From Bacteroidia bacterium (GTDB taxonomy: Bacteria; Bacteroidota; Bacteroidia; JANWJV01): 64,000 nt of DNA. Shown here piece after piece: positions 1-64,000 of the stretch (position 1 is its first letter; every line of letters starts with the position of its first letter). Location of the stretch: the NCBI GenBank assembly GCA_025451785.1, contig JANWJV010000007.1, positions 1,596-65,595 on the forward strand, written 5' to 3'. Under the pieces are notes generated by a model. It was given only the letters and a program-made list of their open reading frames with translations. It was not told where the DNA came from and did no database searches. A program made the position numbers and the translations under genes.

Positions 1-1023
1 TTTGTGAAAGAACTGGAAGAGCGCCTGAAGAATTCCACCGGCCGCATCGCCACTGTGGTGGGGCGCTATTATGCCATGGACCGCGACAAACGCTGGGAGC
101 GTGTGAAGCTGGCCTATGACCTGCTGGTAAAGGGAGAAGGAAAAAAGGCAAAGAGCGCCGCTGAAGCGATAAACGCTTCCTATGCTGAAGATATTACTGA
201 CGAATTCATCAAGCCGGTGCTGATCGAAGGTGTAAACGGTCAACTATCAGCAGGCGACGCTGTGGTGTGTTATAACTTCCGCACCGACCGCTGCCGCGAG
301 ATCACACAGGTGCTTACACAAAAAGACATGCCGGAGCATGGAATGAAGACCCTGCCCCTGCACTATGTGACTATGACCAATTACGATGACAGCTTCCTTG
401 ATGTTCGTGTAGTGTATGATAAGGACAACCTGAAGAATACACTCGGCGAAGTGCTGGCTGACGCGGGCAAGAAACAGATCAGGATATCAGAGACAGAAAA
501 ATATCCGCACGTTACCTTCTTCTTTTCAGGAGGAAGGGAGGAAGTATTCGAGGGCGAGAAGCGTATCCTCATCCCCTCCCCTAAAGTAGCCACCTACGAC
601 CTTCAGCCCGAGATGAGCGCACCGCTGGTGACTGAAGCCATTGTAGCTGAACTAAAAAAAGGGGAAGCGGATTTTGTTTGCCTCAACTTCGCCAATCCCG
701 ATATGGTAGGGCATACCGGTGTTTACAAGGCGGTGGTCAAAGCGCTTGAGACGGTTGACGGCTGCCTGCAAAAGGTGTTGGAAGCCGGTTTACAGAGCGG
801 CTACTCCTTCATCATCATCGCCGATCACGGCAATGCTGACTTTATGATCAATGCTGACGGCTCTCCCAACACCGCGCACACTACTAACCCTGTACCGGTC
901 ATCCTCATCGACAAAGACCACAAAAAGATAAAGGAAGGAAAGCTGGCCGACATCGCGCCAACCATCCTTAAGATAATGGGTCTTAGTGTTCCGAAGGAAA
1001 TGGACGGGGAAGTACTGATCTGA
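1..1023 (+). CDS. gpmI: 2,3-bisphosphoglycerate-independent phosphoglycerate mutase, C-terminal ~340 aa (5' end outside window)
   Basis: Frame is open to the window edge. iPGM motifs NFANPDMVGHTG and IIADHGNAD are present. The GTG at 4 is only the first in-window start-like codon. Confidence 0.9.
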   Translation, partial: FVKELEERLKNSTGRIATVVGRYYAMDRDKRWERVKLAYDLLVKGEGKKAKSAAEAINASYAEDITDEFIKPVLIEGVNGQLSAGDAVVCYNFRTDRCREITQVLTQKDMPEHGMKTLPLHYVTMTNYDDSFLDVRVVYDKDNLKNTLGEVLADAGKKQIRISETEKYPHVTFFFSGGREEVFEGEKRILIPSPKVATYDLQPEMSAPLVTEAIVAELKKGEADFVCLNFANPDMVGHTGVYKAVVKALETVDGCLQKVLEAGLQSGYSFIIIADHGNADFMINADGSPNTAHTTNPVPVILIDKDHKKIKEGKLADIAPTILKIMGLSVPKEMDGEVLI

Positions 1024-1025
1024 TC

Positions 1026-2339
1026 TTATTCGATCAGCAGCTTGCCTCTTGCCAGGGGCGTATCACCCGCAACGATCGTATAGAAATACATCCCTGAAGG
1101 GAGCTCTCCTTTTTCGAACTGCAGTTCTCCTGTATTCTGTTGGTCGGTCATGAGCTTCACTTCACGGCCAAGACAGTCGACGAGGATAAAACTTACCAGT
1201 TCATCAGCCTGCGCCTCGTTAAGGTAACGTACAGTAGCATGGCCGGAAACAGGATTAGGGAACACAGCAGATTCAGCAATGGGAATGTTCTCACTGAAAC
1301 CGGTGCCCACATCCCAGCGGGCCACATGCCTCGCGAAAGTTCCGCCGGCTGTAGTGAACATGCCGCCGGCAAACATACCACCCTGAAAAGAAGCCAGGCA
1401 GGATACGTAATTGTTCATGCCTGTGCCCAGCGCCGACCATGCGGAGCCGTCCCATTTGGCGATACGAGCGGCACCGTTTCCACCCGCCTGAGTGAACGTG
1501 CCACCCGCGTACAGTTCGTTCGCATGTACAGTAAGCGCTGAAACGTTGTTATTCGTACCGGTACCCACCGCCGACCAGGCACTGCCGTTCCATTTAGCAA
1601 TATAGGTTGCGGCGTTACCACCGGCCTGCGTAAAAGTACCTCCGGCATACAAGTTGCCGTTATAGGAGTAAAGCGCGTATACATCGTTGTTCGTGCCGGT
1701 ACCGAGCGCTGCCCAGGTGCTGCCGTTCCACTTGGCCACCTTTGCAGCGGCGCCTCCTCCTGCCGTGGTAAACCAGCCACCAGCATACAGTTCATTGTTG
1801 TGAACCGTGAGGGCATACACGGCATTGTTCATTCCTGTACCCACCGCCGACCAGGAGGTACCGTTCCAGCGGGCGATGCGCGCAGCTGATGTTGAGCCAG
1901 CAATAGTAAAGAAACCTCCCGCATACAATTCGTTGTTGTAAACAGCCAGGCAGTTCACCTGGTTGTTCATGCCTGTGCCTACCGCCGACCAGGCGCTGCC
2001 ATTCCATTTGGCAATATACGTGGCAGCATTACCGCCTGCTATGTTAAATACACCGCCAAGGTATAGGTCATTGTTATAAATGGCAAGTGCATAGGCATTG
2101 TTATTCGTGCCCGATCCAAGCGCTGACCAGGTGCTGCCGTTCCATTTCGCAACACGGCTAGCACTACCTCCACCCGCGAGGGTAAAATTACCTGCCGCAT
2201 ATAACAGCCCGTTGGCCGAATCGGCCTTGAAGCCATAAGTAATGGTATCGGTGCCGTTATTCCCAACAGCTGACCACGACTGGGCAGCGGCCGCATTAAG
2301 AATAACAAGAGCGGCGAGTAGTGTAAGGGATCTTTTCAT
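1026..2339 (-). CDS. secreted beta-propeller-like repeat protein with T9SS C-terminal sorting domain
   Basis: Signal peptide MKRSLTLLAALVILNAAAAQ. About 7 copies of a ~47-aa unit (AKWNGSxWSAxGTGxNNxVxAL..NELYAGGxFTxAGG). C-terminus FPNPVSG...GMYFYTI is typical of a T9SS CTD. Confidence 0.8.
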   Translation of the reverse strand: MKRSLTLLAALVILNAAAAQSWSAVGNNGTDTITYGFKADSANGLLYAAGNFTLAGGGSASRVAKWNGSTWSALGSGTNNNAYALAIYNNDLYLGGVFNIAGGNAATYIAKWNGSAWSAVGTGMNNQVNCLAVYNNELYAGGFFTIAGSTSAARIARWNGTSWSAVGTGMNNAVYALTVHNNELYAGGWFTTAGGGAAAKVAKWNGSTWAALGTGTNNDVYALYSYNGNLYAGGTFTQAGGNAATYIAKWNGSAWSAVGTGTNNNVSALTVHANELYAGGTFTQAGGNGAARIAKWDGSAWSALGTGMNNYVSCLASFQGGMFAGGMFTTAGGTFARHVARWDVGTGFSENIPIAESAVFPNPVSGHATVRYLNEAQADELVSFILVDCLGREVKLMTDQQNTGELQFEKGELPSGMYFYTIVAGDTPLARGKLLIE

Positions 2340-2377
2340 CAGCTAATTGTTGATTTATACTAATTTACAAAAAATCC

Positions 2378-3637
2378 TCAACTGAATCGGATCGCCTTCA
2401 CGGGCGTGATCCTTGAAACGATAAAGCTGGGGATCACGAGCATGAACAAGCAGGCCAGGAGCGTACCCGCGTTCAAGAGGAGGATATGCAAAGGCTCCAT
2501 ATTAATGGGCACTACCGAAATGTAATAGGTCTCTTGCGGAAGTGTAAATATCCCAAACTGTTTCTGGAAAAGACAGAGCGCGATGCCCGCGATATTTCCC
2601 CAGAGCAAACCCTTGCCGATCATGAATGCCGCGTTGTAGAGGAATATCTTCTGGATGCCCCCATTGCTAGAGCCCAGTGCTTTGAGTATACCTATCATAT
2701 TGGTACGCTCAAGAATGATAATGAGCAGCGCCGAGATCATATTGATGCCTGCCACCAGGATCATCAGCGAGATCACTACTATCGCGTTCACGTCCTGCAG
2801 GTCGAGCCAGGTAAAAATGGTGGAGTTCGTTTGGCGGATGGTTTGCGCGCTGAGCTCCTGCCCTATCTCTTCATTAACGATCTCACCCATCTTATCGATC
2901 TTCGTATAATCGTCGATGCTCACTTCAAAGCCTCCCACCTGGTCGCGGGTCCAGTAGTTCAGCTTCTGTATCTGCGCAATATCCACCAGCGCCACTTTCT
3001 TATCGTACTCTTCGAAACCTGTTTCGTAAATACCGCTAATGTAAAAGTCCTTCACACGTTGCTCGTATTCAGGAGCCGCATCCTCTTCCGCCTCCTTTTT
3101 CTTCGTCACAAAATAGATCAGCAGTTTGTCGCCGGTCTTCAGGTCGAGCCTGGCCGCCATCACTTTTGAAAGCACAATACTTTTGGAAGTACCTGTATCA
3201 GTTACGCTGAACGCTTCTCCTTCCTTAAGGTTCTTCTTTATAAAGCTCCAGTCGAAATCGCTGCCCACTCCTTTCAGAAGAACACCTTCATTCTCTTTTT
3301 TGGTTTTGAGCAAGCCGTTCTTGGTGGCGTATACCTGGATGTGCTTGATGCCCGGCTTCTCTTCGATGGAAGGATAGAAGGACTGCTTGCGGCTCACCGG
3401 TGTAGGCTCCAGGGAGGTATTGGAATCGTAATTGGTTATTTGAATATTAGAGCCGAAACCGATAACTTTGTCACGTATCTCATTTTGAAATCCAGTCACT
3501 ATCGCAACAGTAAGTATCATTACAACAAGGCCCAGTGATATTCCCAGGACAGCAATACGCACGATCGGTTTCGACATGCGGTTGCTCGCATTCTTACCTG
3601 AAAGGATCCTGGTAGCAATAAAAAGCTCTGTGTTCAT
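2378..3637 (-). CDS. FtsX-family ABC transporter permease, LolC/E-like
   Basis: Starts MNTELFIATRIL...SKPIVRIAVLGISLG (TM1), followed by a large extracytoplasmic loop and a C-terminal FtsX-type TM bundle. The ORF-track start at 3889 is an upstream extension; the ATG at 3637 was chosen. Confidence 0.8.
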   Translation of the reverse strand: MNTELFIATRILSGKNASNRMSKPIVRIAVLGISLGLVVMILTVAIVTGFQNEIRDKVIGFGSNIQITNYDSNTSLEPTPVSRKQSFYPSIEEKPGIKHIQVYATKNGLLKTKKENEGVLLKGVGSDFDWSFIKKNLKEGEAFSVTDTGTSKSIVLSKVMAARLDLKTGDKLLIYFVTKKKEAEEDAAPEYEQRVKDFYISGIYETGFEEYDKKVALVDIAQIQKLNYWTRDQVGGFEVSIDDYTKIDKMGEIVNEEIGQELSAQTIRQTNSTIFTWLDLQDVNAIVVISLMILVAGINMISALLIIILERTNMIGILKALGSSNGGIQKIFLYNAAFMIGKGLLWGNIAGIALCLFQKQFGIFTLPQETYYISVVPINMEPLHILLLNAGTLLACLFMLVIPSFIVSRITPVKAIRFS

Positions 3638-4859
3638 TCCCCGAACGGTTCGTATTGCAAATGTAGCACTTCTCACGGCAACCCTTTTGCTGCAGGCTCC
3701 TGCCTTCGCGCAGATCAAAGAGATCAGGCGCAGCGATAAGGCCAGCGGCAGCATCAAGACCGGCGCCGACCGGACCGAAGAATATCTTCCGCTGTTGAAA
3801 GGCAAGGCGGTGGCGGTAGTTGCCAATCCCACCTCGGTGATCGGCAAGACCCACCTCGTAGACAGCCTTCTCCGATCGGGCATCACCATTAAAAAAGTGT
3901 TTTGTCCCGAGCATGGCTTCAGAGGCGATAACGACGCGGGGGAGAATGTGAAGAGCTACAAGGACAAAAAAACGGGACTTACCATTATCTCCCTTTACGG
4001 AAAGAACCACAAGCCCCTGCCGGCCGACCTCAAAGATGTACAAACAGTGATATTCGATATACAGGATGTGGGCGTACGTTTTTATACTTATATATCCACG
4101 CTCAACTATGTGATGGAGGCCTGCGCTGAGAACAACAAGCCGCTCATCGTGCTCGACCGGCCCAACCCGAACGGGTTCTATGTTGACGGCCCGGTGCTTG
4201 AAGACAAGTACAAGTCATTTGTAGGGCTTAACCCGGTGCCTATCGTATACGGCATGACCGTGGGTGAGTACGCGCGCATGCTGAACGGTGAAGGCTGGCT
4301 AAAAGGCGGCGTGAAATGCGACCTGCGCATCATTACTGTGCGTGGTTACACCCATTCCGACTATTACAACCTGCCGGTGAAGCCCTCTCCCAATCTTCCG
4401 AACATGGGCTCGGTATATCTGTATCCTTCGTTGTGCCTGTTCGAAGGAACGGTGATAAGTGTTGGGCGCGGTACCGAGGCTCCCTTTGAGATGATAGGCC
4501 ATCCTAAACTTACCAATGCACCTTTTAAGTTCACACCTAAAAGCATTCCCGGCGCAAGCAAAAATCCTCCTTACGAAGGACAGGTTTGCCAAGGATATGA
4601 CCTCCGCAACTTCGGCGATATGTACATCAAGAACTTCGGCAAGCTGTACCTCTTCTGGTTGCAGGGCACCTACAAGAACATGCCTGACAAGGCCGCCTAT
4701 TTCAATGAGTATTTTTTCTCCCTTACAGGAACTGCAACACTCAAGCAGCAGATCGTTGAAGGCAAGAGCGAAGAAGATATCCGGAGATCATGGGAGCCTG
4801 GCCTGAAGAAGTTCAAGGAGATCCGTAAGAAATACCTCCTTTATCAGGATTTTGAGTAG
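3576..4859 (+). CDS. DUF1343 family protein (exo-beta-N-acetylmuramidase NamZ-like)
   Basis: Signal-like LLTATLLLQAPAFAQ, then GKAVAVVANPTSV...CPEHGFRGD, which is typical of DUF1343. The start is uncertain: the ATG at 3576 overlaps the divergent permease start by 62 nt, and an in-frame GTG lies at 3630. Confidence 0.75.
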   Translation: MRLLAFLPERILVAIKSSVFIPRTVRIANVALLTATLLLQAPAFAQIKEIRRSDKASGSIKTGADRTEEYLPLLKGKAVAVVANPTSVIGKTHLVDSLLRSGITIKKVFCPEHGFRGDNDAGENVKSYKDKKTGLTIISLYGKNHKPLPADLKDVQTVIFDIQDVGVRFYTYISTLNYVMEACAENNKPLIVLDRPNPNGFYVDGPVLEDKYKSFVGLNPVPIVYGMTVGEYARMLNGEGWLKGGVKCDLRIITVRGYTHSDYYNLPVKPSPNLPNMGSVYLYPSLCLFEGTVISVGRGTEAPFEMIGHPKLTNAPFKFTPKSIPGASKNPPYEGQVCQGYDLRNFGDMYIKNFGKLYLFWLQGTYKNMPDKAAYFNEYFFSLTGTATLKQQIVEGKSEEDIRRSWEPGLKKFKEIRKKYLLYQDFE

Positions 4860-4886
4860 CCCCTCGACTCCGCTCGGGGTGACAAA

Positions 4887-6107
4887 TTATTTCGCCAGCT
4901 CTTTTTCTTTCACCTTCCGACCAGGATAAACTTTCAGAGCCTCATCGAGGCAAAGCATGGCATTATTAAGGTCATCGAGGTTGAGCACGTAGGCAATGCG
5001 TACCTCGTCGGTACCCGCGCCGGGGGTGGAATAAAAACCCGTGGCGGGGGCCAGCATCACCGTTTGCTCTTTATAGTTGAACGACTCGAGAAGCCACTGG
5101 CAAAATTTATCGGCATTGTCTATGGGAAGGCGAGCGATGCAGTAGAACGCGCCACCGGGATTGGGGCAAAATACACCTTCCATTTTATTAAGCGCGGTGA
5201 TAACAAAATCACGGCGCGCCACATATTCCTTTTTCACCTTGTCGAAATAGGACTGCGGTGTATCAATGGCCGCTTCAGCAGCCACCTGCCCGAAGGTAGG
5301 CGGGCTTAGTCGTGCCTGCGCGAACTTAAGGGCCGCCTCCATCACCTCTTTGTTCTTCGAGATCATGGCGCCAATGCGTGCGCCGCAGGCACTGTAACGT
5401 TTGGAAACAGAATCGAGCAGCACCACGTTCTTGTCGAGGCCGCCGAGATGCATTACTGAAACATATTCCCTGTTGTCGTAACAAAACTCGCGGTACACTT
5501 CGTCGGAGAACAGGAAGAGATCATGCTTAAGCACCAGTTCCTTGAGCGACTCCAGTTCCTGGCGTGAATAAAGATAGCCGGTGGGATTGCCGGGATTGCA
5601 GATCATGATCGCCCTTGTTTTGGGCGTGATGAGCTTTTCAAATTCGCTGATGGGAGGCAGTGCGAAACCGCTTTCGATATAAGAGCGGATAGGCCTCACC
5701 TTCACGCCGGCTTGTTCAGAGAAACCATTATAATTAGCGTAAAATGGTTCAGGAATGATCATCTCATCCCCCGGGTTGAGGCAGGTCATCATGGCGATCT
5801 CGATGGCTTCGGAGCCGCCGGTGGTCACCATGATATCAGTATAATCGAGCGCTATGTTGTATTTCTGATAATAGCCTACCAGCTTTTTGCGGTAACTTTC
5901 AATGCCTGCACTGTGGCTGTACTCCACCACTTTAGGGGCGAAGTTACGGATGGCATTCAGCATAGTATCGGGAGTCTCTATATCGGGCTGGCCGATGTTG
6001 AGATGGTAAACCTTGCGCCCTTGTTTCTTTGCTTTCTCAGCAAAAGGAACCAGCTTCCTTATGGGGGAAGCGGGCATGTTATTGGCTCTAGAGGATACCG
6101 AGGGCAT
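4887..6107 (-). CDS. PLP-dependent class I/II aminotransferase (aspartate aminotransferase-like)
   Basis: 406 aa. Motifs NIGQPD, NPGNPTG, and SVSKRYSACGARIG with the PLP lysine. Confidence 0.85.
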   Translation of the reverse strand: MPSVSSRANNMPASPIRKLVPFAEKAKKQGRKVYHLNIGQPDIETPDTMLNAIRNFAPKVVEYSHSAGIESYRKKLVGYYQKYNIALDYTDIMVTTGGSEAIEIAMMTCLNPGDEMIIPEPFYANYNGFSEQAGVKVRPIRSYIESGFALPPISEFEKLITPKTRAIMICNPGNPTGYLYSRQELESLKELVLKHDLFLFSDEVYREFCYDNREYVSVMHLGGLDKNVVLLDSVSKRYSACGARIGAMISKNKEVMEAALKFAQARLSPPTFGQVAAEAAIDTPQSYFDKVKKEYVARRDFVITALNKMEGVFCPNPGGAFYCIARLPIDNADKFCQWLLESFNYKEQTVMLAPATGFYSTPGAGTDEVRIAYVLNLDDLNNAMLCLDEALKVYPGRKVKEKELAK

Positions 6108-6162
6108 CTGTCCGGGATTGGTTGATCAAAATTAAGATTTAGGAATTACCCGGACTTATTTT

Positions 6163-6549
6163 TTACTCTTTCTTTTTCAGGACAACACCTTTAAAGCGGA
6201 GCACGGTATTGCCGCCCGCATTAGAAATAATGGTGATGGTGCGTTCCTGACGGTCGATGGCGCTCTTACTATCGAAAGCGACCTTAATGCTCGACTTTTC
6301 GCCGGGTTTAACAGGTTGTGAAGGAAGGGTGACCTTGGTGCAGCTGCACTCTACTTTAGAGTCGGAGATCACGAGAGGCTCGGTGCCTGTGTTCTCGAAT
6401 TTGTACTCGAAGTTGGCGATCTCGCCCTGGCGGATCATCCCAAAATTGTGCTTGGTATCTTCAAAATTGAATTTAGCGCCTGCGCCCTGGAATCCCAGGG
6501 TCAGCAGGCACAAAAATCCAAAGCATAGTATACAAACACTTTTTTTCAA
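6163..6549 (-). CDS. DUF1573 domain protein (secreted, 128 aa)
   Basis: Signal peptide, then HNFGMIRQGEIANFEYKFENTGTEPLVISDSKVECSCT, which is a DUF1573 pattern. Confidence 0.8.
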   Translation of the reverse strand: MKKSVCILCFGFLCLLTLGFQGAGAKFNFEDTKHNFGMIRQGEIANFEYKFENTGTEPLVISDSKVECSCTKVTLPSQPVKPGEKSSIKVAFDSKSAIDRQERTITIISNAGGNTVLRFKGVVLKKKE

Positions 6550-6555
6550 AAAGGT

Positions 6556-7122
6556 TTACTTAGGTGAAGTAGCGTTAACCTTCGGTGCAGGAGCTGTTGC
6601 TTTCGGAACTACTTGTCCGCCAGGAGTCACTGCGGTGTTGTTAGCAGGAGCTACGGGCACGTTAGCAGGTGCTGGAGCTACTGTACCGGTAGGATTGGCC
6701 GGAGCCGGATCGGGCTTCACAACGCCTTTGATCCTCACCACGGAGGGAGAGTTCTTAGCGTTAGAAGTAACGGTTACGGTTTTTTCGAAAGCGCCAACAC
6801 GGTCGGTAGCATAGTGTACTTTGATCTCACCACCTTCGCCCGGCTTGAAAAGCTGCTGGGTAGGAGCGGTAGGAACTGTACATCCGCAAGAGCCGTGCGC
6901 TTCGCTGATGATAAGAGGTTCTTTTCCTGTGTTCTTGAACTTGAAAACACGATCGCCGTTAGCGTTGTGCTCAATGGTTCCGTAATCAAGAACAGTGGTC
7001 TCGAAGGTGATCTCAGGAGCATTGGGATTGGGAGGAATTGCGCCTGTAACATCCTGGGCTTGCGCTGTGTTGACGAGCGCAAGGCAGGCCATCGCACCGA
7101 AAAGTAAAATTGATTTTTTCAT
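6556..7122 (-). CDS. DUF1573 domain protein with Pro/Ala/Thr-rich C-terminal tail (188 aa)
   Basis: YGTIEHNANGDRVFKFKNTGKEPLIISEAHGSCGCTVP, followed by a low-complexity tail PDPAPANPTGTVAPAPANVPVAPANN. Confidence 0.8.
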   Translation of the reverse strand: MKKSILLFGAMACLALVNTAQAQDVTGAIPPNPNAPEITFETTVLDYGTIEHNANGDRVFKFKNTGKEPLIISEAHGSCGCTVPTAPTQQLFKPGEGGEIKVHYATDRVGAFEKTVTVTSNAKNSPSVVRIKGVVKPDPAPANPTGTVAPAPANVPVAPANNTAVTPGGQVVPKATAPAPKVNATSPK

Positions 7123-7163
7123 AGCTGTGGATTTTTTGGATTTATTGTTTTTATTTATTGTTC

Positions 7164-7652
7164 TTAGTTCTGGTTCTCAATAGGCCCGTTCGATTTCTTG
7201 GTCGGGAACGGTTCCTCGGCGGGCGTCGCTTCCACTTTACCTTTTATGGTAATGATCTTGGAAGAGGTTTTGGCGTTGGAAGTAATGGTGACCGACTTGG
7301 CGAAGGCGCCAACGATATTGGTGTTATAGCTTACGGTAATGGTACCTGATTCACCCGGCTTAAAAGGTTTGTTGAGAGGTGCTTCGGGAACGGTACATCC
7401 ACAGGAAGCACTGGCGGCCGTAATAATGAGAGGCTCTTTGCCTGTGTTCTTGAACTTGAAGATATAAGCGCCGGGAGAGCCCTGCTTGATGACCCCGTAA
7501 TCATAGCCGTCCTTTTCAAAAGCTATTTCGGCGGCATTGGGATTGGGGGTTGATTGCGCTGTTGGTACGCTGTTTATCACCGGCTGTGCAAACAGCAGGG
7601 AACCTGCCATGAGGCCCAGGAAAGTTGTAGCTATTGTTCTTTTTGTTTTCAT
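7164..7652 (-). CDS. DUF1573 domain protein (162 aa)
   Basis: YGVIKQGSPGAYIFKFKNTGKEPLIITAASASCGCTVP. It is a paralog of the two downstream genes. Confidence 0.8.
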   Translation of the reverse strand: MKTKRTIATTFLGLMAGSLLFAQPVINSVPTAQSTPNPNAAEIAFEKDGYDYGVIKQGSPGAYIFKFKNTGKEPLIITAASASCGCTVPEAPLNKPFKPGESGTITVSYNTNIVGAFAKSVTITSNAKTSSKIITIKGKVEATPAEEPFPTKKSNGPIENQN

Positions 7653-7880
7653 TCGTATAAACCGGGTAACAAATATATTAATTTATTATTTCTTTTCCGG
7701 GCGGTTTACAGCGAAAATCATGCCATTTTCGGCATTTTTCCTAGATTATTTTCTTTAGCTTTGCCTTCCCCTGCCCCAAATGGGATCTGCTTCGGCAGGA
7801 AGGGGGAACCTTTCGATATAACTGAGCAATGATGCGATACAAAAAAAGCGGGTTTAGGTCCCGTTTTCCGCTCTAACCCC

Positions 7881-10535
7881 ATGGAGATCCCCAAAACATA
7901 CGACCCACGGTCAACGGAAGACAAATGGTATGCCTACTGGCTCAGCCACAAGCTCTTCCGTTCGGTACCCGATAAGCGCGAGCCTTATACTATTGTGATC
8001 CCCCCTCCCAATGTAACAGGGGTGCTTCACATGGGCCATATGCTTAACAATACCATTCAGGATGTGCTCATCCGCAGGGCCCGTATGCTTGGCAAGAACG
8101 CCTGCTGGGTGCCCGGCACCGACCACGCTTCCATCGCCACCGAAGCCAGGGTGGTAGCCATGCTGAAAGAAAAAGGCATTAAGAAGACCGACCTCAGCCG
8201 TGAGCAGTTCCTGGAATACGCCTGGGAATGGAAAAAAAAATACGGCGGCATCATCCTCAAGCAGCTCGAAAAACTGGGCGCCTCGGTTGACTGGGACCGC
8301 ACCCGCTTTACCATGGACGAGGACATGAGCGAGGCGGTGATCAACGTGTTCATCGACCTTTACAACAAAGGACATATCTACCGCGGCGTGCGCATGGTAA
8401 ACTGGGACCCCCAGGGGCTCACCGCGCTTTCGGATGAAGAAGTTATTTATAAAGAAGTAAGCTCTAAGCTGTATTATGTAAAGTACAAACTGGAAGGAGG
8501 CAATGACGAATGGATCACCATTGCCACTACACGTCCGGAAACCATTTTGGGCGATACGGCCGTTTGTGTTCACCCTGCCGATGAAAGGTATAAGCATCTC
8601 AAAGGCCGCTGCTGCATCATACCTATTGTGAACCGCAGCGTGCCCATCATCTTCGACGAGTACATCACCATGGAGTTCGGTACCGGCGCCTTAAAAGTAA
8701 CTCCCGCACACGACATCAACGACTACAACCTGGGCATCAAGCATGGGCTGGAGATCATTGATACCATCGCGCCCGACGGCAAGATGAGCGCCGCCGCGAA
8801 GTTCTACGTAGGCGAAGACCGTTTCGCGGTACGCAAGAAGATCGCCAAGGATCTGGAAGACATGGGGCAGATCGTGAAGGTGGAAGATATTCAAAACAAA
8901 GTAGGCCGCTCTGAAAGGACCGACGCGGTGATAGAGCCCAAGCTGAGCATGCAGTGGTTCCTCAAGATGGAGGAGATCAGCAAGCCCGCCCTTGAAAATG
9001 TTCTGAACGGAAACGTAAGACTTATTCCCGATAAGTTCATCAACACCTATAAGCACTGGATGGAGAACGTGCACGACTGGTGCATCTCGCGTCAATTGTG
9101 GTGGGGACAACGCATTCCGGCATGGTATGATGATAAGGGAAATTTTGTGGTGGCGAAGACACACGAAGAGGCGCTCGCGAAGTATAACGTCAAACATCAA
9201 ACGTCAAACGTCGAACAATTGAAGCAGGACGAAGATGTAGTAGACACCTGGTTCAGCGCATGGCTGTGGCCTATCAGCGTATTCGACCCCAAAGTGTTCG
9301 GAGCCGACAAGAGCTACAAAGGCAACGACGACATCAATTACTATTATCCCACCAATGATCTTGTTACCGCTCCGGAGATCCTTTTCTTTTGGGTGGCGCG
9401 CATGATCATTTCGGGATACGAGTACAAACAGGAAAAACCTTTCAGCAATGTTTACCTCACTGGCATCGTACGCGATAAGCAAGGCAGGAAGATGAGCAAA
9501 TCGCTGGGCAATTCACCTGACCCTATCGAGCTGATGGAGAAGTACGGGGCTGACGGTGTTCGCGTGGGCATGCTCTTATGCTCTCCTGCCGGCAACGATC
9601 TTCCCTTTGACGAATCGTATTGTGAGCAGGGAAGGAATTTCTCCAATAAGATATGGAACGCTTTCCGCCTTGTGGCTGGATGGCAGGTAGATGACAAAGC
9701 ACAACAGCCGGAAGCGAACAAAACAGCTTGCCAGTGGTTCGATTCCAAACTGAGCGCCGAGCTGGAGAACATCAACGACCTGTATTCAAAATACCGCATT
9801 TCGGAAGCGTTGATGGCCAGCTACAAACTGGTGTGGGATGATTTCTGCGCCTGGTACCTTGAGATGATCAAGCCGGAGTTTGTCGACGGCGTTTCGAAGC
9901 CTATCGATAAGTCCACCTATGAAACCACCATCGCTTATTTTGAAAAGATATTGAAGGTGCTTCATCCCTTTATGCCCTTCATCACCGAAGAGATATGGTC
10001 GCTCATTAGAAAAAGGGCGGAGAAGGACTGCGTGATGATATCGCAATGGCCCGCTGCCGCAGCGAGGGACGAAAAACTGCTTTTGGTAGTTGAAACACTT
10101 AAGGAACTGGTAGCCGCTATCCGTAACCTTCGTCAGCAAAAGAACATTTCCCCCAAGGAAAAACTGGAAGTACATGAAGTGGGTGATACCAACCGCAAGG
10201 CTTGCCGCCTCGACGCGCTGGCGATAAAGCTCGCGAACCTCAGCGAATACAAATACACTTCGGCAAAACTTGAGGGTGCCTACAGCATTAACATCGGTAC
10301 ACTTGAATTTTATGTTCCGCTTTCGCAGAATATCAACGTGGCGGAAGAAAAGGAGCGCCTGCTGAAGGACCTCGACTATCAAAAAGGCTTTCTTGTTTCG
10401 GTACAGAAAAAGCTCGCCAACGAACGCTTTGTTCAGAATGCCAAGCCGGAAGTGATAGCGGTAGAGAAAAAGAAAGAGGCTGACGCGGAAGCGAAGATCA
10501 AGACAATAGAAGAGCAGTTGGCCGCGCTAAAATAA
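7881..10535 (+). CDS. valS: valine--tRNA ligase
   Basis: 884 aa. HIGH-type [21 protein letters not shown], and a C-terminal coiled coil. Confidence 0.97.
9187..9214 (+). repeat. heptanucleotide tandem array (AACGTCA-like x4) inside valS
   Basis: AACGTCA AACATCA AACGTCA AACGTCG, encoding ..[10 protein letters not shown].. Confidence 0.85.
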
Positions 10536-10536
10536 G

Positions 10537-11964
10537 TTAACGCTGATTTTGCTTCTCCCCTACTCCTTGCTTTTTATCCTTAGGTTTCGCGATGCGAAAA
10601 AGTGTTTCCTCAATGGCAGGGGGACTGGCCGAAGGGGCTTTCTGGATAAAATAACCTTTGTCGTCAACTAAAAAATACGTGGGCACCATTCGTATCTCAT
10701 ACGTTTGGAGCAGCGACTCATCATCACAATACAATTGCGTCCAATCATATTTAGGGTTCTTGGCAAGAAAGGCCTTCATCTCCTCTTTTGTTTTGTCGGT
10801 GCAAATGCTAACAAACACGATCTTATTGCCGTACTTCTTCCGGTAGTCCTGCATCAATTTCATTTCCTGCAGGCAGGTGTTGTTGGCGCTCGACCAGAAA
10901 TTGAAATACACATGCTTCCCTTTAAAGCCTGACAGCTTCACTTCTTTCCCCTGAAGGTCCTTCAGTACGATCTCAGGTGCTTTTTTGCCGGCAACGATCC
11001 TCGGAAATACAGCCAGCATGTTTTCCGCGATCTTGCGGTGCTCCTGCACCTTTCCTTTTGCGCCTATCTCTTCAAGGATAGTGATGATTCCTTCGGTACT
11101 GTAGCGGCCTGAATAATAGAATTCCCAAAGGCCCTTTAGCAGCACCAGCTCACGCAGGGTATCGTTCTTCAGCTGTTTATCGAGGGCCATTGTTTCCATC
11201 ATAGCAGCATACTCCGGTTTGCCATTTACGATGGAAGGGATCCTTGCCCCGGCATCGGTAAGCGTAAATTCCTGCAAGCGCCCTTTAAAGAACTCATTGA
11301 AAAAGTTCATGTATTCCAGGTTATCGTAATAAATGGGTCTTGAAACAAGATAATCGCGCGCGATGTTGTTGGAGCCGCGGCCGAAGGTGTTCTCTTCAAT
11401 GGCAGCGATGGCGTATTCAACATGCGTATGGAAATAAGGCTTGCGAACCTTTACATAGTGTTCTTTGATGGCGAGCTTAAAGGAATCCATCTTCGCCCTA
11501 GAGCGCTTGGCGATGAAGTACTGGTAATAACGGCTCCAGAACTTATCGAACTGCCGGTTATAATCGATGATCAGCGCGTTGATGTCGAGAGAGTCTTTAA
11601 GATAGAACTCAAGGTTCACATTGTATTCGGGCCTGCTGGAGGAAGCGGAAGTGCTGTCGGAAACAGGCGGAACGTACAAGGTATATAACCCGCCAGGCTC
11701 CGCGAAGAAATTGCCCTTTACGTTACCTATCTTAAGGAACAACGGACGGATGTGATCAAGCGTAACATCCAGGTTAAAGTTGCCGGCAGTATCGAGCGTT
11801 GCCTTGCCCAATGATCTTTCACGGAAAGTGATAAGGTCGGTATAGGTATATACGGTGAGCTCCTTTCCGCGATAGGAATTTCCATTGCCCCTTATCTGCG
11901 TCTTTTGCGCGGAGAGGTTCTGAACAAATAAAACAAGAGAAAAAACGAGCGCGGCGATCCTCAT
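10537..11964 (-). CDS. thioredoxin-fold (TlpA/redoxin-like) protein with degenerate active site
   Basis: Signal peptide. The C-terminal thioredoxin-like domain reads FNFWSSANNTC where the paralog at 23866-24960 has FWASWCGPC. Confidence 0.7.
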   Translation of the reverse strand: MRIAALVFSLVLFVQNLSAQKTQIRGNGNSYRGKELTVYTYTDLITFRERSLGKATLDTAGNFNLDVTLDHIRPLFLKIGNVKGNFFAEPGGLYTLYVPPVSDSTSASSSRPEYNVNLEFYLKDSLDINALIIDYNRQFDKFWSRYYQYFIAKRSRAKMDSFKLAIKEHYVKVRKPYFHTHVEYAIAAIEENTFGRGSNNIARDYLVSRPIYYDNLEYMNFFNEFFKGRLQEFTLTDAGARIPSIVNGKPEYAAMMETMALDKQLKNDTLRELVLLKGLWEFYYSGRYSTEGIITILEEIGAKGKVQEHRKIAENMLAVFPRIVAGKKAPEIVLKDLQGKEVKLSGFKGKHVYFNFWSSANNTCLQEMKLMQDYRKKYGNKIVFVSICTDKTKEEMKAFLAKNPKYDWTQLYCDDESLLQTYEIRMVPTYFLVDDKGYFIQKAPSASPPAIEETLFRIAKPKDKKQGVGEKQNQR

Positions 11965-12425
11965 TTGAGGTCCACCCCCCGGGGGACGAAGGCAGAAGCG
12001 TTCCCTTTGTTCCGGATAATATCCCTGATGATAGTTGAACTGATGGCGGAGTATTCCGGCAGCGAAAGGATGAAAACGGTCTCGGTCTCGGAGGCCATGG
12101 CCCTGTTCATTTGCGCAATGCCCCGCTCGAACTCAAAATCGGCGGAGGTGCGCAGGCCCCGGAGTATATAGTTGGCTTTTATCTTTTTGCAGAAATCGAT
12201 GGTAAGACCTTCGTAGGTCTCGATCCTCACCTTTTTTTCGCCGGCAAATGTTTTGGCGATCCATTCCTTGCGTTTTTCGATCGGGAAGAAATAGTTCTTG
12301 GTGGAGTTGATACCGATGGCGATCACCAGCTCATCGAACAAAGGCAGGGCGCGGCGGATCACCGACTCATGGCCGATGGTGATGGGATCGAAGGAACCCG
12401 GGAATACCGCTATCTTACTGCTCAT
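11961..12425 (-). CDS. coaD: pantetheine-phosphate adenylyltransferase
   Basis: 154 aa. FPGSFDPITIGH nucleotidyltransferase motif and ISSTIIRD near the C-terminus. Confidence 0.95.
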   Translation of the reverse strand: MSSKIAVFPGSFDPITIGHESVIRRALPLFDELVIAIGINSTKNYFFPIEKRKEWIAKTFAGEKKVRIETYEGLTIDFCKKIKANYILRGLRTSADFEFERGIAQMNRAMASETETVFILSLPEYSAISSTIIRDIIRNKGNASAFVPRGVDLK

Positions 12426-12966
12426 TTGTTTGCTTTTTACCGAAAATACTAAAATTTATCTTGCCGTACTCCCGCCTCTCCAAAAAGTGTTCCTCCTTTG
12501 AAAGCGAGGTGCGCGAAGAGTGTTCTATGATAAGCATACCACCCTCCTCCAGCAATCCTTTTTCAAACACCAGCGCGCGCAATCCAGGATAATTGTCGTA
12601 CTCAAAAGGCGGGTCCGCAAAAATGAGGTCATACCGCCCGGTGGTATTTTTAAGGAACGCTGTGGCCTCCCCTTTTATTGCATGGATCGCCTCCAGCTTT
12701 ATTGTTTCCGCCGTTTTCTTTATAAAGGCTACACAGTTATAGTGGCTGTCAACAGCTGTTACCGCGGCGGCTCCGCGGGAGGCAAACTCATAGGCGATGC
12801 TGCCTATTCCGCTGAACAGGTCCAGCACCTTCAACCCTTCAAAATCAATGCGGTTGTTCAGCACGTTGAACAATCCTTCCTTCGCAAAATCGGTGGTAGG
12901 GCGCACCGGCAAGTTCTTCGGCGCTATGATGTTCCTTCCCTTATGACTCCCGCTGATGATCCTCAT
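12415..12966 (-). CDS. rsmD: 16S rRNA (guanine966-N2)-methyltransferase RsmD
   Basis: MRIISGSHKGRNI...PVRPT and the FADPPF motif. The ATG at 12966 is preferred over the TTG at 12978. It forms an ATGA overlap with the upstream gene. Confidence 0.9.
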   Translation of the reverse strand: MRIISGSHKGRNIIAPKNLPVRPTTDFAKEGLFNVLNNRIDFEGLKVLDLFSGIGSIAYEFASRGAAAVTAVDSHYNCVAFIKKTAETIKLEAIHAIKGEATAFLKNTTGRYDLIFADPPFEYDNYPGLRALVFEKGLLEEGGMLIIEHSSRTSLSKEEHFLERREYGKINFSIFGKKQTNEQ

Positions 12967-13835
12967 TTGGCCTGGCAAAGGAGGCTGTAATAAAAGTGCG
13001 CCGGAGCCTCGTTAAGCTTGTAGCTGTAGGTAAAACCTTCGGGGCGCTCGCCGAACTTCAGGTTCCGGATGTATTTATAAACAACATTGTAAAGCGTGGA
13101 GTTCTTCTCCACTTCACCCAGCAGCACCAGGTCAATGTTCTCGGGGTTGAGCTTAAGCTGCTCACAAACAAAGAGCAGGTAATAGATAAAATCCTCACTG
13201 GTTTGGTGACGAAAGGAATTGAAGAACAGCATGGAGGCGCCTTCCATCACCAGCACTTCAAAATGAGAGGCCTGCACATGCACAATAGCGCGCTTGCCGG
13301 GCTGGTTCTTATATTTCCCCAAAAGACTATCGATGATGGCCGATGAACTGTGGTGCAGCTCAGCGCCGGGAAATAACTCGCCGATCTTTGCCTGCAGGCT
13401 CTTAGGCATCGCGAACAAGTTCTTGGCGCCAAGGCCTTTCAGGTTGTCAACCAATGTGATCTCATCGCCTTCAAGGGTGTGATTGAACTTCATGAAGTTC
13501 TCCTTATCGCCGTTCTCAAATAAGGGAGCAGGTATAAGCGTTGACTTGGCACCATCGAATGCCACGATCGTTCTTTTGAACTTCTCGTTCAGGAACTTAC
13601 TTTGCTTCACGAGGTTCCCCAGCGTATCGCAAAGCGAAGAATAGTTATAGATGTTCAAAAAGGAATAGGACTCCAGCAACAGGTATTTGTTCTTTCCCGG
13701 GTCAAGGATGCAATAGGAAAGTCCGTCCATTCCCAGCAATACTGCAAGCTGGTAAGTACCCGAAAGTGCCGCGTCGTACGCTTCGTCGGTATAACTTGCG
13801 GTCAGAGAGACCTGGTTCTTTACTTCAGGGCTCAT
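12963..13835 (-). CDS. DUF3822 family protein
   Basis: 290 aa with no signal peptide. Its position upstream of rsmD-coaD matches my recollection of Bacteroidota synteny. ATGA overlaps occur at both ends. Confidence 0.6.
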   Translation of the reverse strand: MSPEVKNQVSLTASYTDEAYDAALSGTYQLAVLLGMDGLSYCILDPGKNKYLLLESYSFLNIYNYSSLCDTLGNLVKQSKFLNEKFKRTIVAFDGAKSTLIPAPLFENGDKENFMKFNHTLEGDEITLVDNLKGLGAKNLFAMPKSLQAKIGELFPGAELHHSSSAIIDSLLGKYKNQPGKRAIVHVQASHFEVLVMEGASMLFFNSFRHQTSEDFIYYLLFVCEQLKLNPENIDLVLLGEVEKNSTLYNVVYKYIRNLKFGERPEGFTYSYKLNEAPAHFYYSLLCQAK

Positions 13836-15670
13836 GGATTGCTGTTCTTAAGACGTTCCCACTCCTGAACGATATTCTGCTCGTACGCAAAGCCAAGCTG
13901 GCCGGCTTTCTGCGCGTCGGCAATTGCCTTACTGTATTCTTTCTTTGCCGCGTAAACAAGGGCGCGGAAATAGTAGATCTTGCCGTTGCTTGGATTCTTT
14001 TCTATAGAGAGGTTATATTTCGATATCGCGGTATCAAACTCTCCCTTCTTGAAATAAGCAACGCCCATGTTGTTGAGGGCATCAATACGCTCGGGGTCGA
14101 TGCGCAGCACGCGTTTGAAATCGCTGATGCCCTGGTCGTACTTATTATAGATATCGGTATACATGCTGCCCCGGTTCAAAAAGGTTTGCGGTTCAGTGGT
14201 ATCGAGCCTTACTGAAGTTGTGTAGTCAGCCATGGCCAGGTCGTACATCTTTTGCCGTTCATACGAAAGCCCGCGATTCATGTATAGCCTGCCGTACGTA
14301 GAGTCGAGCGATATGCCTTTGTTGAAATCGGTAATGGCCTCGGCGTATTTCCCAAATTCATTGTACATATAGCCGCGGTTGTTGTAGGGTATCTTGTTGT
14401 CAGGATATTTTTCGATGACATCGCTCCAGAAGCTCACCGAATCCTTCCAGGCGGGAATGCGGCCGAAGGTAACTACGCAAAGGATGCCGATGAATGCCAG
14501 CGCCACATATTGCGCTGATGACTTGAGGCCGCTTAGGGCCGGGTACCTGGCGGCATTCACCGTCAGGTGACCAATAAGAAAGAACAAGCCGAGGTAGGGT
14601 ATGTAAGTATACCGTTCGGAAATGATCGTCTCTCCTACCGGCAGGAACTGCAGCACAGGAAAAATGGTGAGCAGGAAAATGAGCAGGCTGCCAACAACGT
14701 TCCTGTCGTTCCTCAGTTTCATATACACCAGCACCACCAACCCTATGATGATAATGGGCGCTAGGTAAATGATCATTGGAATATCTTCACCACTCTTAAA
14801 CGGATACGGATGGTAACCCGAAAGCTTGAAAGGGATGATGGCCTTTACGATGTAAAGCAATAAACCATAATTACCCACAAAGAGGCTGTCGAGAATGGAA
14901 AGCTTGAACACGTTCACAGCGGGTGTTGTTTTCTGCGCGATGATGGCGATATAGCCAAATACCAGCGCAAGCGCGAAGAAGGGTATCTTCTCCAGAATGG
15001 CCTGGCGGTCGAACTTACGGTGGCGCATGTAATCGATGATCACCAACACCACCGGCAGCGTTACGGCTTGTCCTTTGCTGAGCAGCGAGCCGAGGAAGAA
15101 CAACAAGGTGAGCGCGAGCTCTTTCATGGAGTTCCCTTTCTCGAGGTAACGCATATAGAACACCAGCGAAAGCAGGTAGAACATTCCGTACAATACATCA
15201 CGGCGCTCGGCCACCCAGGCCACCGACTCGAGGTGCAGCGGGTGAATACCGAAGAGCAGCGCGGCGATGGCAGCTACCATTACCTGCTTATTGGTAAGCA
15301 TGTGCACGAACACAAATACCAGGAAGGTGTTTGCCAGGTGAATGAGAAGGGCCGTAACGTGAAAGGTCTTGGGTTGTAACCCTCCTGCTATCTTATAATC
15401 AATGGCATAAGAGAATATGGAAAGCGGGCAATAGTTGCCCATGGCGTAGGTGCTGAACATCTTACTGATGTTCTCACCGCTAAGCGCGGTGATGTGTGGA
15501 TTGCCCAGCACAAAAGTGGGATCATCCCAGTTGAGGAAGTCGGCCGACATGACCTTAAAGAGCACCACGAAGGTGATAAACACCACGCCGATGGCATAAG
15601 GCCAGAAGCCGGGAGCGGCAGTACTTTTTTGCGCTCCTCCTCCTTTTTTATTTGCCTGTTTGGCAGCCAT
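13832..15670 (-). CDS. polytopic membrane protein (GT-C/PMT- or TMTC-like) with C-terminal TPR repeats
   Basis: About 10 predicted TM helices in the N-terminal 400 aa, then about 6 TPR units (YNNRGYMYNEFGKYAEAITDFNKGISLD...). Confidence 0.7.
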   Translation of the reverse strand: MAAKQANKKGGGAQKSTAAPGFWPYAIGVVFITFVVLFKVMSADFLNWDDPTFVLGNPHITALSGENISKMFSTYAMGNYCPLSIFSYAIDYKIAGGLQPKTFHVTALLIHLANTFLVFVFVHMLTNKQVMVAAIAALLFGIHPLHLESVAWVAERRDVLYGMFYLLSLVFYMRYLEKGNSMKELALTLLFFLGSLLSKGQAVTLPVVLVIIDYMRHRKFDRQAILEKIPFFALALVFGYIAIIAQKTTPAVNVFKLSILDSLFVGNYGLLLYIVKAIIPFKLSGYHPYPFKSGEDIPMIIYLAPIIIIGLVVLVYMKLRNDRNVVGSLLIFLLTIFPVLQFLPVGETIISERYTYIPYLGLFFLIGHLTVNAARYPALSGLKSSAQYVALAFIGILCVVTFGRIPAWKDSVSFWSDVIEKYPDNKIPYNNRGYMYNEFGKYAEAITDFNKGISLDSTYGRLYMNRGLSYERQKMYDLAMADYTTSVRLDTTEPQTFLNRGSMYTDIYNKYDQGISDFKRVLRIDPERIDALNNMGVAYFKKGEFDTAISKYNLSIEKNPSNGKIYYFRALVYAAKKEYSKAIADAQKAGQLGFAYEQNIVQEWERLKNSNP

Positions 15671-15759
15671 GATGGGTGCTTTTTTCGCTCGGGATGGTGT
15701 TCAAAACAAAACTACGATTTTTTAATGAACGGGTCGGGCGGGGTGTATCTTTGAGGACC

Positions 15760-17163
15760 ATGCAAGGCACAGAGTTCCGTCAGCATTTTCTCAAGCACTT
15801 CGGCCATGAACCTACGGAGGAACAATTGCTTTTGGTCGACAAGCTCTCGCATTTTGTTTGCGGGGGCCATGAGCAGCTGTTCGTATTGAAAGGCTATGCG
15901 GGAACAGGTAAGACCAGCCTGGTGAGCGCATTGGTAAAAGCCCTGCCCGCGGCAAAAAAGCAAGCTGTATTGATGGCGCCCACAGGCAGAGCCGCCAAGG
16001 TACTCTCGAACTATTCGGGACAGCAGGCCTTCACGATCCATAAGAAGATCTACCGCAGGCTTAGCACGGGCGAAGGCGGAAGCCGTTTTATAGTGCAGCC
16101 CAATATCCACCACAATACTTTGTTCATTGTTGACGAAGCCTCCATGATACCGGGACGCGATATTCGATCGGACAACAGTTTGCTCGACGACCTTTTGCAG
16201 TATGTATTCTCGGGCATGGGCTGCCGCCTCATTTTTGTTGGCGACAGCGCGCAGCTGCCGCCGGTTGGTTTAGAGCTGAGCCCGGCGCTCGACGCCAAAG
16301 CATTGAAGGACTATCATGTTCCCATGGCGGGCATAGAGTTGAAAGATGTTGTACGGCAAGACAAGGAATCGGGCATCCTGGCCAACGCCACTCAGTTGAG
16401 AAAGCGCATCGGCACAGGTAAGAAAGAAGTGCCGCAATTTTTCCTGGATGGCTTCAGCGACATCGAACGCATCAGCGGGCTGGAGCTGGAAGACGCGCTT
16501 AACGATTCGTACGGAAAGGCGGGCGCCGAAGAGACCATAGTGGTTTGCCGTTCCAACAAGCGCGCGAACATTTATAACCAACAGATACGCGCCCGCATCC
16601 GCTGGCAGGAAAGCGAGATATCGGCAGGCGATTACCTTATGGTGGTGAAGAACAATTATTTCTGGCTGCCTCCTGAGTCCTCCGCAGGCTTCATTGCCAA
16701 CGGCGACACCGCGGAAGTGATGAAACTGACCAACCGTGAAGAGCTCGATGGCTTTGTTTTCACTGACGCCAAACTTCGCCTGGTGGATTACCCCAACGAG
16801 CCTGTGCTGGAAACCAAGTTATTGCTGAACACCATTATGGCTGAATCGCCGGCGCTCTCACAAGCTGAGAGCAAACGGTTCTACGAAGTGATAAGCGCCC
16901 AATACACCGAGATAACCAACAAGCGCAAACGACTGCAAAAAGTAAAAGAGGATCCCTATTTCAATGCCCTGCAGGTAAAGTTCGCTTACGCGGTGACCTG
17001 TCACAAGGCCCAGGGCGGACAATGGAAGAACGTGTTCGTGGAGCAGGGTTATGTTACAGAGGAGATGATCAACAACGATTTCCTGCGGTGGTTATACACC
17101 GGCGTTACGAGGGCTACTTCAAAGCTCTACCTCGTGAACTTTAACAAGGAATTTTTCGAATGA
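15760..17163 (+). CDS. RecD/Pif1-like ATP-dependent DNA helicase
   Basis: Walker A GYAGTGKT, Walker B FIVDEASMI, and a C-terminal AYAVTCHKAQGGQW (UvrD_C_2-like). The ATG at 15760 is preferred over the track start at 15676. Confidence 0.85.
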   Translation: MQGTEFRQHFLKHFGHEPTEEQLLLVDKLSHFVCGGHEQLFVLKGYAGTGKTSLVSALVKALPAAKKQAVLMAPTGRAAKVLSNYSGQQAFTIHKKIYRRLSTGEGGSRFIVQPNIHHNTLFIVDEASMIPGRDIRSDNSLLDDLLQYVFSGMGCRLIFVGDSAQLPPVGLELSPALDAKALKDYHVPMAGIELKDVVRQDKESGILANATQLRKRIGTGKKEVPQFFLDGFSDIERISGLELEDALNDSYGKAGAEETIVVCRSNKRANIYNQQIRARIRWQESEISAGDYLMVVKNNYFWLPPESSAGFIANGDTAEVMKLTNREELDGFVFTDAKLRLVDYPNEPVLETKLLLNTIMAESPALSQAESKRFYEVISAQYTEITNKRKRLQKVKEDPYFNALQVKFAYAVTCHKAQGGQWKNVFVEQGYVTEEMINNDFLRWLYTGVTRATSKLYLVNFNKEFFE

Positions 17164-17164
17164 T

Positions 17165-17719
17165 CTAGAAGCCTGTCTCCAGCTTCTCGAAGAACTTGCG
17201 TACTGCTTTCGGCATCGCGTCGAGCAGCGCGGCGCTCTCAGGGTTATTAGGATCGTACACCAGCTTTTCCTCCTTTTCATCGCGCACCCTTGCGGTGTTG
17301 TGCGTTTTTACAACAGCCTTTTGCATGCCACCGGATACCGCGAACTCGAAGAACACTTTGTACACCGTGCGATTATTGATCTTCATATTGGTGGCCTCCA
17401 TGCCCGTTACTTTTCCTGCGGTGAGGATACCGTTTTGAACCAGGTGCAGGTATTTTTTGTTCACACGCATGGAAATGAGCAGCATGATAATACCTGCGAG
17501 CGGGAACATCAGGGGGAAAAGCGCGATCCAGCGGGGGGCGCTGCTGGCTTCCTGCGTTTGCAACACACCGGTAACGGTAAAGGCCATTACGCCGCCAAAT
17601 ACGGCGAAGAAAAGTCCCATGAGGGTGAGCGGGTTACCAAGGAGGATCCGGAACTTTACCCCGCCCGGGATCTGACGGGGAAGGTTAAAGTTGGCCGCTG
17701 AGGAAATGGAGCTCCCCAT
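17165..17719 (-). CDS. DUF3592-like membrane protein
   Basis: Two TM helices followed by a beta-rich domain (GKVTGMEATNMKINNRTVYKVFFEF). Confidence 0.55.
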   Translation of the reverse strand: MGSSISSAANFNLPRQIPGGVKFRILLGNPLTLMGLFFAVFGGVMAFTVTGVLQTQEASSAPRWIALFPLMFPLAGIIMLLISMRVNKKYLHLVQNGILTAGKVTGMEATNMKINNRTVYKVFFEFAVSGGMQKAVVKTHNTARVRDEKEEKLVYDPNNPESAALLDAMPKAVRKFFEKLETGF

Positions 17720-19060
17720 TTACTTGCTCACCGAAAATTTCTCGGTGATGCGCTTATGCTCCGTGCTGATCGTTACAAAATAAACACCGGCAGGCCATGC
17801 GGAAGCATCAAGCTTCCATTCCTGGAGGCCGGCATTGAGTGTTCCAATGTCTTCATGAAACACACATTCACCGAGAGTATTTACCACATTCATCTCCGCC
17901 TTAGCGGTTTTCTCAAGCGTAAACGAAACGTTTGTATTTCCTGAAACGGGATTAGGATAAATAAGCGCTTTGCCTTTCTCAGCTTGCGCAAGAACTTGTC
18001 CGAGGGTAATGCCGGTCCATTTAAATACGCCACCGGTAGTAGAGCTTTGATTGATGCCGCCGGTATAGCCTGTATTGATATCAAGGAACTCGATGAAGGT
18101 ATGCTGTACTGTATCGATCTGTGTCCAGTTCTGGCCGCCATCGAGACTATACGCTGTGCCACCAAATTTGGAGCCGATGCCATTGCTAGAGGATATCCAG
18201 GTATCGGCAGTGCCGGGAACATATTCAATGTCCCATTTTTTCATAGGACCGCTTACAGTGATAGGAGTCCAGGTAACGCCGCCGTCAGTAGTCTTCTTAA
18301 TGTTGGTGCCAATGCCGATAGAGTCCTTAATAATACCATAGCTCGCGTCTTTCATTGAGATGGCCTGTACCAATTGATAACCTGAATTGGAAACGGTCCA
18401 GTTAAGGCCGCCGTCGGTCGACTTGAACACGCGCCCTTTGTTGGTGCCGAACCAGATATCGCTGTTTCCGTTCACAGCATAAACATCGGTATATGCGTAC
18501 TCGCCGCTCTGGTGAAGAGGGATCTGGGTTACAGGGGTGCGCACCCAGTTGGCGCCGCCGTTGGTGGTAGTATAAATTTCAAAGCCCGCTCCGTTGCCGG
18601 TATTGGGGTTAGGATCGCCCACGCAAAAGCCGCGGGTACTACTGAACATGTGTACAAAGTTGGGGAAGCCGGTAGGGCCCATGAACTTGGCCGAATCCTG
18701 GCGTGTCCAGGTAGAGCCGCCGTCGGAAGTGCGGAAGATACCGCCGCCGCCGTTGGTGCCGTCGTACATGGCTACCCAGCAATCGTTGGCTGTTACCGCG
18801 CAAATATTGGAGAAGTCGAGTCCGCTGGCGCCTGTTACGGTGCCTACTGTCCAGGTACTGCCTCCGTTGGTGGTCACGCTGTAATCCTGTGTGGGAGTGC
18901 TGCCGCTGATATAGCTGGTGCACCAGGCATTGCTGGCGTCAACGATACTGTGATAGTAAACGGAGCGGTTGGTAGAGAAGCCGCTGTTCTGCACGGTCCA
19001 CTGTGCTTGTGACGCGATGCAGGAAAGAACTGATGCGGAAAGGAGTAATAACTTTTTCAT
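17720..19060 (-). CDS. BNR/Asp-box beta-propeller protein (Ycf48/sialidase-like) with T9SS CTD
   Basis: Signal peptide. Repeated SxDGGxTW boxes (TTNGGSTWT, SDGGSTWT, TTNGGANW, STDGGLNWT, TTDGGVTWT, SLDGGQNWT). CTD IYPNPVSGNT...GVYFVTI. Confidence 0.8.
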   Translation of the reverse strand: MKKLLLLSASVLSCIASQAQWTVQNSGFSTNRSVYYHSIVDASNAWCTSYISGSTPTQDYSVTTNGGSTWTVGTVTGASGLDFSNICAVTANDCWVAMYDGTNGGGGIFRTSDGGSTWTRQDSAKFMGPTGFPNFVHMFSSTRGFCVGDPNPNTGNGAGFEIYTTTNGGANWVRTPVTQIPLHQSGEYAYTDVYAVNGNSDIWFGTNKGRVFKSTDGGLNWTVSNSGYQLVQAISMKDASYGIIKDSIGIGTNIKKTTDGGVTWTPITVSGPMKKWDIEYVPGTADTWISSSNGIGSKFGGTAYSLDGGQNWTQIDTVQHTFIEFLDINTGYTGGINQSSTTGGVFKWTGITLGQVLAQAEKGKALIYPNPVSGNTNVSFTLEKTAKAEMNVVNTLGECVFHEDIGTLNAGLQEWKLDASAWPAGVYFVTISTEHKRITEKFSVSK

Positions 19061-19095
19061 GTCAGGTTTTAATTTATTGAGGGTGCAAATATAGA

Positions 19096-19890
19096 TTATT
19101 CTTTAACGATGCGGGCCGTATAGCTTCTTGTACCGTTGGCAGAGACCAGGTAAACTCCGGCAGGAAGGCGGCTGATATCGATGCTTACAGGTGAAGAGGC
19201 ATTCGCTTCCAGTACCGAGGAATATATTTTCTCGCCCAGCATATTAATGATCTCCACTTTCCATTTACCGTTCTCCAACTCCATATAGATAAGATTGGAC
19301 GTGGGATTGGGAGAAACACTGAGCTTCGCCTTCTCGCTTTTCTGTATCCCTGTACTTGTATTTACCGTTACGCTGGTACATTTAGTACATCCATTCTTAT
19401 CTGTGATACAAACGGTATACGTGCCAGGTATAAGCCCCGTAGCGGTTTGCAGCGTGGTGCCGTTGCTCCATGAGTAGGAATAACCGGGGGTGCCGCCGCT
19501 GCCGGTAGCCGAAGCGCTTCCATTAGGACAACTGCCGCAGGTGGCCGAACTGGAAGAGGTGGGGAGGTTAAGCTGTGTAGGCGAATTAATGGCCACGCCA
19601 ACAGAATAAGTGTCGCCGCCGGCATCGCGCACGGTAAAAGTATAGCTGCCGGCACAAAGGCCGCTGGCAGTAAGTGTCTTCTGACCGCTGGTCCACGTAT
19701 ACGTATAAGGAGAAGTACCTCCGCTGATGCTTGCCGTAGCGCTGCCGTTGCAGTCGCCGAAGCATTTTACATCGACCACATTAATAATGGTGGCGGATAC
19801 TTGCTGGGCTCTTGCCGCAAAAGGCAAACCCGCCGCCGCTAAAGCTATGGCGGGTAAACAGGCAATGAACAGGCGGGTAGTTTTTTTCAT
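19096..19890 (-). CDS. SprB-repeat protein with T9SS CTD
   Basis: Two Cys-rich units (CFGDCNGSATASISGGTSPYTYTWTSG and CGSCPNGSASATGSGGTPGYSYSWSNG). CTD VSPNPTSN...GVYLVSA. Confidence 0.75.
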   Translation of the reverse strand: MKKTTRLFIACLPAIALAAAGLPFAARAQQVSATIINVVDVKCFGDCNGSATASISGGTSPYTYTWTSGQKTLTASGLCAGSYTFTVRDAGGDTYSVGVAINSPTQLNLPTSSSSATCGSCPNGSASATGSGGTPGYSYSWSNGTTLQTATGLIPGTYTVCITDKNGCTKCTSVTVNTSTGIQKSEKAKLSVSPNPTSNLIYMELENGKWKVEIINMLGEKIYSSVLEANASSPVSIDISRLPAGVYLVSANGTRSYTARIVKE

Positions 19891-20063
19891 GCGTTTACAA
19901 ATTTAAGCTAAGATACGCCATGAGCCGGAATCACGCAAGTGGCGCTCGTTTGCTAAGCAGAAACCATCGTTCAATAAGCAGAAGAGCGCAAATGCATAAA
20001 ACTTATCCTGCGGTTTGGCGGCCTAATATCTCTTACTTACTTTTATGCTTAAACATTGTGAAC

Positions 20064-21929
20064 ATGAAAAGACTTTTACCTGCACTCGCATTATTGGTCG
20101 CCACGAACAGCCTCGGACAAGGCTTCGGAACAACAGCTGCCAACTGGCCCATACCCGTGGGCGGCGTTACCAACGGCGGTAATAACTTAGGTTATTTTCT
20201 TACGGGACAGACCGTCGCTTCTTCCTACGATATAGGTTCCAAGAACTGGGTGGTGATGGACATCAACGGCGACGCGAAGATGGACCTCGTGATCACTTCC
20301 GAAAAAATGTCGAATGGATCAACCACTGTTTACAGCCCTACCAGCACCCCTTATTGGAAAGTGTACCTGGGCACTGGTACTGCATTCTCGTCCACGGTTA
20401 CTAACTGGTCTATTCCGGCGGGAGGGGCTACCCTGGGAGGAACGAATCTCGGTTTTTATCTTACGGCCATCGTAACAGCCTCTTCCTACGACGTTGGCTC
20501 CACCAATTGGGTGGTGATGGATATGAACGGTGATGCGCGCCCTGACCTGGTGATCACTTCCGAAAAAATGTCGAACGGCAATACCACTGTGTACAGTCCC
20601 ACCAGCAATCCTTACTGGAAAGTGTACCTCAATACCGGAACATCCTTTTCTTCGATCCCTACCAATTGGCTGGTGCCTGTAGGCGGGCAGATCAATGGAG
20701 GGACCAACCTCGGTTTTCGTTTCACCGCCAACACCTCAGCCTCTTCCTATGATATAGGCACTACCAACTGGGAGCTATTAGACCTTAACGCCGACAACAG
20801 GCCTGACCTGGTGATGTACTCTGAAAAAATGTCGAACGGCAATACCACTGTTTACAGCCCAACCAGCAGCCCTTACTGGAAAATATACCTCAATACCGGC
20901 AGTGCCTTTTCATCGTCGGTTACCAATTGGCCGGTACCGGTTGGCGGGCACATCAGCGGCGGGGTGAACCTGGGCTTCCGGTTCACCGCTTCATCATCGG
21001 CGCCTTCGTACGATATCGGCACCACCAACTGGGAGCTGGTTGACATGAACGGCGACAAGCGGCCCGACCTATTGGTGTACTCTGAAAAAATGTCGAACGG
21101 CAACACCACCATTTACAATCCCACCAGCAGCCCCTACTGGAAGATCTACCAAAATACAGGAACCGGTTTCCAAACTTCATCAAGCAATTGGTCGGTGCCG
21201 GTGGGCGGACATATATTCGGGGGAGCGAGCATGGGCTACCGCTACACCGCATCCACTATTGCGGCTTCCTACGACATCGGCTCCACTAACTGGGAGTTAG
21301 TAGACATGAACGGTGATGCCAGGCCCGACCTGGTGATCAACTCCGAAAAAATGTCGGGCGGGCTCACCACTATATACAGTCCCAGCAGCAATCCGTACTG
21401 GAAAGTGTATTTCAACACCGGCAGCAACTTTGCCGGAGCTTCCAGCAACTGGCCCGTGCCTGTAGGTGGTATTATCAGCGGGGGCAACAACCTGGGATTT
21501 TTTCTTCCGTATGCTACCACAGCCACTACCTACGACCTGGGATCGCACAACTTCCAGGTATTTGACATTAACGGCGACACGAAGCCCGACCTGGTGATCA
21601 CTTCCGAGAAAATGTCGGGCGGCACCACGGTGTATAGTCCCGCCAACAACCCTTACTGGAAAGTATACATCAATACAGGGCTAAGTTCCGTAGCGGAACA
21701 AGCAGGCAGCGACTTTAGTGTTTATCCCAACCCTTTCAACGACAGGATAACATTAGAATGCGATAAAGGAACTGCTGTTTTATACAACGTGCTTGGAGCA
21801 AAAGCAGGCGAATGGCAGCTTTCAGCAGGCAGCAACGAGATCAAAACAGGGTCGTTGCCGCGAGGCATCTATTTCATAACGATCAATACCGAAACCATAT
21901 CCTTCAGCAAAAAGCTGGTAAAGGAATAA
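20064..21929 (+). CDS. secreted FG-GAP-like repeat protein (6 x 87 aa) with T9SS CTD
   Basis: Signal peptide MKRLLPALALLVATNSLGQG at the ATG at 20064 (the track start at 19920 is an extension). Six units contain DxNGDxxPDLV...PYWKVY.NTG. CTD VYPNPFNDRITL...GIYFITI. Confidence 0.8.
   Translation: MKRLLPALALLVATNSLGQGFGTTAANWPIPVGGVTNGGNNLGYFLTGQTVASSYDIGSKNWVVMDINGDAKMDLVITSEKMSNGSTTVYSPTSTPYWKVYLGTGTAFSSTVTNWSIPAGGATLGGTNLGFYLTAIVTASSYDVGSTNWVVMDMNGDARPDLVITSEKMSNGNTTVYSPTSNPYWKVYLNTGTSFSSIPTNWLVPVGGQINGGTNLGFRFTANTSASSYDIGTTNWELLDLNADNRPDLVMYSEKMSNGNTTVYSPTSSPYWKIYLNTGSAFSSSVTNWPVPVGGHISGGVNLGFRFTASSSAPSYDIGTTNWELVDMNGDKRPDLLVYSEKMSNGNTTIYNPTSSPYWKIYQNTGTGFQTSSSNWSVPVGGHIFGGASMGYRYTASTIAASYDIGSTNWELVDMNGDARPDLVINSEKMSGGLTTIYSPSSNPYWKVYFNTGSNFAGASSNWPVPVGGIISGGNNLGFFLPYATTATTYDLGSHNFQVFDINGDTKPDLVITSEKMSGGTTVYSPANNPYWKVYINTGLSSVAEQAGSDFSVYPNPFNDRITLECDKGTAVLYNVLGAKAGEWQLSAGSNEIKTGSLPRGIYFITINTETISFSKKLVKE
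20142..21680 (+). repeat. six tandem ~261-bp coding repeats
   Basis: 87-aa period running from NWPIPVGG to PYWKVYxNTG. The boundaries are approximate. Confidence 0.8.
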
Positions 21930-22005
21930 GAGCTTAAAACTTAGTTTACGGTTAGGGGCTTACATGGAAGCCGTGGTATATTTACACAATAGAAAAAACC
22001 ACAAC

Positions 22006-23886
22006 ATGAAAAAGCTATTAACCATCGCAGGCGCATTTTTTTCGTTCAGTAGTTTCGGGCAAGGCTTCCCCTCCACTCCCATTAACTGGTCAACACCTGT
22101 TGGCGGCTATTACATAAGTGGTACGGGCTATGGCTACAACTCCACCTTTCGGAGCACCAATCAAACTGTGTACGCCAACAACCAGAACTGGAGCACCATG
22201 GATATGAACGGCGATGGAAAGGCCGACCTCGTGGTTTGCGCACAAGCCAATGTAGATGGTGAAACACCTAAGATATTCAACCCTTCAAGCCCCTATTGGA
22301 AGGTTTACCTTGGCAACGGTACCGCTTTCGCTTCAAGTCCTATTAATTGGCCAACACCCGTCGGCGGCATGTATATCAGCGGCGTGAATTATGGATACAA
22401 TACAACATCGTACAGTACCAATCAAACTGTTTACGCCAATAACCAGAACTGGAGCACCATGGACGTGAATGGCGACAAGAAACCCGACCTCGTGGTGTGC
22501 GCGCAAGCCAATGCCGATGGTGAAACGGCGAAGATATTCAACCCTTCAAGCCCTTACTGGAAAGTTTACCTGAATACAGGTTCAGGATTCTCTTCCAGCG
22601 TTACCAATTGGTCAACACCTGTCGGCGGTATGTATATCAACGCAGTGAACTACGGTTACAATGCTGCTTCGTACAGCACTAATCAAACTGTTTACGCCAA
22701 TAACCAGAACTGGAGCACCATGGATATGAATGGCGATAATAAACCCGACCTCGTTGTGTGCGCGCAAGCCAATGCTGATGGTGAAACGGCGAAGATCTTC
22801 AGCCCTTCAAGCCCCTACTGGAAAGTGTACCTAAGCACAGGTTCAGGATTCTCTTCCAGCGTTACCAATTGGTCAACACCTGTGGGCGGCATCTACATCA
22901 ACGCGGTGAACTATGGCTACAACCAAACTTCGTACAGCACTAATCAAACAGTGTACGCCAATAACCAGAACTGGAGCGCTATGGACATGAACGGCGATAA
23001 CAAGCCTGACCTGGTGGTTTGCGCTCAAGCAAATGTTGATGGAGAAATGGCGAAGATCTTCAGCCCCTCGAGCCCTTACTGGAAGGTTTACATCAATTCA
23101 GGTTCGGGATTCTCTTCCAGTGTCACCAATTGGTCAACACCTGTGGGCGGAATATACATCAGCGGAGTAAATTATGGACTCAATTCAACTGCCTATATCG
23201 CCAATTTCACTGTTTCCGCCAATTCACAAAACTGGAGCACCCTCGACATGAACGGCGACAATAAACCCGACCTGGTAGTTTGCGCTCAAGCAAATGTTGA
23301 TGGAGAAATGGCGAAGATCTTCAGCCCCTCGAGCCCTTACTGGAAAGTTTACATCAATTCAGGTTCTGGATTTTCCTCTTCTGTTACCAATTGGTCAACT
23401 CCCGTTGGCGGCAAGTACATCAGCGGAGTAAACTATGGGCTCAGTTCAACTGACTATACCGCCTCTTTCACTGTTTCCGCCAATTCACAAAACTGGAGTA
23501 CCATGGACATGAACGGCGACAATAAACCTGACCTGGTGATATGTGCGCAAGCCATCGCTGACGGGCAGGTGCCGAGCATTTTCAGTCCTTCATCAAACCC
23601 TTATTGGAAAGTGTACCTTAATAACGGGCTTATCGGTGTGAACGATCTCAATGAAGAAGCTATTGCGATCTATCCCAACCCTTTCAACGACAGGATAACA
23701 TTGGACTACAATAAGGGAACTGCAACCTTATACAATATATTGGGCGAGGTGAACGGCACCTGGCAGCTGACCGAAGGCAAGAATGAATTAAATGTTGCCG
23801 ATATAGCCGCCGGGATCTATATCCTGCAACTGATAAATGAGCAGGGTAAGGTGGCAACAAAAAAGTTACTTAAGGAGCTCCGCTAG
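22006..23886 (+). CDS. secreted FG-GAP-like repeat protein (6 x 87 aa) with T9SS CTD, paralog of 20064-21929
   Basis: Signal peptide MKKLLTIAGAFFSFSSFGQG at the ATG at 22006. Six units contain DMNGDNKPDLVVCAQAN.DGE..KIF.PSSPYWKVY. CTD IYPNPFNDRITL...GIYILQL. Confidence 0.8.
   Translation: MKKLLTIAGAFFSFSSFGQGFPSTPINWSTPVGGYYISGTGYGYNSTFRSTNQTVYANNQNWSTMDMNGDGKADLVVCAQANVDGETPKIFNPSSPYWKVYLGNGTAFASSPINWPTPVGGMYISGVNYGYNTTSYSTNQTVYANNQNWSTMDVNGDKKPDLVVCAQANADGETAKIFNPSSPYWKVYLNTGSGFSSSVTNWSTPVGGMYINAVNYGYNAASYSTNQTVYANNQNWSTMDMNGDNKPDLVVCAQANADGETAKIFSPSSPYWKVYLSTGSGFSSSVTNWSTPVGGIYINAVNYGYNQTSYSTNQTVYANNQNWSAMDMNGDNKPDLVVCAQANVDGEMAKIFSPSSPYWKVYINSGSGFSSSVTNWSTPVGGIYISGVNYGLNSTAYIANFTVSANSQNWSTLDMNGDNKPDLVVCAQANVDGEMAKIFSPSSPYWKVYINSGSGFSSSVTNWSTPVGGKYISGVNYGLSSTDYTASFTVSANSQNWSTMDMNGDNKPDLVICAQAIADGQVPSIFSPSSNPYWKVYLNNGLIGVNDLNEEAIAIYPNPFNDRITLDYNKGTATLYNILGEVNGTWQLTEGKNELNVADIAAGIYILQLINEQGKVATKKLLKELR
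22084..23626 (+). repeat. six tandem 261-bp coding repeats, units 4/5 near-identical
   Basis: A 68-nt identical run at 23017-23084 and 23278-23345, offset exactly 261 nt. Confidence 0.85.
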
Positions 23887-24960
23887 TTTCTTTTCGTATT
23901 CCTCGCCGTGCAGGTTCTTGGCGACGATCTTTCCTTCCTTATCAATGAGCAGGTTGGAGGGAAGGGCATTGATGCCATACTGCTTCAGCGCGGTATTGCT
24001 CCAGCCTTTGAGATCGCTTACGTGGGTCCAGGTTAGCTTATCATCTTTTACCGCCTTCACCCATTTTTCTTTTTTGGTATCGGCTGACACGCCAAATACT
24101 GTGAAGCCCTTATCGTGATATTTTTCGTAAGCCTTTACAATATTGGGATTCTCCCTACGGCAAGGCCCGCACCAGGAAGCCCAGAAATCGAGAAGCACCA
24201 CCTGGCCTTTGAACGAGGAAAGCGATACTACTTTACCTGTGCTGTCGCTCATGCTGAAATCGGGAGCCATCGCTCCAACGCCGGTGATCTTCGCAAGGTC
24301 AACCGCTTCCTTCAGCCTTTTTCCATGCATGCTATTCTGAACCGCAGGAGTAAGCGCGTTATAAACGGGGTCAAGTTCATTGGCCTCAGGGTAATAAAAA
24401 TTACTTTTCACCGCCCATGGCCCGATCACTGAAGTAGGGTTCTTTATAGCGAAATCTTTAATAGCCACAAGCCGTGGCTTGCCCAGTTCATCATATACTT
24501 TGTCAATGCTGTCGCGCAGCATCGCGGCGTTAGGAGTCTTGTCGTCGATCTTCCGGTATTCGGTCAGCACTGCTGATAGTTTTTCGTCGTAAGGTTTCAG
24601 GGCGTCACAAAAGGCGAGGAACTCTGTTTGCGCTTTAGTGCCGCTGGCAGTGAGCTTTCCCATTTCGTCGGCCTTGCCAATTAAAATGGTAGTGCCACCT
24701 TCCGCAAAAAAACTTGCCGAACCCTTTTTCCTATCCGCCCCACGCAAGTAATACATATTTGCTTCCTGGTTCAAAAGCCTGAACATAAATGAGCCTCCTT
24801 TCACCTTTGTGGAATCGCTCTTCCATTCCGTACCATCATTGTAGCTAAGGTATACCCAGCCATTGTCAAGGCCTTCGAGCTTGCCTTTGATGATAGTTGG
24901 ATCCTGCGCAAGCGGCGCAGTCACAAGGCAGCCTATAATAAAACCGGAAAGGAAGTTCAT
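23866..24960 (-). CDS. TlpA-family thiol:disulfide oxidoreductase with N-terminal DUF4369-like domain
   Basis: Canonical FWASWCGPC active site in the C-terminal thioredoxin domain. Its 3' end overlaps the convergent gene by 21 nt. Confidence 0.85.
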   Translation of the reverse strand: MNFLSGFIIGCLVTAPLAQDPTIIKGKLEGLDNGWVYLSYNDGTEWKSDSTKVKGGSFMFRLLNQEANMYYLRGADRKKGSASFFAEGGTTILIGKADEMGKLTASGTKAQTEFLAFCDALKPYDEKLSAVLTEYRKIDDKTPNAAMLRDSIDKVYDELGKPRLVAIKDFAIKNPTSVIGPWAVKSNFYYPEANELDPVYNALTPAVQNSMHGKRLKEAVDLAKITGVGAMAPDFSMSDSTGKVVSLSSFKGQVVLLDFWASWCGPCRRENPNIVKAYEKYHDKGFTVFGVSADTKKEKWVKAVKDDKLTWTHVSDLKGWSNTALKQYGINALPSNLLIDKEGKIVAKNLHGEEYEKKLAELLK

Positions 24961-25001
24961 GAAATGAAGTTTGGTTACGGCAAATATAATGAATGCAGGC
25001 T

Positions 25002-26222
25002 TTAATCCGCAATGACAAGCCGTTCGCTTAAAATAGTTGAGCCAACTTTCACTTTCAAAATATAAGTGCCGCGTGTCAGGGAAGAAGTATTGACAGCGAT
25101 ATCCCCCGAAGCCAGGCCTGGATGAACAAAGAGCGTCAGCTTACCTGAAGCATCGTAGATCATGACAGAAAGATTTTCCTTATCCTGGTTTTCCACCCTA
25201 ACAGTAATTTGGTCGCTCGCGGGATTCGGGTAAAGCAATAGCGTTGCCTCTGAAAGTCTTTCCTTAAGTCCTACAATGCCAAGCGGATCAAATTCCCACA
25301 TTTCATTATAGTATATGTAATTGCAATTTGATTCAGTAAAGCCAAGACCAAAGTACCCTTTGTTCCCTATTGAAAACGCCGCAAAACCATATTCGGCGCC
25401 CTGTCCGGGAAAGTCCGTTTGCTGTGACCATTTATTACTTTGAGGATCATATTCCCAAAAGTCCTTATAGTTAGAAGAATTAGCGCTCCCTATCCCAATG
25501 TAAGCCCTGAAGCCTATGGCAAAGGCCCTGCCCCCTGCCATCGTTCCTAAGGGGAAATTATTTTTCCAGGTCCACTTATTTGAATTAGGATCGAACTCCC
25601 ACAGATCGCTGTACCAGGTTTCCGACATGCCCGACTTATTAAAACCACATCCTAAGTATCCTTTCGTATCAACCGAAAAACCTATAGCGCTCCACCTGTT
25701 CGCTTTGAAATCCGCTTTTTTAAACCAAAGGTTTTTGACAGGATCGAATTCCCAAAAATCTTTGTAAGCGGTATCCGAGTCCACTCCTGTGCCGAGGTAC
25801 CCCCTATTCCCAATAGAAAATCCAATGGCATCGGTTCGTGCTGCCCCGGGAAAGTTTGCTCTTTGCACCCATTTATTGCTGAAGGGATCATACTCCCAAA
25901 AATCTTTGGTGTAACCGTTCAGGTCCTCACCTGTTCCAATATAACCCTTATTCCCTATAGAAAAACCCACAGCGCCAGCGCGTGAACTTCCGCCAAAATC
26001 TGCCTTTTGTGTCCAGGTATCATTTTGAGGGTCGTACTCCCAAAGGTCATTATAGGTGTTGTTATCATCGTAACCGGCACTAACATAACCCTTTGTTGTG
26101 GTAGAAAAAGTGACTGTTCCTGTTCTGCCACTGTTAAAGTCCTTCTTTTTGGTCCAGGCGCCCTGAGGCATCGCCTGTAAGGCGAACAGGATCGCAAAGA
26201 TCAATGCTATATTTTTCCTCAT
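25002..26222 (-). CDS. Kelch-like beta-propeller protein with T9SS CTD
   Basis: Signal peptide. About 6 units of DFWEYDPxxNKW...ADFxG..R..AxGFSIGNKGYxGxG. CTD LYPNPASDQITV...GTYILKV. Confidence 0.75.
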   Translation of the reverse strand: MRKNIALIFAILFALQAMPQGAWTKKKDFNSGRTGTVTFSTTTKGYVSAGYDDNNTYNDLWEYDPQNDTWTQKADFGGSSRAGAVGFSIGNKGYIGTGEDLNGYTKDFWEYDPFSNKWVQRANFPGAARTDAIGFSIGNRGYLGTGVDSDTAYKDFWEFDPVKNLWFKKADFKANRWSAIGFSVDTKGYLGCGFNKSGMSETWYSDLWEFDPNSNKWTWKNNFPLGTMAGGRAFAIGFRAYIGIGSANSSNYKDFWEYDPQSNKWSQQTDFPGQGAEYGFAAFSIGNKGYFGLGFTESNCNYIYYNEMWEFDPLGIVGLKERLSEATLLLYPNPASDQITVRVENQDKENLSVMIYDASGKLTLFVHPGLASGDIAVNTSSLTRGTYILKVKVGSTILSERLVIAD

Positions 26223-26227
26223 GATAC

Positions 26228-26647
26228 TTATTCTATAATTACCTCTATCCCTTCGATCTTCATTATTTTCCCGTTTGCCTTTTCCACTTTCACATTTTCG
26301 AAATATACTTTGCCGCCGGGCTTGAGCTCGTGTTTGATAACGCCCCGCAGCTCTTTTGAGAACTCAGGTGAAGTGGCTGTCTCAAGCACGATGAACATGT
26401 TCTCTTCCCTGCCATCCTCGATACGTGGTTTAGTATAGGTCACATCGTAGCTGATGATCTTCAGCTTCTTATCGCTAGCCTCCAATTTCCCTACATCCAG
26501 GAGGTCATCGGCGCTTATTCTTGCATAGCCTTTTTTGCCATCGATGGTCGCATACACCATCTTCGGCGGTTTCGCTTCCTGTGCGTTGATCGCTGTTCCC
26601 GCGAATGCCATCATCAGCACCAGCAGCCATCCTTTACTTGCTTTCAT
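26228..26647 (-). CDS. hypothetical secreted protein (139 aa)
   Basis: Signal peptide MKASKGWLLVLMMAFAGTAINAQ. It sits 5 nt upstream of the Kelch-like gene. I do not recognise a family. Confidence 0.55.
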   Translation of the reverse strand: MKASKGWLLVLMMAFAGTAINAQEAKPPKMVYATIDGKKGYARISADDLLDVGKLEASDKKLKIISYDVTYTKPRIEDGREENMFIVLETATSPEFSKELRGVIKHELKPGGKVYFENVKVEKANGKIMKIEGIEVIIE

Positions 26648-26819
26648 AATTGTTGTTATTAGTTATGAAGCAAAACTATTTCGTAAACGGAGGGCATTCA
26701 AACCAGAATTACCGTAAACTTCCAGTTCTAAGGAATGGCTAAGGATTAACAGGAAATGGGAAATTGAAGCGATTTGAGGCAAATTAATATTACCTTTACG
26801 ACCCTTCATTAAACTAACA

Positions 26820-28097
26820 ATGGGTTGTAACGGATGTACCAGCGGAAGAGGATGCAGCACGGCCAGCAGTGGCCTGCCGGGCGGATGCCGTAATAACGGC
26901 AGCTGCGGTGTAGGAGGCTGCAACAAATTGAACGTGTTCGACTGGCTCAGTAATATGGAGCTGCCTACCGGCCAGCCCGGTTTCGACTGTGCGGAGATCC
27001 GCTTTAAGAACAGCCGCAAGGAATTTTTCCGCAACGTAAATAACCTGCCTTTGCAAGTGGGCGATGTGGTGGCCACTGAGGCTTCCCCTGGCCACGACAT
27101 CGGCGTGGTATCAGCCATCGGCGAGATAGCGCGCATGCAGATGAAGCGCAAGGCCGCCGCCGTGAAGCCTGAAGAAGTACGTAAGATCTATCGCAAGGCA
27201 AAGCCCAGCGATATCGACAAGTGGAAGGAAGCGCAGCAGGCAGAATTCGACACCATGCACCGCGCCCGCAAGCTGGCCATCGGCCTGAAGCTGGAGATGA
27301 AGATCAGCGACGTGGAGTTCCAGGGCGATAAGACCAAAGCTATTTTCTATTATACCGCCGAAGAGCGCGTGGATTTCCGTGAGCTGATCAAACGCATGGC
27401 GGACGAATTCCGTATTCGTATTGAGATGAAACAAATAGGCGCAAGGCAGGAAGCCAGCCGTCTTGGGGGCATCGGCTCCTGCGGCAGGGAACTGTGCTGC
27501 TCCACCTGGCTCACCGACTTTCGCTCGGTATCTACCAGCGCCGCTCGTTACCAGCAGCTTTCGCTCAACCCGCTGAAGCTCGCAGGGCAGTGCGGCAAGT
27601 TAAAATGTTGTCTCAATTACGAGCTCGACAGCTATATGGACGCCCTCAAGGATATTCCCGATTCAAACGTGAAGCTGGAATCATTGCGCGGAAGGGCCTT
27701 CCATCAAAAGACCGATATTTTTAAGCGCATGATGTGGTTCTCCTATCCCGACGAACCGGATAATTTCATTCCCCTTACCATTGACCGTGTAAAGGAAGTG
27801 CTGGAGATGAACAAGAACGGCACGAAGCCCGATGAACTGGGGGTGAAGATGAAGGAGGCCGTTATTGAAAAAGCTCCCGATTACGAAAACGTGGTGGGAC
27901 AAGACAGTCTAACACGCTTCGACAACAAGAACAAGAACAAAAAGAAACGTAAGGGCGGCGGCAAGAAACGTTTTAACAACAAGCCCGGCACCGAGAACAA
28001 GCAAGGCGGTGGCGGCGGCAATAATAATAACCGGAACCGCAACAGGGGCGGTGGCGGCGGTAACAGGAACCGCAATAATCCTCCTCCGAAGAGTTGA
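26820..28097 (+). CDS. PSP1 domain protein (RicT/YaaT-like) with Cys-rich N-terminus and G/N/R/K-rich tail
   Basis: MGCNGCTSGRGC...GGCNKLNVFDWL N-terminus. The PSP1 core has GSCGRELCCSTWL and GQCGKLKCCLNYE. The tail is KKRKGGGKKRFNN...GGGGGNNNNRNRNRGGGGGNRNRNN. Confidence 0.85.
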   Translation: MGCNGCTSGRGCSTASSGLPGGCRNNGSCGVGGCNKLNVFDWLSNMELPTGQPGFDCAEIRFKNSRKEFFRNVNNLPLQVGDVVATEASPGHDIGVVSAIGEIARMQMKRKAAAVKPEEVRKIYRKAKPSDIDKWKEAQQAEFDTMHRARKLAIGLKLEMKISDVEFQGDKTKAIFYYTAEERVDFRELIKRMADEFRIRIEMKQIGARQEASRLGGIGSCGRELCCSTWLTDFRSVSTSAARYQQLSLNPLKLAGQCGKLKCCLNYELDSYMDALKDIPDSNVKLESLRGRAFHQKTDIFKRMMWFSYPDEPDNFIPLTIDRVKEVLEMNKNGTKPDELGVKMKEAVIEKAPDYENVVGQDSLTRFDNKNKNKKKRKGGGKKRFNNKPGTENKQGGGGGNNNNRNRNRGGGGGNRNRNNPPPKS

Positions 28098-28099
28098 AC

Positions 28100-28567
28100 A
28101 TGAAGATCCATTTGTGGTTTGTGGTTTGTGGTTTGTCGTTGTTGTTTGTTGCCTGCGACAGCAGAAGAATTTACGAAGAGAACAGAGAAATTCCCGAGAC
28201 CGGCTGGGATGTAAAGAACAAGATCAACTTCGAGGTGGACATCAAAGACACCCTCATGCTGCACAACTTCTACATCAACGTGCGCAATTCCGACGGTTAC
28301 CCTTTCAGCAATCTTTTCCTTTTCATCAAGACCACCAATCCCGATGGCTACGCCAAGATGGACACTTTTGAAGTGGTGCTGGCTGATGACAATGGCAAAT
28401 GGACCGGCAGCGGCATCGGCGACCTTTGGGACAACCAACGCCTTTGGAAGACCAATGTGCGTTTTCCCAAGTCGGGCAAATACACTTTTACCTACGAGCA
28501 GGCCATGCGTAACGAGATATTGCCGCTGATATTGGATGTTGGATTGAGGATAGAGAAGGTTCAGTAA
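28100..28567 (+). CDS. gldH: gliding motility lipoprotein GldH
   Basis: About 155 aa. Lipobox LLFVAC-D. NVRNSDGYPFSNLFLFI and YEQAMRNEILP...VGLRIEK match my recollection of the GldH pattern. The ATG at 28100 is preferred over the TTG at 28094. Confidence 0.8.
   Translation: MKIHLWFVVCGLSLLFVACDSRRIYEENREIPETGWDVKNKINFEVDIKDTLMLHNFYINVRNSDGYPFSNLFLFIKTTNPDGYAKMDTFEVVLADDNGKWTGSGIGDLWDNQRLWKTNVRFPKSGKYTFTYEQAMRNEILPLILDVGLRIEKVQ
28111..28138 (+). repeat. heptanucleotide tandem array (TTTGTGG x3 + TTTGTCG) in gldH signal-peptide codons
   Basis: Read directly. It starts 11 nt after the gldH ATG. Confidence 0.9.
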
Positions 28568-28569
28568 AC

Positions 28570-28597
28570 AGTAGGCGGTAGGCAGTAGGCAGTAGGC
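28570..28597 (+). repeat. heptanucleotide tandem array (AGTAGGC x4, one G variant) in gldH-gltX spacer
   Basis: AGTAGGC GGTAGGC AGTAGGC AGTAGGC. It ends 4 nt before the gltX ATG. Confidence 0.9.
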
Positions 28598-28601
28598 AAT
28601 T

Positions 28602-30146
28602 ATGGAAAATAAAAGAGTTAGATTACGTTTCGCGCCAAGTCCCACAGGGGGATTGCACATGGGCGGAGTGCGTACTGCTTTGTTCAATTATCTTTTCGCG
28701 AAGAAACACGGCGGGGATTTTCTTCTCCGCATCGAGGACACCGACCAAACACGTTACGTAAAAGGCGCTGAAGAATACATTGTTGCGGCGCTTAATTGGA
28801 CCGGAATAAAAATAGATGAAGGTGTGAGCGTGGGCGGTCCGCATGCGCCTTACCGCCAGAGCGAGCGCAAAGAACTGGGCATCTATAAAAAATACGCCGA
28901 CCAGCTCATTCAAAGCGGGCATGCCTATTATGCTTTTGATACTGCGGAAGAACTTGACGCCATGCGCAAGCGTTTAGAAGCCGCCAAGGTGGCCGCGCCG
29001 CAGTACAACGCGGTATCGAGGCAGAACATGCGCAATTCGCTGACGCTTTCGGAAGACGAAACAAAAAAACTACTGGACGCGGGAACCCCTCATGTGATCC
29101 GCTTGAAAGTTCCACGCAACGAGGAGATCCGTTTCCACGATATCATCCGCGGATGGGTGGTGGTGAACTCTTCGCAGGTGGATGATAAGGTATTGCTCAA
29201 GAGCGATGGCATGCCCACCTATCATTTGGCACATATTGTTGACGACAAGCTGATGGAGATCTCGCACGCAGTGCGCGGCGAAGAATGGCTGCCTTCGGCT
29301 CCTGCCCACATCCTCATTTACCGTTACCTGGGCTGGGAAGAAACGATGCCGCAGTTGGCGCATTTGCCGCTCATTCTGAAACCTGACGGCAACGGCAAGC
29401 TCTCCAAGCGCGATAAGTCAGGACTGCCCATGTTCCCCTTGAACTGGACCGACCCCAGCACCAACGAAAGTTATATAGGTTACCGCGAAAGCGGATTTTT
29501 CCCTGAGGCCTTCGCCAATATGCTGGCCTTCCTGGGCTGGAACCCCGGTACAACGCAGGAATTGTTTTCGATGGATGAATTGATACAAGCTTTCAGCTTC
29601 GAGCGCGTAAATAAATCGGGCGCCAAGTTCGATCCGGAAAAAACCAAGTGGTTCAACCAGCAGTATTTGAGGAAGAAGGCGGATAGTGAGCTTGCTGCTT
29701 TGTTCGCTCCTGTAGTAGAGGAAAAAACAAATGGGCAAGGAGCAAAGGGCAAAGGGCAAGACTATATTGAGAAGGTTTGTAAGCTGATAAAAGAGAAAGC
29801 CCATTTCGTAAGCGAGTTTTGGGAGATGGGAAAGTTCTTCTTTATTGCTCCTGATGCCTACGATGCCGATGTGATAAAGAAACGCTGGAACGAAGGTTCG
29901 GCAAAATTCATAGCGGCGCTGGCCACCGAATACAAGAACATGGGCGACTTTACCGCCGCGGAAGCCGAAAGAGTATTCAAGGCCACCGCTGAAAACACCG
30001 GCACCAATCCCGGGCAGGTAATGCAGTTGTTTCGTGTTTGCCTTAGCGGAATGGGCGGAGGCCCTGTACTATTTGAAATGACAGAACTGCTTGGTAAGGA
30101 CGAAGTAGTGAAACGCCTCGAAACCGCCGTTCAAAAGATAAAGTAA
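28602..30146 (+). CDS. gltX: glutamate--tRNA ligase
   Basis: 514 aa. RFAPSPTGGLHMGG (HIGH) and KLSKR (KMSKS). Confidence 0.95.
   Translation: MENKRVRLRFAPSPTGGLHMGGVRTALFNYLFAKKHGGDFLLRIEDTDQTRYVKGAEEYIVAALNWTGIKIDEGVSVGGPHAPYRQSERKELGIYKKYADQLIQSGHAYYAFDTAEELDAMRKRLEAAKVAAPQYNAVSRQNMRNSLTLSEDETKKLLDAGTPHVIRLKVPRNEEIRFHDIIRGWVVVNSSQVDDKVLLKSDGMPTYHLAHIVDDKLMEISHAVRGEEWLPSAPAHILIYRYLGWEETMPQLAHLPLILKPDGNGKLSKRDKSGLPMFPLNWTDPSTNESYIGYRESGFFPEAFANMLAFLGWNPGTTQELFSMDELIQAFSFERVNKSGAKFDPEKTKWFNQQYLRKKADSELAALFAPVVEEKTNGQGAKGKGQDYIEKVCKLIKEKAHFVSEFWEMGKFFFIAPDAYDADVIKKRWNEGSAKFIAALATEYKNMGDFTAAEAERVFKATAENTGTNPGQVMQLFRVCLSGMGGGPVLFEMTELLGKDEVVKRLETAVQKIK
29733..29760 (+). repeat. heptanucleotide tandem array (GGGCAAA-like x4) inside gltX
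   Basis: GGGCAAG GAGCAAA GGGCAAA GGGCAAG, encoding GQGAKGKGQ. Confidence 0.85.
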
Positions 30147-30493
30147 TGGGCATCATCAGGGTCGAAGGCATACGGACCTATTCTTACCACGGCTGCTTAG
30201 CCGAGGAAGCAACCATCGGCGGCAGTTATGTTGTTGATGTTATGATAGAGACAGACTTCAACGAAGCGGCCATCAGCGACGAGCTTTCCAAAACAGTGGA
30301 CTACCTTACCGTTCATGAGATCGTAAAAGAGCAGATGGCCATCCGCTCAAAGCTTATTGAGCACGTAGCGAAACGCATCTCCGACAAGCTGCGATCGCAG
30401 CTACCCGCCATACAAAAGCTCCAGGTCACCGTTACCAAGATCAATCCCCCCATGAATGGTGACGTTGAGAAGGTAAGCGTTACTGTTTCCTAG
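30146..30493 (+). CDS. folB: dihydroneopterin aldolase
   Basis: 115 aa. IRTYSYHGCLAEEATIGGSYVVDV is a FolB pattern. TAATG overlap with gltX. Confidence 0.85.
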   Translation: MGIIRVEGIRTYSYHGCLAEEATIGGSYVVDVMIETDFNEAAISDELSKTVDYLTVHEIVKEQMAIRSKLIEHVAKRISDKLRSQLPAIQKLQVTVTKINPPMNGDVEKVSVTVS

Positions 30494-32022
30494 AGTATCT
30501 CTTTCGGAACCACCCTCCTCTTAAAGGCCTTTACCCGCTTCTGCATTCCCGCTTCTGAGTCAGGATTAAAGGTAGTAGTGGTCTCCCATGAGTTCTCCGG
30601 CTTGAATTCCTCTTCCATTCCTTTGAGAACGCTTGCGGCTATCTTTTCTGAGCGGATCACTGTAATGCATTCCGTGTTCAGGTAAGCGCTGCGCGGATCG
30701 AGGTTAAAGGTGCCTATCACGGTTATCTTTCCATCGATCACCATCGACTTGGCATGAAGGCCGAAGATGGGTGCATAGTCTAGCTTTTTCTGCAAAGCCC
30801 CAGTCATGATGTCGTAACGCACTTTTGCATCGGGCTTGAACTCGAAGATGCGGATCCCGAGCTTCAGCATTTCCTCACGGTCGCGCTGGTAGCCGCTAAA
30901 GGCTTCAAGATTATCGGTGGAAGCAAGGCTGTTGGTGAGTATCCGTACCTCCACACCCTTCATCGCCGCCACCTGGAACAACACCATGCCCACCTCGGTC
31001 ATTACCAGGTAGGGTGATTGTATGTCGATGCTCTTCTCTGCACTTTTCACAAGCTCTATAAGTGAATCGGTGGTGATACTATGCCTCATACCTCCATCCT
31101 CCACTATCTTGCCGGGCACATCGGAAATAAACGTTACACTATCTGTCCACACCAACTCACCCGACTCCCTTATGGAACGGAAAGAATCATTGAGCTTCGC
31201 TATCCTCTCCCTCACCTGGGGCCAGAAATTCTCCGGGTTACAGGCATACTGGTGCAGGCGGTCGAAACGACGAGGATCTTTGAGACCGGCTCCTTCTTCC
31301 TTTACAAGAGCAGTAACATCAACGCTCAACGCGCTATTCCAAAAATCCTCGAACGAAGTTTCTACTTGTGATGCGGCTCTTCCAAGCAGCAGCACATCGC
31401 GATCGCGGAAATTATATTCGTGGTCGTAATCAAAATATTCATCGGCCACGTTGCGCCCGCCGGTGATGAGTACTTTGCCATCCACAATAAATGTTTTGTT
31501 GTGCATGCGTTGGTTGGCCTTAATAAAATCACCGGCAAAGGCCTTTACCTTTTCCCCGATGTTCTTGCCCACGTTAACGCCCGGATTATAGATCTTGATG
31601 CTGATGTTTTCGTGCGAGTCCATCGTAAGGATGTCATGCGTGCCGGCTTCCACCATGATGTCATCTACCAGGATGCGCACCTTCACACCTCTGTCGGCCG
31701 CCCGCACCAGGTAATCGCAGGCGATGAGGCCCACGTTATCCGTTGAGAAAATGAAGTACTGGATATCGATGGTCTTTTCCGCATACTCGCTCAGCCAGGC
31801 CCTGGCGATCATGGAGCCACCGCCATCCTCGAGCACATAAACCCCTGTCTTGTCTTTCATGAGCGCTGCCAGGGGTTCCAGTTCTCCTGAAAGGCTTAAG
31901 GAATCGTTGCGGTGGATGGAGGAACAAAAATCCTTGGTAACCGGAGGAATTTCCTTGGGGTCAGAAGAGCAGGAGAAGAGACTGAACGTAACAGGGAGTA
32001 GAAAAAGTCGGGAGATCGTCAA
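30490..32022 (-). CDS. phospholipase D family protein (two HKD motifs), probable lipoprotein
   Basis: HNKTFIVDG and HAKSMVIDG. N-terminus LLPVTFSLFSCSSD. The start codon at 32022 is TTG, so the start is uncertain. Confidence 0.8.
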   Translation of the reverse strand: MTISRLFLLPVTFSLFSCSSDPKEIPPVTKDFCSSIHRNDSLSLSGELEPLAALMKDKTGVYVLEDGGGSMIARAWLSEYAEKTIDIQYFIFSTDNVGLIACDYLVRAADRGVKVRILVDDIMVEAGTHDILTMDSHENISIKIYNPGVNVGKNIGEKVKAFAGDFIKANQRMHNKTFIVDGKVLITGGRNVADEYFDYDHEYNFRDRDVLLLGRAASQVETSFEDFWNSALSVDVTALVKEEGAGLKDPRRFDRLHQYACNPENFWPQVRERIAKLNDSFRSIRESGELVWTDSVTFISDVPGKIVEDGGMRHSITTDSLIELVKSAEKSIDIQSPYLVMTEVGMVLFQVAAMKGVEVRILTNSLASTDNLEAFSGYQRDREEMLKLGIRIFEFKPDAKVRYDIMTGALQKKLDYAPIFGLHAKSMVIDGKITVIGTFNLDPRSAYLNTECITVIRSEKIAASVLKGMEEEFKPENSWETTTTFNPDSEAGMQKRVKAFKRRVVPKEIL

Positions 32023-32083
32023 AGGGAGCAGTTTTTTAATTGAACTAACAAATTCTTCTCCGCTAAACTGGGAAGGCTATCCA

Positions 32084-33121
32084 TCAAAGCATTATTCCAA
32101 TCACACACACATCGTCAACTTGCTCCAACTCCCCTTTCCAGTTTTCAAATGTGCTGTTCAGCGATATTTGCTTCGCATCAGGATCCTTTCCTAACGTTGC
32201 AGAAAGTGTTTCTTGAAACTGTTTATACTTAAACTTCTTTCCTTTCGGTCCGCCGAATTGGTCAGCATAGCCGTCAGTAAATAAATAAAATATCGCACCT
32301 TGTTCGTACTCTATTAGATGTGTTTTAAAAGGGCGGCGGCGACTGCTCCTGCCGATGGGTTGTTTGTCTGCCGTGATCTCCTTTAGCGCTTTGCTATCAA
32401 AATACCATAAGGGGTTATTGGCGCCGCTCCATTGTATTTGCCGGCTTACTTTGTTTATTGATAGCAGCGAAATATCCATACCGTCCTGTACCTGGGCATC
32501 GCTTTTCTCAAAGGTTTCTAAAACGAGATCAGTGACTTTGTCAAGTATTGCTCCGGTATCGGAAAAGTGAAACTCCTTAACAGCTCTGTTTAAAGCATTG
32601 CTGCAAACTACAGAAACCATTGCGCCAGGAACTCCGTGCCCGGTGCAATCAGCAACCGCAATTAAAATAGTGTCGTTAATTTTTTCCATCCAGTAGAAAT
32701 CGCCGGCTACAATATCTTTCGGCTTGTACAGCACAAAAGTACCCGGCAGTGCTTCTTTGATCAAAGCTTCCGATGGAAGAATCGCCTCTTGCAGGCGCTT
32801 TGCATACGTAATGCTGTCAATGGTCTCTTTTTGATGCTCCTCTATCAAACGTTTTTGAAGCTCTATTTCTTTGTTCTTACCAATTAACTCGCGTTTGGCG
32901 CTTTTAATTCTTTTATACATTAAGGCTAAGAACACAATGCCCAGGACATTAAGATATTGCGGGGTGTTTTTGCGCTGTGTTTCTGGAGTGAATAGTACGA
33001 CTCCCATTACTATAAGAGCAAAGGCAAGGCCGCCATATTTTTCCAAGCTATCCTGTTCCTTCCAATTTCGAATGTATATCTCTTTCCTGCTTTTTAGAAA
33101 ATTTAATATTCGAAGTAACAT
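32084..33121 (-). CDS. membrane-anchored PP2C/SpoIIE-family protein phosphatase
   Basis: Two N-terminal TM helices, a coiled linker, then GDFYW...DCTGHGVPGA...TDGYADQFGG. Confidence 0.8.
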   Translation of the reverse strand: MLLRILNFLKSRKEIYIRNWKEQDSLEKYGGLAFALIVMGVVLFTPETQRKNTPQYLNVLGIVFLALMYKRIKSAKRELIGKNKEIELQKRLIEEHQKETIDSITYAKRLQEAILPSEALIKEALPGTFVLYKPKDIVAGDFYWMEKINDTILIAVADCTGHGVPGAMVSVVCSNALNRAVKEFHFSDTGAILDKVTDLVLETFEKSDAQVQDGMDISLLSINKVSRQIQWSGANNPLWYFDSKALKEITADKQPIGRSSRRRPFKTHLIEYEQGAIFYLFTDGYADQFGGPKGKKFKYKQFQETLSATLGKDPDAKQISLNSTFENWKGELEQVDDVCVIGIML

Positions 33122-33219
33122 GTGATCAAATGTATTTATTTTTCACAGGTTGAACCCTTACACCTGTTTCCCTTTGCCTGAGTGGCGTCAAGTTTGACCT
33201 GGCCATTTCGGTAATGAGA

Positions 33220-33243
33220 AAATGCCGCTTTGGGGCGGCATTT
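33220..33243 (-). terminator. hairpin terminator after tRNA-Cys
   Basis: AAATGCCGC / GCGGCATTT 9-bp stem with a 6-nt loop, 13 nt past the tRNA 3' end. On the minus strand it is followed by TCTCATT. Confidence 0.6.
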
Positions 33244-33255
33244 CTGCATTTATCG

Positions 33256-33326
33256 AGGTCCCGAGCGGATTTGAACCGCTGTACAAGGTTTTGCAGACCT
33301 CTGCCTAACCGCTCGGCCACAGGACC
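33256..33326 (-). tRNA. tRNA-Cys (GCA)
   Basis: Cloverleaf folded by hand. Acceptor GGTCCTG/CGGGACC, anticodon loop CTGCAAA, T arm AGCGG-TTCAAAT-CCGCT, discriminator U. CCA is not encoded. Confidence 0.9.
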
Positions 33327-33371
33327 TTTAGGAAGGCGAATTTACGAAATAAATCCTAACCGGGGCTTCTG

Positions 33372-33379
33372 TATCTTTG
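33372..33379 (+). promoter_or_regulatory. candidate Bacteroidota -7 box (TATCTTTG) for gluQ
   Basis: Exact match to TAnnTTTG, 12 nt upstream of the gluQ ATG. I saw no clear -33 TTTG. Confidence 0.4.
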
Positions 33380-33391
33380 CCCCCGTCACCT

Positions 33392-34171
33392 ATGGCAAAA
33401 CCCCTCCGTACCCGCTTCGCCCCTACCCCCAGTGGTTACCTGCACCTTGGCAATGCCTTTAATTTCCAGCTTACCTCGCTGGAGGCTAAAAAGGAGAATG
33501 GGACCATACTCCTTCGGATCGATGACCTGGACGCGGCACGGGTGGAGCAGCAGTATGTAGACGATATCTTCAACACCCTGCAATGGCTGGGCCTGGATTG
33601 GGATGAAGGTCCGCGCGATAGCACCGAACATTTCAGTAAGTTCTCACAAGAGCTTCGCAAAAGCCGTTATCATGAATTGATAGGACAGCTGAAAAACGAC
33701 GGGCATCTATTTGCCTGTACCTGTTCCCGCAAGGAGGTCCTCGAGAAAAATAAAAGCGGGCGTTATTCCGGTACCTGCCAGCATAAGAACCTGCCTTTTG
33801 ATACACCCGATGCGGCCTGGCGCCTGAAAAGGGATGACGATGAAATGGCTTACCCCATCATCCGCCGCCGCGATGGTATCCCCTCCTCTACAATAGCCTC
33901 TTTAGCCGACGATACCGACCAGCAGATCAACCTTATCGTTCGTGGCACCGACCTGTTGCCCGTCACGAAGCTGCAATTGCACCTGGCCGAATTGTTAGGC
34001 TTAAAGGAATTCGGGAAGACGCGCTTCATCCATCATCCTTTATTGCAGGACAAAGAAGGAAACAAGCTCAGTAAATCAGCGGGAAGTTTGTCGTTAAAGG
34101 CAATGAGGGAAAGCGGGATTACCGCAGAGGAGGTTTATAGGCTATTCGAAAATTGGCAAAAGGGCAAATAG
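33392..34171 (+). CDS. gluQ: tRNA glutamyl-Q(34) synthetase (GluRS paralog lacking anticodon-binding domain)
   Basis: 259 aa from the ATG at 33392. RFAPTPSGYLHLGN and KLSKS motifs. A Cys cluster CTCSR...GTC is present. Confidence 0.85.
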   Translation: MAKPLRTRFAPTPSGYLHLGNAFNFQLTSLEAKKENGTILLRIDDLDAARVEQQYVDDIFNTLQWLGLDWDEGPRDSTEHFSKFSQELRKSRYHELIGQLKNDGHLFACTCSRKEVLEKNKSGRYSGTCQHKNLPFDTPDAAWRLKRDDDEMAYPIIRRRDGIPSSTIASLADDTDQQINLIVRGTDLLPVTKLQLHLAELLGLKEFGKTRFIHHPLLQDKEGNKLSKSAGSLSLKAMRESGITAEEVYRLFENWQKGK

Positions 34172-34183
34172 GCAAAGGGCAAT
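34154..34183 (+). repeat. imperfect GGCAAA-type 7-8-nt tandem array at gluQ 3' end
   Basis: TGGCAAA AGGGCAAA TAGGCAAA GGGCAAT. It spans the gluQ stop and forms the left arm of the terminator palindrome. Confidence 0.7.
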
Positions 34184-34202
34184 TGCATGTTTGCCTATTT
34201 GC
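34164..34202. terminator. bidirectional hairpin between convergent gluQ and TraB/GumN genes
   Basis: Perfect 13-bp inverted repeat GCAAATAGGCAAA / TTTGCCTATTTGC with a 13-nt loop that contains the palindrome GCAATTGC. Confidence 0.6.
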
Positions 34203-34214
34203 AAATTTGCGTGT

Positions 34215-37200
34215 TTAATAGTCATAATAGCTATCGTAGTACGAATACCCACCCTCGCTGTCAAAGTCTGACACCGAAGCCCGCTTACGGCCATCGATGC
34301 GAAGTTTTTTCAGCATCTCCTCCAGTTCCTTCTTCATTTGCTTTTCACTTTCGTACGAAAAGTTCTTGCGGATCACCTCCGGCTTGTAGTTCACCCTGGC
34401 CGCCATATCAGGCATGATACCGATATAGCTCATCTTCCATATCTTTTTGTCCAGCGGCCTCGACTTGAACACATACACATAGCCTTTGTGTTTTGAGGTG
34501 GCCGTGGCTAATTTGTCAAGCAGCACCAGCGTGTCTTTTTTGAAGTCCTCGTTCTCTCCATACAACATGGAGATCACCAGCTCCTTTTGGTTGTACTTCA
34601 GCGTATCGAACTTATCGAGGCGCTTATCTTTTTCCAGTATCCTGTACAGCCAGTAACGGGTAGAACCTTCGGCCGCCAGGTACGGCCACAAAGTGTCGTT
34701 CACCGGGATGCCCTTTTTCAGCATCGCCGTAGCAGTATAGGCTTTCAGGATGTTTTGTTTGGTACGAAGGGTCTTGTCGATGAACTTCTTCACATCCGGG
34801 TCGCTCTTATAGAAGGGGCTGAGCAGGCTTACATAGCAATAGATCTTGAACTGGTCTGTGCTCAGCACGTTCGAAGCTTCCGCGCTGTTCTTCATATAGC
34901 TGGAACTGTAGGAAGAATAGTACTTGCTGCTGCTCTCCGTCGATGACATGTACAGCTTCAGGTCGTAACGCGCGTCGTTCATTATATCGTCCCTGAACTT
35001 CGAATAGTCTTTCTTTTTCAGATAGCCCTTCTCCACACAATTGTAAAGCAGCTTGTAGATCGACTGGCGGAAGTCAGGATACTTGGCATAGGCCAGCAGG
35101 TCGGGGAACAGTTCCTTGCCCACTTCCAGTGAATCGCCATAGGGATAAAAAATATCGGAAATGTCGGTGCTGCTTTTACTTACCGGGAGCTCCGTGCGTA
35201 GCATCGACATAAATGTCTTTATGGACGGCAGCGATTTCTGGTTGGCCACAGCGGTAAGAATAGCCAGCTGGATCTTAAGCGAATCGGTATATCGCTCATA
35301 CAGCTTCTCGAAGAAAGGCAATATCTCCTTCGAATGCAGCGTGCCTAATGCCTTGATCAATTCGGTCTTGGCCTTCAGCTCTAGTTTGCTGAAACCAGGA
35401 TTGTTGATCGTTTTCATCAACTGCGGAGCATGCGTGTCGTTCATATTGTTCCGCACATAATCCACGGCGTTCTCGGCCCTCTTACGTGCTGTAGCATCAT
35501 CAGAATATATCTTGCTGAAAAAATGCTCACCCAGCTTATCGGTAAGGATGCCCGATCCGATGCAGGTATCTTTCGGGGTAAAGCTATCGAAGAAGTTCTC
35601 CACGAAAGCGCTGGGTCCGCTAATGGTATCGACATAGGTGCGAAGGGTATAAAGACTTCCGCACTTTTGAAGCATCCTTATCATATACCCGCGTGCGGTA
35701 TTAGAGTCGGTAAGCAGCAGCGAGAGGGTATGGATGCCGTTCTTGTCCTCGGTCTTTTTCCTCGACACGTTCATGCCATATTCCTTCGATACGCCCTTCA
35801 CCTGGTCGTTCCAGAACTTATCGAGCGTATTGTACTGGTAATACATGCTGAACTTCCGGAACTCCACCGATACCTTCTCCCCCGTTTCGTTAGAAACATA
35901 CACCCGCGAATTTTTCACGGGCAAGAAATCCTTTTCCTCCTTCTTCGCCTTCTTGTCCTTGCTGCTGGAGTAATAATCGGAGGAGCTGCTTCTCGAATAC
36001 GGCCTTACCAGGTCGCCGTAAGTAGAGGTGTTCAGGTGCGTCTTCACGCTGAAATGCAGCACCGTATCCGTAAAGGTCTTGAAGGGTTTCTGGTAAACAG
36101 TATTGCTGAACGCGAAAGAGCCCAGGTATTTGCCGGCATAGGCCTTGTCTTTCGTCTTCACCCCGGTGAGGTAATAGTTATGCCCCTGTAGCGCAATGCG
36201 CGCGTAAATGGTCTCGCCGCTGTCGTTACCGAGCCGTACATCAAGCGCGGGATATTTTCCAACGGTAACCGGCGTACGCTCCTTCACCTTATACTTCAGC
36301 TGGCGCCCAAAGGTCTCGGCCAAAAAGTTGAGCTCAAAGGTATCTTCCTCCAAATAGCTCATATCGTAAAGTGAGGAGGCGATAAAGAAGAAATAGGAAT
36401 TTTTGTCCTGCTGCCTTGCGGAGATGATCTCCTTTTGAACCGCTCCAGGATCGCTATTGCGGTAGATATGCGCGCCCGAGGGCACCATCACCTTGTATTC
36501 GCCGCGGGGTGGACTAAAGGTCTTATCGGGTGCGGGAGCCTGCTGGCGGAAAGAAATGGAATTGAAAAAGGTCTCCCCTTCTTTCCCTTTCTGCACATAT
36601 TCGCCGGTACCGCTCATTTTAAAGATATAGATCTCCTCAGGGGTCACGAAAATCTGGTAACGCTGCACGTCGCCCCTCCTGGTCTTATTAAGTATGTCGA
36701 AGCCAGGGAAACCGTTCTTGTGCCGGATGCTTTTCTTACTGAGTACCTTGCCGGGAATGTTCTCGTAAAGGATGCTATCCATACGGCTGATGAGCTGCGA
36801 TGGGCTTTCGCCGGTAAGGCCTCCGAAATAATTTACACGCTGTATATAATAGTATACCCCGTTCGACATGTCGTTGAACAGGTAGGACTTGGAAGCACCA
36901 AAATCGCTAAGCTCCGAAAGCTTGCCGGGAAGCATCACCGAAAAAGCGGAGTCGGCGGAGTGGCTGAGGCTGAAGGTGACAGGATAATGAAGGTCCTCGA
37001 GCTTCTTATTGGTCTTGTTATTGAAACCATCAGTATAGGTCACCGGGCGCACTGTGTAACCCTTTTTCCTTAGGAGCTCTATCACGCCCATGCTGCCAGG
37101 GAGGTGCGCCGCGCCCACACCGGTAAACAGGCTGTTACGCTTCATGATCGAATCCATGCGGTCGGCCATAATGATGTTGCGTTCATCGAGCATGAACTGG

Positions 37201-37928
37201 CGGTAGCAAGGCTTGCTTTGCGTCAATGAATACAGCGAGTCGAGCAGGTCGAGGTCGCCGTTGCGGTACGATTCCTCAAAAACTTCGTTGTAGGACCGGT
37301 CGCCCTGCAGGTCCTTCAGCTTCAGGCGCATCTGCTCACGTTTCTCATCATCAGCCTCTTCGTCCTCGCATATCTCCGACTTTTTCACGAGCTCGCGTGA
37401 GCGCTTGAAATCCTCCAGGCCTGTAACACGTTTGTTCAGCTTCTTACCTGCCTGGAAAATATAAAGGTCAAGATAGGTGTCTTCCTCGTAATCATCTTTA
37501 TAGGAAGAGGTACGGTACAGCATAGTGTTGACCACACTGGGCGATGATTTAAAGAAAAGCTTGATGTCCTTTTGCTCGGGAATATTGAGACTGAAGGCGC
37601 GTTTGTAAAATCCGGAAGGGCGTGAAAAATAGTTGGAGAACTCCGCCATCTGCTCCGCCTCCTCGTAATCCATGTGTTCTTTCAGCCAGGTGTCGGGGTT
37701 CAGCTCCAGGGCCACCATGTCAACACTTTCGATGGCAAGGTAAAAGGTGTCGCTCAGGTGGAAGGCGAGCTTTTCGCTTACGTGCCAGGTGCCATACAGG
37801 TAGCTGGGCTTGCTCATCCCTTTCCCGCTGATCTGCCACAAAAGACTGGTGTATTTCTTCACTGGCTTTTGCGCAAAGCCTTGCAAAACAAGTAAGGATA
37901 CAGCCGCAAACAGTAAGACCCGTCTCAT
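34215..37928 (-). CDS. TraB/GumN family protein with ~900-aa C-terminal extension (1237 aa)
   Basis: Signal peptide MRRVLLFAAVSLLVLQGFAQ at the ATG at 37928. TraB/GumN motifs LLWQISGKG..PSYLYGTWHV and GVGAAHLPGSMGVIELLRKKGY. I do not recognise the remainder. Confidence 0.75.
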   Translation of the reverse strand: MRRVLLFAAVSLLVLQGFAQKPVKKYTSLLWQISGKGMSKPSYLYGTWHVSEKLAFHLSDTFYLAIESVDMVALELNPDTWLKEHMDYEEAEQMAEFSNYFSRPSGFYKRAFSLNIPEQKDIKLFFKSSPSVVNTMLYRTSSYKDDYEEDTYLDLYIFQAGKKLNKRVTGLEDFKRSRELVKKSEICEDEEADDEKREQMRLKLKDLQGDRSYNEVFEESYRNGDLDLLDSLYSLTQSKPCYRQFMLDERNIIMADRMDSIMKRNSLFTGVGAAHLPGSMGVIELLRKKGYTVRPVTYTDGFNNKTNKKLEDLHYPVTFSLSHSADSAFSVMLPGKLSELSDFGASKSYLFNDMSNGVYYYIQRVNYFGGLTGESPSQLISRMDSILYENIPGKVLSKKSIRHKNGFPGFDILNKTRRGDVQRYQIFVTPEEIYIFKMSGTGEYVQKGKEGETFFNSISFRQQAPAPDKTFSPPRGEYKVMVPSGAHIYRNSDPGAVQKEIISARQQDKNSYFFFIASSLYDMSYLEEDTFELNFLAETFGRQLKYKVKERTPVTVGKYPALDVRLGNDSGETIYARIALQGHNYYLTGVKTKDKAYAGKYLGSFAFSNTVYQKPFKTFTDTVLHFSVKTHLNTSTYGDLVRPYSRSSSSDYYSSSKDKKAKKEEKDFLPVKNSRVYVSNETGEKVSVEFRKFSMYYQYNTLDKFWNDQVKGVSKEYGMNVSRKKTEDKNGIHTLSLLLTDSNTARGYMIRMLQKCGSLYTLRTYVDTISGPSAFVENFFDSFTPKDTCIGSGILTDKLGEHFFSKIYSDDATARKRAENAVDYVRNNMNDTHAPQLMKTINNPGFSKLELKAKTELIKALGTLHSKEILPFFEKLYERYTDSLKIQLAILTAVANQKSLPSIKTFMSMLRTELPVSKSSTDISDIFYPYGDSLEVGKELFPDLLAYAKYPDFRQSIYKLLYNCVEKGYLKKKDYSKFRDDIMNDARYDLKLYMSSTESSSKYYSSYSSSYMKNSAEASNVLSTDQFKIYCYVSLLSPFYKSDPDVKKFIDKTLRTKQNILKAYTATAMLKKGIPVNDTLWPYLAAEGSTRYWLYRILEKDKRLDKFDTLKYNQKELVISMLYGENEDFKKDTLVLLDKLATATSKHKGYVYVFKSRPLDKKIWKMSYIGIMPDMAARVNYKPEVIRKNFSYESEKQMKKELEEMLKKLRIDGRKRASVSDFDSEGGYSYYDSYYDY

Positions 37929-38066
37929 CTTCCTAAAAGTTTTTATAAATGTATAGATAAATTCCCTGATATAATAAGCCGCCTGGCAAGCCCGGTGACA
38001 TTTATCATGGAGGCACTTGACCACGCTCATGATAACGCTGACAGGGGCCCTCTAATTTTGTCCCCC

Positions 38067-38528
38067 ATGAACGTAGACGAAAAAATACTCTTCATCAATT
38101 CTTTCGGCGCCATCACCGATCAGCGGGTGATCCTCGACTACAAAACAGCAGCCGAAGAAATTCCGCTGGAGCAGATCAGCTCCGTGAGCATCCAGCATCG
38201 CCGCAACAAAAAGCTGGCTCGCGCAGGGCTGCTGGCCGCTCTTGCTTTGCTGCTGTTCCTTGCCAATATCCACAACAGGATGAGCGACGCGGGCATCGTA
38301 TTGTATTCCTTCATTCCCGTTGCCTGCATCTTTTCTGCCATCAGCAATACCATTGGTTACCCCTGTATCGAAATAGGCATCACGGGCAACAGCATGCTAC
38401 CCATGATCGTACGCACAGGACAGAATGCCGAAGCACGGCGCTTCGTTACCGAGATCATCAAAGTGATATCGCAGGAACTGTATGCTGAAGAGGGCAAGAA
38501 GAAAGAAACACATGTGAATCCCATCTGA
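38067..38528 (+). CDS. hypothetical membrane protein (PH-like N-terminus, 2 TM)
   Basis: The ATG at 38067 gives MNVDEKILFINSFGAITDQRVILDY, then two hydrophobic helices. Weak call. Confidence 0.45.
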   Translation: MNVDEKILFINSFGAITDQRVILDYKTAAEEIPLEQISSVSIQHRRNKKLARAGLLAALALLLFLANIHNRMSDAGIVLYSFIPVACIFSAISNTIGYPCIEIGITGNSMLPMIVRTGQNAEARRFVTEIIKVISQELYAEEGKKKETHVNPI

Positions 38529-38534
38529 ATTGTT

Positions 38535-39026
38535 TTGGCCAATACATACACTCAAATATTTATACATATAGTATTCGGGGTCAAAGGCCGTATGAGCCTT
38601 ATCAACAAGGCCTGGAAGGATCGGCTATACAAGTACATCTCAGGCATCATTACAAACAAAAAACAAAAATTGATCGTGATCAATGGCGTAGCTGATCACA
38701 TTCACATTCTTGTTAGCATGACAGGCAGTATTTCCGTAGGTGAACTTGTAAAGAATATAAAAGAACATTCCACCAAGTTCATAAACTCTGAAAAACTGGT
38801 TATGGGAAAATTTCAATGGCAAGAGGGATATGGAGGTTTTTCGTGTTCGAAGTCCCACATGAGAAACACCATTCATTATATAGAGAATCAGGAAGCGCAT
38901 CATCATAAAAAGACGTTTAGAGAAGAGTATGTTGAATTGCTGGAGGAGTACAATATACCCTATAAAGAAGAGTATCTGTTCGATCAGATCAAAGATGTTC
39001 CGCCCCTACAGGGCGGCGAGGATTAG
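38535..39026 (+). CDS. IS200/Y1-type REP-associated tyrosine transposase (RAYT)
   Basis: (M)ANTYTQIFIHIVFGVKGR N-terminus, HUH motif ADHIHILV, WQEGYGGFS, and YIENQEAHH with the catalytic Tyr. The start codon is TTG. Confidence 0.85.
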   Translation: MANTYTQIFIHIVFGVKGRMSLINKAWKDRLYKYISGIITNKKQKLIVINGVADHIHILVSMTGSISVGELVKNIKEHSTKFINSEKLVMGKFQWQEGYGGFSCSKSHMRNTIHYIENQEAHHHKKTFREEYVELLEEYNIPYKEEYLFDQIKDVPPLQGGED

Positions 39027-39215
39027 GGGGAGTGGCGTTACAGATGTTTGGCTCCTCCGGAGCCAGGCAACTACAACGTGCCAGCATCTCGTCCCGCTAG
39101 GGACGAAACATCTGTAACCCCCTGCGCAATACAAACAATCGCCTCGTCCCGTCAGGGACGAAACATCTGTAACACGAGCGTATACAAAAGGCCAATCGCC
39201 GCCCCGGAGGGGCGG
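38994..39215. repeat. REP/BIME-like hairpin array flanking the RAYT
   Basis: Five GC-rich hairpins, each attached to a conserved tail. Two have (C)AGATGTT(T) followed by the hairpin (39000-39016, 39037-39064). Three are in the inverse orientation, hairpin then (G)AAACA(TCTGTAAC) (39090-39118, 39145-39173, 39199-39220). Confidence 0.8.
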
Positions 39216-39238
39216 AACAAAATCTCTAAAACATAAAT

Positions 39239-41575
39239 TTAGTTGATGAAGAGGATCTTCGTCACATAGGTCTTGCTGCCGTCCTCGTTGCTGCAAAACA
39301 CAAGGTATACGCCCGTGTGGGCCTTTTCCCCCTTAAAGTTCTTACCATCCCAAATGGCCTGGCCGCCCAGCGCCTTGGTCTTATAGATGAGGGTACCCGC
39401 GATGTCGGTGATCTTTACATCGGCATCTTTCACCAATCCGCGTATGGCGATCACTCCATCATAATTTTCACGCACGGGGTTGGGAAACGCGTATACATTG
39501 TTAAAATCATCGAGACCTTCGGTGGCGGTGCTGCGGTAGGATACAATACCGTTCAGCGTTCCGAAGAATACTTCGCCGGTGTTCTGGTTCATTGTAATGC
39601 TCACGATCTCGTTCGATGGCAGGGGACTGTTCTCCGTGGTAAAATGATGGATCTCCTTTTGCCCGTCGGCCGACATAAGGTAAACACCACTCGTGGCGGT
39701 GCCGATCCATTTGCGGTTGGCGCCATCAACGGTAATGGCGTTGATCACCTCTGTTTCGAAAAGGATCTGCACGTGCCCGTCCTGCTCAATAAGTATTTGC
39801 TGCGCGTCCCAGTTGCTGCCGCCGCTAAAAATAGATTCGGGTGAATAAAATACGCATACGCCTTTATCGGTTCCCACCCAAACCTCCCCTTCCTGGTCTT
39901 CGGCAATGGAATATACGCCGTTGCTCGGCAGGCCCCCGTTGCCTTTGTTCTGGTTCAGCTTTTTGGTATTGGCCGGGGTGGCGGTCACCATCGTTCCGTT
40001 GTCGTTATACACCAATATGCCTTCTCCTTTTTCCAATAAGATCCATTTTTGGTTCCCCTTGGTGATGAGCAGGTGTGTGGGAACAGCGGAAGTGTTGACA
40101 AAAGCAGTAAAGTCGATCGCCTTCCAGGTCCCGTCGGGCTTTCGCACCGATATAGGAAAGGGCGCGCCGGTATTGTTCATCCAAAGGTTCTTGTCCTCAT
40201 CGAAGGCAATGCCATAGGTACGCATGGTATAAAAGGTGCCAAGGATAATGGGGATCAGCGTGCTGTTCTTTTCATTGTACACCTTCTGCACTACTCCATC
40301 CTGAAGCTCTATCACTCCCCTGCTCCAGGTAGTAACGAATACGTGTTTCTCATCATCAGGATCTATCGCCAGGTTCACGAGGTCGAAAATGGTATCGAGG
40401 GCTGTTACGCCTTCCTTTACGGTGCTCCAGCTTTCATTGCTGAACCGTGAGAGGCCATCGTAGTTATAGGTGTTGCTGTAGGAGCCTGTAACGTTGCCGG
40501 GACACAGCCACAGGTAGTCTTTATGCACCTTCATGTTGAGCACGCCGATGGTGCTGGGGCCATTGGGGAAAATAGCTTCGTAAGAACTGCCGGCGGCTTT
40601 CACCAGGCCGTAGTTGCCGTCAGCGATCCAGGTCGTACCGCTGCCATCGGTAATGGCATCGCGCGGCACAGGGCCGATGGCAAAACCGTAGTTCGATATC
40701 TGTTTCACCTGGGCAAGGGTATTGTCGTACATGCGCACGTCGTTCTCATACGAGGCCACCAGCGTATTGTTGGTCACCTCCAGGTTCTTGGCCATATAAC
40801 CCGACAGCTGCGTAAAGTAACCCCAGTTGCTTCCATTGTAAACAAAAATGGTGTCTTCGTTCCATCCGCCGGTGGTAATGCGCTTGGAGTAGTTCGCCAG
40901 GATCTTACCTGAATAGCTGACAATGGTGTTAAATGTTCCTTTCGGCAGTCCTGTGAACTTGCTCCAGGCAGTGAAGTTGGCCAGGTTGGGATTGCTAAGG
41001 TCGGCACGGTAAACACCGCTGTCGGTGGCGGCATACAGCTTTGTAGCATCCGAAGTAATGTCACGCACATTCAGGTTGCTGCCGTTGCTGCCTATATAAT
41101 AGGTGTCCTTCACTTCTTTCTTATCCGTATCGAACACCACAATGCCGAAGCCGCAGGCCAGGTACGCGTACTGGTTGATGAAATGGATGCCGTTGATGTT
41201 CTTGTTACCAATGATGGGTTTGCGCTTGATGTCGGAAAGGTTGGTGATCGTCTTGTTCTGCACGATGTCGATGTTCGCGTTGTTATAAGCGATCATCAAG
41301 CTGTTGTTGTAGGGATTGAACTTGATCGTGCTCACCCCGAAGTCGGAGAAGCCGGTGATCTTGGTGAGGCGTTCAAAGGAATTATCCTGCTTGTTGTACG
41401 AAAAAGCGGCGTAGGGTGTGGCGCAATAGATCTCCCCCTGCCCTTCAGTTACCCAGGAAGCGTTACGGTAAGGAAAATGGTCGCGCCACTGGCCCACGGG
41501 AATACCCTGGGGATAAGCGGCCGAAGCAATGAGAAGAAAGGATACGAAAAGCGCCGTGCGGCGTATAAAGGGCAT
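39239..41575 (-). CDS. two-propeller T9SS component-like protein (PorZ-like) with CTD
   Basis: 778 aa with a signal peptide. N-terminal WRDHFPYRNA... and regulator-propeller-like repeats. CTD AFPNPVREN...GVYLVFC. Size and architecture match my recollection of PorZ (~776 aa). Confidence 0.55.
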   Translation of the reverse strand: MPFIRRTALFVSFLLIASAAYPQGIPVGQWRDHFPYRNASWVTEGQGEIYCATPYAAFSYNKQDNSFERLTKITGFSDFGVSTIKFNPYNNSLMIAYNNANIDIVQNKTITNLSDIKRKPIIGNKNINGIHFINQYAYLACGFGIVVFDTDKKEVKDTYYIGSNGSNLNVRDITSDATKLYAATDSGVYRADLSNPNLANFTAWSKFTGLPKGTFNTIVSYSGKILANYSKRITTGGWNEDTIFVYNGSNWGYFTQLSGYMAKNLEVTNNTLVASYENDVRMYDNTLAQVKQISNYGFAIGPVPRDAITDGSGTTWIADGNYGLVKAAGSSYEAIFPNGPSTIGVLNMKVHKDYLWLCPGNVTGSYSNTYNYDGLSRFSNESWSTVKEGVTALDTIFDLVNLAIDPDDEKHVFVTTWSRGVIELQDGVVQKVYNEKNSTLIPIILGTFYTMRTYGIAFDEDKNLWMNNTGAPFPISVRKPDGTWKAIDFTAFVNTSAVPTHLLITKGNQKWILLEKGEGILVYNDNGTMVTATPANTKKLNQNKGNGGLPSNGVYSIAEDQEGEVWVGTDKGVCVFYSPESIFSGGSNWDAQQILIEQDGHVQILFETEVINAITVDGANRKWIGTATSGVYLMSADGQKEIHHFTTENSPLPSNEIVSITMNQNTGEVFFGTLNGIVSYRSTATEGLDDFNNVYAFPNPVRENYDGVIAIRGLVKDADVKITDIAGTLIYKTKALGGQAIWDGKNFKGEKAHTGVYLVFCSNEDGSKTYVTKILFIN

Positions 41576-41661
41576 GCGGTTATCTATATATACACAATAT
41601 TACTAAATGTTTGGGGATAAATACTAACGGCAAAAGGGCCGCTTTATTATAATTTAGCGGT

Positions 41662-42354
41662 ATGAAAAGCATTGGACTCATTGGCGGCACCTCCTGGTAT
41701 TCCACCATCGACTATTACCGCTACATCAATAAAATGGTGAACGAACGCATGGGCGGCAGTACCAATCCGCCCTTGGTGCTGTACAATATCAACCAGGAGA
41801 AGCTGCACCAGTTGCAGGCCGAGGGCGGATGGGATAAAGTGGGCCTCGAGCTCTCGGCGGCGGGTAAGAAGCTGAAGGCTGCCGGCGCTGAAGCTTTGTT
41901 GCTTTGCGCGAACACCACTCATATCTCCTACGAAACGGTTCAAAAGGAATGTGGCCTGCCAGTGCTGCACATCGCGGAGGCCATCGCGAAGGGCATCAAA
42001 AAGAAAGGACTGAACAAGGTGGGATTGATCGGGACCATCTTTACAATGGAGCGAGACTTTCTAAAAGGCAAACTAAAGGACGAGCACGGCATTGATGTAG
42101 TGGTCCCTGACAAAGAAGCCAGGGAATTACTTCACAGCATTATCTTCAAGCACCTGGCCCTTGGTGATTTTTCAGAACCGGTAAAGAAGCAAACCATCGC
42201 CGAGATCAATAAGCTAAAAGCCCAAGGCGCACAGGGAATTATTTTAGGCTGTACCGAATTCCCTATCCTTGTGAAGCAAAGCGACCTTGATATTCCCGCT
42301 TTCGATACTACGCAGCTTCACGCGGAAATGGCGGTGGAGTTTATTTTAAGCTGA
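41662..42354 (+). CDS. aspartate/glutamate racemase family protein
   Basis: 230 aa. IGLIGGTSWYSTIDYY and ILGCTEFP motifs, with the two catalytic Cys contexts CANTTH and GCTE. Confidence 0.85.
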   Translation: MKSIGLIGGTSWYSTIDYYRYINKMVNERMGGSTNPPLVLYNINQEKLHQLQAEGGWDKVGLELSAAGKKLKAAGAEALLLCANTTHISYETVQKECGLPVLHIAEAIAKGIKKKGLNKVGLIGTIFTMERDFLKGKLKDEHGIDVVVPDKEARELLHSIIFKHLALGDFSEPVKKQTIAEINKLKAQGAQGIILGCTEFPILVKQSDLDIPAFDTTQLHAEMAVEFILS

Positions 42355-42411
42355 TCCCCCCTGTACCTTTTTCCCCTTCTTTCAGTTATATTTACATCAG
42401 CCCCCTGAAAC

Positions 42412-44307
42412 GTGAAGAGGATATTCAACCTGTTACTTGCCTTTTTCATTACCTGTACCCTGTACGCCCAGAACGCGAAGGATCAACCTGTTCGTGACAC
42501 ATTAAAAAAAAGGGTATGGCTGCTTGGTTTCGGCAATAAAGCAAGAACCTACAACGCTTTGCGTATCAGCGCCACGGACAAAGGAAGAAACACCAATGGC
42601 ATTAACATTTCTCTTACGGGAGAAGTAAACCCGCCTGACGACAGCCAAACCAATGGCATCGACCTCTCAGCAGTATTCCCTGGAACACACAACGTAAACG
42701 GGGCCGCAATTTCTCTGTTCATGTCTGAATACGGAACGGTAAATGGCATTTCGATGCTCGGGCTAATGGGTGAGTGCTATGTCACGAATGGTGTTGCCAT
42801 TAGCTTAATTCACATGTTCGAAACAACCAATGGGATCTGCGCGGGCGGCCTTGATGTGACAGGGTTTAAAGTGAATGGCCTGGCTCTGGCTGGGATCAAT
42901 GTGGCGGTGGATGACACCATGAATGGACTCACTCTTTCAGGGATCTGTACCCATATCGGAACAATGAATGGCCTCAGCATTGCGCCCTTTAACAGGAGCG
43001 AAGACCTTCATGGAGTACAGGTAGGCTTGTTCAACAACGCCGTGCTTGCTAACGGAATTCAATTTGGCTTGTTAAATCGCATCGCCGAAAATCCCAGAGC
43101 CCTCCGCCTATTGCCTGTCTTTAATTTCAATTTCAGGAAATACACCCCGCGAATTGATACCATGCGCTGGAAGGATTCCCTTACAGGGTTGCCGGCTTAC
43201 AGTATTAGCAAATTCCAACCCGACCGGCTAACACCCATTGACCGGATGACCTATGTGTTTGCTGAGGACGGGCCTCATAAGCATGGCCTCCAGGAGTATT
43301 TTAATGAGAAGGGAATTATCAAGGAGTCATCCAACTATTCTATGGGTTTTCTTCATGGGCCACATACAATGTTTGAAAATGGAAGAGCTAAGACGATAAC
43401 TTACTTTATTAACGGGTCAAAAGAAGTTGAAATGAGCCTGCGATATGGAGGAGAACCCGAGGGCAGGTATATAATTGAAAAGTATAGCGGCGATCGACAA
43501 CGCACCTATCGGATCACCACATCCGGAGACACCATCAACAGGACCTTTAACGGAAGATCAGAAGGCAAGTGGGTCTATTGTAATGGCTCCCCCGAAAGAA
43601 GGACCATCGGGACAGCATGGTATAATAATGGAAAGCATCTTCGATCACAAATGGTCTATGATGGAAAGCCCTTAGAGGTGGAACTGCCAGCCGGAAAGCG
43701 AATGCTAAAACCTAAGGATACCTTATGGAAGACGAATGGAGAAGAGCCACCTGAAAAGATAATCATTTTCCAAAGGGACCGGTATTCATATAATCGCTTT
43801 TTGCAGAAGGGCAAACAGGAGTTTGTGATACTGAGTGAAAACGGCAAACTGGTAGCGCGGTATCAATTGAATGACTCAACAGTGACAGGAAGTTCGTTCA
43901 GTGGGAATTTTCCAGGATTCCAGCATTTCTTCTATTGTTATAACCCACGCTACGAAGTATACGATACTTGCTTTAGAAAAGATGGCAGCATACAACACAT
44001 CCGATATTCTACTGCAATAAAGTATTTCCGAAAGAATGGGAGACTTGAACATACAAGCGGCGATACCTCTGTTTACTATCATAAGAATGGCAACAAACGA
44101 TGGATGTTTGATGCCGAAAACACTTTCGACATTATCTATTATAAGAACGGAAATAAGAAACATGAGTTCTTCTACATGGAAAGTGAGTTGATGAGGAAGA
44201 AACGATATCGTGGGAACGGAACTCTACGAAAGGAGATCGTTTATAATCCTGAGGTAAAGTATCGTTATGATAAGAAGGGAAAACCTCGTCAACCGCTACC
44301 TGAATAA
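42412..44307 (+). CDS. secreted composite repeat protein: N-terminal NG[IL]-repeat region plus C-terminal MORN/YwqK-like repeats
   Basis: GTG start with signal peptide KRIFNLLLAFFITCTLYAQ. About 12 short xxNG(I/L)x(I/L)S units end in GVQVGLFNNA..GIQFGLLNR. The C-terminal half has YYKNGNKKHEF and YHKNGNKRWMF type repeats. Confidence 0.6.
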   Translation: MKRIFNLLLAFFITCTLYAQNAKDQPVRDTLKKRVWLLGFGNKARTYNALRISATDKGRNTNGINISLTGEVNPPDDSQTNGIDLSAVFPGTHNVNGAAISLFMSEYGTVNGISMLGLMGECYVTNGVAISLIHMFETTNGICAGGLDVTGFKVNGLALAGINVAVDDTMNGLTLSGICTHIGTMNGLSIAPFNRSEDLHGVQVGLFNNAVLANGIQFGLLNRIAENPRALRLLPVFNFNFRKYTPRIDTMRWKDSLTGLPAYSISKFQPDRLTPIDRMTYVFAEDGPHKHGLQEYFNEKGIIKESSNYSMGFLHGPHTMFENGRAKTITYFINGSKEVEMSLRYGGEPEGRYIIEKYSGDRQRTYRITTSGDTINRTFNGRSEGKWVYCNGSPERRTIGTAWYNNGKHLRSQMVYDGKPLEVELPAGKRMLKPKDTLWKTNGEEPPEKIIIFQRDRYSYNRFLQKGKQEFVILSENGKLVARYQLNDSTVTGSSFSGNFPGFQHFFYCYNPRYEVYDTCFRKDGSIQHIRYSTAIKYFRKNGRLEHTSGDTSVYYHKNGNKRWMFDAENTFDIIYYKNGNKKHEFFYMESELMRKKRYRGNGTLRKEIVYNPEVKYRYDKKGKPRQPLPE

Positions 44308-44817
44308 TTACCAGTGCCCCGCGTAATCCAGCGAGAGCCCCGAGCTCTCCTTCAGGAAATTGTATTTAGTTGCCGTGATCTGCCGTATGTGCAGGTGATC
44401 ATGCGCCAGCCAGTTGGCCAGGAGGAACTCCGCGCTGATGGGACCTACCTTAGGATGCTGGTAAAAACTTTTCCAGTTGGGATTCGAAAGCGAACGCAGC
44501 CACTTCACCGATTCAGTTCGTTCATCCAAAAATGCCGCGATCTTCTTCTCATACTCCTGCTCCATGTATTTTCTTTCTTTCACCCAGGCAACAGGATCTA
44601 TCTTCGGCATGGGATCATTGGGACTGAACAAAGTATGCTTTACACGAGCCCGAAAATCTTCACGCTCTTCATCATACAAGTGACAAGCGATCTCCAGAAG
44701 CGACCATTTTTCAGGGTTTTGTTTCCAGAGATGTATTTCAGAAGGCACACCGGAAAGCAATGCACGGAAAGTGGCGGCGTTGCTTTCGAGAGTGGTGATG
44801 GTGAGGGAGTAGTTCAT
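44308..44817 (-). CDS. DinB family protein
   Basis: 169 aa. His-containing helices IACHLYDEE and WLAHDHLHIRQ are typical of the DinB four-helix bundle. Confidence 0.75.
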   Translation of the reverse strand: MNYSLTITTLESNAATFRALLSGVPSEIHLWKQNPEKWSLLEIACHLYDEEREDFRARVKHTLFSPNDPMPKIDPVAWVKERKYMEQEYEKKIAAFLDERTESVKWLRSLSNPNWKSFYQHPKVGPISAEFLLANWLAHDHLHIRQITATKYNFLKESSGLSLDYAGHW

Positions 44818-44853
44818 GCTATCAAAAATAACGGAAAAAGCTATTGGAGAATC

Positions 44854-46284
44854 TCACGGGGCTCCTTCCGCCGCATTATTCTCCATTGACTCAACAACTT
44901 TCAGCCTTAGCTTGTCGACAGGTGCTTCTTCGAGCTTAAGTATTATAATTTGCTTGTCAGTAATTACGACTTGCTTCGTGGCAAAACAGGGTTTGTTATT
45001 CTTATAACCCGTTGCAACTATTACGGCCTCAGCTCCCACAGGCAGTTTCGTTTTCTCATGATCTCCATGAGTGAATGAGAACGTGCTGTCTTTCTTTTGA
45101 TAACCAGGGATATATATCCCTTCCTTCTCAAACATGATCCTAATGAAGATCACATCCATGTCGCGGTGGTTTTCAATTTTAGTCACCATATCAATGATCT
45201 TACTTCGAGAATCATTGCTAAGCCTATCTATATTCGCCCAGCCCAAGTTCTTCATTGAGAAAAGATAATTGGCATTAGGGTCTTCTGAAAAGTAGTTAAG
45301 TCCTGCTGCCTGGTTTTGTTTTGTATTACCACCAAAGGTAGCTGCAACTAATTGGTTACCATTTTGCCTCCACTGCTTGCCATCAATCGAATCTATTTTT
45401 ATCCAATCAACTTCTTCTTGTTGTACCTTTTCTTCTATAGCAACAACCGAATTATTGCCTACCCCCATCGGCTGCGGATCCACCCAATTCAAACGCCCGT
45501 TCTTATCCTTCACTCCTTCCCACACTTTCATATCCTTCAGCACTTTCTTCGAGGGAACGGCCACGCCCACTGTTTTCTTATCGGCAAGCTTCAAGGGGCC
45601 GCTTTCATTCACAGCGTTCACACAGATCATTCCTCCGCTCTCCAATGGTTTGCCGTTAGTGGTCGTTACCAGGTCGCCCAATACCATGTCCTTCGGAACA
45701 AGTGCCTCTTTAAACTCGATCGTTACCGGGCCATTCACCGACTGGCCCTCCGCGTTAGCGAAAGTGTTCTTAGGAATATGCAACACAACCCCCGACTTGC
45801 TCTTGAGCGTTGTGTCACGGCCTCCGTTGATCTTGAAGATCTGCTTCGGCAATTGCTCCGTGCCAAACACGTTATGATAAAGTTCGGCAGCGGCCTTTTT
45901 TGAAGCTACCGGTTGTTCAACAACAGGAAGACTGTCCTTCATTTGTTCTGTCTTTACCTCAGTCGTCTTCGCGTCGGCCTGAACTTTAGGTTCCTCCATT
46001 GGATTAAAGTACAAGAGCGCCGATGCCACCAAAACGATGGCCGCGCCACCTATCCCGCCCTTCATAATATTTTGTCCCTGCCTGTACTTTCTTGCCGCCT
46101 GTTGCGCTTGCTGCCTTAAAGCTGCTTGTTCTAATCCTTTCATCAACTCCTTCTGTATCATCATGTCTTCTTTTAATCCCGCGTTGCTTTCCATCTCTTT
46201 TTCAAAAGCTTCTCGCTCCACCTTTTTCATGCTTCCCATGAGGTAGTGCTCTATCTTTTCTATCAGTTCCAGTTCCTTGCGCAT
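44854..46284 (-). CDS. membrane-anchored protein downstream of ECF sigma (putative anti-sigma factor)
   Basis: Helical N-terminus, a single TM (GGIGGAAIVLVASALLYF), and a ~380-aa extracytoplasmic domain. The stop of the sigma gene lies 10 nt upstream. Confidence 0.45.
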   Translation of the reverse strand: MRKELELIEKIEHYLMGSMKKVEREAFEKEMESNAGLKEDMMIQKELMKGLEQAALRQQAQQAARKYRQGQNIMKGGIGGAAIVLVASALLYFNPMEEPKVQADAKTTEVKTEQMKDSLPVVEQPVASKKAAAELYHNVFGTEQLPKQIFKINGGRDTTLKSKSGVVLHIPKNTFANAEGQSVNGPVTIEFKEALVPKDMVLGDLVTTTNGKPLESGGMICVNAVNESGPLKLADKKTVGVAVPSKKVLKDMKVWEGVKDKNGRLNWVDPQPMGVGNNSVVAIEEKVQQEEVDWIKIDSIDGKQWRQNGNQLVAATFGGNTKQNQAAGLNYFSEDPNANYLFSMKNLGWANIDRLSNDSRSKIIDMVTKIENHRDMDVIFIRIMFEKEGIYIPGYQKKDSTFSFTHGDHEKTKLPVGAEAVIVATGYKNNKPCFATKQVVITDKQIIILKLEEAPVDKLRLKVVESMENNAAEGAP

Positions 46285-46294
46285 GTCCTTTTCT

Positions 46295-46852
46295 TTAAGA
46301 TGCCTGTACTTTTTTCATTTGCTTCAGCCGGTTACGTGCCGCTTCCAGGCATTTGTATTTCTGGTTCTTGGCCGTGTTCTCCGAGTTGTAGCCCATTTTC
46401 ACCGCGATGGCTTTCAATTTCATTGTTCCAGAGTAAAAGAGCAGCAAAAGTTCCCGGCACCGTTCGCCCAGTCCTTCGATCACCTGCCTGGCCATGCCCA
46501 GCTTCTCCTCTTCCTGCCTCCATTCCGTCATGCTCTCCTCTTCCGCTTTCGCCAGGCCGCTGTCGATCCCTTCGGCCGGGAGCTTCTGCCTCTTCTTCAG
46601 TTCATCCTTCCACAAAAAGCGGCAAACACTATAGAGGTAGGTGCTGAGCTGCGCCGTTAACGTAAAGTCTTCCGCGTTCACCTTGCGGTGTACCACCAGC
46701 AATGCTTCCTGGAAAATATCCTCGGCATCTTCCTTCCTCCCGCCTTTTGAAAGCACCATTTTCCTGATCATCGGAAAATGTTTGTACAAAGCCAGGAAGG
46801 CTTTGTCGTTCTTCCCGCTCCTCAACTGTTCTATGATCTGCTGATCGGTCAT
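46295..46852 (-). CDS. ECF-type RNA polymerase sigma-70 family factor
   Basis: 185 aa. Region 2 is DAEDIFQEALLVVHRK...YLYSVCRFLW. Region 4 is LLLLFYSGTMKLKAIAVKMGYNSENTAKNQKYKCL. Confidence 0.85.
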   Translation of the reverse strand: MTDQQIIEQLRSGKNDKAFLALYKHFPMIRKMVLSKGGRKEDAEDIFQEALLVVHRKVNAEDFTLTAQLSTYLYSVCRFLWKDELKKRQKLPAEGIDSGLAKAEEESMTEWRQEEEKLGMARQVIEGLGERCRELLLLFYSGTMKLKAIAVKMGYNSENTAKNQKYKCLEAARNRLKQMKKVQAS

Positions 46853-46973
46853 TCGTGCTGCTTTTATAATGTTAATGGTCGAAAAAGGAAAAGGTCACCC
46901 TCCCTAAAGAAACATTTTTCATGAACTAAGACGCATAAAAGGCAAAAGGATGGCATCTTGGGCCAATTTTCGG

Positions 46974-46981
46974 TATTTTTG
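46974..46981 (+). promoter_or_regulatory. candidate -7 box (TATTTTTG) for tRNA-Arg
   Basis: Exact TAnnTTTG match, 41 nt upstream of the tRNA 5' end. Confidence 0.4.
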
Positions 46982-47022
46982 CGCTCCATCGCCCTTCGAA
47001 GCTTTAGCGAAGAAGGGCAATT

Positions 47023-47096
47023 GGTCCCGTAGTTCAACTGGATAGAATGACAGATTCCGGTTCTGTTGGTTGGGGGTTCGACTCCCTCCGGGACCG
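47023..47096 (+). tRNA. tRNA-Arg (CCG)
   Basis: Hand-folded. Acceptor GGTCCCG/CGGGACC, anticodon stem ACAGA/TCTGT with loop TTCCGGT, T arm GGGGG-TTCGACT-CCCTC. CCA is not encoded. Confidence 0.9.
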
Positions 47097-47119
47097 CATG
47101 AACAGTGTGAGTTTGAGAG

Positions 47120-47154
47120 TGAGAGCGAGTCAATTGCTCCGCTCTCATTCTTTT
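47120..47154 (+). terminator. rho-independent terminator after tRNA-Arg
   Basis: TGAGAGCG / CGCTCTCA 8-bp stem followed by TTCTTTT. Confidence 0.7.
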
Positions 47155-47163
47155 ATGACCAAT

Positions 47164-47198
47164 TCCTAAATCCTAAATCCCAAATCCTAAATCCTAAA
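47164..47198 (+). repeat. heptanucleotide tandem array (TCCTAAA x5, one C variant) upstream of EamA gene
   Basis: TCCTAAA TCCTAAA TCCCAAA TCCTAAA TCCTAAA. It ends 5 nt before the ATG at 47204. Confidence 0.9.
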
Positions 47199-47203
47199 TA
47201 ACT

Positions 47204-47617
47204 ATGTGGTGGATCTACGCCCTCGGCTCAGCACTCTTCGCAGCCCTCACCGCCGTCTTCGCTAAGATCGGCATCAAGAACATCAATACCGACCTCGCCG
47301 TAGCGATACGAACGGTGGTCATTGTCTTTATGGCCTGGGGCATCGTGTTCTCCAAAGGCGCACAGCAGTACATGGGTTCGCTTACCAAAAGCAACCTGAT
47401 GTTCCTGGCCTTCTCCGGCATTACCACCGGCCTCAGCTGGATCTTTTATTTCCGCGCGCTGGAAGTGGGCAATGTATCGCAGGTAGCACCTGTCGACAAG
47501 CTCAGCCTGGCGCTTACCATTATTTTTTCGGTATTGTTCCTGGGGGAAACGCTTAGCCTTAAGACCGCCATAGGAGCCAGTTGTATCCTCATCGGCACAG
47601 TCATTATGATACTCTAA
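47204..47617 (+). CDS. single-domain EamA family transporter (137 aa)
   Basis: Four to five TM helices and an EamA-like C-terminal pattern LGETLSLKTAIGASCILIGTVIM. Confidence 0.7.
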   Translation: MWWIYALGSALFAALTAVFAKIGIKNINTDLAVAIRTVVIVFMAWGIVFSKGAQQYMGSLTKSNLMFLAFSGITTGLSWIFYFRALEVGNVSQVAPVDKLSLALTIIFSVLFLGETLSLKTAIGASCILIGTVIMIL

Positions 47618-47633
47618 ACGCTGAATAAAAAAT

Positions 47634-48743
47634 TCAGCTCTTCGGCCGCCGCTGTTGCAAGACCCTGTACCTGTTAAAAGAGAATCCGGAAACTGTTGGA
47701 ACAATATTCCCCAGCAGAAAGCCCCAGGGTTTCATGGGTTCGATGTGATCGAAAATAACCTTGATGATGGCCGTTAAGGGAATGGAAAGGAACATTCCTG
47801 AGATCCCCCATACCGCTCCTCCTATCAGCACTACGATGACAGAGATGAGCGCGTTGATCTTTACGCGGGCGGCTACGATCCTTGGAACGATGTAATTGTT
47901 GTCGATGAACTGGATGACGATGTACAGCGCAAGAACGAGGAACGCATAGCTTACAGAGTCCTTGGTGATAAAGGCGATGGTCATCGGCAGGATCGTGGAA
48001 ACGAGTCCGCCGATATAGGGAATGATATTAAGCACCGCTCCGATGATGCCTAGCATGATCGCATAATCGATCCCCAGCAATAAAAGCCCGGCCGAATTCA
48101 GCGCTGCCATAATGATCACTTCGAAGCAAAGTCCCACCAGGTAGGTTTGGATGATCTGCTTGGTATTGCTCAGTACGGCCGTAACGGCGGTGTCGTGCTC
48201 AGCACCAAAAAGCCTGCGTATGAACTCAAGCAGCAGGGGTTTATAATACAGGAACAGGAACAGGTACACCGGCAGCAGCATTCCCGCAACCAGCAAATGC
48301 CCTATCTCGCTCAGCTTCTCTCCTATGGCAAACTCGTGGATCTGTTCGTTCTGTGTTTCTATTATCCAGGCATTGATCTTTGATCCGCGTATGTTGAATG
48401 TTTCGGAGACCCAGTGTACCAGCCGTACGCTCGCCGCGTTGAATTTCAGCTTCAGCTGGGGATAGGTTTCACTGAACATGCTTAGCTGCGAGGATACGAT
48501 GTACAGTATTCCCAACAGAACAGCACTGGCAATGGTCACCGCTATACAAATGGACAGGACCTTATTGAACCTCCAGCGCATGAATAGGTTCACGAGCGGG
48601 TTCAGTAAAATGGCAAGCAGGATGGCGTACACCAGCGGAACAATGATGCCGCGGCCCAGGTACAGAACAAAAACGAAAGCGAAAACGCTGATGAAGATCA
48701 GCGCGGTCCTAGCATAAAAAGGTATTTTATACGGAAGTTCCAT
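47634..48743 (-). CDS. AI-2E family transporter (PerM/UPF0118)
   Basis: 369 aa, polytopic. YIGGLVSTILP...FIDNNYIVPRIV pattern. Its start overlaps the upstream ORF by 17 nt. Confidence 0.8.
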   Translation of the reverse strand: MELPYKIPFYARTALIFISVFAFVFVLYLGRGIIVPLVYAILLAILLNPLVNLFMRWRFNKVLSICIAVTIASAVLLGILYIVSSQLSMFSETYPQLKLKFNAASVRLVHWVSETFNIRGSKINAWIIETQNEQIHEFAIGEKLSEIGHLLVAGMLLPVYLFLFLYYKPLLLEFIRRLFGAEHDTAVTAVLSNTKQIIQTYLVGLCFEVIIMAALNSAGLLLLGIDYAIMLGIIGAVLNIIPYIGGLVSTILPMTIAFITKDSVSYAFLVLALYIVIQFIDNNYIVPRIVAARVKINALISVIVVLIGGAVWGISGMFLSIPLTAIIKVIFDHIEPMKPWGFLLGNIVPTVSGFSFNRYRVLQQRRPKS

Positions 48744-48999
48744 TTGATCCTTTCCCGAGCAGCATTCGACCTACGATCTTCTTCAGAAGAAAGCCTCCGG
48801 CAGCCATGGCCAGGGCGCCGGCATTTACCTTGCGGAACGCGAGCAACTTTGCCGCGGTGTTCTGCAAAAGGTTGATCGGCTTCAGCAGCTCGCGGGTGCC
48901 CTCCACCTGCTCTTTGAGCTGGACCCATTCCATTTCCTGCTGTTCTTCCAGTCGATGGATACTATCCTTCAGCGCTGCTCTTGTTCTTATATTTTTCAT
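48727..48999 (-). CDS. hypothetical protein (90 aa, C-terminal hydrophobic helix)
   Basis: ATGA overlap with the upstream holin-X-like gene. Coiled N-terminus. Confidence 0.5.
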   Translation of the reverse strand: MKNIRTRAALKDSIHRLEEQQEMEWVQLKEQVEGTRELLKPINLLQNTAAKLLAFRKVNAGALAMAAGGFLLKKIVGRMLLGKGSNGTSV

Positions 49000-49340
49000 G
49001 GAATGTTAGTAAGGCTTGTAATAATGGAATCGGCAAGACGTGCCCTGATCCTTGAACGCAACAGCACCAGAATGATCAACAGGAGCCCGTAAAAAGAGGC
49101 AAGCACCAGGAAACCATAATATCCCTTACCCAATAGCTCACCGAGCCAAAGCGCCGCCGCTACGCTTATGCTGAAGACAAAGAACAAAAGGGCCAGGAGG
49201 CTGATCAAACGCGAGAGGAACCAGGAGGAAGCCTCCGCTGTCGCTTCAATGGACCGTAGTTTCAGCAACTCCAAACTTGTTTTACCGTATTGCCCTACCC
49301 CTTCTAGGAAGCGGAGGACCGGGCTTGTTGTTTCTTCCAT
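48996..49340 (-). CDS. holin-X/DUF1469-like membrane protein
   Basis: 114 aa with two TM helices. It shows the usual arrangement next to YtxH. Confidence 0.5.
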   Translation of the reverse strand: MEETTSPVLRFLEGVGQYGKTSLELLKLRSIEATAEASSWFLSRLISLLALLFFVFSISVAAALWLGELLGKGYYGFLVLASFYGLLLIILVLLRSRIRARLADSIITSLTNIP

Positions 49341-49356
49341 TTTTTTGTCATTTTAA

Positions 49357-49382
49357 ATGGCCGGAGCAAATGCCCCGGCCAT
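49357..49382 (-). terminator. intra-operon hairpin (possible attenuator/partial terminator) after ytxH
   Basis: ATGGCCGG / CCGGCCAT 8-bp stem with a 10-nt loop. On the minus strand it is followed by TTAAAATG, which is a weak U tract. Confidence 0.35.
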
Positions 49383-49401
49383 GGTATTCCCTTTTCATTC
49401 T

Positions 49402-49668
49402 TTAACTGAGTACCTTGGTCTTGGCCGCGCCGTTATCAGCAAACTCTTTTGCCTTGCCTTTCACGGTTTCCACTTCCTCCTTCAGCGTGTCAATAATGCC
49501 CTTGAGCTTCTCTTTCATCGCGTCGCTCAGCTCACCGCCTTTCGCGCTCAGCTTTTTACGTGTTTCACTTCCTTTGTCAGGAGCGAACAGGATCCCCAGG
49601 ACTCCGCCGATGGCAGCGCCCACTAGTAAGGCTCCAATTAATTTTCCAGTGTTGTTTGAATTTTCCAT
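49402..49668 (-). CDS. YtxH domain protein
   Basis: GALLVGAAIGGVLGILFAPDKGSETRKKL N-terminal motif plus an amphipathic helical tail. Confidence 0.8.
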   Translation of the reverse strand: MENSNNTGKLIGALLVGAAIGGVLGILFAPDKGSETRKKLSAKGGELSDAMKEKLKGIIDTLKEEVETVKGKAKEFADNGAAKTKVLS

Positions 49669-49696
49669 TGTTGTTTTATTATTAGTTGTGTTTGAT

Positions 49697-49852
49697 TTAA
49701 AGGGTCTTGCCTCCTCTGATAACCCTGAGTATAACGGAGATGATCGCTATCACCAGCAGGATATGAATGATCCCTCCTGCATTGTAGCCTGCGAAGCCAA
49801 TTAGCCAGAGAATTATAAATATTACTGCTATTCCATAGAGAAGATTGTTCAT
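49697..49852 (-). CDS. lmo0937-family small membrane protein (51 aa)
   Basis: MNNLLYGIAVIFIILWLIGFAGYNAGGIIHILLVIAIISVILRVIRGG from the ATG at 49852. The track start at 49921 is an extension. Confidence 0.7.
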   Translation of the reverse strand: MNNLLYGIAVIFIILWLIGFAGYNAGGIIHILLVIAIISVILRVIRGGKTL

Positions 49853-49880
49853 GATCGTTGTCTTTAGTGTCCATGTGAAA

Positions 49881-50114
49881 TTATTTTGAGGCCTTTTTCT
49901 TTGTCTTGTCGGGGCGAACATCGATCCCGGTACGGTCGGGGTTCCTCTCCCTTTTCGGCTTATCGAACCTGCCTACACCTTTCTTTTTCTCTGTACTGTC
50001 GTTGTCCGTATCGCTGCCGCTCTTGTCCGAATCATTGTCAGGGTCGGTATGGTCCCCGTCGCTGCCAGCTTCAATGTTGGGTTTCTTTCTCTTTTTCTTG
50101 TCGATGGTCTTCAT
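49881..50114 (-). CDS. highly charged, predicted-disordered small protein (77 aa, hydrophilin-like)
   Basis: The ATG at 50114 gives MKTIDKKKRKKPNIEAGSDGDHTDPDNDSDKSGSDTDND..KKKASK. It lies 10 nt after the OMP gene stop. Confidence 0.5.
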   Translation of the reverse strand: MKTIDKKKRKKPNIEAGSDGDHTDPDNDSDKSGSDTDNDSTEKKKGVGRFDKPKRERNPDRTGIDVRPDKTKKKASK

Positions 50115-50124
50115 GTCCTTATTA

Positions 50125-50694
50125 TTAAAGGTGCAGTGCCAGTCCGAAAGTGGAGATGCCCGAGGAGAGATCGAGGAACAGTCCCAGCTTGTTGCTGAGG
50201 TGCAGTTCCGTACCAATGTGTCCGTCGAAATACAAACCGCTGGAACCGTGCTGAACGGTGGTCTCACCGTAATAGCCGTTCTCCCAGGTTGTTTTTCGTA
50301 TCGCGAAACCCAGTGAGCCCGCCAGGTAAAAATCCCATTTGGGGCCCGCGTTCAGCAGTTCGTCAAAGTAGTACGAACCTTTTACCCCGATGGGGATCAC
50401 CGTTTGGCGATAGGAGTAGTTCTTGTACGGATAGTTCGGATTTCCCCAGTAGTAATAGTTCTGGTAGGAATACACCGTCACGAAAGGCGCAAGGGTAAAG
50501 TTATGCGCCGCGGTTATCTCAAAGTCGGCATGTACTACGGGCATGGAATGGCCCACGTACCCGTAGTATCCTATTCCCGCGCCCAGGTTGAGGGCCCCGC
50601 CATAGCCCTCTTCTGAAACTGTTTCCTGTGCTGTTGCCTTGGCGCCTCCCATCATTAGAAGAGAAAGCAGCGCCGTATAGATGATCGTTTTCAT
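50125..50694 (-). CDS. outer membrane beta-barrel protein (189 aa)
   Basis: Signal peptide, alternating aromatic/Gly beta-strand pattern, and a C-terminal ...FGLALHL. Confidence 0.7.
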   Translation of the reverse strand: MKTIIYTALLSLLMMGGAKATAQETVSEEGYGGALNLGAGIGYYGYVGHSMPVVHADFEITAAHNFTLAPFVTVYSYQNYYYWGNPNYPYKNYSYRQTVIPIGVKGSYYFDELLNAGPKWDFYLAGSLGFAIRKTTWENGYYGETTVQHGSSGLYFDGHIGTELHLSNKLGLFLDLSSGISTFGLALHL

Positions 50695-50720
50695 GTTTCT
50701 TGATTATTGATATTTTGATA

Positions 50721-51362
50721 TTAGATCTTGAAGCCCAGTGTTAGCTGGATCCATTTGTTTTTGTAACGCGGCGTGGAAGAGGTACCGTCGCCATTATTGG
50801 TCTGAAAATCCCATCCCAGCCTTCCGGATACCACGATGTGCGACACATTGATGTCAGCTCCGGCCACAAAGCCGAGCACGTTCTTACGTATATTGTCGTT
50901 GTTGAACTCCTTCTCCTGCTCCACACTGTTTACTCCCAGTGTATACACATTCTTCTCGTTCATGAGATAGGAGTATTGGGGGCCTGCCACGATCGTTAAG
51001 AACTCGCCTGGTTTTACCTGGAGCTGCAGCGGCACGTCGATATAAGTGGTGGTCCTTGAAAAGGAATACGGAGATCCCAGCAAAGTGCCCGATCCCTGGA
51101 ATCCTTTCTGGGAAATGAGCAGTTCCGGCTGGAAGCCCAGGTATTTCCCGATAGGGATACCGAAGAAAATGCCGCCGGCAAAACCGATCTTGTTATCGGC
51201 CCTGAAGTCCTGGCCTTGTTCATCCCAAACATTAGAAGAGTTGATGCCGGCCTTAACGCCGAACGCGAACAGTTCACGCGGATCTGTTTCCTCATCCTGC
51301 GCGCTCAGTGTCATCCCTATGGGCAACGACAGCAAGCAAGTTATAATAAATGATCTTTTCAT
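50721..51362 (-). CDS. porin-family outer membrane beta-barrel protein (213 aa)
   Basis: The ATG at 51362 gives signal peptide MKRSFIITCLLSLPIGMTLSAQ. The C-terminus WIQLTLGFKI is typical of OMP barrels. Confidence 0.7.
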   Translation of the reverse strand: MKRSFIITCLLSLPIGMTLSAQDEETDPRELFAFGVKAGINSSNVWDEQGQDFRADNKIGFAGGIFFGIPIGKYLGFQPELLISQKGFQGSGTLLGSPYSFSRTTTYIDVPLQLQVKPGEFLTIVAGPQYSYLMNEKNVYTLGVNSVEQEKEFNNDNIRKNVLGFVAGADINVSHIVVSGRLGWDFQTNNGDGTSSTPRYKNKWIQLTLGFKI

Positions 51363-51398
51363 TGTTTTTGTTTTAGTTGTGAATTCATTTTCACGGTA

Positions 51399-51463
51399 CA
51401 AAGTTGCGCTGTTTTCAAAGGGAATGTGTTACACGAAACCTTCAAAGGCTTACATCATTCACA
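51399..51463 (-). promoter_or_regulatory. tripartite stress-island promoter/operator, instance A (OMP...AI-2E operon)
   Basis: Minus strand reads TGTGAA-TG-ATGTAA-N16-TGTAAC-N21-CAACTTTG. There are 36 nt to the ATG at 51362. Confidence 0.7.
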
Positions 51464-51719
51464 TTCCGTGTTTCAGGGGAGGGCTCTCCGGCCGGCCCAG
51501 CATATACCTGTTGAGCATCGATCTCAGCGAGTCGTGATATTTTTGCAGGCTCTTCACGTTCACTTCTGGATTTTTTTCATCAGGGATGGATACCTTCATT
51601 TCATCCAGGTATTTCGAAAGCTCCGGGTACTTCTCTTTTATACGCATGGTGATCTCCAGGATCTTCGCGTTAAGGTCTCCTACCGTCTCTTTGTGTATGT
51701 CAGTGTCTTTTCTGCTCAT
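51459..51719 (-). CDS. hypothetical protein (86 aa) co-transcribed with catalase
   Basis: ATGA overlap with the catalase stop. Helical and charged. Confidence 0.5.
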   Translation of the reverse strand: MSRKDTDIHKETVGDLNAKILEITMRIKEKYPELSKYLDEMKVSIPDEKNPEVNVKSLQKYHDSLRSMLNRYMLGRPESPPLKHGM

Positions 51720-53218
51720 TGGTGAATGTTATGTCTCAGATGTTCCGTTTCCATTTCTTTGGTGCTAAGCCCCAGGGCCGCTGCTATGGCCATGCCCAGT
51801 TGGATATCCACACGAAAAAAATGGCACAGCTGGCGTTGAATGATCTCCTCTTTCTTTTCCCCGCTGATCCCTTTCATGGAGCTTACGATATTGCTTGCGA
51901 GGTTCTTCCTGTCCTGCTCGTTCATTGCTTTTCGATACAGCATGCCGGGCTGTGAATAGTGGTCGTTATCATTTTCATTGCGATCAAACCAATCGGCCAG
52001 ATAGGATCCGAGCTCCATCGCAGGTTCTTTATAGCTTTCGTCAGCAACGATCTCGTCGAAACTGTTCGGCCGGTAGTTCGGTTCCGCTCCGCCATTGTCG
52101 CTGGTCTGCATCAGCCCGTCGCGCTGGTAATTAGTTACCGCATAGGGACATTTGTTCACGGGGATCTGTTCGTAGTTCACCCCCAGGCGGTAGCGGTGCG
52201 CGTCGGGATAGGACAGCAAACGCCCCTGGAGCATCTTATCGGGCGAATAGCCGATACCGTTCACCACATTGGCGGGGGCAAAAGCAGCCTGCTCAACGTC
52301 CCTGAAATAATTCTCCGGGATCTCATTCAATTCCATTGTCCCCACGTCGATCAAGGGAAATTCCTGGTGCCCCCATACTTTGGTAACATCAAAAGGGTTC
52401 CACGGAAAGGCCTTCGCCTGTTCGTTGGTCATTACCTGGATCTTAAGGGCCCATTTAGGAAAATCCTTCCGGCCGATCGCCTCTACCAGGTCGCGCTGCG
52501 CATGATCGGGGTCGGTGCCGCGCATTTCACCTGCTTCTTGTCCATTGAAATTCTTAATTCCCTGCCCGGTCACGAAATGGAACTTTACCCAAACCCTTGC
52601 ATTATCCTTGTCGAGGAGTGAAAAGGTATGGCTTCCGAAACCATTCATGTTACGGTACGAAAAGGGAGTTCCCCGGTCGCTCATCAGGATCATCACCTGG
52701 TGCAGGCTCTCAGGGTTCAGGCTCCAGAAATCCCACATCATGGTAGGACTCTTGCAATTGGTCTTTGGGTCGCGCTTTTGTGTGTGAATGAAGTGAGAGA
52801 ATTTTTTCGGGTCCTTGATGAAGAACACCGGCGTATTATTGCCTACAAGGTCCCAGTTACCATCTTCCGTATAGAACTTAAGGGCAAACCCCCTGGGGTC
52901 CCGCTCGCTGTCGGCGCTCCCTTTTTCTCCTCCTACCAATGAGAACCTGGCAAACATCCCTGTTTGTTTCCCGATCTCCGAAAACAGCTTCGCTTTGGTG
53001 TACCGGGTAATGTCGTGCGTTACGGTGAAGGTACCGAAGGCTCCTGTGCCTTTGGCATGAACCACCCTTTCGGGGATACGTTCACGGTTGAAGTGGGCCA
53101 TATCCTCATGCAGAAAATAGTCTTGCAGAAGGATCGGGCCGCGGTTTCCCACGGTCATCGAGTTTTCGAACTCGAAGTAGGGCCGTCCTCCGGCGGTAGT
53201 CAGCTTCTTCTTTTTCAT
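51716..53218 (-). CDS. monofunctional heme catalase
   Basis: 500 aa. FNRERIPERVVHAKGTGAFG and GRLLSYPDAHRYRLG signatures. Confidence 0.95.
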   Translation of the reverse strand: MKKKKLTTAGGRPYFEFENSMTVGNRGPILLQDYFLHEDMAHFNRERIPERVVHAKGTGAFGTFTVTHDITRYTKAKLFSEIGKQTGMFARFSLVGGEKGSADSERDPRGFALKFYTEDGNWDLVGNNTPVFFIKDPKKFSHFIHTQKRDPKTNCKSPTMMWDFWSLNPESLHQVMILMSDRGTPFSYRNMNGFGSHTFSLLDKDNARVWVKFHFVTGQGIKNFNGQEAGEMRGTDPDHAQRDLVEAIGRKDFPKWALKIQVMTNEQAKAFPWNPFDVTKVWGHQEFPLIDVGTMELNEIPENYFRDVEQAAFAPANVVNGIGYSPDKMLQGRLLSYPDAHRYRLGVNYEQIPVNKCPYAVTNYQRDGLMQTSDNGGAEPNYRPNSFDEIVADESYKEPAMELGSYLADWFDRNENDNDHYSQPGMLYRKAMNEQDRKNLASNIVSSMKGISGEKKEEIIQRQLCHFFRVDIQLGMAIAAALGLSTKEMETEHLRHNIHQ

Positions 53219-53286
53219 GTTTATACCAATGAAGCACGGAAATGATCTATCTAAATACCAATGTGCCTTTTTCTTTTATCTTTTGA

Positions 53287-53439
53287 TCAGAGCTTTTTAC
53301 CTTCCACGACCTTCATCATAAAGGCCATTACGGCCATTACCAGAAGAATATGAATGAGTCCGTTAGCGCCAAAACCGAAATGACCGACAACCCAGGCGGT
53401 GACCAGCAGCATCGCGACTATGTACCAGGTGTTTTTCAT
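53287..53439 (-). CDS. lmo0937-family small membrane protein (50 aa; absent from the ORF track)
   Basis: Hand translation gives MKNTWYIVAMLLVTAWVVGHFGFGANGLIHILLVMAVMAFMMKVVEGKKL. ATGA overlap with the upstream lipoprotein gene. It is a paralog of 49697-49852. Confidence 0.65.
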   Translation of the reverse strand: MKNTWYIVAMLLVTAWVVGHFGFGANGLIHILLVMAVMAFMMKVVEGKKL

Positions 53440-53879
53440 TGTTTTACATTTCTGGTGCCAAAATCCTTAAATGCTTTACCCAGTTCGTCCATATTGCGAC
53501 CGAACTCCGCCTTGAACTGTTCCCAGTTGGCCGCTCCTTCTGCTTCATAGTCGTCCATCAGCTTTTTGAAATCACCGTTCTTCTGTTCCAGTTCGACGAT
53601 CTTCTTATTGTAATCCACTCTCGCTTCGCGTTTCTGGTTCTCTACTCTTGCCTTGAAGTCAGCAATGCTCTTTTCGTTGGCAGCGAACCTTTTTGCGGTC
53701 TCTTGCCTGTAAATGTCAATGTCCGCCAGGTAGGCTTCGTTGGCCTCTTCGAGGTTCTTGTTCGCCTCTATCAGTTTGTCTTGTGCGATCTCTACCTTTT
53801 CGGCAGATGAGTTACAGCTCTGTATGAAGGCTCCCGCCATGCACACACCTACTGCTAGTGATATAATTGAATTTTTCAT
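53436..53879 (-). CDS. coiled-coil lipoprotein (147 aa)
   Basis: Lipobox AFIQSC-N, then heptad-rich helical sequence. Confidence 0.6.
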   Translation of the reverse strand: MKNSIISLAVGVCMAGAFIQSCNSSAEKVEIAQDKLIEANKNLEEANEAYLADIDIYRQETAKRFAANEKSIADFKARVENQKREARVDYNKKIVELEQKNGDFKKLMDDYEAEGAANWEQFKAEFGRNMDELGKAFKDFGTRNVKQ

Positions 53880-53907
53880 TTTTTTGTTTTTTTAATTGAT
53901 TTGGATA

Positions 53908-53972
53908 CAAAGGTGGGTACTCAGGATGCTGCAAACGTTACAGAAGTTCGGAAAGAACTTACATCATTCACA
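53908..53972 (-). promoter_or_regulatory. tripartite stress-island promoter/operator, instance B (lipoprotein-lmo0937-catalase operon)
   Basis: Minus strand reads TGTGAA-TG-ATGTAA-N16-TGTAAC-N21-CACCTTTG. There are 28 nt to the ATG at 53879. Confidence 0.7.
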
Positions 53973-53983
53973 CAGGGTCAAGG

Positions 53984-54475
53984 TCAGGGAATAAATTTCA
54001 TGATCACATAAACCCCCGTACCTACGCATGCAAAGGCAAAGAAGAACATCGCCAGGTATTTGCTGATGCCGAACTCTTTTATAAGCACCCGCACCGGGTA
54101 GGTAAGTATCCCATAAATAAGGGAGGTAAGTTTCCTCCATGCCTTCTCTCCTTTGATGACGTAGTCGGTCGCTCCCTTGCGAAAGGAATCGATCGCTACC
54201 GCGATGTCTTCGTTGGAAGACAGCATGATCACCTCCGTTTGAGGATTGATCTTCTTGATCGCCATCAATATGTCGTTCCCGTTCTCGCCGTCCAGGTAAT
54301 AGTCCAGTATAACGATGTTGGTATCGCTTCCCAGCACTTTCAGCGCGCTCTCGCCACTATAGTAAGTAGAGATGTTCAGCTCAGTCCCGAACCTTTTATC
54401 CAGGTAAGCCCGCAGCCCTTCTAACATCAACGCGTTATCGTCAATGATAAACAGGTTAAGTGGTTGAGTCTTCAT
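53984..54475 (-). CDS. receiver-only response regulator with C-terminal transmembrane anchor
   Basis: REC domain with FIIDDN, the acceptor Asp in VILDYYL, and Lys in DYVIKG. It ends in the TM helix YLAMFFFAFACVGTGVYVIMKFI. No output domain. Confidence 0.8.
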   Translation of the reverse strand: MKTQPLNLFIIDDNALMLEGLRAYLDKRFGTELNISTYYSGESALKVLGSDTNIVILDYYLDGENGNDILMAIKKINPQTEVIMLSSNEDIAVAIDSFRKGATDYVIKGEKAWRKLTSLIYGILTYPVRVLIKEFGISKYLAMFFFAFACVGTGVYVIMKFIP

Positions 54476-54509
54476 TTGTGTTGGTTTAATGTGGTTAGTT
54501 CAAAGGGCC

Positions 54510-54785
54510 TTACAGGAGGATGATGAGCAGGAGTATAATAATGATGACAGCTCCTACTGAAATATATACTCCTCCTCCACTGCTCTCACGGGCCTTTTTG
54601 CGCAGCGCTTTCCTTTCGCTCCTGTCGGGACGCGTGTTATCGCCGGGACCCAGGGTGATCACGGATGGTTCGTAGACACTTTCGGTCGGTACGGCCATCG
54701 TTTGTTCCGGGGCCGCGTTTGCGCTGCCTGAGAGGCTGGCAAGGGCCAGGAAAACTGTGAGTAAACATGTTTTGATCGTTTTCAT
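54510..54785 (-). CDS. small secreted/tail-anchored protein (91 aa)
   Basis: Signal peptide MKTIKTCLLTVFLALASLSGSANA from the ATG at 54785 (an alternative ATG lies at 54815). C-terminal TM GAVIIIILLLIILL. Confidence 0.5.
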   Translation of the reverse strand: MKTIKTCLLTVFLALASLSGSANAAPEQTMAVPTESVYEPSVITLGPGDNTRPDRSERKALRKKARESSGGGVYISVGAVIIIILLLIILL

Positions 54786-54827
54786 ATTTTTTGGTTTTTG
54801 TTTCCGTCGTTTCATACGGAGTGATAG

Positions 54828-55352
54828 TTATTTCTTATGTCCTTTACCGTTGTCATGTCCGCCTTTTTGGGCAGGCGCGGCACTTTTGCCACTACTCTTG
54901 CTTGCCGGCTGGGCCGGCTTACCTGTCGAATTTGCTTTTGTCTTCTGGTTACCTTTTCCAGGTTTTACTCCTATGGTCTTCTGTTCTTTGCCGCGGTAGC
55001 CCTTTGCGTATTTCACTTTATGGCTCGCAAAATTGTTGTAGGGAGCCGTGCCGCGATAATCGCTAAGCACTACCTTATACCCGTAATACAGATCGTAATT
55101 GCGGTATTGTGTAGGCAGGTAGGTTCTGTGCAGCCACACTCCTCCTCCGTAATAAATGAACAGGGAGGTTTGAATATCATAATAGGCTTCCACATCGGGC
55201 AGGTAGTAATACCGCACTTCGGTATATCCCACGGGACCCCAGGGGGGAGGGGAGCCAATGTTCACATTCACGGTCACCTGGGCGCTGAGGGTGCCTGACA
55301 GCAAGAGAACAATTCCTACTGTTATATCTTTCAGTGTTTTCATAGTATTCAT
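54828..55352 (-). CDS. secreted Tyr-rich protein with Lys/Gly-rich tail (174 aa)
   Basis: Signal peptide, YYYLPDVEAYYDIQTSLFIYYGGGVW core, and tail KPGKGNQKTKANSTGKPAQPASKSSGKS. I do not recognise a family. Confidence 0.55.
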   Translation of the reverse strand: MNTMKTLKDITVGIVLLLSGTLSAQVTVNVNIGSPPPWGPVGYTEVRYYYLPDVEAYYDIQTSLFIYYGGGVWLHRTYLPTQYRNYDLYYGYKVVLSDYRGTAPYNNFASHKVKYAKGYRGKEQKTIGVKPGKGNQKTKANSTGKPAQPASKSSGKSAAPAQKGGHDNGKGHKK

Positions 55353-55370
55353 ATTAGTTAATTACTTCTG

Positions 55371-55435
55371 CAAAGGTGCGCCTCTGAGCACGCGAAAGTG
55401 TTACACAAGCCCTTGTTACTGTTGTAACATTCACA
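55371..55435 (-). promoter_or_regulatory. tripartite stress-island promoter/operator, instance C (secreted proteins + REC-TM operon)
   Basis: Minus strand reads TGTGAA-TG-TTACAA-N16-TGTAAC-N21-CACCTTTG. There are 18 nt to the ATG at 55352. Confidence 0.65.
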
Positions 55436-55465
55436 CATCGGGCCTTTTATTATAACACGAGACCC

Positions 55466-55485
55466 GGCTCCCTGTAAAGGGGGCC
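55466..55485 (-). terminator. hairpin after ice-binding gene 1
   Basis: 8-bp stem GGCTCCCT / AGGGGGCC (one G-U pair) with a 4-nt loop. There is no clear U tract. Confidence 0.4.
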
Positions 55486-55508
55486 AGGCCTGGTGTATTT
55501 ACTATGAT

Positions 55509-57128
55509 CTACTGTTTCGCAACCAGCCTGCCTGATTGCATGATATTGCCCTTGCTGGTCAGTTCGTAGAAATATATCCCCGAAGGAAGGCTTCCTGTTT
55601 CAAGGATGCTGGTCTGTTGGCTGATAAAGGCCTTCATCACCACTTCTCCCAGAACATTATACATCCTCCACTCACAATTGCCGATCAATGATACGTCCAT
55701 AAGCCGGACGCTCACAGAGGAGCCGAAAGGATTGGGATAAATGGTTACCGATCCTTCGGCAGGCGCCAGGGAATTGATCCCCAATGTTCCGCAGTTGGAA
55801 GGTATGGAAGTAGCCACTGCCGTCACCGCAGCCGTAGTAAACGTTCCAGTGGTGGTAAGTGCCCGGCCGTCGAGCGTGACACCGGTCTTTAAGTTGATGG
55901 CTCCGTTATTAGCGATCAGCGTTCCCCTGAAAACAGAGTAATCGTTGATGCTTACCGCGCCGTCGATCTTCCAGAACACATTCTTTGCCTGTGTTCCATT
56001 GGTGAGGATCACCCTCGAGTAGGTGCTGGTGGACATTGCTCCGTTCACCTGTATAACGAACACCGCGTTTGCGTTGCCGCGCCCGTTAAGGTAAAGAGTA
56101 TCGGTGAATGTCACCGCCGCTTTCATGATATAGGTATGCGGGGTGAGGACCAGGTTCCGCCCAAACTGGGCAGGATACAATAGCTCGATGTCCGACGGAA
56201 GCGTGTTCAGGTAGGTATAAACAGTACCAAGGTCGGCCGCACATGCAGCGGTAGAAGCGTCAGGTATAGGATGGATAGCACCCGTTACATTCAAGGAATT
56301 GAAACCGGTAGTTAAACCTACATTGGTTCCAACATCTCCGGTAACATAGGTTACGCCCGCGTTGGTAAGCGCCCCGTTTCCGGAGAACAGACCATAACAA
56401 GCTGTAGAAGCCAGGTTAGCAGCAGCAGGTCCTGTAAGGACAGCGCTTCCGCAGCCAACAGGCGTATACGCCATCACGCCGTCAACAGTAATCGCCCCTG
56501 CAGTGCTCAGCGCTCTCCCTTCAAGGGTATCGCCTGCATTCATATTGATGGCCGCGTTGTTCGCAACAACAGTTCCTCTCATAGTGGTACCTGAAGCCAT
56601 GCTTACCAGTCCTTCTATTTTCCAGAACACATTACATGCCTGCGCGCCATTGATCAGTTTGACCTTGGCATTCGCATTGGTAGACAAAGGCCCCTGGATC
56701 TTCATAATGAACACCGCGTTCGCATTGCCTTGAGCGTTAAAGGTAAGGCTCTGGTTAATGGTTGCCGCAGCAGAAATAGAATACACGCCGGGAATAAGCA
56801 CCTGGCCGTTCCCGAGCAAAGGCGCGGGAAAGAAGGTGGCAGTGGTGGCGTTCAATTGGTTATAGGCGATCAGCAGGTCGGCAGCACATTGTGCCGTGGC
56901 GCCATTGTTATTTTGCATCCCGCCGTTCACATTCCCGAAACCGGTGCTGGAACCGTTGTTGGTCCCTACGTCGCCCGTGATCTGTGAAATGCCTGAATTA
57001 CCCATCGCTCCGTTAGTGGAGAACAGGACAAAATTGACGGCTGTGCCCAAATTGGGTTGCCCGAAGCTGATAAATGGCATTAGGAGCAGTATACCTGCTG
57101 ATAATGCATGGAGTAGTTTGGTTTTCAT
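55509..57128 (-). CDS. two-domain ice-binding family (DUF3494) protein with T9SS CTD
   Basis: Signal peptide. Two copies of LGTAxNFVLFSxNGA..N.G.SQITGDVGTN...NANAVF(I/V)...NVFWKI(E/D)G...GRAL(S/T)T.G. CTD IYPNPFGSS...GIYFYEL. Confidence 0.85.
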   Translation of the reverse strand: MKTKLLHALSAGILLLMPFISFGQPNLGTAVNFVLFSTNGAMGNSGISQITGDVGTNNGSSTGFGNVNGGMQNNNGATAQCAADLLIAYNQLNATTATFFPAPLLGNGQVLIPGVYSISAAATINQSLTFNAQGNANAVFIMKIQGPLSTNANAKVKLINGAQACNVFWKIEGLVSMASGTTMRGTVVANNAAINMNAGDTLEGRALSTAGAITVDGVMAYTPVGCGSAVLTGPAAANLASTACYGLFSGNGALTNAGVTYVTGDVGTNVGLTTGFNSLNVTGAIHPIPDASTAACAADLGTVYTYLNTLPSDIELLYPAQFGRNLVLTPHTYIMKAAVTFTDTLYLNGRGNANAVFVIQVNGAMSTSTYSRVILTNGTQAKNVFWKIDGAVSINDYSVFRGTLIANNGAINLKTGVTLDGRALTTTGTFTTAAVTAVATSIPSNCGTLGINSLAPAEGSVTIYPNPFGSSVSVRLMDVSLIGNCEWRMYNVLGEVVMKAFISQQTSILETGSLPSGIYFYELTSKGNIMQSGRLVAKQ

Positions 57129-57157
57129 GTTGGTTTTTGTGTTTAAGATTTATAAGG

Positions 57158-57222
57158 CAAAACTGCGAAGTATTGAACCCCCGCGCGTTACACAACCTTT
57201 TCAATAACTTACATGATTCACA
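57158..57222 (-). promoter_or_regulatory. tripartite stress-island promoter/operator, instance D (ice-binding gene 1)
   Basis: Minus strand reads TGTGAA-TC-ATGTAA-N16-TGTAAC-N21-CAGTTTTG. There are 29 nt to the ATG at 57128. Confidence 0.7.
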
Positions 57223-57241
57223 TTCTACCTTCAAGATCAAA

Positions 57242-57284
57242 ATAGGCAAGGCCCGCTACAAATATGAAGCGGGCCCTTGCCTAT
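57242..57284 (-). terminator. rho-independent terminator after ice-binding gene 2
   Basis: ATAGGCAAGGCCCGCT / AGCGGGCCCTTGCCTAT long stem with one bulge. On the minus strand it is followed by TTTTGATC. Confidence 0.75.
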
Positions 57285-57294
57285 GAAAAGTTTA

Positions 57295-58911
57295 CTACCT
57301 GGCAACCACACGGCCCGACTGAACGGTCGTACCATTGTTGATTACCCTGTAAGAATAGATCCCAGGAGCAAGGTCATTGCTTTCAAGGGTATTGGTTTGT
57401 TTCGTGAGGTTTGCATACATCACTTCGGCTCCCAGTACATTGTACATCCTCCATTCGTAATTACCGGCCTGCATAGCGCCGTTGATAACAATGGTGACAG
57501 AGCCGCTGAACGGGTTCGGGTAAATGCTAACTGCTTCGCCCGTATTCCCGGCCTCAAAAGAGGCGATGCCTGTGGTGAGACAGCCGGGAGGTATCACCGC
57601 ATCAATGGCTGCAGTGTTTACAGCACCGGTGGTGGTAAGAGCCCTGCCGTCGAGCGTGACCCCGGTGGTGAGGTTGATCGCGCCGTTGTTGGAAACGATC
57701 GTACCACGGAAAACAGAATAGTCGTTGATATCCACAGCTCCTTCGATCTTCCAATACACGTTCTTTGCCTGGGTTCCGTTGATCAGAATGACCTTTGAAT
57801 ACGTACTGGTAGAAAGGGCGCCATTCGCCATGATCACAAATACCGCGTTGGCATTGCCGCGAGCATTGAGGTACAGCGTATCAGTAAAGGTTACAGCTGC
57901 TTTCATAATGTATGTATGCGGTGTAAGAACCAGGTTGTTCCCGAATTGTGCAGGGTACAGCAGTTCTATGTCGGGGCTGAGCGTGTTAAGATAGTTGTAA
58001 ACGTTCAGCAGGTCGGCTGCGCATGTTGTGGTAGATCCATCGGGAATAGGATGGATAGCGCCTGTTACGTTCAACGAGTTGTAACCGGTGGTAAGACCGA
58101 GATTCGTTCCGATATCGCCTGTAACGTAGGTTACACCTGTATTGGTCACCGGTCCGTCGGACGAAAAGATGGCGTAACATATTGTGGACGCAAGCGCGGG
58201 AGCGGCGGGCCCTGTAAGAACCACACTTCCGCAACCGATGGGCAAATAAGCCATCACACCGTCAACCGTAACAGCGCCGGTGGTAGAAAGCGCCCTGCCT
58301 TCAAGCGTATCTCCTGTGCTCATGTTAATGGCAGCGTTGTTGGCAACAATAGTTCCCCGCATGGTAGTGCCTGAAGCCAGGCTTACCAGCCCTTCCACTT
58401 TCCAGAACACATTGCATGCTTTGGCACCGTTGATCAGCTTTACCTTTGCATTTGCGGCGGCGGAAAAGGGTCCTTCTATCTGAATAATAAATACCGCGCT
58501 GGCACTGCCTTTTGCATTCAGAAACAGGTCCAGGTTGAGTGTTGCAGCAGCGGCGATGGAATACACGCCCGCAATAAGAGTGTCTCCGTTTCCGAGCAAT
58601 GATGAGGGAAAAAAGGTGGGAATGGTGGCATCCAACTGATTGTACGCTATCAGAAGGTCAGCCGCGCACTGTGCGCTTGCGCCATCCTGATCATGCATCC
58701 CGCCGTTCACGTTGCCGAAACCGGTGCTGATACCATTGTTGGTGCCTACGTTGCCAGTAAGCTGTGATATGCCTGTATTGCCTACTGCCCCATTCGTGGA
58801 GAAGAGAACAAACTCGGCAGCTGTCCCCAGGTTGGGTGCCTGCCCGAAGTTTATCGTCGGCATTAAGAACAGGATACCTGCTGTTAATACACTGAGTAGA
58901 TTGGTTTTCAT
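57295..58911 (-). CDS. two-domain ice-binding family (DUF3494) protein with T9SS CTD, paralog of 55509-57128
   Basis: The ATG at 58911 (or 58917) gives MKTNLLSVLTAGILFLMPTINFGQ. Same two-domain pattern as the paralog. CTD IYPNPFSGS...GIYSYRV. Confidence 0.85.
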   Translation of the reverse strand: MKTNLLSVLTAGILFLMPTINFGQAPNLGTAAEFVLFSTNGAVGNTGISQLTGNVGTNNGISTGFGNVNGGMHDQDGASAQCAADLLIAYNQLDATIPTFFPSSLLGNGDTLIAGVYSIAAAATLNLDLFLNAKGSASAVFIIQIEGPFSAAANAKVKLINGAKACNVFWKVEGLVSLASGTTMRGTIVANNAAINMSTGDTLEGRALSTTGAVTVDGVMAYLPIGCGSVVLTGPAAPALASTICYAIFSSDGPVTNTGVTYVTGDIGTNLGLTTGYNSLNVTGAIHPIPDGSTTTCAADLLNVYNYLNTLSPDIELLYPAQFGNNLVLTPHTYIMKAAVTFTDTLYLNARGNANAVFVIMANGALSTSTYSKVILINGTQAKNVYWKIEGAVDINDYSVFRGTIVSNNGAINLTTGVTLDGRALTTTGAVNTAAIDAVIPPGCLTTGIASFEAGNTGEAVSIYPNPFSGSVTIVINGAMQAGNYEWRMYNVLGAEVMYANLTKQTNTLESNDLAPGIYSYRVINNGTTVQSGRVVAR

Positions 58912-58948
58912 TTTCATTGGTTTTAGTGGTGAATACATTTTCACTTCG

Positions 58949-59013
58949 CAAAGATGCAGCCCATGCCCAGGACTTATATTACATGACTTTGTCAATTACT
59001 TGTATGATTCACA
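58949..59013 (-). promoter_or_regulatory. tripartite stress-island promoter/operator, instance E (ice-binding gene 2)
   Basis: Minus strand reads TGTGAA-TC-ATACAA-N16-TGTAAT-N21-CATCTTTG. There are 37 nt to the ATG at 58911. Confidence 0.65.
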
Positions 59014-59036
59014 CAATGCACTTTAGGGGTAAATGA

Positions 59037-59071
59037 AAAGCGCCGTTGCGGTAATACCGCAACGGCGCTTT
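59037..59071 (-). terminator. rho-independent terminator after ice-binding gene 3
   Basis: Perfect palindrome AAAGCGCCGTTGCGGTA-A-TACCGCAACGGCGCTTT. On the minus strand it is followed by TCATTT. Confidence 0.75.
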
Positions 59072-59090
59072 ATGTATCATTGAACTCTTA

Positions 59091-59831
59091 CTACTTCACA
59101 ATGGTATTAGCCGCCATCGTAACCGCACCGGTCCTTGCCAGTGCCATGCCGTCGAGCGTGGCTCCGGTATTGAAGGAGATGGATTGCATGGCCATTACGA
59201 CCCCTTTAAAGACCGACGTGGTCCCGAAGGTTGCCGAGCTGCCTACCTGCCAGAAAATGTGGGAGGCTTGCGCTCCGCCTTTCAGGATCACCTGGCGGCC
59301 CGAAGTGGTGGTAAGCGTGGATGCCATCTGAAGAATGAACACCGCGTTCGCATCTCCTTTCGCGTCGAATGTAAGGTCGCCCGATGATATGGCAAACGAG
59401 GACGTGGATTTGTAAAGCCCGGGTGTAAGTGTAAGCCCGCCCAGGTTTCCCGACAAGGTAACCATGTCAGGAGCTGTGCGACCGGCCGCGTCATTATAAG
59501 CCGCGGTCAAGTCCAGTTTCGCCTGGCTGGCAGTGGGGTCGTTCACGTGTTTGGTTCCTACAATGATCCCGGGAGGAAAACCGCCCAGTGAAGAACCGGG
59601 ACTCAGGCCGACATCGCCGGTGATCTGTGTGGCGCCGGTACTGGTAACGGCCGATCCCGCAAGTACAGCAAAGGCGGCTGCGCCGTTCAGCGTCACCATG
59701 CCGTGCACGGTCGTTTGAGTAGGGATCACAATAGGATTATTGCTCGCCGGCTGCGCCTTATCTTTCTTGCAGGCCGCAATAACAACAACCGATACAATGG
59801 CAAGGGTTGTCAATAATTTTAGATTTTTCAT
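59091..59831 (-). CDS. single-domain ice-binding family (DUF3494) lipoprotein
   Basis: Lipobox VVIAAC-K. Canonical AAAFAVLAGSAVTSTGATQITGDVGLSPGSSLGGFPPG, DANAVFILQM, HIFWQVGSSATFG and GMALARTGAVTM motifs. No CTD. Confidence 0.9.
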   Translation of the reverse strand: MKNLKLLTTLAIVSVVVIAACKKDKAQPASNNPIVIPTQTTVHGMVTLNGAAAFAVLAGSAVTSTGATQITGDVGLSPGSSLGGFPPGIIVGTKHVNDPTASQAKLDLTAAYNDAAGRTAPDMVTLSGNLGGLTLTPGLYKSTSSFAISSGDLTFDAKGDANAVFILQMASTLTTTSGRQVILKGGAQASHIFWQVGSSATFGTTSVFKGVVMAMQSISFNTGATLDGMALARTGAVTMAANTIVK

Positions 59832-59872
59832 TTGATCTGTCTTAACGCGGTAAATGATTTTTTACTGCGTTA

Positions 59873-59937
59873 CAAAGGTGAGCACCTTCCGGAGGATCCG
59901 TATTGCATTACTTTGGGAAAGAGTTACATAATTTCGA
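59873..59937 (-). promoter_or_regulatory. tripartite stress-island promoter/operator, instance F (ice-binding gene 3)
   Basis: Minus strand reads TCGAAA-TT-ATGTAA-N16-TGCAAT-N21-CACCTTTG. The distal hexamer is degenerate. There are 41 nt to the ATG at 59831. Confidence 0.55.
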
Positions 59938-59952
59938 TCGTCTGTTTAAACG

Positions 59953-59986
59953 AAAAAGGACAGGTTCTCTTTCCTGTCCTTTTTTT
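59953..59986 (-). terminator. terminator after csbD (symmetrical A/T-flanked hairpin)
   Basis: AAAAAGGACAGG-ttctcttt-CCTGTCCTTTTTTT. U tracts are present in both orientations. Confidence 0.75.
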
Positions 59987-60002
59987 GTCCTTCATAGGAG
60001 AA

Positions 60003-60227
60003 TTAAACCTTCTCCGGCTGGCCCTTTTGGATGATGTTGATCACCTCTTCGCGCTTTTTGTTGAGCTTGCTTTCAAGCCTCCCAAGCAGTTCGCTCTCCT
60101 TGCCGGTTTCGAACTTGAGGTCCGAATCGGTCAGCTGAGAAAATTTGCCTTTAAGCACTTTTGCTTGTTCATCCCAGTCACCTGTGATCTTAAACGGAGC
60201 GTCACTTTTGTTGTTTGTTGTGTCCAT
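60003..60227 (-). CDS. CsbD family general stress protein
   Basis: The ATG at 60227 gives MDTTNNKSDAPFKITGDWDEQAKVLKGKFSQLTDSDL.F..GKE.EL.G.L, a CsbD-like pattern. The track start at 60257 is non-ATG. Confidence 0.8.
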   Translation of the reverse strand: MDTTNNKSDAPFKITGDWDEQAKVLKGKFSQLTDSDLKFETGKESELLGRLESKLNKKREEVINIIQKGQPEKV

Positions 60228-60254
60228 GTTCTTGTTGATTGATTGATTCAGGGA

Positions 60255-60319
60255 CAAAGGTGAGGCTATCTTCCGGCAGGGTACTTATATAGTTATGTCA
60301 AAATATTACACATATCACA
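60255..60319 (-). promoter_or_regulatory. tripartite stress-island promoter/operator, instance G (csbD)
   Basis: Minus strand reads TGTGAT-AT-GTGTAA-N16-TATAAG-N21-CACCTTTG. There are 27 nt to the ATG at 60227. The distal hexamer overlaps the AraC gene stop. Confidence 0.55.
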
Positions 60320-60875
60320 TGTTTTCGAGGTTGCCCTTTCGCTTTTGTTTCAGCTTCTTGTAAAAGGAAGGGGAAAGACCGGTGATCTTTTTGAACTGGT
60401 TCGAGAGGTGCGCAACACTGCTGTAATGCAGCCTGTACGAGATCTCCGTAAGGTTCAGTTCGTCGTAAAGGAGCAATTCTTTTACTCTTTCGATCTTATG
60501 AACAATGATGAACTGCTGAATGGTAATGCCCTTAACTTCTGAGAATATGTTGGCCAGGTAGGTGTAGTCATAGCCCAGTTTTTCGCTTATGTATTCCGAA
60601 TAGTTCGTTTTGGGCAGCTCATCAGAGTAATGGATCATTTCGGTGATCACATTCTTTATCTTCTCGATCAGGATGCTCCTCTTCGTATCGAGCAGTTCAA
60701 GGCCTGAACGGCGAAGGTTCTCTTTCAGTTGCTGCCGCTGCTGCTGCGTAATATCTTCCATGATCTCCACCAGGCCCAGGTCAACCACAACGTAGCGCAG
60801 CCCAAGCTTTTTCAGCTCTTCCTTCACCATCATTTTGCAGCGCAAACTGACCATATACTTGATGTACAACTTCAT
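60315..60875 (-). CDS. AraC family transcriptional regulator with small N-terminal ferredoxin-like domain
   Basis: The ATG at 60875 gives MKLYIKYMVSLRCKMMVKEELKKLGL. C-terminal AraC HTH: LTEISYRLHYSSVAHLSNQFKKITGLSPS. Confidence 0.85.
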   Translation of the reverse strand: MKLYIKYMVSLRCKMMVKEELKKLGLRYVVVDLGLVEIMEDITQQQRQQLKENLRRSGLELLDTKRSILIEKIKNVITEMIHYSDELPKTNYSEYISEKLGYDYTYLANIFSEVKGITIQQFIIVHKIERVKELLLYDELNLTEISYRLHYSSVAHLSNQFKKITGLSPSFYKKLKQKRKGNLENM

Positions 60876-60940
60876 TGTTGTCCCCAATAGGGATCTCCTG
60901 TTGCGATTAAGAAAAATACGGGTGGTTTGCCTGGGAGGTG

Positions 60941-63900
60941 TTATTTCCCGTGGCAGTTCTTAAACTTCTTGCCACTGCCGCAAGGACAAGGCTCGTTCCT
61001 CCCTACCTGCTTCTCCACTTTCACAGGCTGTATCTTCTCCTGCTGCTGGTTCTGCATCTCGGGCCTTTGCTGCTGGGGAGTATCATCTGCACGTGAGGTC
61101 TTGAGGTTCTGCTTCACCTTTTGCGGGCCGCGGGCCTGCTGCACATTGGTACCGTCGCCGGGCAAATTGCCTTTCACCAGGAAAGCGATCACTTCCCTGT
61201 TCACCTTCTGCACCATTTGCTTGAAGAGGTTGAAAGATTCAAACTTATAGATGAGCAGCGGGTCCTTCTGTTCGTACACCGCGTTCTGTACGCTCTGCTT
61301 CAGGTCGTCCATCTCCCGCAGGTGTTCTTTCCAGGCATCGTCGATCATGGCCAGCACAATTCCTTTCTCAAAGCTCAGCACCATTTCCTTGCCGCCGCTC
61401 TCGATCGTCTTCTTCATATTGGCCATCACCTGTATGGTACGAAGGCCGTCGGTAAATCCTGTCATGATGTTCTCGAACGTGTTCGAGGGATTCCCGTACA
61501 CTTCCTTCACCACAGGCAATACACGCTCCGCTATCTGCTCGTTCTTTTCCCTGTAATGCTGTTCGGCATGCTGGTACACTCTCGCGGCGATCTCCTGCGT
61601 GTTCAGCGCGTTGAACTCCTCTTCGGTCACCGGTGATTCGATAGAAAAGGTTCTGATAAGATCGAGCTTGAAGCTCTCGTAATCTTTTACATCCTCGTAG
61701 TCGGAAGCGATGTTCTCCGCCACGTCGTACATGGTGTTAGCGATGTCAACCGAAAGGCGTTCACCAAAAAGTCCGTGCCTGCGTTTTTTATAGATCACCT
61801 CGCGCTGCGAGTTCATCACGTCATCGTATTCAATAAGGCGCTTACGTATGCCGAAATTGTTCTCTTCCACTTTTTTCTGCGCGCGCTCTATGGAACGGGT
61901 GATCATGGAGTGTTCGATCACTTCACCTTCCTCAATACCCATTCTGTCCATCAGTTTGGCGATGCGTTCCGATCCGAACAGGCGCATCAGGTCGTCCTCG
62001 AGCGAGGAGAAGAACCTCGATGAGCCGGGGTCGCCCTGCCTGCCCGCACGTCCGCGTAGCTGCCTGTCAACACGGCGCGACTCATGACGCTCCGTGCCGA
62101 TGATAGCCAAACCACCCGCCTCACGAACTCCGGCACCCAGCTTAATGTCGGTACCACGGCCCGCCATGTTGGTAGCGATGGTAACCGTACCCGGCTTACC
62201 CGCTTCGGCCACGATCTCCGCTTCACGTTGGTGCAGCTTCGCGTTAAGAACATTATGACGTATGCCTTTTATCTTAAGCATGCGGCTCAGCAGTTCCGAT
62301 ATCTCCACCGACGTAGTACCCACCAGCACCGGCCTTCCCGCCTCCACACATTTCACGATCTCATCGATGACCGCGTTATATTTCTCACGCTTGGTTTTAT
62401 AAACCAGGTCGTTGCTGTCTTTCCTTACGATAGGCTTATTGGTGGGGATCACCACTACATCAAGCTTATAAATGCTCCAGAACTCGCCCGCTTCCGTTTC
62501 CGCTGTACCGGTCATGCCGGCCAGTTTGCTGTACATCCTGAAATAGTTCTGTAACGTAATGGTAGCATAGGTTTGGGTCGCCGCCTCGATCTTCACATTC
62601 TCCTTCGCCTCTATGGCCTGGTGCAGGCCGTCAGAATAACGGCGGCCATCCATGATACGGCCCGTTTGCTCATCGACGATCTTCACCTTGCCGTCCATGA
62701 TCACGTATTCCACGTCCTTCTCGAACAGCGTATACGCCTTTAGCAATTGGTTGATGGTATGCACACGCTCGCTCTGTATCGCGAAATTGCGGAGCAGCTC
62801 ATCTTTCAGTTTCGCCTTCTCCGCGTCTGCCACCTGCATCTTTTCGATCTCCGCCACTTCGGAACCTACATCGGGTAGCACAAAGAACTTCGCGTCTTCA
62901 CTTGAGTTAGACACCAGTTCAATTCCTTTTTCTGTAAGCTCTATACTGTTGTGTTTCTCGTCGATAACAAAGAACAGTTCAGCATCCACTTTATGCATCT
63001 CCCTGTTCTGGTCCTGCATGTAGTAGTTCTCTGTCTTTTGAAGTACGGCCCTTACGCCTGGTTCGCTCAAAAATTTGATAAGCGCCTTGTTCTTAGGAAG
63101 ACCACGATAAGCACGCAATAACGACATCCCCCCTTCCTTATCTTTTTTCTCGGCCAGCAGCTTCTTAGAATCCGCAATGGCTGTATTGATATAGTTACGC
63201 TGGGCATTCACCAGCTTTTCGATCTTGGGTTTCAGTTCCTGAAACTCCTGCTTGTCGCCTTTGGGAGTAGGGCCCGAAATAATAAGCGGTGTACGCGCGT
63301 CATCGATCAGCACCGAGTCCACCTCATCCACAATTGCGTAGTTGTGCTTGCGCTGCACCAGTTCTTCCGGGTCGCGCGCCATGTTGTCGCGGAGGTAATC
63401 GAAACCAAATTCGTTATTGGTGCCGTAAGTGATATCAGCCTGGTAGGCTTTTCTTCTTTCTGATGAGTTCGGCTCGTGCTTATCAATGCAGTCAACGCTA
63501 AGGCCGAGGAACTCGAACAAAGGACCGTTCCACTCGCTGTCGCGTTTAGAAAGGTAGTTGTTCACCGTTACCACGTGCAGGCCGCGGCCTGGCAGCGCGT
63601 TAAGGTATACAGGCAGTGTAGCCACAAGGGTCTTACCTTCACCGGTAGCCATCTCCGATATCTTACCCTGGTGTAGCACGATGCCACCGATGAGCTGCAC
63701 GTCGTAATGCACCATGTCCCAGGTAACAGTATTGCCTGCCGCCTCCCAGCTGTTCTGCCAGGTGGCCTTTTCACCATCAATGGTAATGTGCGGACGAATA
63801 ACCGCCAGGTCCTTGTCCATTTGGGTGGCAGCAACGGTAATGCTTTTGTTCTCTTTGAAACGGCGTGCCGTTTCTTTCACTACGGCGAAAGCCTCGGGAA

Positions 63901-64000
63901 GTATGTCGTTCAGTACCGTTTCGGTCTTCTTCACGATCTCCTTCTCTACCGCGTCGATCTCTACGTAATGTTTCTCCTTAGCATCGATCTCCTCCTCACT
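60941..64000 (-). CDS. secA: preprotein translocase subunit SecA (N-terminus outside window)
   Basis: The frame stays open to position 64000. DEAD-like EMATGEGKT and DEVDSVLID, and the C-terminal zinc motif [14 protein letters not shown]. Confidence 0.97.

Follow-up and report, generated by a model that had tools for sequence, protein, structure and literature searches.

The six heptanucleotide tandem arrays of the window, by which the whole stretch of 64,000 nucleotides analysed is meant, are ordinary members of a class of repeats that is widespread in Bacteroidia and of the STRR or heptanucleotide long SSR kind. Arrays of this class are tied, both physically and phylogenetically, to small cassettes in which an S23p gene is flanked by arrays, often as inverted arms. 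The explanation favoured here, which we consider probably correct, is that the six belong to a heptamer class homogenised on the DNA level, tied to S23p cassettes and tolerated in genes.

Six heptamer arrays in the window

Tandem Repeats Finder and direct reading located all six arrays where the sequence-only reading had placed them, although they are imperfect, with 4-5 units and 80-93% matches (Table 1). The TTTGTGG array consists of three perfect units followed by degenerate ones. The AGTAGGC array takes up the 34-nt spacer between gldH and gltX, beginning 2 nt past the gldH stop and ending 4 nt before the gltX ATG (28602), and the TCCTAAA array stops 5 nt short of the start codon (ATG, 47204) of a small EamA-family gene. 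RNA folding gave no structure for the former and a minimum free energy of 0 for the latter. The stop codon of the gluQ-like gene (TAG, 34169-34171) lies within the GGCAAA-type array. The gene names were backed by Pfam matches (GldH_lipo, with tRNA-synt_1c in the gluQ-like gene and EamA in the ORF starting at 47204), and the identities of ValS and GltX by orthologue searches.

The arrays had been described as clustered and as unrelated in sequence. The density in the window (9.4 per 100 kb) is that of the genome average (8.6 per 100 kb), so the clustering disappears. The units are only partly unrelated: with 30 arrays, the AGTAGGC family is the second largest in the genome, and the two GGCAAA-type arrays have a common unit, which is also found in a hairpin family and in one S23p cassette. 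The TCCTAAA unit family comprises 10 arrays genome-wide.

Table 1. Heptamer arrays and associated hairpin arm in the window.
Feature	Position	Strand	Copies and matches	Setting	Detected by
AACGTCA-type array	9186..9216	+	4.4 copies, 87%	inside valS	Tandem Repeats Finder, direct reading
TTTGTGG-type array	28111..28149	+	5.7 copies, 87%	gldH signal peptide	Tandem Repeats Finder, direct reading
AGTAGGC array	28569..28598	+	4.3 copies, 91%	gldH-gltX spacer	Tandem Repeats Finder, direct reading
GGGCAAA-type array	29728..29759	+	4.4 copies, 80%	within gltX	Tandem Repeats Finder, direct reading
GGCAAA-type array, period 7-8	34150..34182	+	about 4 copies	left hairpin arm; contains gluQ-like stop	
Right hairpin arm	34183..34210	+		GCAATTGC apex, then inverted TTTGCC-type units	
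TCCTAAA array	47164..47199	+	5.1 copies, 93%		Tandem Repeats Finder, direct reading

A genome-wide class with a period of 7

The 3.04-Mb genome of this uncultured member of the Bacteroidia, the assembly of which is 85% complete, contained 262 period-7 arrays where about 0 were expected, versus 121, 59 and 22 arrays of periods 6, 8 and 9. Exact period-7 arrays of at least three units numbered 46, and none occurred in any of three 5th-order Markov simulations; for periods 5, 8 and 9 the real genome gave 3, 3 and 0, which is near chance. The comparison with other periods and a simulated control, proposed in the earlier reading, thus showed period 7 to be over-represented, and its notion of a genome-wide class with common period and copy number was supported. 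The typical array has 4-5 units and the median length is 31 nt. Since period and copy number are common to the entire class, a common generating process is likely. The units fall into 87 classes, most of them with 1-5 members each; the five largest contain 111 arrays, and AATCAAC is the largest family (32 arrays). An inverted partner within 90 nt was absent for 210 of the 262 arrays, so that most are solo.

Beyond this genome, 91 other Bacteroidia loci centred on valS (1.42 Mb) contained 105 period-7 arrays versus 20, 26 and 13 for periods 6, 8 and 9, and independent metagenome contigs (655 kb) contained 39 versus 8, 8 and 4. A few dominant unit families recur in scattered genomes; TGCCTAC was amplified in 45 of 301 Bacteroidia genomes, belonging to many families, versus about 0 for the reversed control pattern. 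No strain-level relatives of the present genome were found. The statement that no equivalent class had been described in Bacteroidota was too strong. Three-copy heptamers are the only over-represented SSR class in Bacteroidetes, with a positive '7n3' median (Huang & Mrazek 2014, PMC4060949, Table 2), and TAACTGA and other heptamer arrays are reported from five Bacteroidetes (MacGregor 2015, PMC4679880). In the present genome, TAACTGA did not appear in the list of the 60 most frequent unit classes.

Location of arrays relative to genes

Arrays internal to genes made up 35% of those in the genome, compared with 82% of random 30-nt segments. The remaining 65% (18% expected) included intergenic arrays (29% versus 6.4% expected) and arrays straddling a stop codon (20% versus 1.6% expected). 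The nearest stop codon was overlapped by 63 arrays and a start codon by 23, and another 22 ended 1-9 nt upstream of a start. Within genes, 88 of 96 arrays were in a stop-free orientation; both orientations were found, without bias of the sense strand (52 versus 49 of 88). The first 75 nt of ORFs harboured 26 arrays, including that of gldH, and about 18 of these encode signal-peptide h-regions as judged by reading of the translations. In GldH, a lipoprotein, the array itself codes for the hydrophobic core of the signal peptide (HLWFVVCGLSLLFV). Some of the arrays at 5′-ends lie in genes for surface or secreted proteins, as in the gldH signal peptide and in other lipoproteins.

Arrays survive only at tolerant sites: in intergenic spacers, at the ends of genes, in the cores of signal peptides and in variable loops of essential enzymes. 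Their placement tracks tolerance rather than gene function. A role in the spacing of translation starts, as suggested earlier, found no specific support: stops are equally frequent sites and the orientation is without polarity.

Array hotspots in valS and gltX

The valS array codes for part of a variable surface loop (ValS residues about 431-441). Heptamer arrays were found in this loop in 18 of 78 ValS orthologues, in a common register and with differing units, and in 17 of the 77 aligned sequences; the latter included that of the present genome, whose own array was absent from that Tandem Repeats Finder set. A scan of the 77 valS genes for four-unit windows with at least 80% periodicity returned 25, all of period 7 and confined to two loops, as opposed to 0, 1, 1 and 0 windows for periods 5, 6, 8 and 9. 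The main hotspot comprised 13 arrays in a single register, with a lag-7 identity of 0.76 within species and 0.52 between species at the same positions. In all 38 species of the common loop length, taken without selection, the corresponding values were 0.49 and 0.41, other lags giving 0.27. Successive units are read in different reading frames, and selection on the protein therefore cannot explain their likeness; the arrays arise and are homogenised on the DNA level and not via protein-sequence selection. The hotspot arrays switch unit between species and are not linked to the dominant unit families.

Conservation as ordinary coding sequence in distant orthologues had been named as a point against a distinct class. 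A third outcome was obtained for valS, where position and 7-nt period are conserved in distant orthologues and the unit sequence is not. Both in-gene arrays had also been read as insertions of about 9 aa. Orthologues that carry an array in the valS loop and those that do not have loops of equal length, which contradicts an insertion there, whereas orthologue alignment identified the gltX array as a lineage-specific insertion in a variable loop, of 4-5 aa instead of about 9. Two other genomes (G004 and G055) carry heptamer-array insertions at the same gltX site.

Arrays and S23p cassettes

Six S23p genes (PF05635/TIGR02436, four-helix bundle) were identified above the curated cut-offs in the genome, none of them in the window. 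They sit between protein-coding genes; all six have an array within 100 nt and three are bracketed by inverted arms. Among 30 other Bacteroidia genomes, 28 of 30 S23p genes had an array within 300 nt and 11 of 30 cassettes had inverted arms of the same unit. Eleven genomes free of S23p contained 8 arrays in 1,008 kb, fewer than of period 6 (n = 23), versus 32 arrays in 800 kb for eight S23p-bearing genomes (Mann-Whitney p = 0.0016, for 19 genomes that are not phylogenetically independent). Array density did not scale with S23p copy number, as genome G283 combined 2 genes with 8 arrays per 100 kb, and G060 11 genes with 1 array.

On contig C96, an S23p cassette has arms made of AGTAGGC-family arrays. 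Its S23p has its three closest homologues in three other families, all flanked by (A/G)GTAGGC arrays, and seven distant paralogues were flanked by arrays of other units. The (A/G)GTAGGC arm unit was kept while the adjacent protein diverged to 45-55% identity. In four families, the unit of the arms varies together with the S23p subtype. Neither G052 nor G057, both rich in TGCCTAC, has a close homologue of the S23p of AGTAGGC type, and no S23p cassette was found for the AATCAAC family in the 85%-complete assembly.

The GGCAAA-type array at the gluQ stop belongs to a hairpin (34150-34210) with a predicted RNA folding energy of -27.7 kcal/mol on the + strand (z = -4.9) and -24.7 kcal/mol on the - strand (z = -6.5). 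The array and the 5′ arm of an S23p cassette on contig C121 are homologous, and the junction GCAATTGCATGTTTGCC is common to the window hairpin and that cassette, in which it follows the S23p gene stop. These shared sequences identify the hairpin at the gluQ stop as a copy of an S23p cassette that lacks the gene, with the array as one of its arms. About 10 hairpins in the genome have their arms and the GCAATTGC apex in common, and these are the only array elements with a shared core.

Origin of the arrays

In the favoured explanation, new arrays would be born when copying runs out of register, through slippage or misaligned repair, in intrinsic steps of 7 nt, and the same misalignment would maintain the likeness of units while length is unchanged. 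The S23p cassettes would either seed this array process or depend on it, and the arrays in valS, gltX and gldH would be tolerated passengers rather than switches. Evidence to the contrary is that most arrays are solo, that 87 unit classes face only six S23p genes, that array density does not follow S23p copy number, that the AATCAAC family is without a cassette in the 85%-complete assembly and G052 and G057 without a close AGTAGGC-type S23p, and that no enzyme able to make or move arrays was identified. A more speculative extension, which we hold to be improbable, is that every S23p subtype, as a pentamer, reads its own heptamer sequence-specifically and that the hundreds of arrays with a given unit make up a network recognised in trans, serving regulation or the spread and homogenisation of repeats. 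If such readers exist, five subunits matching about five units would explain the sharp preference for 4-5 units (about 31 nt) here, in Xanthomonas and in Nostoc, and the old puzzle of STRR and heptamer repeats would gain a protein partner.

Alternatively, the arrays may be plain replication-slippage microsatellites whose 7-nt preference stems from the replication machinery, as proposed by Mrazek (2007), with S23p cassettes landing or persisting in the same spacers without any causal role. The large number of unit classes with mostly solo arrays, the arrays in coding loops, which can never have housed a cassette, and the absence of a dose relation to S23p copy number would all fit, as would the heptanucleotide excess reported for many phyla (PMC4060949; PMC4679880, citing Mrazek 2007). 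However, period 7 is hardly in excess in the S23p-free genomes, subtype and arm unit co-vary, and few dominant unit families recur in scattered genomes. The copy number also falls steeply above 5 units (123, 92, then 8 arrays), unlike the geometric decay of stepwise slippage, and we regard this alternative as unlikely.

Functional cis-elements, that is putative RNA or DNA sites for a repeat-reading protein (pentameric S23p, a cold-shock protein or S1) that tune starts, stop coupling or termination, are suggested by the strong enrichment at gene boundaries, the amplification of TGCCTAC and the arm unit conserved despite S23p divergence. Paired arrays also form strong hairpins between convergent genes, and the five chains found in each crystal entry of S23p relatives, like the homopentamer described in published work (PMC4990558, citing Lin 2006), compare with the 4-5 array units. 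Against these observations stand the presence of both orientations, the small size of most unit classes and the valS hotspot, where the unit changes without a tie to the dominant families, and the reading appears quite doubtful as a whole.

Miniature transposable elements of the MITE/REP type, mobilised in trans by a transposase, would account for the common arms and apex of about 10 hairpins, the excess of inverted over direct same-unit pairs within 100 nt (29 versus 5) and elements directly 3′ of stop codons, but are very improbable, as each of the 111 arrays that make up the five largest families has unique flanks, with no conserved termini or target duplications visible, arm unit and copy number vary from copy to copy, solo and in-frame coding arrays misfit cut-and-paste insertion and no dedicated transposase is linked. 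Contingency loci, in which gain or loss of units switches genes such as gldH, are equally hard to credit: the arrays are out of frame, so that a single-unit change within valS or gltX does shift the frame as had been stated, and some lie at the beginning of genes with surface or secreted products, but valS and gltX, which are essential, contain such arrays too and an OFF state there would be lethal, the valS loop length is constant among species and placement follows tolerance. Phase-variable loci rely on a tract that is long and perfect, in a gene that is dispensable and usually encodes a surface protein; the tracts here are short and imperfect, and switching in essential genes by imperfect four-unit tracts is unlikely.

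Comparison with known systems

The cassettes resemble the ORF-containing intervening sequences (IVS) of 23S rRNA in Coxiella and Leptospira (Warrier et al. 2016, PMC4990558), in which an S23p ORF lies inside terminal inverted repeats forming a stem of about 28 bp, as long as four heptamers. A PF05635/TIGR02436 ORF and, in three of the six own cassettes, enclosure by inverted repeats were seen here as well. The IVS are located in 23S rRNA, from which RNase III excises them, whereas the present cassettes lie between protein-coding genes and have arms of tandem heptamers or octamers. In the window, the element at 34150-34210 matches the C121 cassette in arms and junction but contains no ORF. Avd of diversity-generating retroelements is a distant relative of S23p proteins, and NF033474 (Avd) matched two of the six at 34-37 bits, under the curated cut-off of 80 bits. 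A diversity-generating retroelement was rejected, as a search of the 85%-complete genome for reverse transcriptase (PF00078) gave no match and there was no template/variable repeat pair.

Heptanucleotide long SSRs (LSSR 5-11; Mrazek, Guo & Shah 2007; PMC4060949) are alike in that heptamers specifically are over-represented among SSRs, and the surveys proposed polymerase slippage with a 7-nt step. Those surveys are counts only and contain no anatomy, orthologous hotspots, concerted evolution or associated gene. The STRR of heterocystous cyanobacteria share the 7-nt units, short arrays, several dispersed families, hundreds of copies and mainly extragenic location. They differ in phylum and unit sequences, and about one third of the present arrays are in frame within genes; the link to S23p cassettes and hotspots in orthologous genes are absent from the STRR literature as far as examined. 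Since the host is an uncultured member of the Bacteroidia and the units differ from named STRR, STRR sensu stricto was rejected, and the arrays are STRR-like, with period 7 over-represented and dispersed families mostly outside genes or at their edges.

The TAACTGA repeats of Beggiatoaceae, Cyanobacteria and five Bacteroidetes (PMC4679880) likewise consist of 2-6 heptamers just upstream of starts or after stops, one unit has a scattered phylogenetic distribution, and further heptamers are present in those spacers of the Bacteroidetes. A single unit is concerned there and many families here, where a translational role is not indicated. Finally, the GGGAATC and GGGGA(C/T)T repeats of Xanthomonas and Nostoc (Rehm et al. 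2015, PMC4692102) are also genome-wide, prefer about four units and are enriched between co-directional ORFs, near starts and stops. The four units were attributed by these authors to the G-quadruplex; the units in the present genome are mostly A/T-rich and incapable of forming one, and yet display the same preference.

Heptamer arrays across the genome and in other Bacteroidia

All six heptamer arrays reported in the sequence-only reading (in valS, in the gldH signal peptide, before the gltX ATG, inside gltX, at the gluQ stop and before the ATG at 47204) were found by Tandem Repeats Finder (TRF) and by direct reading of the window. They are imperfect, with match levels of 80-93%; the gldH tract continues in degenerate units after three perfect ones, and the GGCAAA-type array at the gluQ stop switches between periods 7 and 8. 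The identities of ValS and GltX were backed by orthologue searches, and Pfam matches were obtained to GldH_lipo, to the tRNA-synt_1c catalytic domain (GluQ-like) and, for the ORF at 47204, to the EamA family. None of the window arrays was listed as a classical hairpin-plus-T-run terminator by a consensus terminator scan. The six had been taken to be clustered, but they amount to 9.4 per 100 kb against a genome mean of 8.6 per 100 kb; the window arrays are a sample of a genome-wide class and no cluster. Two long arrays of 261-nt period, within two neighbouring large ORFs of the window, have no relation to this class.

Locations of hairpin, cassette and long-period repeat features. Positions refer to the window unless a contig is named (C, contig; G, another sampled genome).
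Feature	Position	Composition	Strand	Basis
gluQ-stop hairpin	34150-34210	array 34150-34182 and inverted TTTGCC-type run 34183-34210	both	predicted fold
261-nt-period array	20436-21404	3.7 copies, 74-84% matches for the two arrays		TRF
261-nt-period array	22153-23554	5.4 copies		TRF
S23p cassette arms, 8-nt unit	C82:2245-2313 with 2669-2701	AATTAGCG x8.2 and inverted TCGCTAAT x4.1
S23p cassette arm, 8-nt unit	C121:10438-10505	CAAATGGG x8.5
S23p gene of locus L316	G295:C59:227-583	arms AGTAGGC x9.4 and AGGGAGT x12

The assembly (3.04 Mb in 172 contigs, 85% complete, GC 49.7%) gave 230 TRF rows of period 7 with at least 3.5 copies, compared to 70 of period 6, 49 of period 8 and 10 of period 9. Exact arrays of at least three units numbered 46 for period 7 and 3, 3 and 0 for periods 5, 8 and 9, and three 5th-order Markov simulations contained no such period-7 array. 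This over-representation relative to other periods and to simulations supports the proposal of a class that spans the genome, and a shared generating process is likely. At three or more copies, 262 period-7 arrays belong to 87 unit classes, the largest being AATCAAC (n = 32); others are AGTAGGC (n = 30), CCATTAA (n = 24), AATCAAA (n = 15) and TCCTAAA (n = 10). Arrays have a median length of 31 nt in this and in other genomes alike, with a steep drop above approximately 36 nt. Close to contig ends, at distances of up to 100-300 nt, period-7 arrays are enriched about twofold (6 versus 3.0 expected and 16 versus 8.9 expected), and some contig breaks may have been caused by the assembler at arrays. 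In paralogous genes (contigs C29, C103 and C110; C1, C102 and C105), AATCAAC/AATCAAA-type arrays are found again and again at the matching position, in one set within a PYTYxWSNG...QSSINNLQS module that is repeated in very large proteins and in the other, comprising five paralogues, about 800 nt into the gene. These may be old arrays duplicated together with their genes; alternatively, they may be coding sequence in which the period is only mimicked.

No genome of the same family was among those sampled, the closest full-length ValS being 80% identical; the relatives revealed by a metagenome scan reached at most 80-85% identity in GltX, and exact-protein look-up found no other assembly with an identical protein. 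The heptamer-array class is not private to this genome but general in Bacteroidia. In 1.42 Mb around valS from 91 other loci, drawn from uncultured Bacteroidia, Pedobacter, Mucilaginibacter, Daejeonella, Chitinophagales and Fluviicola, 105 arrays had period 7 and 20, 26 and 13 had periods 6, 8 and 9, and the corresponding counts in 655 kb of unrelated metagenome contigs were 39, 8, 8 and 4. TGCCTAC, the other strand of AGTAGGC, was found as three units with at most two mismatches in 45 of 301 Bacteroidia genomes, with high counts in scattered families; the reversed control pattern gave approximately zero.

Array hotspots in valS and gltX

In an alignment of 77 ValS sequences (76 orthologues and that of the genome under study), 17 have a period-7 array at the site of the window array (residues 431-441), with units that all differ. 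A second site at residues 198-207 carried 11 arrays in nine species, and only four arrays lay outside both sites. Four-unit valS windows with at least 80% periodicity numbered 25 for period 7, all in the two loops, and 0, 1, 1 and 0 for periods 5, 6, 8 and 9. The loop is equally long in species with and without arrays, so the valS array is not the 9-residue insertion that it had been taken for.

Thirteen of the hotspot arrays share one register when anchored on the conserved QDEDV codons. Their lag-7 identity within species was 0.76 and their between-species identity at matching positions 0.52; across every species whose loop has the common length (n = 38) the values were 0.49 and 0.41, with 0.27 at other lags in this unselected set and 0.24-0.33 for lag 7 in control valS stretches. 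Simple decay of an old array would lower both identities together and does not fit, since identity within species exceeds that between them. Because successive units also lie in different frames, the pattern points to homogenisation at the DNA level, or to repeated rebirth in one register, at constant length. Two loci of uncultured Bacteroidia, L088 and L016, encode ValS proteins that are 95% identical, yet their 35-nt hotspot loops are 57% identical in nucleotides (43% differ), so that turnover at this site is very fast; lag-7 identity is 0.79 in one species (clear array) and 0.32 in the other (no clear array). In four loci (L058, L072, L079 and L092) the hotspot holds a short CPHCGSK-type cysteine motif and no long variable loop, and the array-hosting loop may have replaced a zinc-knuckle.

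The internal gltX array corresponds to 4-5 extra residues relative to most orthologues. Heptamer-array insertions occupy the matching site in two other genomes, one of them of about 37 aa and composed of TCTGCCT x10 and TCTTCCA x4. Upstream of gltX, arrays with differing units were found in eight lineages.

Placement of the arrays

By a crude gene call based on codon usage and covering 92% of the genome, 35% of the arrays are deep inside genes compared to 82% of random 30-nt segments, 29% are intergenic (6.4% expected) and 20% run across a stop codon (1.6% expected). The nearest stop codon is overlapped by 63 arrays and a start codon by 23, with a further 22 ending 1-9 nt before one. A 7-nt unit passes through three frames within three units, so that a unit containing a stop triplet leaves no frame open; the stop-free orientation is used by 88 of 96 in-gene arrays. 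Within the first 75 nt of ORFs there are 26 arrays, of which approximately 18 specify a hydrophobic signal-peptide core by manual reading of the translations, gldH being one example; no syntenic gldH was present in the sampled loci. If arrays were seeded everywhere, selection would leave just such a distribution.

The arrays are not MITE-like copies, as the flanks of those in the five largest families (n = 111) are unique. A stop-codon safety net or a fixed polarity fails on the 88 intergenic arrays, where stop-containing units number 52 in sense and 49 in antisense, and no bias in purine content was found in intergenic arrays. Inverted arrays 300-2,500 nt apart enclose no cargo besides S23p, only ordinary genes with arrays at both ends (SDR, flavodoxin-like, UbiA-type and T2SS-F-like genes among them).

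Association with S23p genes

Profile search identified six PF05635 genes in the genome, all TIGR02436 'four helix bundle protein' (S23p). An array of period 7 or 8 lies within 100 nt of all six, and inverted same-unit arms surround three; the arm units include AGTAGGC, CCATTAA and TTTCATA, ranking 2, 3 and 6 among the families. In 30 other Bacteroidia genomes, surveyed at one locus each, an array was present within 300 nt of S23p in 28, on both sides in 17 and as inverted same-unit pairs in 11, and array density was 2.1 per kb near S23p genes versus 0.41 per kb farther off. PF05635 is present in 237 of the 301 sampled genomes. Eleven S23p-free genomes yielded 8 period-7 arrays in 1,008 kb of sampled DNA, fewer than the 23 of period 6, versus 32 period-7 arrays in 800 kb from eight S23p-bearing genomes (Mann-Whitney p = 0.0016, the genomes not being independent). 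The three proteins most similar to the AGTAGGC-armed S23p, at 55%, 50% and 45% identity and from three other families, are all flanked by (A/G)GTAGGC arrays, whereas seven distant S23p paralogues in those genomes are flanked by other units (Fisher p = 0.008). Arrays go together with S23p genes (19 genomes, 36 cassettes), and the protein subtype co-varies with the arm unit. Counting against the tie, most arrays are solo and most unit classes are without a cassette; the matching S23p subtype is missing from two TGCCTAC-rich genomes, and array density showed no dose relation to the number of S23p copies.

Given the cassette arms of 8-nt unit, the 7-nt step is favoured and not absolute. In L316, a locus of the AGTAGGC-armed subtype, the S23p gene contains two in-frame TGA codons and is likely a pseudogene; its arms are still long and clean. 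The S23p-relative structures 2rld and 2gsc have five chains each, and a homopentamer is cited for S23p relatives (PMC4990558); beside the preference for 4-5 units, such a putative pentameric state is suggestive.

The gluQ-stop element and related hairpins

The gluQ-stop array forms the left arm of a strong hairpin, predicted by RNA folding between convergent genes. This arm equals the 5' arm of the S23p cassette on C121, and the apex GCAATTGC followed by TGTTTGCC is the sequence directly after the S23p stop there, so that the element is a gene-less copy of the cassette. About ten more intergenic hairpins (on C43, C95, C101, C137, C162, C170 and others) are likewise built of a GCAAA-type heptamer arm, the GCAATTGC apex and an inverted TTTGCC-type arm. 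On C170 an AGTAGGC left arm is joined to a TTTGCCA right arm, hence arms of different families can combine. Same-unit array pairs at most 100 nt apart are inverted in 29 cases and direct in 5.

Origin, meaning and comparison with known repeats

Arrays would be made and homogenised by out-of-register copying with a 7-nt step, selection would restrict them to tolerant sites, and S23p cassettes may be bound to the process as source, dependant or reader. A G-quadruplex explanation is not general, since the 4-5-unit preference is present in units unable to form one. Frameshift switching by the arrays, as raised in the sequence-only reading, is unlikely. Synthesis by reverse transcriptase (telomerase- or DGR-like) was rejected, no such enzyme being found in the 85%-complete genome. 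Heptamer arrays in valS, gltX and signal peptides should not be annotated as frameshift switches or assembly errors. The orthologous in-register valS hotspot and the covariation of S23p subtype with arm unit deserve follow-up; three handles, the valS hotspot, the S23p link and the non-G4 units, make it testable what produces heptamer arrays and what reads them.

To our knowledge, heptanucleotide repeats in cyanobacteria, Xanthomonas, Beggiatoaceae and some Bacteroidetes have been noticed for decades without a mechanism. The arrays described here are a new instance of this already known kind of repeat. The class had been thought undescribed in Bacteroidota, but it is on record: among the SSR patterns of Bacteroidetes only '7n3' has a positive median (Huang & Mrazek 2014, PMC4060949, Table 2), and TAACTGA and further heptamer arrays are known in five Bacteroidetes (MacGregor 2015, PMC4679880), a paper in whose summary of Mrazek 2007 heptanucleotides are the commonest long SSR. 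Over-representation of heptamer x3 peaks at 1.27 in psychrophiles, is down to 0.48 in mesophiles and falls to zero in hyperthermophiles (PMC4060949, Table 3), and the process may be temperature-dependent. The S23p cassettes have the layout of the Coxiella intervening sequence in 23S rRNA, in which an S23p ORF lies within a stem of about 28 bp (PMC4990558).

Follow-up and report, generated by a model that had tools for sequence, protein, structure and literature searches.

Class II activation by members of the AraC/XylS family is known from XylS at Pm, AraC at araI1-I2, RhaS and MelR. These activators bind DNA through a C-terminal AraC domain that holds two helix-turn-helix motifs, and they act at two direct repeats about 21 bp apart (centre to centre) that lie roughly between -70 and -35. 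The core elements of the promoter are weak, its -35 region being overlapped or replaced by the proximal repeat. In some cases the regulator gene is also autoregulated. The locus described here has a likely counterpart of each of these features, the last of them judged from the order of genes around site-driven regulator paralogs. It differs in that the N-terminus of the candidate regulator appears to be an HMA-like fold of ~60 residues and not a cupin or sugar-binding domain, in that the promoter belongs to the -33/-7 type of Bacteroidota, and in that the targets would form a dispersed stress regulon rather than a catabolic operon.

Within the Bacteroidota, start-site maps contain non-canonical motifs, namely PM2 of B. 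thetaiotaomicron (PMC7366714) and SM4-SM6 of F. psychrophilum (PMC9723704). PM2 is described as a near-palindrome that has elements at -10 and -30; SM4 is a sigma-54 motif, SM5 reads TAnnTTGY and SM6 is a CGT motif of the ECF type. Like the element reported here, these are alternative promoter classes of this phylum that are tied to genes for stress or stationary phase. However, a tripartite TGTGAA/TGTAA/TGTAAC array is described for none of them, PM2 being set apart by its description and not by its logo. We found no published description of this stress regulon or its promoter in the literature.

Seven promoter sites and their transcription units

The original prediction placed one rigidly spaced 65-bp element in front of seven minus-strand transcription units in the window, that is, the whole 64,000-nucleotide stretch of DNA analysed. 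All seven instances were found where they had been placed, each with the predicted hexamers and the same N2, N16 and N21 spacers. All are intergenic, and the ATG does follow 18-41 nt past the last G. The proximal half, TGTAAC-N21-CANNTTTG with at most one mismatch, matched the window five times against 0.24 expected, and 0 of 100 shuffles got to five; the upstream half, TGTGAA-N3-T-N2-AA-N16-TGTAA with at most two mismatches, matched six times against 0.33 expected. As a non-circular test we used an external matrix of 70 columns, built only from sites in other genomes (loci L001-L119). The seven sites scored between 29.4 and 55.2 bits on this matrix, compared with -6.2 bits for the next-best window position and a maximum of -0.3 over 20 shuffled windows. 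Set against that next-best score, even the degenerate sites at 59873-59937 and 60255-60319 genuinely belong to the set. No eighth site was found when the 64-kb window was scanned with the external matrix. The observation of a shared promoter is confirmed.

Site 1 (51399-51463, minus strand; 51.1 bits; start site, predicted here and for the other sites below, ~51394) has its distal TGTGAA box at 51458-51463, the middle TGTAA at 51450-51454, the proximal TGTAAC at 51428-51433 and the -7 box CAACTTTG at 51399-51406. Positions 3-5 of its distal box are the stop codon (51459-51461) of an 86-aa ORF. Unit 1 (47634-51362, minus strand, ATG at 51362) encodes two OMP-like proteins, a charged 77-aa peptide, DUF5670, YtxH, a 114-aa membrane protein, a 90-aa protein and an AI-2E transporter, and the gene run YtxH/114-aa/90-aa/AI-2E is also present at four other loci (L017, L021, L098, L076). 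Site 2 (53908-53972, minus strand; 55.2 bits; start site ~53903; ATG 53879) precedes unit 2 (51459-53879, minus strand), which encodes an sll1863-family lipoprotein, DUF5670, catalase and an 86-aa protein. Site 3 (55371-55435, minus strand; 51.6 bits; start site ~55366; ATG 55352) has TACAA as its middle box. The first two genes of unit 3 (54510-55352, minus strand) encode a 174-aa secreted protein with a PPPWGP...YYYLPD motif and a 101-aa membrane-anchored protein, and homologs are found downstream of sites in L003, L085, L050, L048 and L118. The last gene of the unit (53984-54475, minus strand) encodes a REC protein (Pfam Response_reg) with a hydrophobic C-terminal tail.

Sites 4 (57158-57222, minus strand; 45.9 bits; start site ~57153; ATG 57128) and 5 (58949-59013, minus strand; 49.1 bits; start site ~58944; likely ATG 58917) precede units 4 (55509-57128) and 5 (57295-58917), also on the minus strand, whose products are paralogous two-domain ice-binding proteins with a T9SS sorting tail. 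A start for unit 5 at ATG 58938, inside an inverted repeat, was rejected in favour of 58917 (MKMKTNLL). Site 6 (59873-59937, minus strand; 33.5 bits; start site ~59868; ATG 59831) has the degenerate distal box that had been claimed for it, TCGAAA, and TGCAAT as the proximal box; unit 6 (59091-59831, minus strand) encodes a single-domain ice-binding lipoprotein. Site 7 (60255-60319, minus strand; 29.4 bits; start site ~60250; ATG 60227) reads TGTGAT/TGTAA/TATAAG and precedes unit 7 (60003-60227, minus strand), which encodes a CsbD-like 74-aa protein.

Two inverted repeats begin at a predicted +1. GTGAA-AATGAA-TTCAC lies at 51379-51394 on the minus strand in unit 1 (MFE -4 kcal/mol, z -3.0) and GTGAA-AATGTA-TTCAC at 58929-58944 on the minus strand in unit 5 (MFE -3.5 kcal/mol, z -1.9). 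The same element as in unit 1 was observed at about 46 of 243 sites in the loci listed.

Product identities were assigned with Pfam and NCBIfam. These supported three Ice_binding proteins (two with a T9SS tail), catalase, YtxH, two DUF5670 proteins, the OMP beta-barrel, the AI-2E transporter, the REC protein with its hydrophobic C-terminal tail, an AraC HTH_18 protein and the sll1863-family lipoprotein. The products called holin-X-like and hydrophilin-like had no family match in Pfam or NCBIfam, and the csbD label was kept as CsbD-like, by transitive homology only.

Anatomy of the element and its recurrence across Bacteroidota

The extended consensus is aATG-TGTGAAT-n-ATGTAAC-(T-rich)-N-AArTT-r-TGTAAC-aCtT-N-AA-N-c-t-nA-c-C-TTTG. 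Its core consists of two direct copies of a ~12-15-bp unit (AAT-n-rTGTAAC-nn-wT) exactly 21 bp apart, and self-similarity of the profile is highest at a 21-bp shift (6.4), followed by shifts of 9 and 30. An extra TGTG(AA) box is present on the distal copy, one helical turn upstream, with no clear counterpart on the proximal repeat. The hexamers had been read either as direct-repeat activator sites or as an alternative-sigma -35; the two repeats at 21 bp favour the former, and no ECF sigma support was found for the latter.

We determined the composition of the -7 box in 106 sites that had been selected without using that region. The first base was C in 37, T in 31 (29%), A in 20 and G in 18, and C was preferred at positions 60-61 of the element. 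The distance between the proximal box and the -7 box is rigid, with T62 in 105 of 106 sites and A59 in 96 of 106, and T62-T64 are nearly invariant. Since the first base varies while A59 and T62-T64 hardly do, the sequences indicate a weakened housekeeping TAnnTTTG -7 box and no distinct element, and the proposal of a specific CAnnTTTG box separate from the housekeeping one was dropped. The T-poor first base and the C at 60-61 could instead reflect a different sigma specificity. The Bacteroidota housekeeping box is located at -12 to -5 (PMC9723704). Taking the final G as -5, as in housekeeping Bacteroidota promoters, the repeats would span about -73 to -30 and the proximal copy would occupy the position expected of the -33 element.

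A cross-genome search with a 20-base fixed-spacing pattern, for which we estimated 1-5 chance matches, found the pattern at at least 119 genome loci. Among the 119 loci listed, 118 have a Bacteroidota name in the record title and one is titled only 'bacterium'. They contain ~240 sites that are spread over many families, are almost always intergenic and face a gene start. Of 240 sites in the loci listed, just 10 fall within an open frame of at least 150 aa, compared with 72% of random 65-mers. The bias toward gene starts that the original prediction called for in other genomes is present, as an ATG-ORF begins 20-60 nt downstream (median 38 nt) of 67% of sites and 17% of controls. Positions left free in the search pattern were also conserved among the recovered sites. 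Among the first downstream genes in the loci listed are those for CsbD, Ice_binding, OmpA, OMP_b-brl, YtxH, DUF5670, BON, Pyrid_ox_like, DUF4142 and HTH_18 proteins; sll1863-like lipoproteins, Usp, cupin and MlaD/F recur as well, and catalase is contributed to the regulon gene set by this window. Judged from these sites, the motif is conserved across the phylum Bacteroidota. The number of loci, the position at gene starts and the recurrence of the same kinds of gene strengthen the earlier core reading of a fixed-geometry promoter/operator of a stress regulon.

A candidate AraC-type regulator and competing explanations

The stop codon of the gene at 60315-60875 (minus strand) falls within the distal box of site 7. 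This gene encodes our candidate activator, a 186-aa protein with Pfam HTH_18 and HTH_AraC matches. The AlphaFold2 model (pLDDT 83) has an N-terminal beta-alpha-beta-beta-alpha-beta domain (residues ~3-62), a linker helix (65-82) and, at the C-terminus, a DNA-binding domain of the AraC/XylS type that contains two helix-turn-helix motifs. Using Foldseek, the DNA-binding domain matched MarA, SoxS and AraT (MarA/SoxS-type entries 1bl0, 1xs9, 7w5w), and weak matches to HAH1, CCS and ZiaA (E ~0.08-0.12) suggest that the N-terminal domain may be HMA-like. The protein is 83-91% identical to proteins named from several Bacteroidota families, which is unusual in the AraC/XylS family and agrees with how little the DNA boxes vary.

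AraC homologs (E 1e-44 to 1e-85) occur in 23 of the 119 8-kb loci listed, where AraC is the sole DNA-binding family enriched. Among 27 homologs at other loci, 12 likewise end in a stop codon that is part of a site's distal box. The same overlap is found in loci selected by protein (H. hydrossis L120, Melioribacteraceae L122) and at a 44%-identical AraC paralog with a variant box (L123:774-838). Seven of the 27 homologs are directly downstream of a site, and five of these seven are among eight paralogs then followed by a hybrid kinase (seven identified by script and L010 by inspection). No site was found upstream of the window's own AraC gene. The lack of an AraC gene within 8 kb of ~80% of the motif loci listed (96/119) is as expected for a dispersed regulon, though it does not support one. 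AraC paralogs are themselves downstream of sites, so co-localisation might also arise if the AraC proteins were targets and not the regulator. Nevertheless, co-localisation and site geometry strongly support the AraC protein among the trans factors originally proposed, and most likely the shared promoter is switched on by this conserved regulator encoded next door.

The other two candidates fared less well. The REC protein has no DNA-binding domain and was set aside as a DNA-binding factor; since it is homologous (E 1e-21) to 143-145-aa REC proteins that end AraC/hybrid kinase/REC operons elsewhere, it is more plausible as a partner in signalling or as a feedback element. The ECF sigma (46295-46852), part of an ECF sigma/anti-sigma pair at 44854-46852, has one weak homolog in the 119 loci listed, and sigma-70-family genes occur in only three of them. 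Hybrid kinases are frequent in the motif loci listed. In some cases a site is followed by an AraC paralog, then by a hybrid histidine kinase, which contains PAS and is built as HisKA-HATPase-REC-Hpt, and then by a single-domain receiver. We also found an AraC/PAS-kinase fusion (P0140) and a tandem protein with two DNA-binding domains (P0148). Ten Pfam-scanned members of the kinase/receiver cluster contained PAS, HisKA, HATPase, REC or PP2C and no DNA-binding output. Gene order and one fusion suggest a link between the kinase and REC proteins and the regulator.

An alternative sigma promoter, with TGTAAC as -35, nAcCTTTG as -10 and the AraC, kinase and REC genes as simple regulon members, would account for the rigid spacing, for the AAC within TGTAAC that is typical of ECF -35 elements, and for AraC paralogs downstream of sites. 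The mostly non-T first base, the C favoured at 60-61 and the ECF sigma/anti-sigma pair also fit. We consider it unlikely, because the housekeeping -7 box is recognisable in A59 and T62-T64 and lies equally far from the gene start (cf. PMC9723704), a conserved CGT-type -10 is absent 16-18 nt past AAC (information at most 0.08 bit at 52-55), and boxes conserved to ~-73 reach too far for a sigma factor. The scarcity of sigma-70-family genes, including relatives of the window's ECF sigma, argues against it too, and the duplicated 12-15-bp unit at 21-bp spacing would be left unexplained.

Just as doubtful is a CRP/FNR-type or winged-helix response regulator that is encoded away from the sites and binds TGT(G/A)AA, with the AraC proteins as targets or co-regulators. 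TGTGA is the CRP half-site, OmpR/PhoB-type regulators typically also use direct repeats, hybrid kinases are common in the loci listed and 96 of these lack a nearby AraC gene. However, the site is non-palindromic, unlike CRP/FNR sites, no further DNA-binding family is enriched in the 119 loci listed, the scanned kinase/receiver proteins have no such output, and both the stop codon overlap and the motif-driven AraC paralogs would stay unexplained. A non-regulatory repeat (MITE or REP-like) or an RNA gene or motif is effectively refuted. Seven similar elements do lie on one strand within 9 kb, and two precede paralogous genes that were possibly duplicated along with their upstream regions. Yet only the boxes are conserved while the spacers differ, the same boxes recur facing gene starts at the ~240 sites, and terminal repeats are absent; there was no Rfam family match even at E up to 1, and the element is upstream of the predicted start site. 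The differing spacers and recurring boxes also uphold the original preference for protein-contact geometry over a copied mobile repeat.

Proposed mechanism and comparison with described systems

We think it probable, with some reserve, that the 65-bp element is an activator-dependent promoter of a conserved Bacteroidota stress-protection regulon on which the AraC protein acts. Two protomers of the 186-aa HMA-like/AraC protein, or of its paralogs, would bind the two direct repeats 21 bp apart, the proximal repeat being bound over the -33 region. By analogy with XylS at Pm or AraC at araI1-I2, the bound protomers would recruit RNA polymerase with the housekeeping sigma. Transcription would begin ~5 nt past TTTG and yield a short A-rich leader before the ATG. 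More speculatively, a phosphorelay may modulate the regulator by protein-protein contact, with positive feedback, as suggested by the motif-driven regulator paralogs that are followed in other genomes by a hybrid kinase and a receiver related to the REC protein of the window. The shared promoter points to a Bacteroidota general stress response without a known published description.

MarA, SoxS and Rob of Enterobacteria resemble this system, by the Foldseek likeness, in their AraC-type domain, and they too activate scattered stress genes by way of an asymmetric box whose position and orientation are fixed with respect to the core promoter. However, MarA and SoxS act as monomers, have no domain besides the DNA-binding one and use a single 20-bp box, whereas the present protein has a further N-terminal domain and its box is duplicated; the genes here are general-stress, envelope and ice-binding genes and there efflux and redox genes. 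Bacteroides HTCS and REC-AraC proteins (YesN/AraT type) likewise couple an AraC-type output to phosphotransfer proteins, and by sequence the regulator's best matches in the PDB are to AraC domains, those of AraT, YesN and an HTCS protein. In contrast to these, the AraC protein here has no receiver, the kinase-REC-Hpt protein and the receiver are separate and encoded downstream, and the fused form occurs in one protein cluster only (P0140).

In gene content the regulon resembles those of SigB (Firmicutes), RpoS (Proteobacteria) and EcfG-NepR-PhyR (Alphaproteobacteria), with CsbD, YtxH, catalase, BON/OsmY-like, GSP26-like, Usp and ferritin-like proteins. Hybrid kinases and single-domain receivers adjoin the regulator in these sigma-governed responses as well (compare RsbK-RsbY, RssB and PhyR-type signalling), and positive feedback on the regulator operon, as proposed here, is also shared. 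What sets the present system apart is an apparent housekeeping-type -7 box with activator sites and no linked sigma gene in the loci listed, so that its master regulator would be a transcription factor and not a sigma factor.

The element in the window and in other genomes

The original prediction held that TGTGAA-N2-ATGTAA-N16-TGTAAC-N21-CAnnTTTG stands at seven positions on the minus strand, and we read this pattern at each of them as stated (sites 1 to 7, with left ends at 51399, 53908, 55371, 57158, 58949, 59873 and 60255). Two of the seven, 59873-59937 and 60255-60319, are degenerate copies. With at most one mismatch, the proximal half of the pattern matched five times in the window where 0.24 matches were expected, and the distal half with at most two mismatches matched six times where 0.33 were expected. 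The window was also scored with a fixed-spacing matrix that was derived solely from sites of other genomes, which makes this a non-circular test of the window sites. The seven sites scored 29-55 bits; the runner-up position in the 64 kb scored -6 and the highest matrix score in shuffled windows was -0.3. All seven are intergenic, with an ATG 18-41 nt past the last G of the -7 box. The proposal that the copies are a shared promoter and not a copied mobile repeat held up, since the spacers differ between the copies. An RNA family or a mobile repeat was ruled out: Rfam gave no relevant match at E up to 1 and holds no family matching the motif, the spacers are not conserved and the sites lie between genes.

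The pattern TGTGAA-N3-T-N2-AA-N16-TGTAA-N22-CANNTTTG was searched for in 596 Gb of sequence, with each species represented by a single genome. We estimate that, with 20 specified bases, chance alone would give 1-5 matches. It matched at least 119 loci and, among the matches listed, 118 are Bacteroidota by record title while one is titled just "bacterium". The listed loci include Chitinophagaceae, Saprospiraceae, Flavobacteriales, Cytophagales, Sphingobacteriales, Prolixibacteraceae, Marinilabiliaceae, Lentimicrobiaceae, Paludibacter and Rikenellaceae, and their sources are mostly lakes, soils, fens, glaciers and wastewater. Bacteroides, Prevotella and Porphyromonas were not among the 119 loci listed. 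In 135 non-redundant sites, columns that the pattern leaves free were conserved as well: AATG 5' of the first box, T7, A9, G11, T12, A26, T28, T29, C36-A-C-T-T40, A50, A51 and C61.

A second scan used columns -4 to 41 alone, leaving the -7 region unused, and gave 252 sites in total, 111 of them new. In 106 of the new sites the -7 box carried A59 in 96, T62 in 105, T63 in 103, T64 in 89 and G65 in 63 (A in 26). Because A59 and T62-T64 are near-invariant at one distance in sites chosen without them, the spacing from the proximal box to the -7 box is rigid. The first base of the -7 box was C in 37, T in 31, A in 20 and G in 18 of these 106 sites, which does not bear out the claim of a distinct CAnnTTTG box. 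Judged by its sequence, the -7 box is probably a degenerate housekeeping TAnnTTTG, not a separate CAnnTTTG element.

The motif profile resembled itself most when shifted by 21 bp, and less strongly when shifted by 9 or 30, and the unit AAT-n-rTGTAAC-nn-wT recurs at motif positions 5-19 and 26-40. This pattern indicates that the element is built of two direct copies of this unit, separated by two helical turns, and of a further TGTG(AA) box a turn upstream of the distal one. A division into two site classes, in which the middle and proximal boxes change together between TGTAA and TATAA, was weak (p = 0.018 over all sites), was not significant in the unbiased subset, and was dropped. Back-to-back sites on opposite strands were seen at L001 (1683-1849, about 37 bp apart) and L019 (116-299, about 54 bp apart), where they drive divergent genes.

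The housekeeping -7 box of Flavobacterium psychrophilum spans -12 to -5 (PMC9723704). If the final G is set at -5 as in that organism, the repeats are predicted to span about -73 to -30 and the proximal TGTAAC -39 to -34. The proximal TGTAAC would then fall where the -33 element TTTG of housekeeping promoters normally is; no conserved copy of that TTTG was found among the sites, and TGTAAC-aCtT takes its position. On the minus strand, transcription from sites 1 to 7 is predicted to start near 51394, 53903, 55366, 57153, 58944, 59868 and 60250, respectively.

Approximately 46 of 243 sites are followed by an inverted repeat, GTGAA-AAnnnn-TTCAC, which mostly begins 4 nt past TTTG, at the predicted +1. 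On the minus strand of the window it is present at site 1 (51379-51394) and site 5 (58929-58944). Compensated variants of the stem occur (GTGGA/TCCAC, GTGAC/GTCAC, GTAAC/GTTAC and GGGAA/TTCCC). Mismatches of the G.U type were as frequent as those of the A.C type (6 and 7), and a fold of -4 kcal/mol makes for a weak stem. On this evidence an RNA hairpin is indistinguishable from a palindromic operator, and the repeat may be either a 5'-terminal mRNA hairpin or an operator. Some long leaders contain another conserved stem-loop, (C)CCGCCAGnnGCGG(G), 3' of the first inverted repeat and often after ACCTG. It lies about 20-45 nt past the -7 box (L094, L106, L090, L072, L049, L088 and L011), and from its sequence it looks like a structured 5' UTR element.

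Position of the sites and the genes downstream

The sites are biased toward gene starts. Ten of 240 lay within an open frame of at least 150 aa, compared to 72% of random 65-mers, and an ATG-ORF began 20-60 nt downstream of 67% of the 240 sites compared to 17% of controls (median 38 nt). In the window, Pfam or NCBIfam backed three ice-binding proteins (two with T9SS sorting tails), catalase, YtxH, two DUF5670 proteins, an OMP beta-barrel, an AI-2E transporter, a sll1863-family lipoprotein, the receiver with a hydrophobic tail and the AraC-type protein. Among 150 first downstream genes, the Pfam matches were CsbD (13), Ice_binding (12), OmpA (9), OMP beta-barrel (8 and 6), YtxH (6), DUF5670 (5) and AraC HTH_18 (4), together with BON, Pyrid_ox_like, DUF4142, DUF748, MlaE and others.

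Within the 119 listed loci, CsbD was found by homology at 27, and ORF clustering recovered sll1863-like lipoproteins at 17, MlaF at 14, MlaD at 13, cupin and P-type ATPase at 10 each and Usp at 8. The gene run YtxH / 114-aa / 90-aa / AI-2E, present in the window, recurs in motif loci. The general-stress character that had been claimed for the set was borne out, with CsbD, YtxH, catalase, BON/OsmY, GSP26 and Usp all found among the window and locus genes. This gene content points to a general stress, envelope and freeze-protection regulon. We consider it very probable that a stress regulon is served by this element as a genuine, conserved promoter of the activator type.

A 127-aa family (MKTTKKLGVWMDHSIAHLMEF...) with no Pfam match is present at 12 motif loci, including L086 (7520-7903), and lies directly 3' of the site in L057. 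Close to the regulon cluster, three features carry no motif site: a tRNA gene just outside it (47023-47096, plus strand, 60.7 bits), a gene for a PorZ-like T9SS protein (39239-41599, minus strand), and an ECF sigma factor gene with that of a 476-aa putative anti-sigma factor (44854-46852, minus strand). The PorZ homolog and the T9SS sorting tails of the ice-binding proteins agree with a Bacteroidota origin.

The linked AraC-type candidate regulator and the kinase operons

We compared the window proteins against the ORFs of the 119 listed loci. Homologs of the 186-aa AraC-type protein encoded at 60315-60875 on the minus strand were found at 23 of the 119 (E 1e-44 to 1e-85). For 12 of 27 regulator homologs, as for the gene in the window, the TGA stop codon coincides with bases 3-5 of the distal TGTGAA in the site driving the following gene. 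Both observations support its proposal as a candidate trans factor. The overlap lies at 60315-60319 in the window and recurs at L004, L010, L020, L038, L042, L071, L085, L103, L104, L114, L117, L120, L122 and L123, under names from many families. Of the 27 homologs, 7 lie downstream of a site. The 86-aa ORF of the window also has a stop codon (51459-51461) that overlaps site 1 in the register of the AraC-stop overlaps.

Three of these loci were chosen through the protein. Haliscomenobacter hydrossis has a second paralog with a site on its stop codon, followed by stress genes (DUF892, DUF2383 and Usp, with OMP genes nearby), and in a Melioribacteraceae contig the stop codon of the ortholog carries a site. 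At the third locus, L123, a 44% identical paralog (P0206) has a site in matching register with the variant boxes CGTAAA / TATAA / TATAAC; this co-variation of a divergent regulator with its site, a single informative case, is suggestive.

Pfam matched the regulator to HTH_18 (9.6e-17) and HTH_AraC (2e-12), indicating an AraC domain of about 100 aa at the C-terminus with two helix-turn-helix motifs, and its sequence matches in the PDB were AraT, YesN, XylR and AraC. An AlphaFold2 model (pLDDT 83) has an N-terminal domain, a linker helix and the DNA-binding domain, the last of which is MarA- and SoxS-like by Foldseek. Residues 3-62 are modeled as beta-alpha-beta-beta-alpha-beta, and their sole fold matches were weak ones to the HMA proteins HAH1, CCS and ZiaA. 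The model has no cupin-type N-terminal ligand-binding and dimerisation domain of the kind found in AraC proper. The best-conserved stretch of the N-terminal domain is the loop M-V-S-x-R-C; this loop, M8-V-S-L-R-C13, is invariant and sits at the HMA metal-binding position, where the usual CxxC is reduced to SxxC with one cysteine. The protein is unusually well conserved: the 120 best of at least 8000 scored relatives were 83-91% identical to it, with source names that include Saprospiraceae, Cyclobacteriaceae, Flavobacteriales, Fulvivirga, Reichenbachiella, Ekhidna and a Melioribacteraceae MAG, and at 50% clustering 511 clusters match with E below 1e-30. No curated NCBIfam model names the protein.

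In 8 of 27 cases the gene next after the AraC homolog encodes a hybrid histidine kinase, and the one after that a single-domain receiver of 143-145 aa (L010, L020, L087, L043, L104, L032, L056 and L029; seven were scripted and L010 was added by inspection). The kinase contains coiled-coil repeats (many ANKELVFQNEEKEKRAAEL), two PAS domains, HisKA, HATPase and REC, with an Hpt domain recognized by sequence inspection. The receiver has the C-terminal end KKMEKELSWYMERM and is homologous to the REC-TM protein of the window, a receiver with a hydrophobic tail (53984-54475, minus strand) that itself has homologs at 10 listed loci. A site lies at most 600 nt upstream of 5 of the 8 operons, which implies positive feedback. 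No hybrid kinase gene was found within the 64-kb window.

A tendency to TATAAC in place of TGTAAC in the proximal box was seen at L032 4293-4357, L104 2653-2717, L038 5664-5728, L010 6031-6095 and L043 3204-3268. Such sites precede regulator/kinase operons or, at L010, the gene for a small membrane peptide (MPLLTV...) 5' of the regulator, and in most of them the -7 box ends in A. They may be weaker sites needing more activator. At L055 a REC-PP2C (SpoIIE) protein adjoins a receiver with a membrane tail. In the representative protein library, P0140 joins the HMA-AraC regulator and a PAS kinase in one polypeptide and P0148 has two AraC DNA-binding domains in tandem; either could be a gene-calling artefact.

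How the element may be read

We think the HMA-AraC protein is probably a direct activator that works with the housekeeping sigma factor, a reading based on the anatomy of the element and its linkage to the regulator gene. Two protomers, bound at the two direct repeats, would bring in polymerase with the housekeeping sigma factor at a weak core promoter. The analysis establishes the anatomy, conservation, position and genomic linkage of the element, and we infer binding, activation, sigma choice and start site.

The main rival is that an alternative sigma factor reads the element, which we judge unlikely. The AAC within the proximal box, the mostly non-T first base of the -7 box and a bias toward C at positions 60-61 would suit such a factor. 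However, the -7 box resembles the housekeeping box, the conserved boxes reach to about -73, and an ECF-type CGT -10 element, expected some 16-17 nt after the AAC, is absent (positions 52-55 hold at most 0.08 bit). Nor is a sigma gene linked to the element, with sigma-70-family genes found by Jackhmmer at 3 of the 119 listed loci. The ECF sigma factor of the window (46295-46852, minus strand), which had been named as another candidate, gave one weak homolog at 1 of 119 listed loci and has no site upstream of 46852; being unlinked, and with the CGT-type -10 element absent, it was rejected as the trans factor.

We hold it equally improbable that an unlinked transcription factor of another family binds the element, a reading that would leave the linkage to the AraC gene unexplained. 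No other DNA-binding family was enriched in the 119 listed loci, and Pfam scans of ten proteins from the kinase/receiver cluster gave no DNA-binding domain.

If the HMA-AraC protein is the activator, its signal could arrive through a phosphorelay, with the single-domain receiver acting on the N-terminal domain, although this is speculative. The invariant cysteine of the degenerate metal-binding loop (MxSxxC) may add a redox or metal input. More broadly, and as a tentative proposal that may well prove wrong in part, we suggest a phylum-wide general stress, freeze and envelope response run by the HMA-AraC activator, housekeeping polymerase and the PAS hybrid-kinase phosphorelay. The receiver that ends the relay would contact the regulator and set its activity, and the motif-driven operon of paralog, kinase and receiver would supply positive feedback.

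We found no description of the motif, the regulator or the regulon, and no paper on its joint induction by unrelated stresses or in stationary phase, in the full-text literature searched or in Bacteroidota start-site papers, with the PM2 logo of B. thetaiotaomicron left uncompared. In soil, freshwater, marine and cold habitats Bacteroidota rank among the phyla of highest abundance. [quoted passage not shown] If the proposal is correct, the cis-element has the specificity needed to read out the regulon of any genome from its sequence alone, and a candidate regulator and candidate upstream signalling proteins can be named. It would also give a rationale for the joint expression of ice-binding proteins, catalase, CsbD/YtxH-type proteins and outer-membrane proteins in cold or drying habitats, and a tightly regulated, portable promoter/regulator pair for Bacteroidota genetic tools.

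The class of mechanism is already known, as it is AraC-type class II activation; two direct repeats in such a geometry are bound by XylS at Pm and by AraC at araI1-I2. What would be new is the role, that of a candidate master switch for a general stress regulon spanning the phylum, together with an HMA-like sensor domain and a linked phosphorelay. In this phylum an AraC-type activator would then do the work for which others employ an alternative sigma factor.
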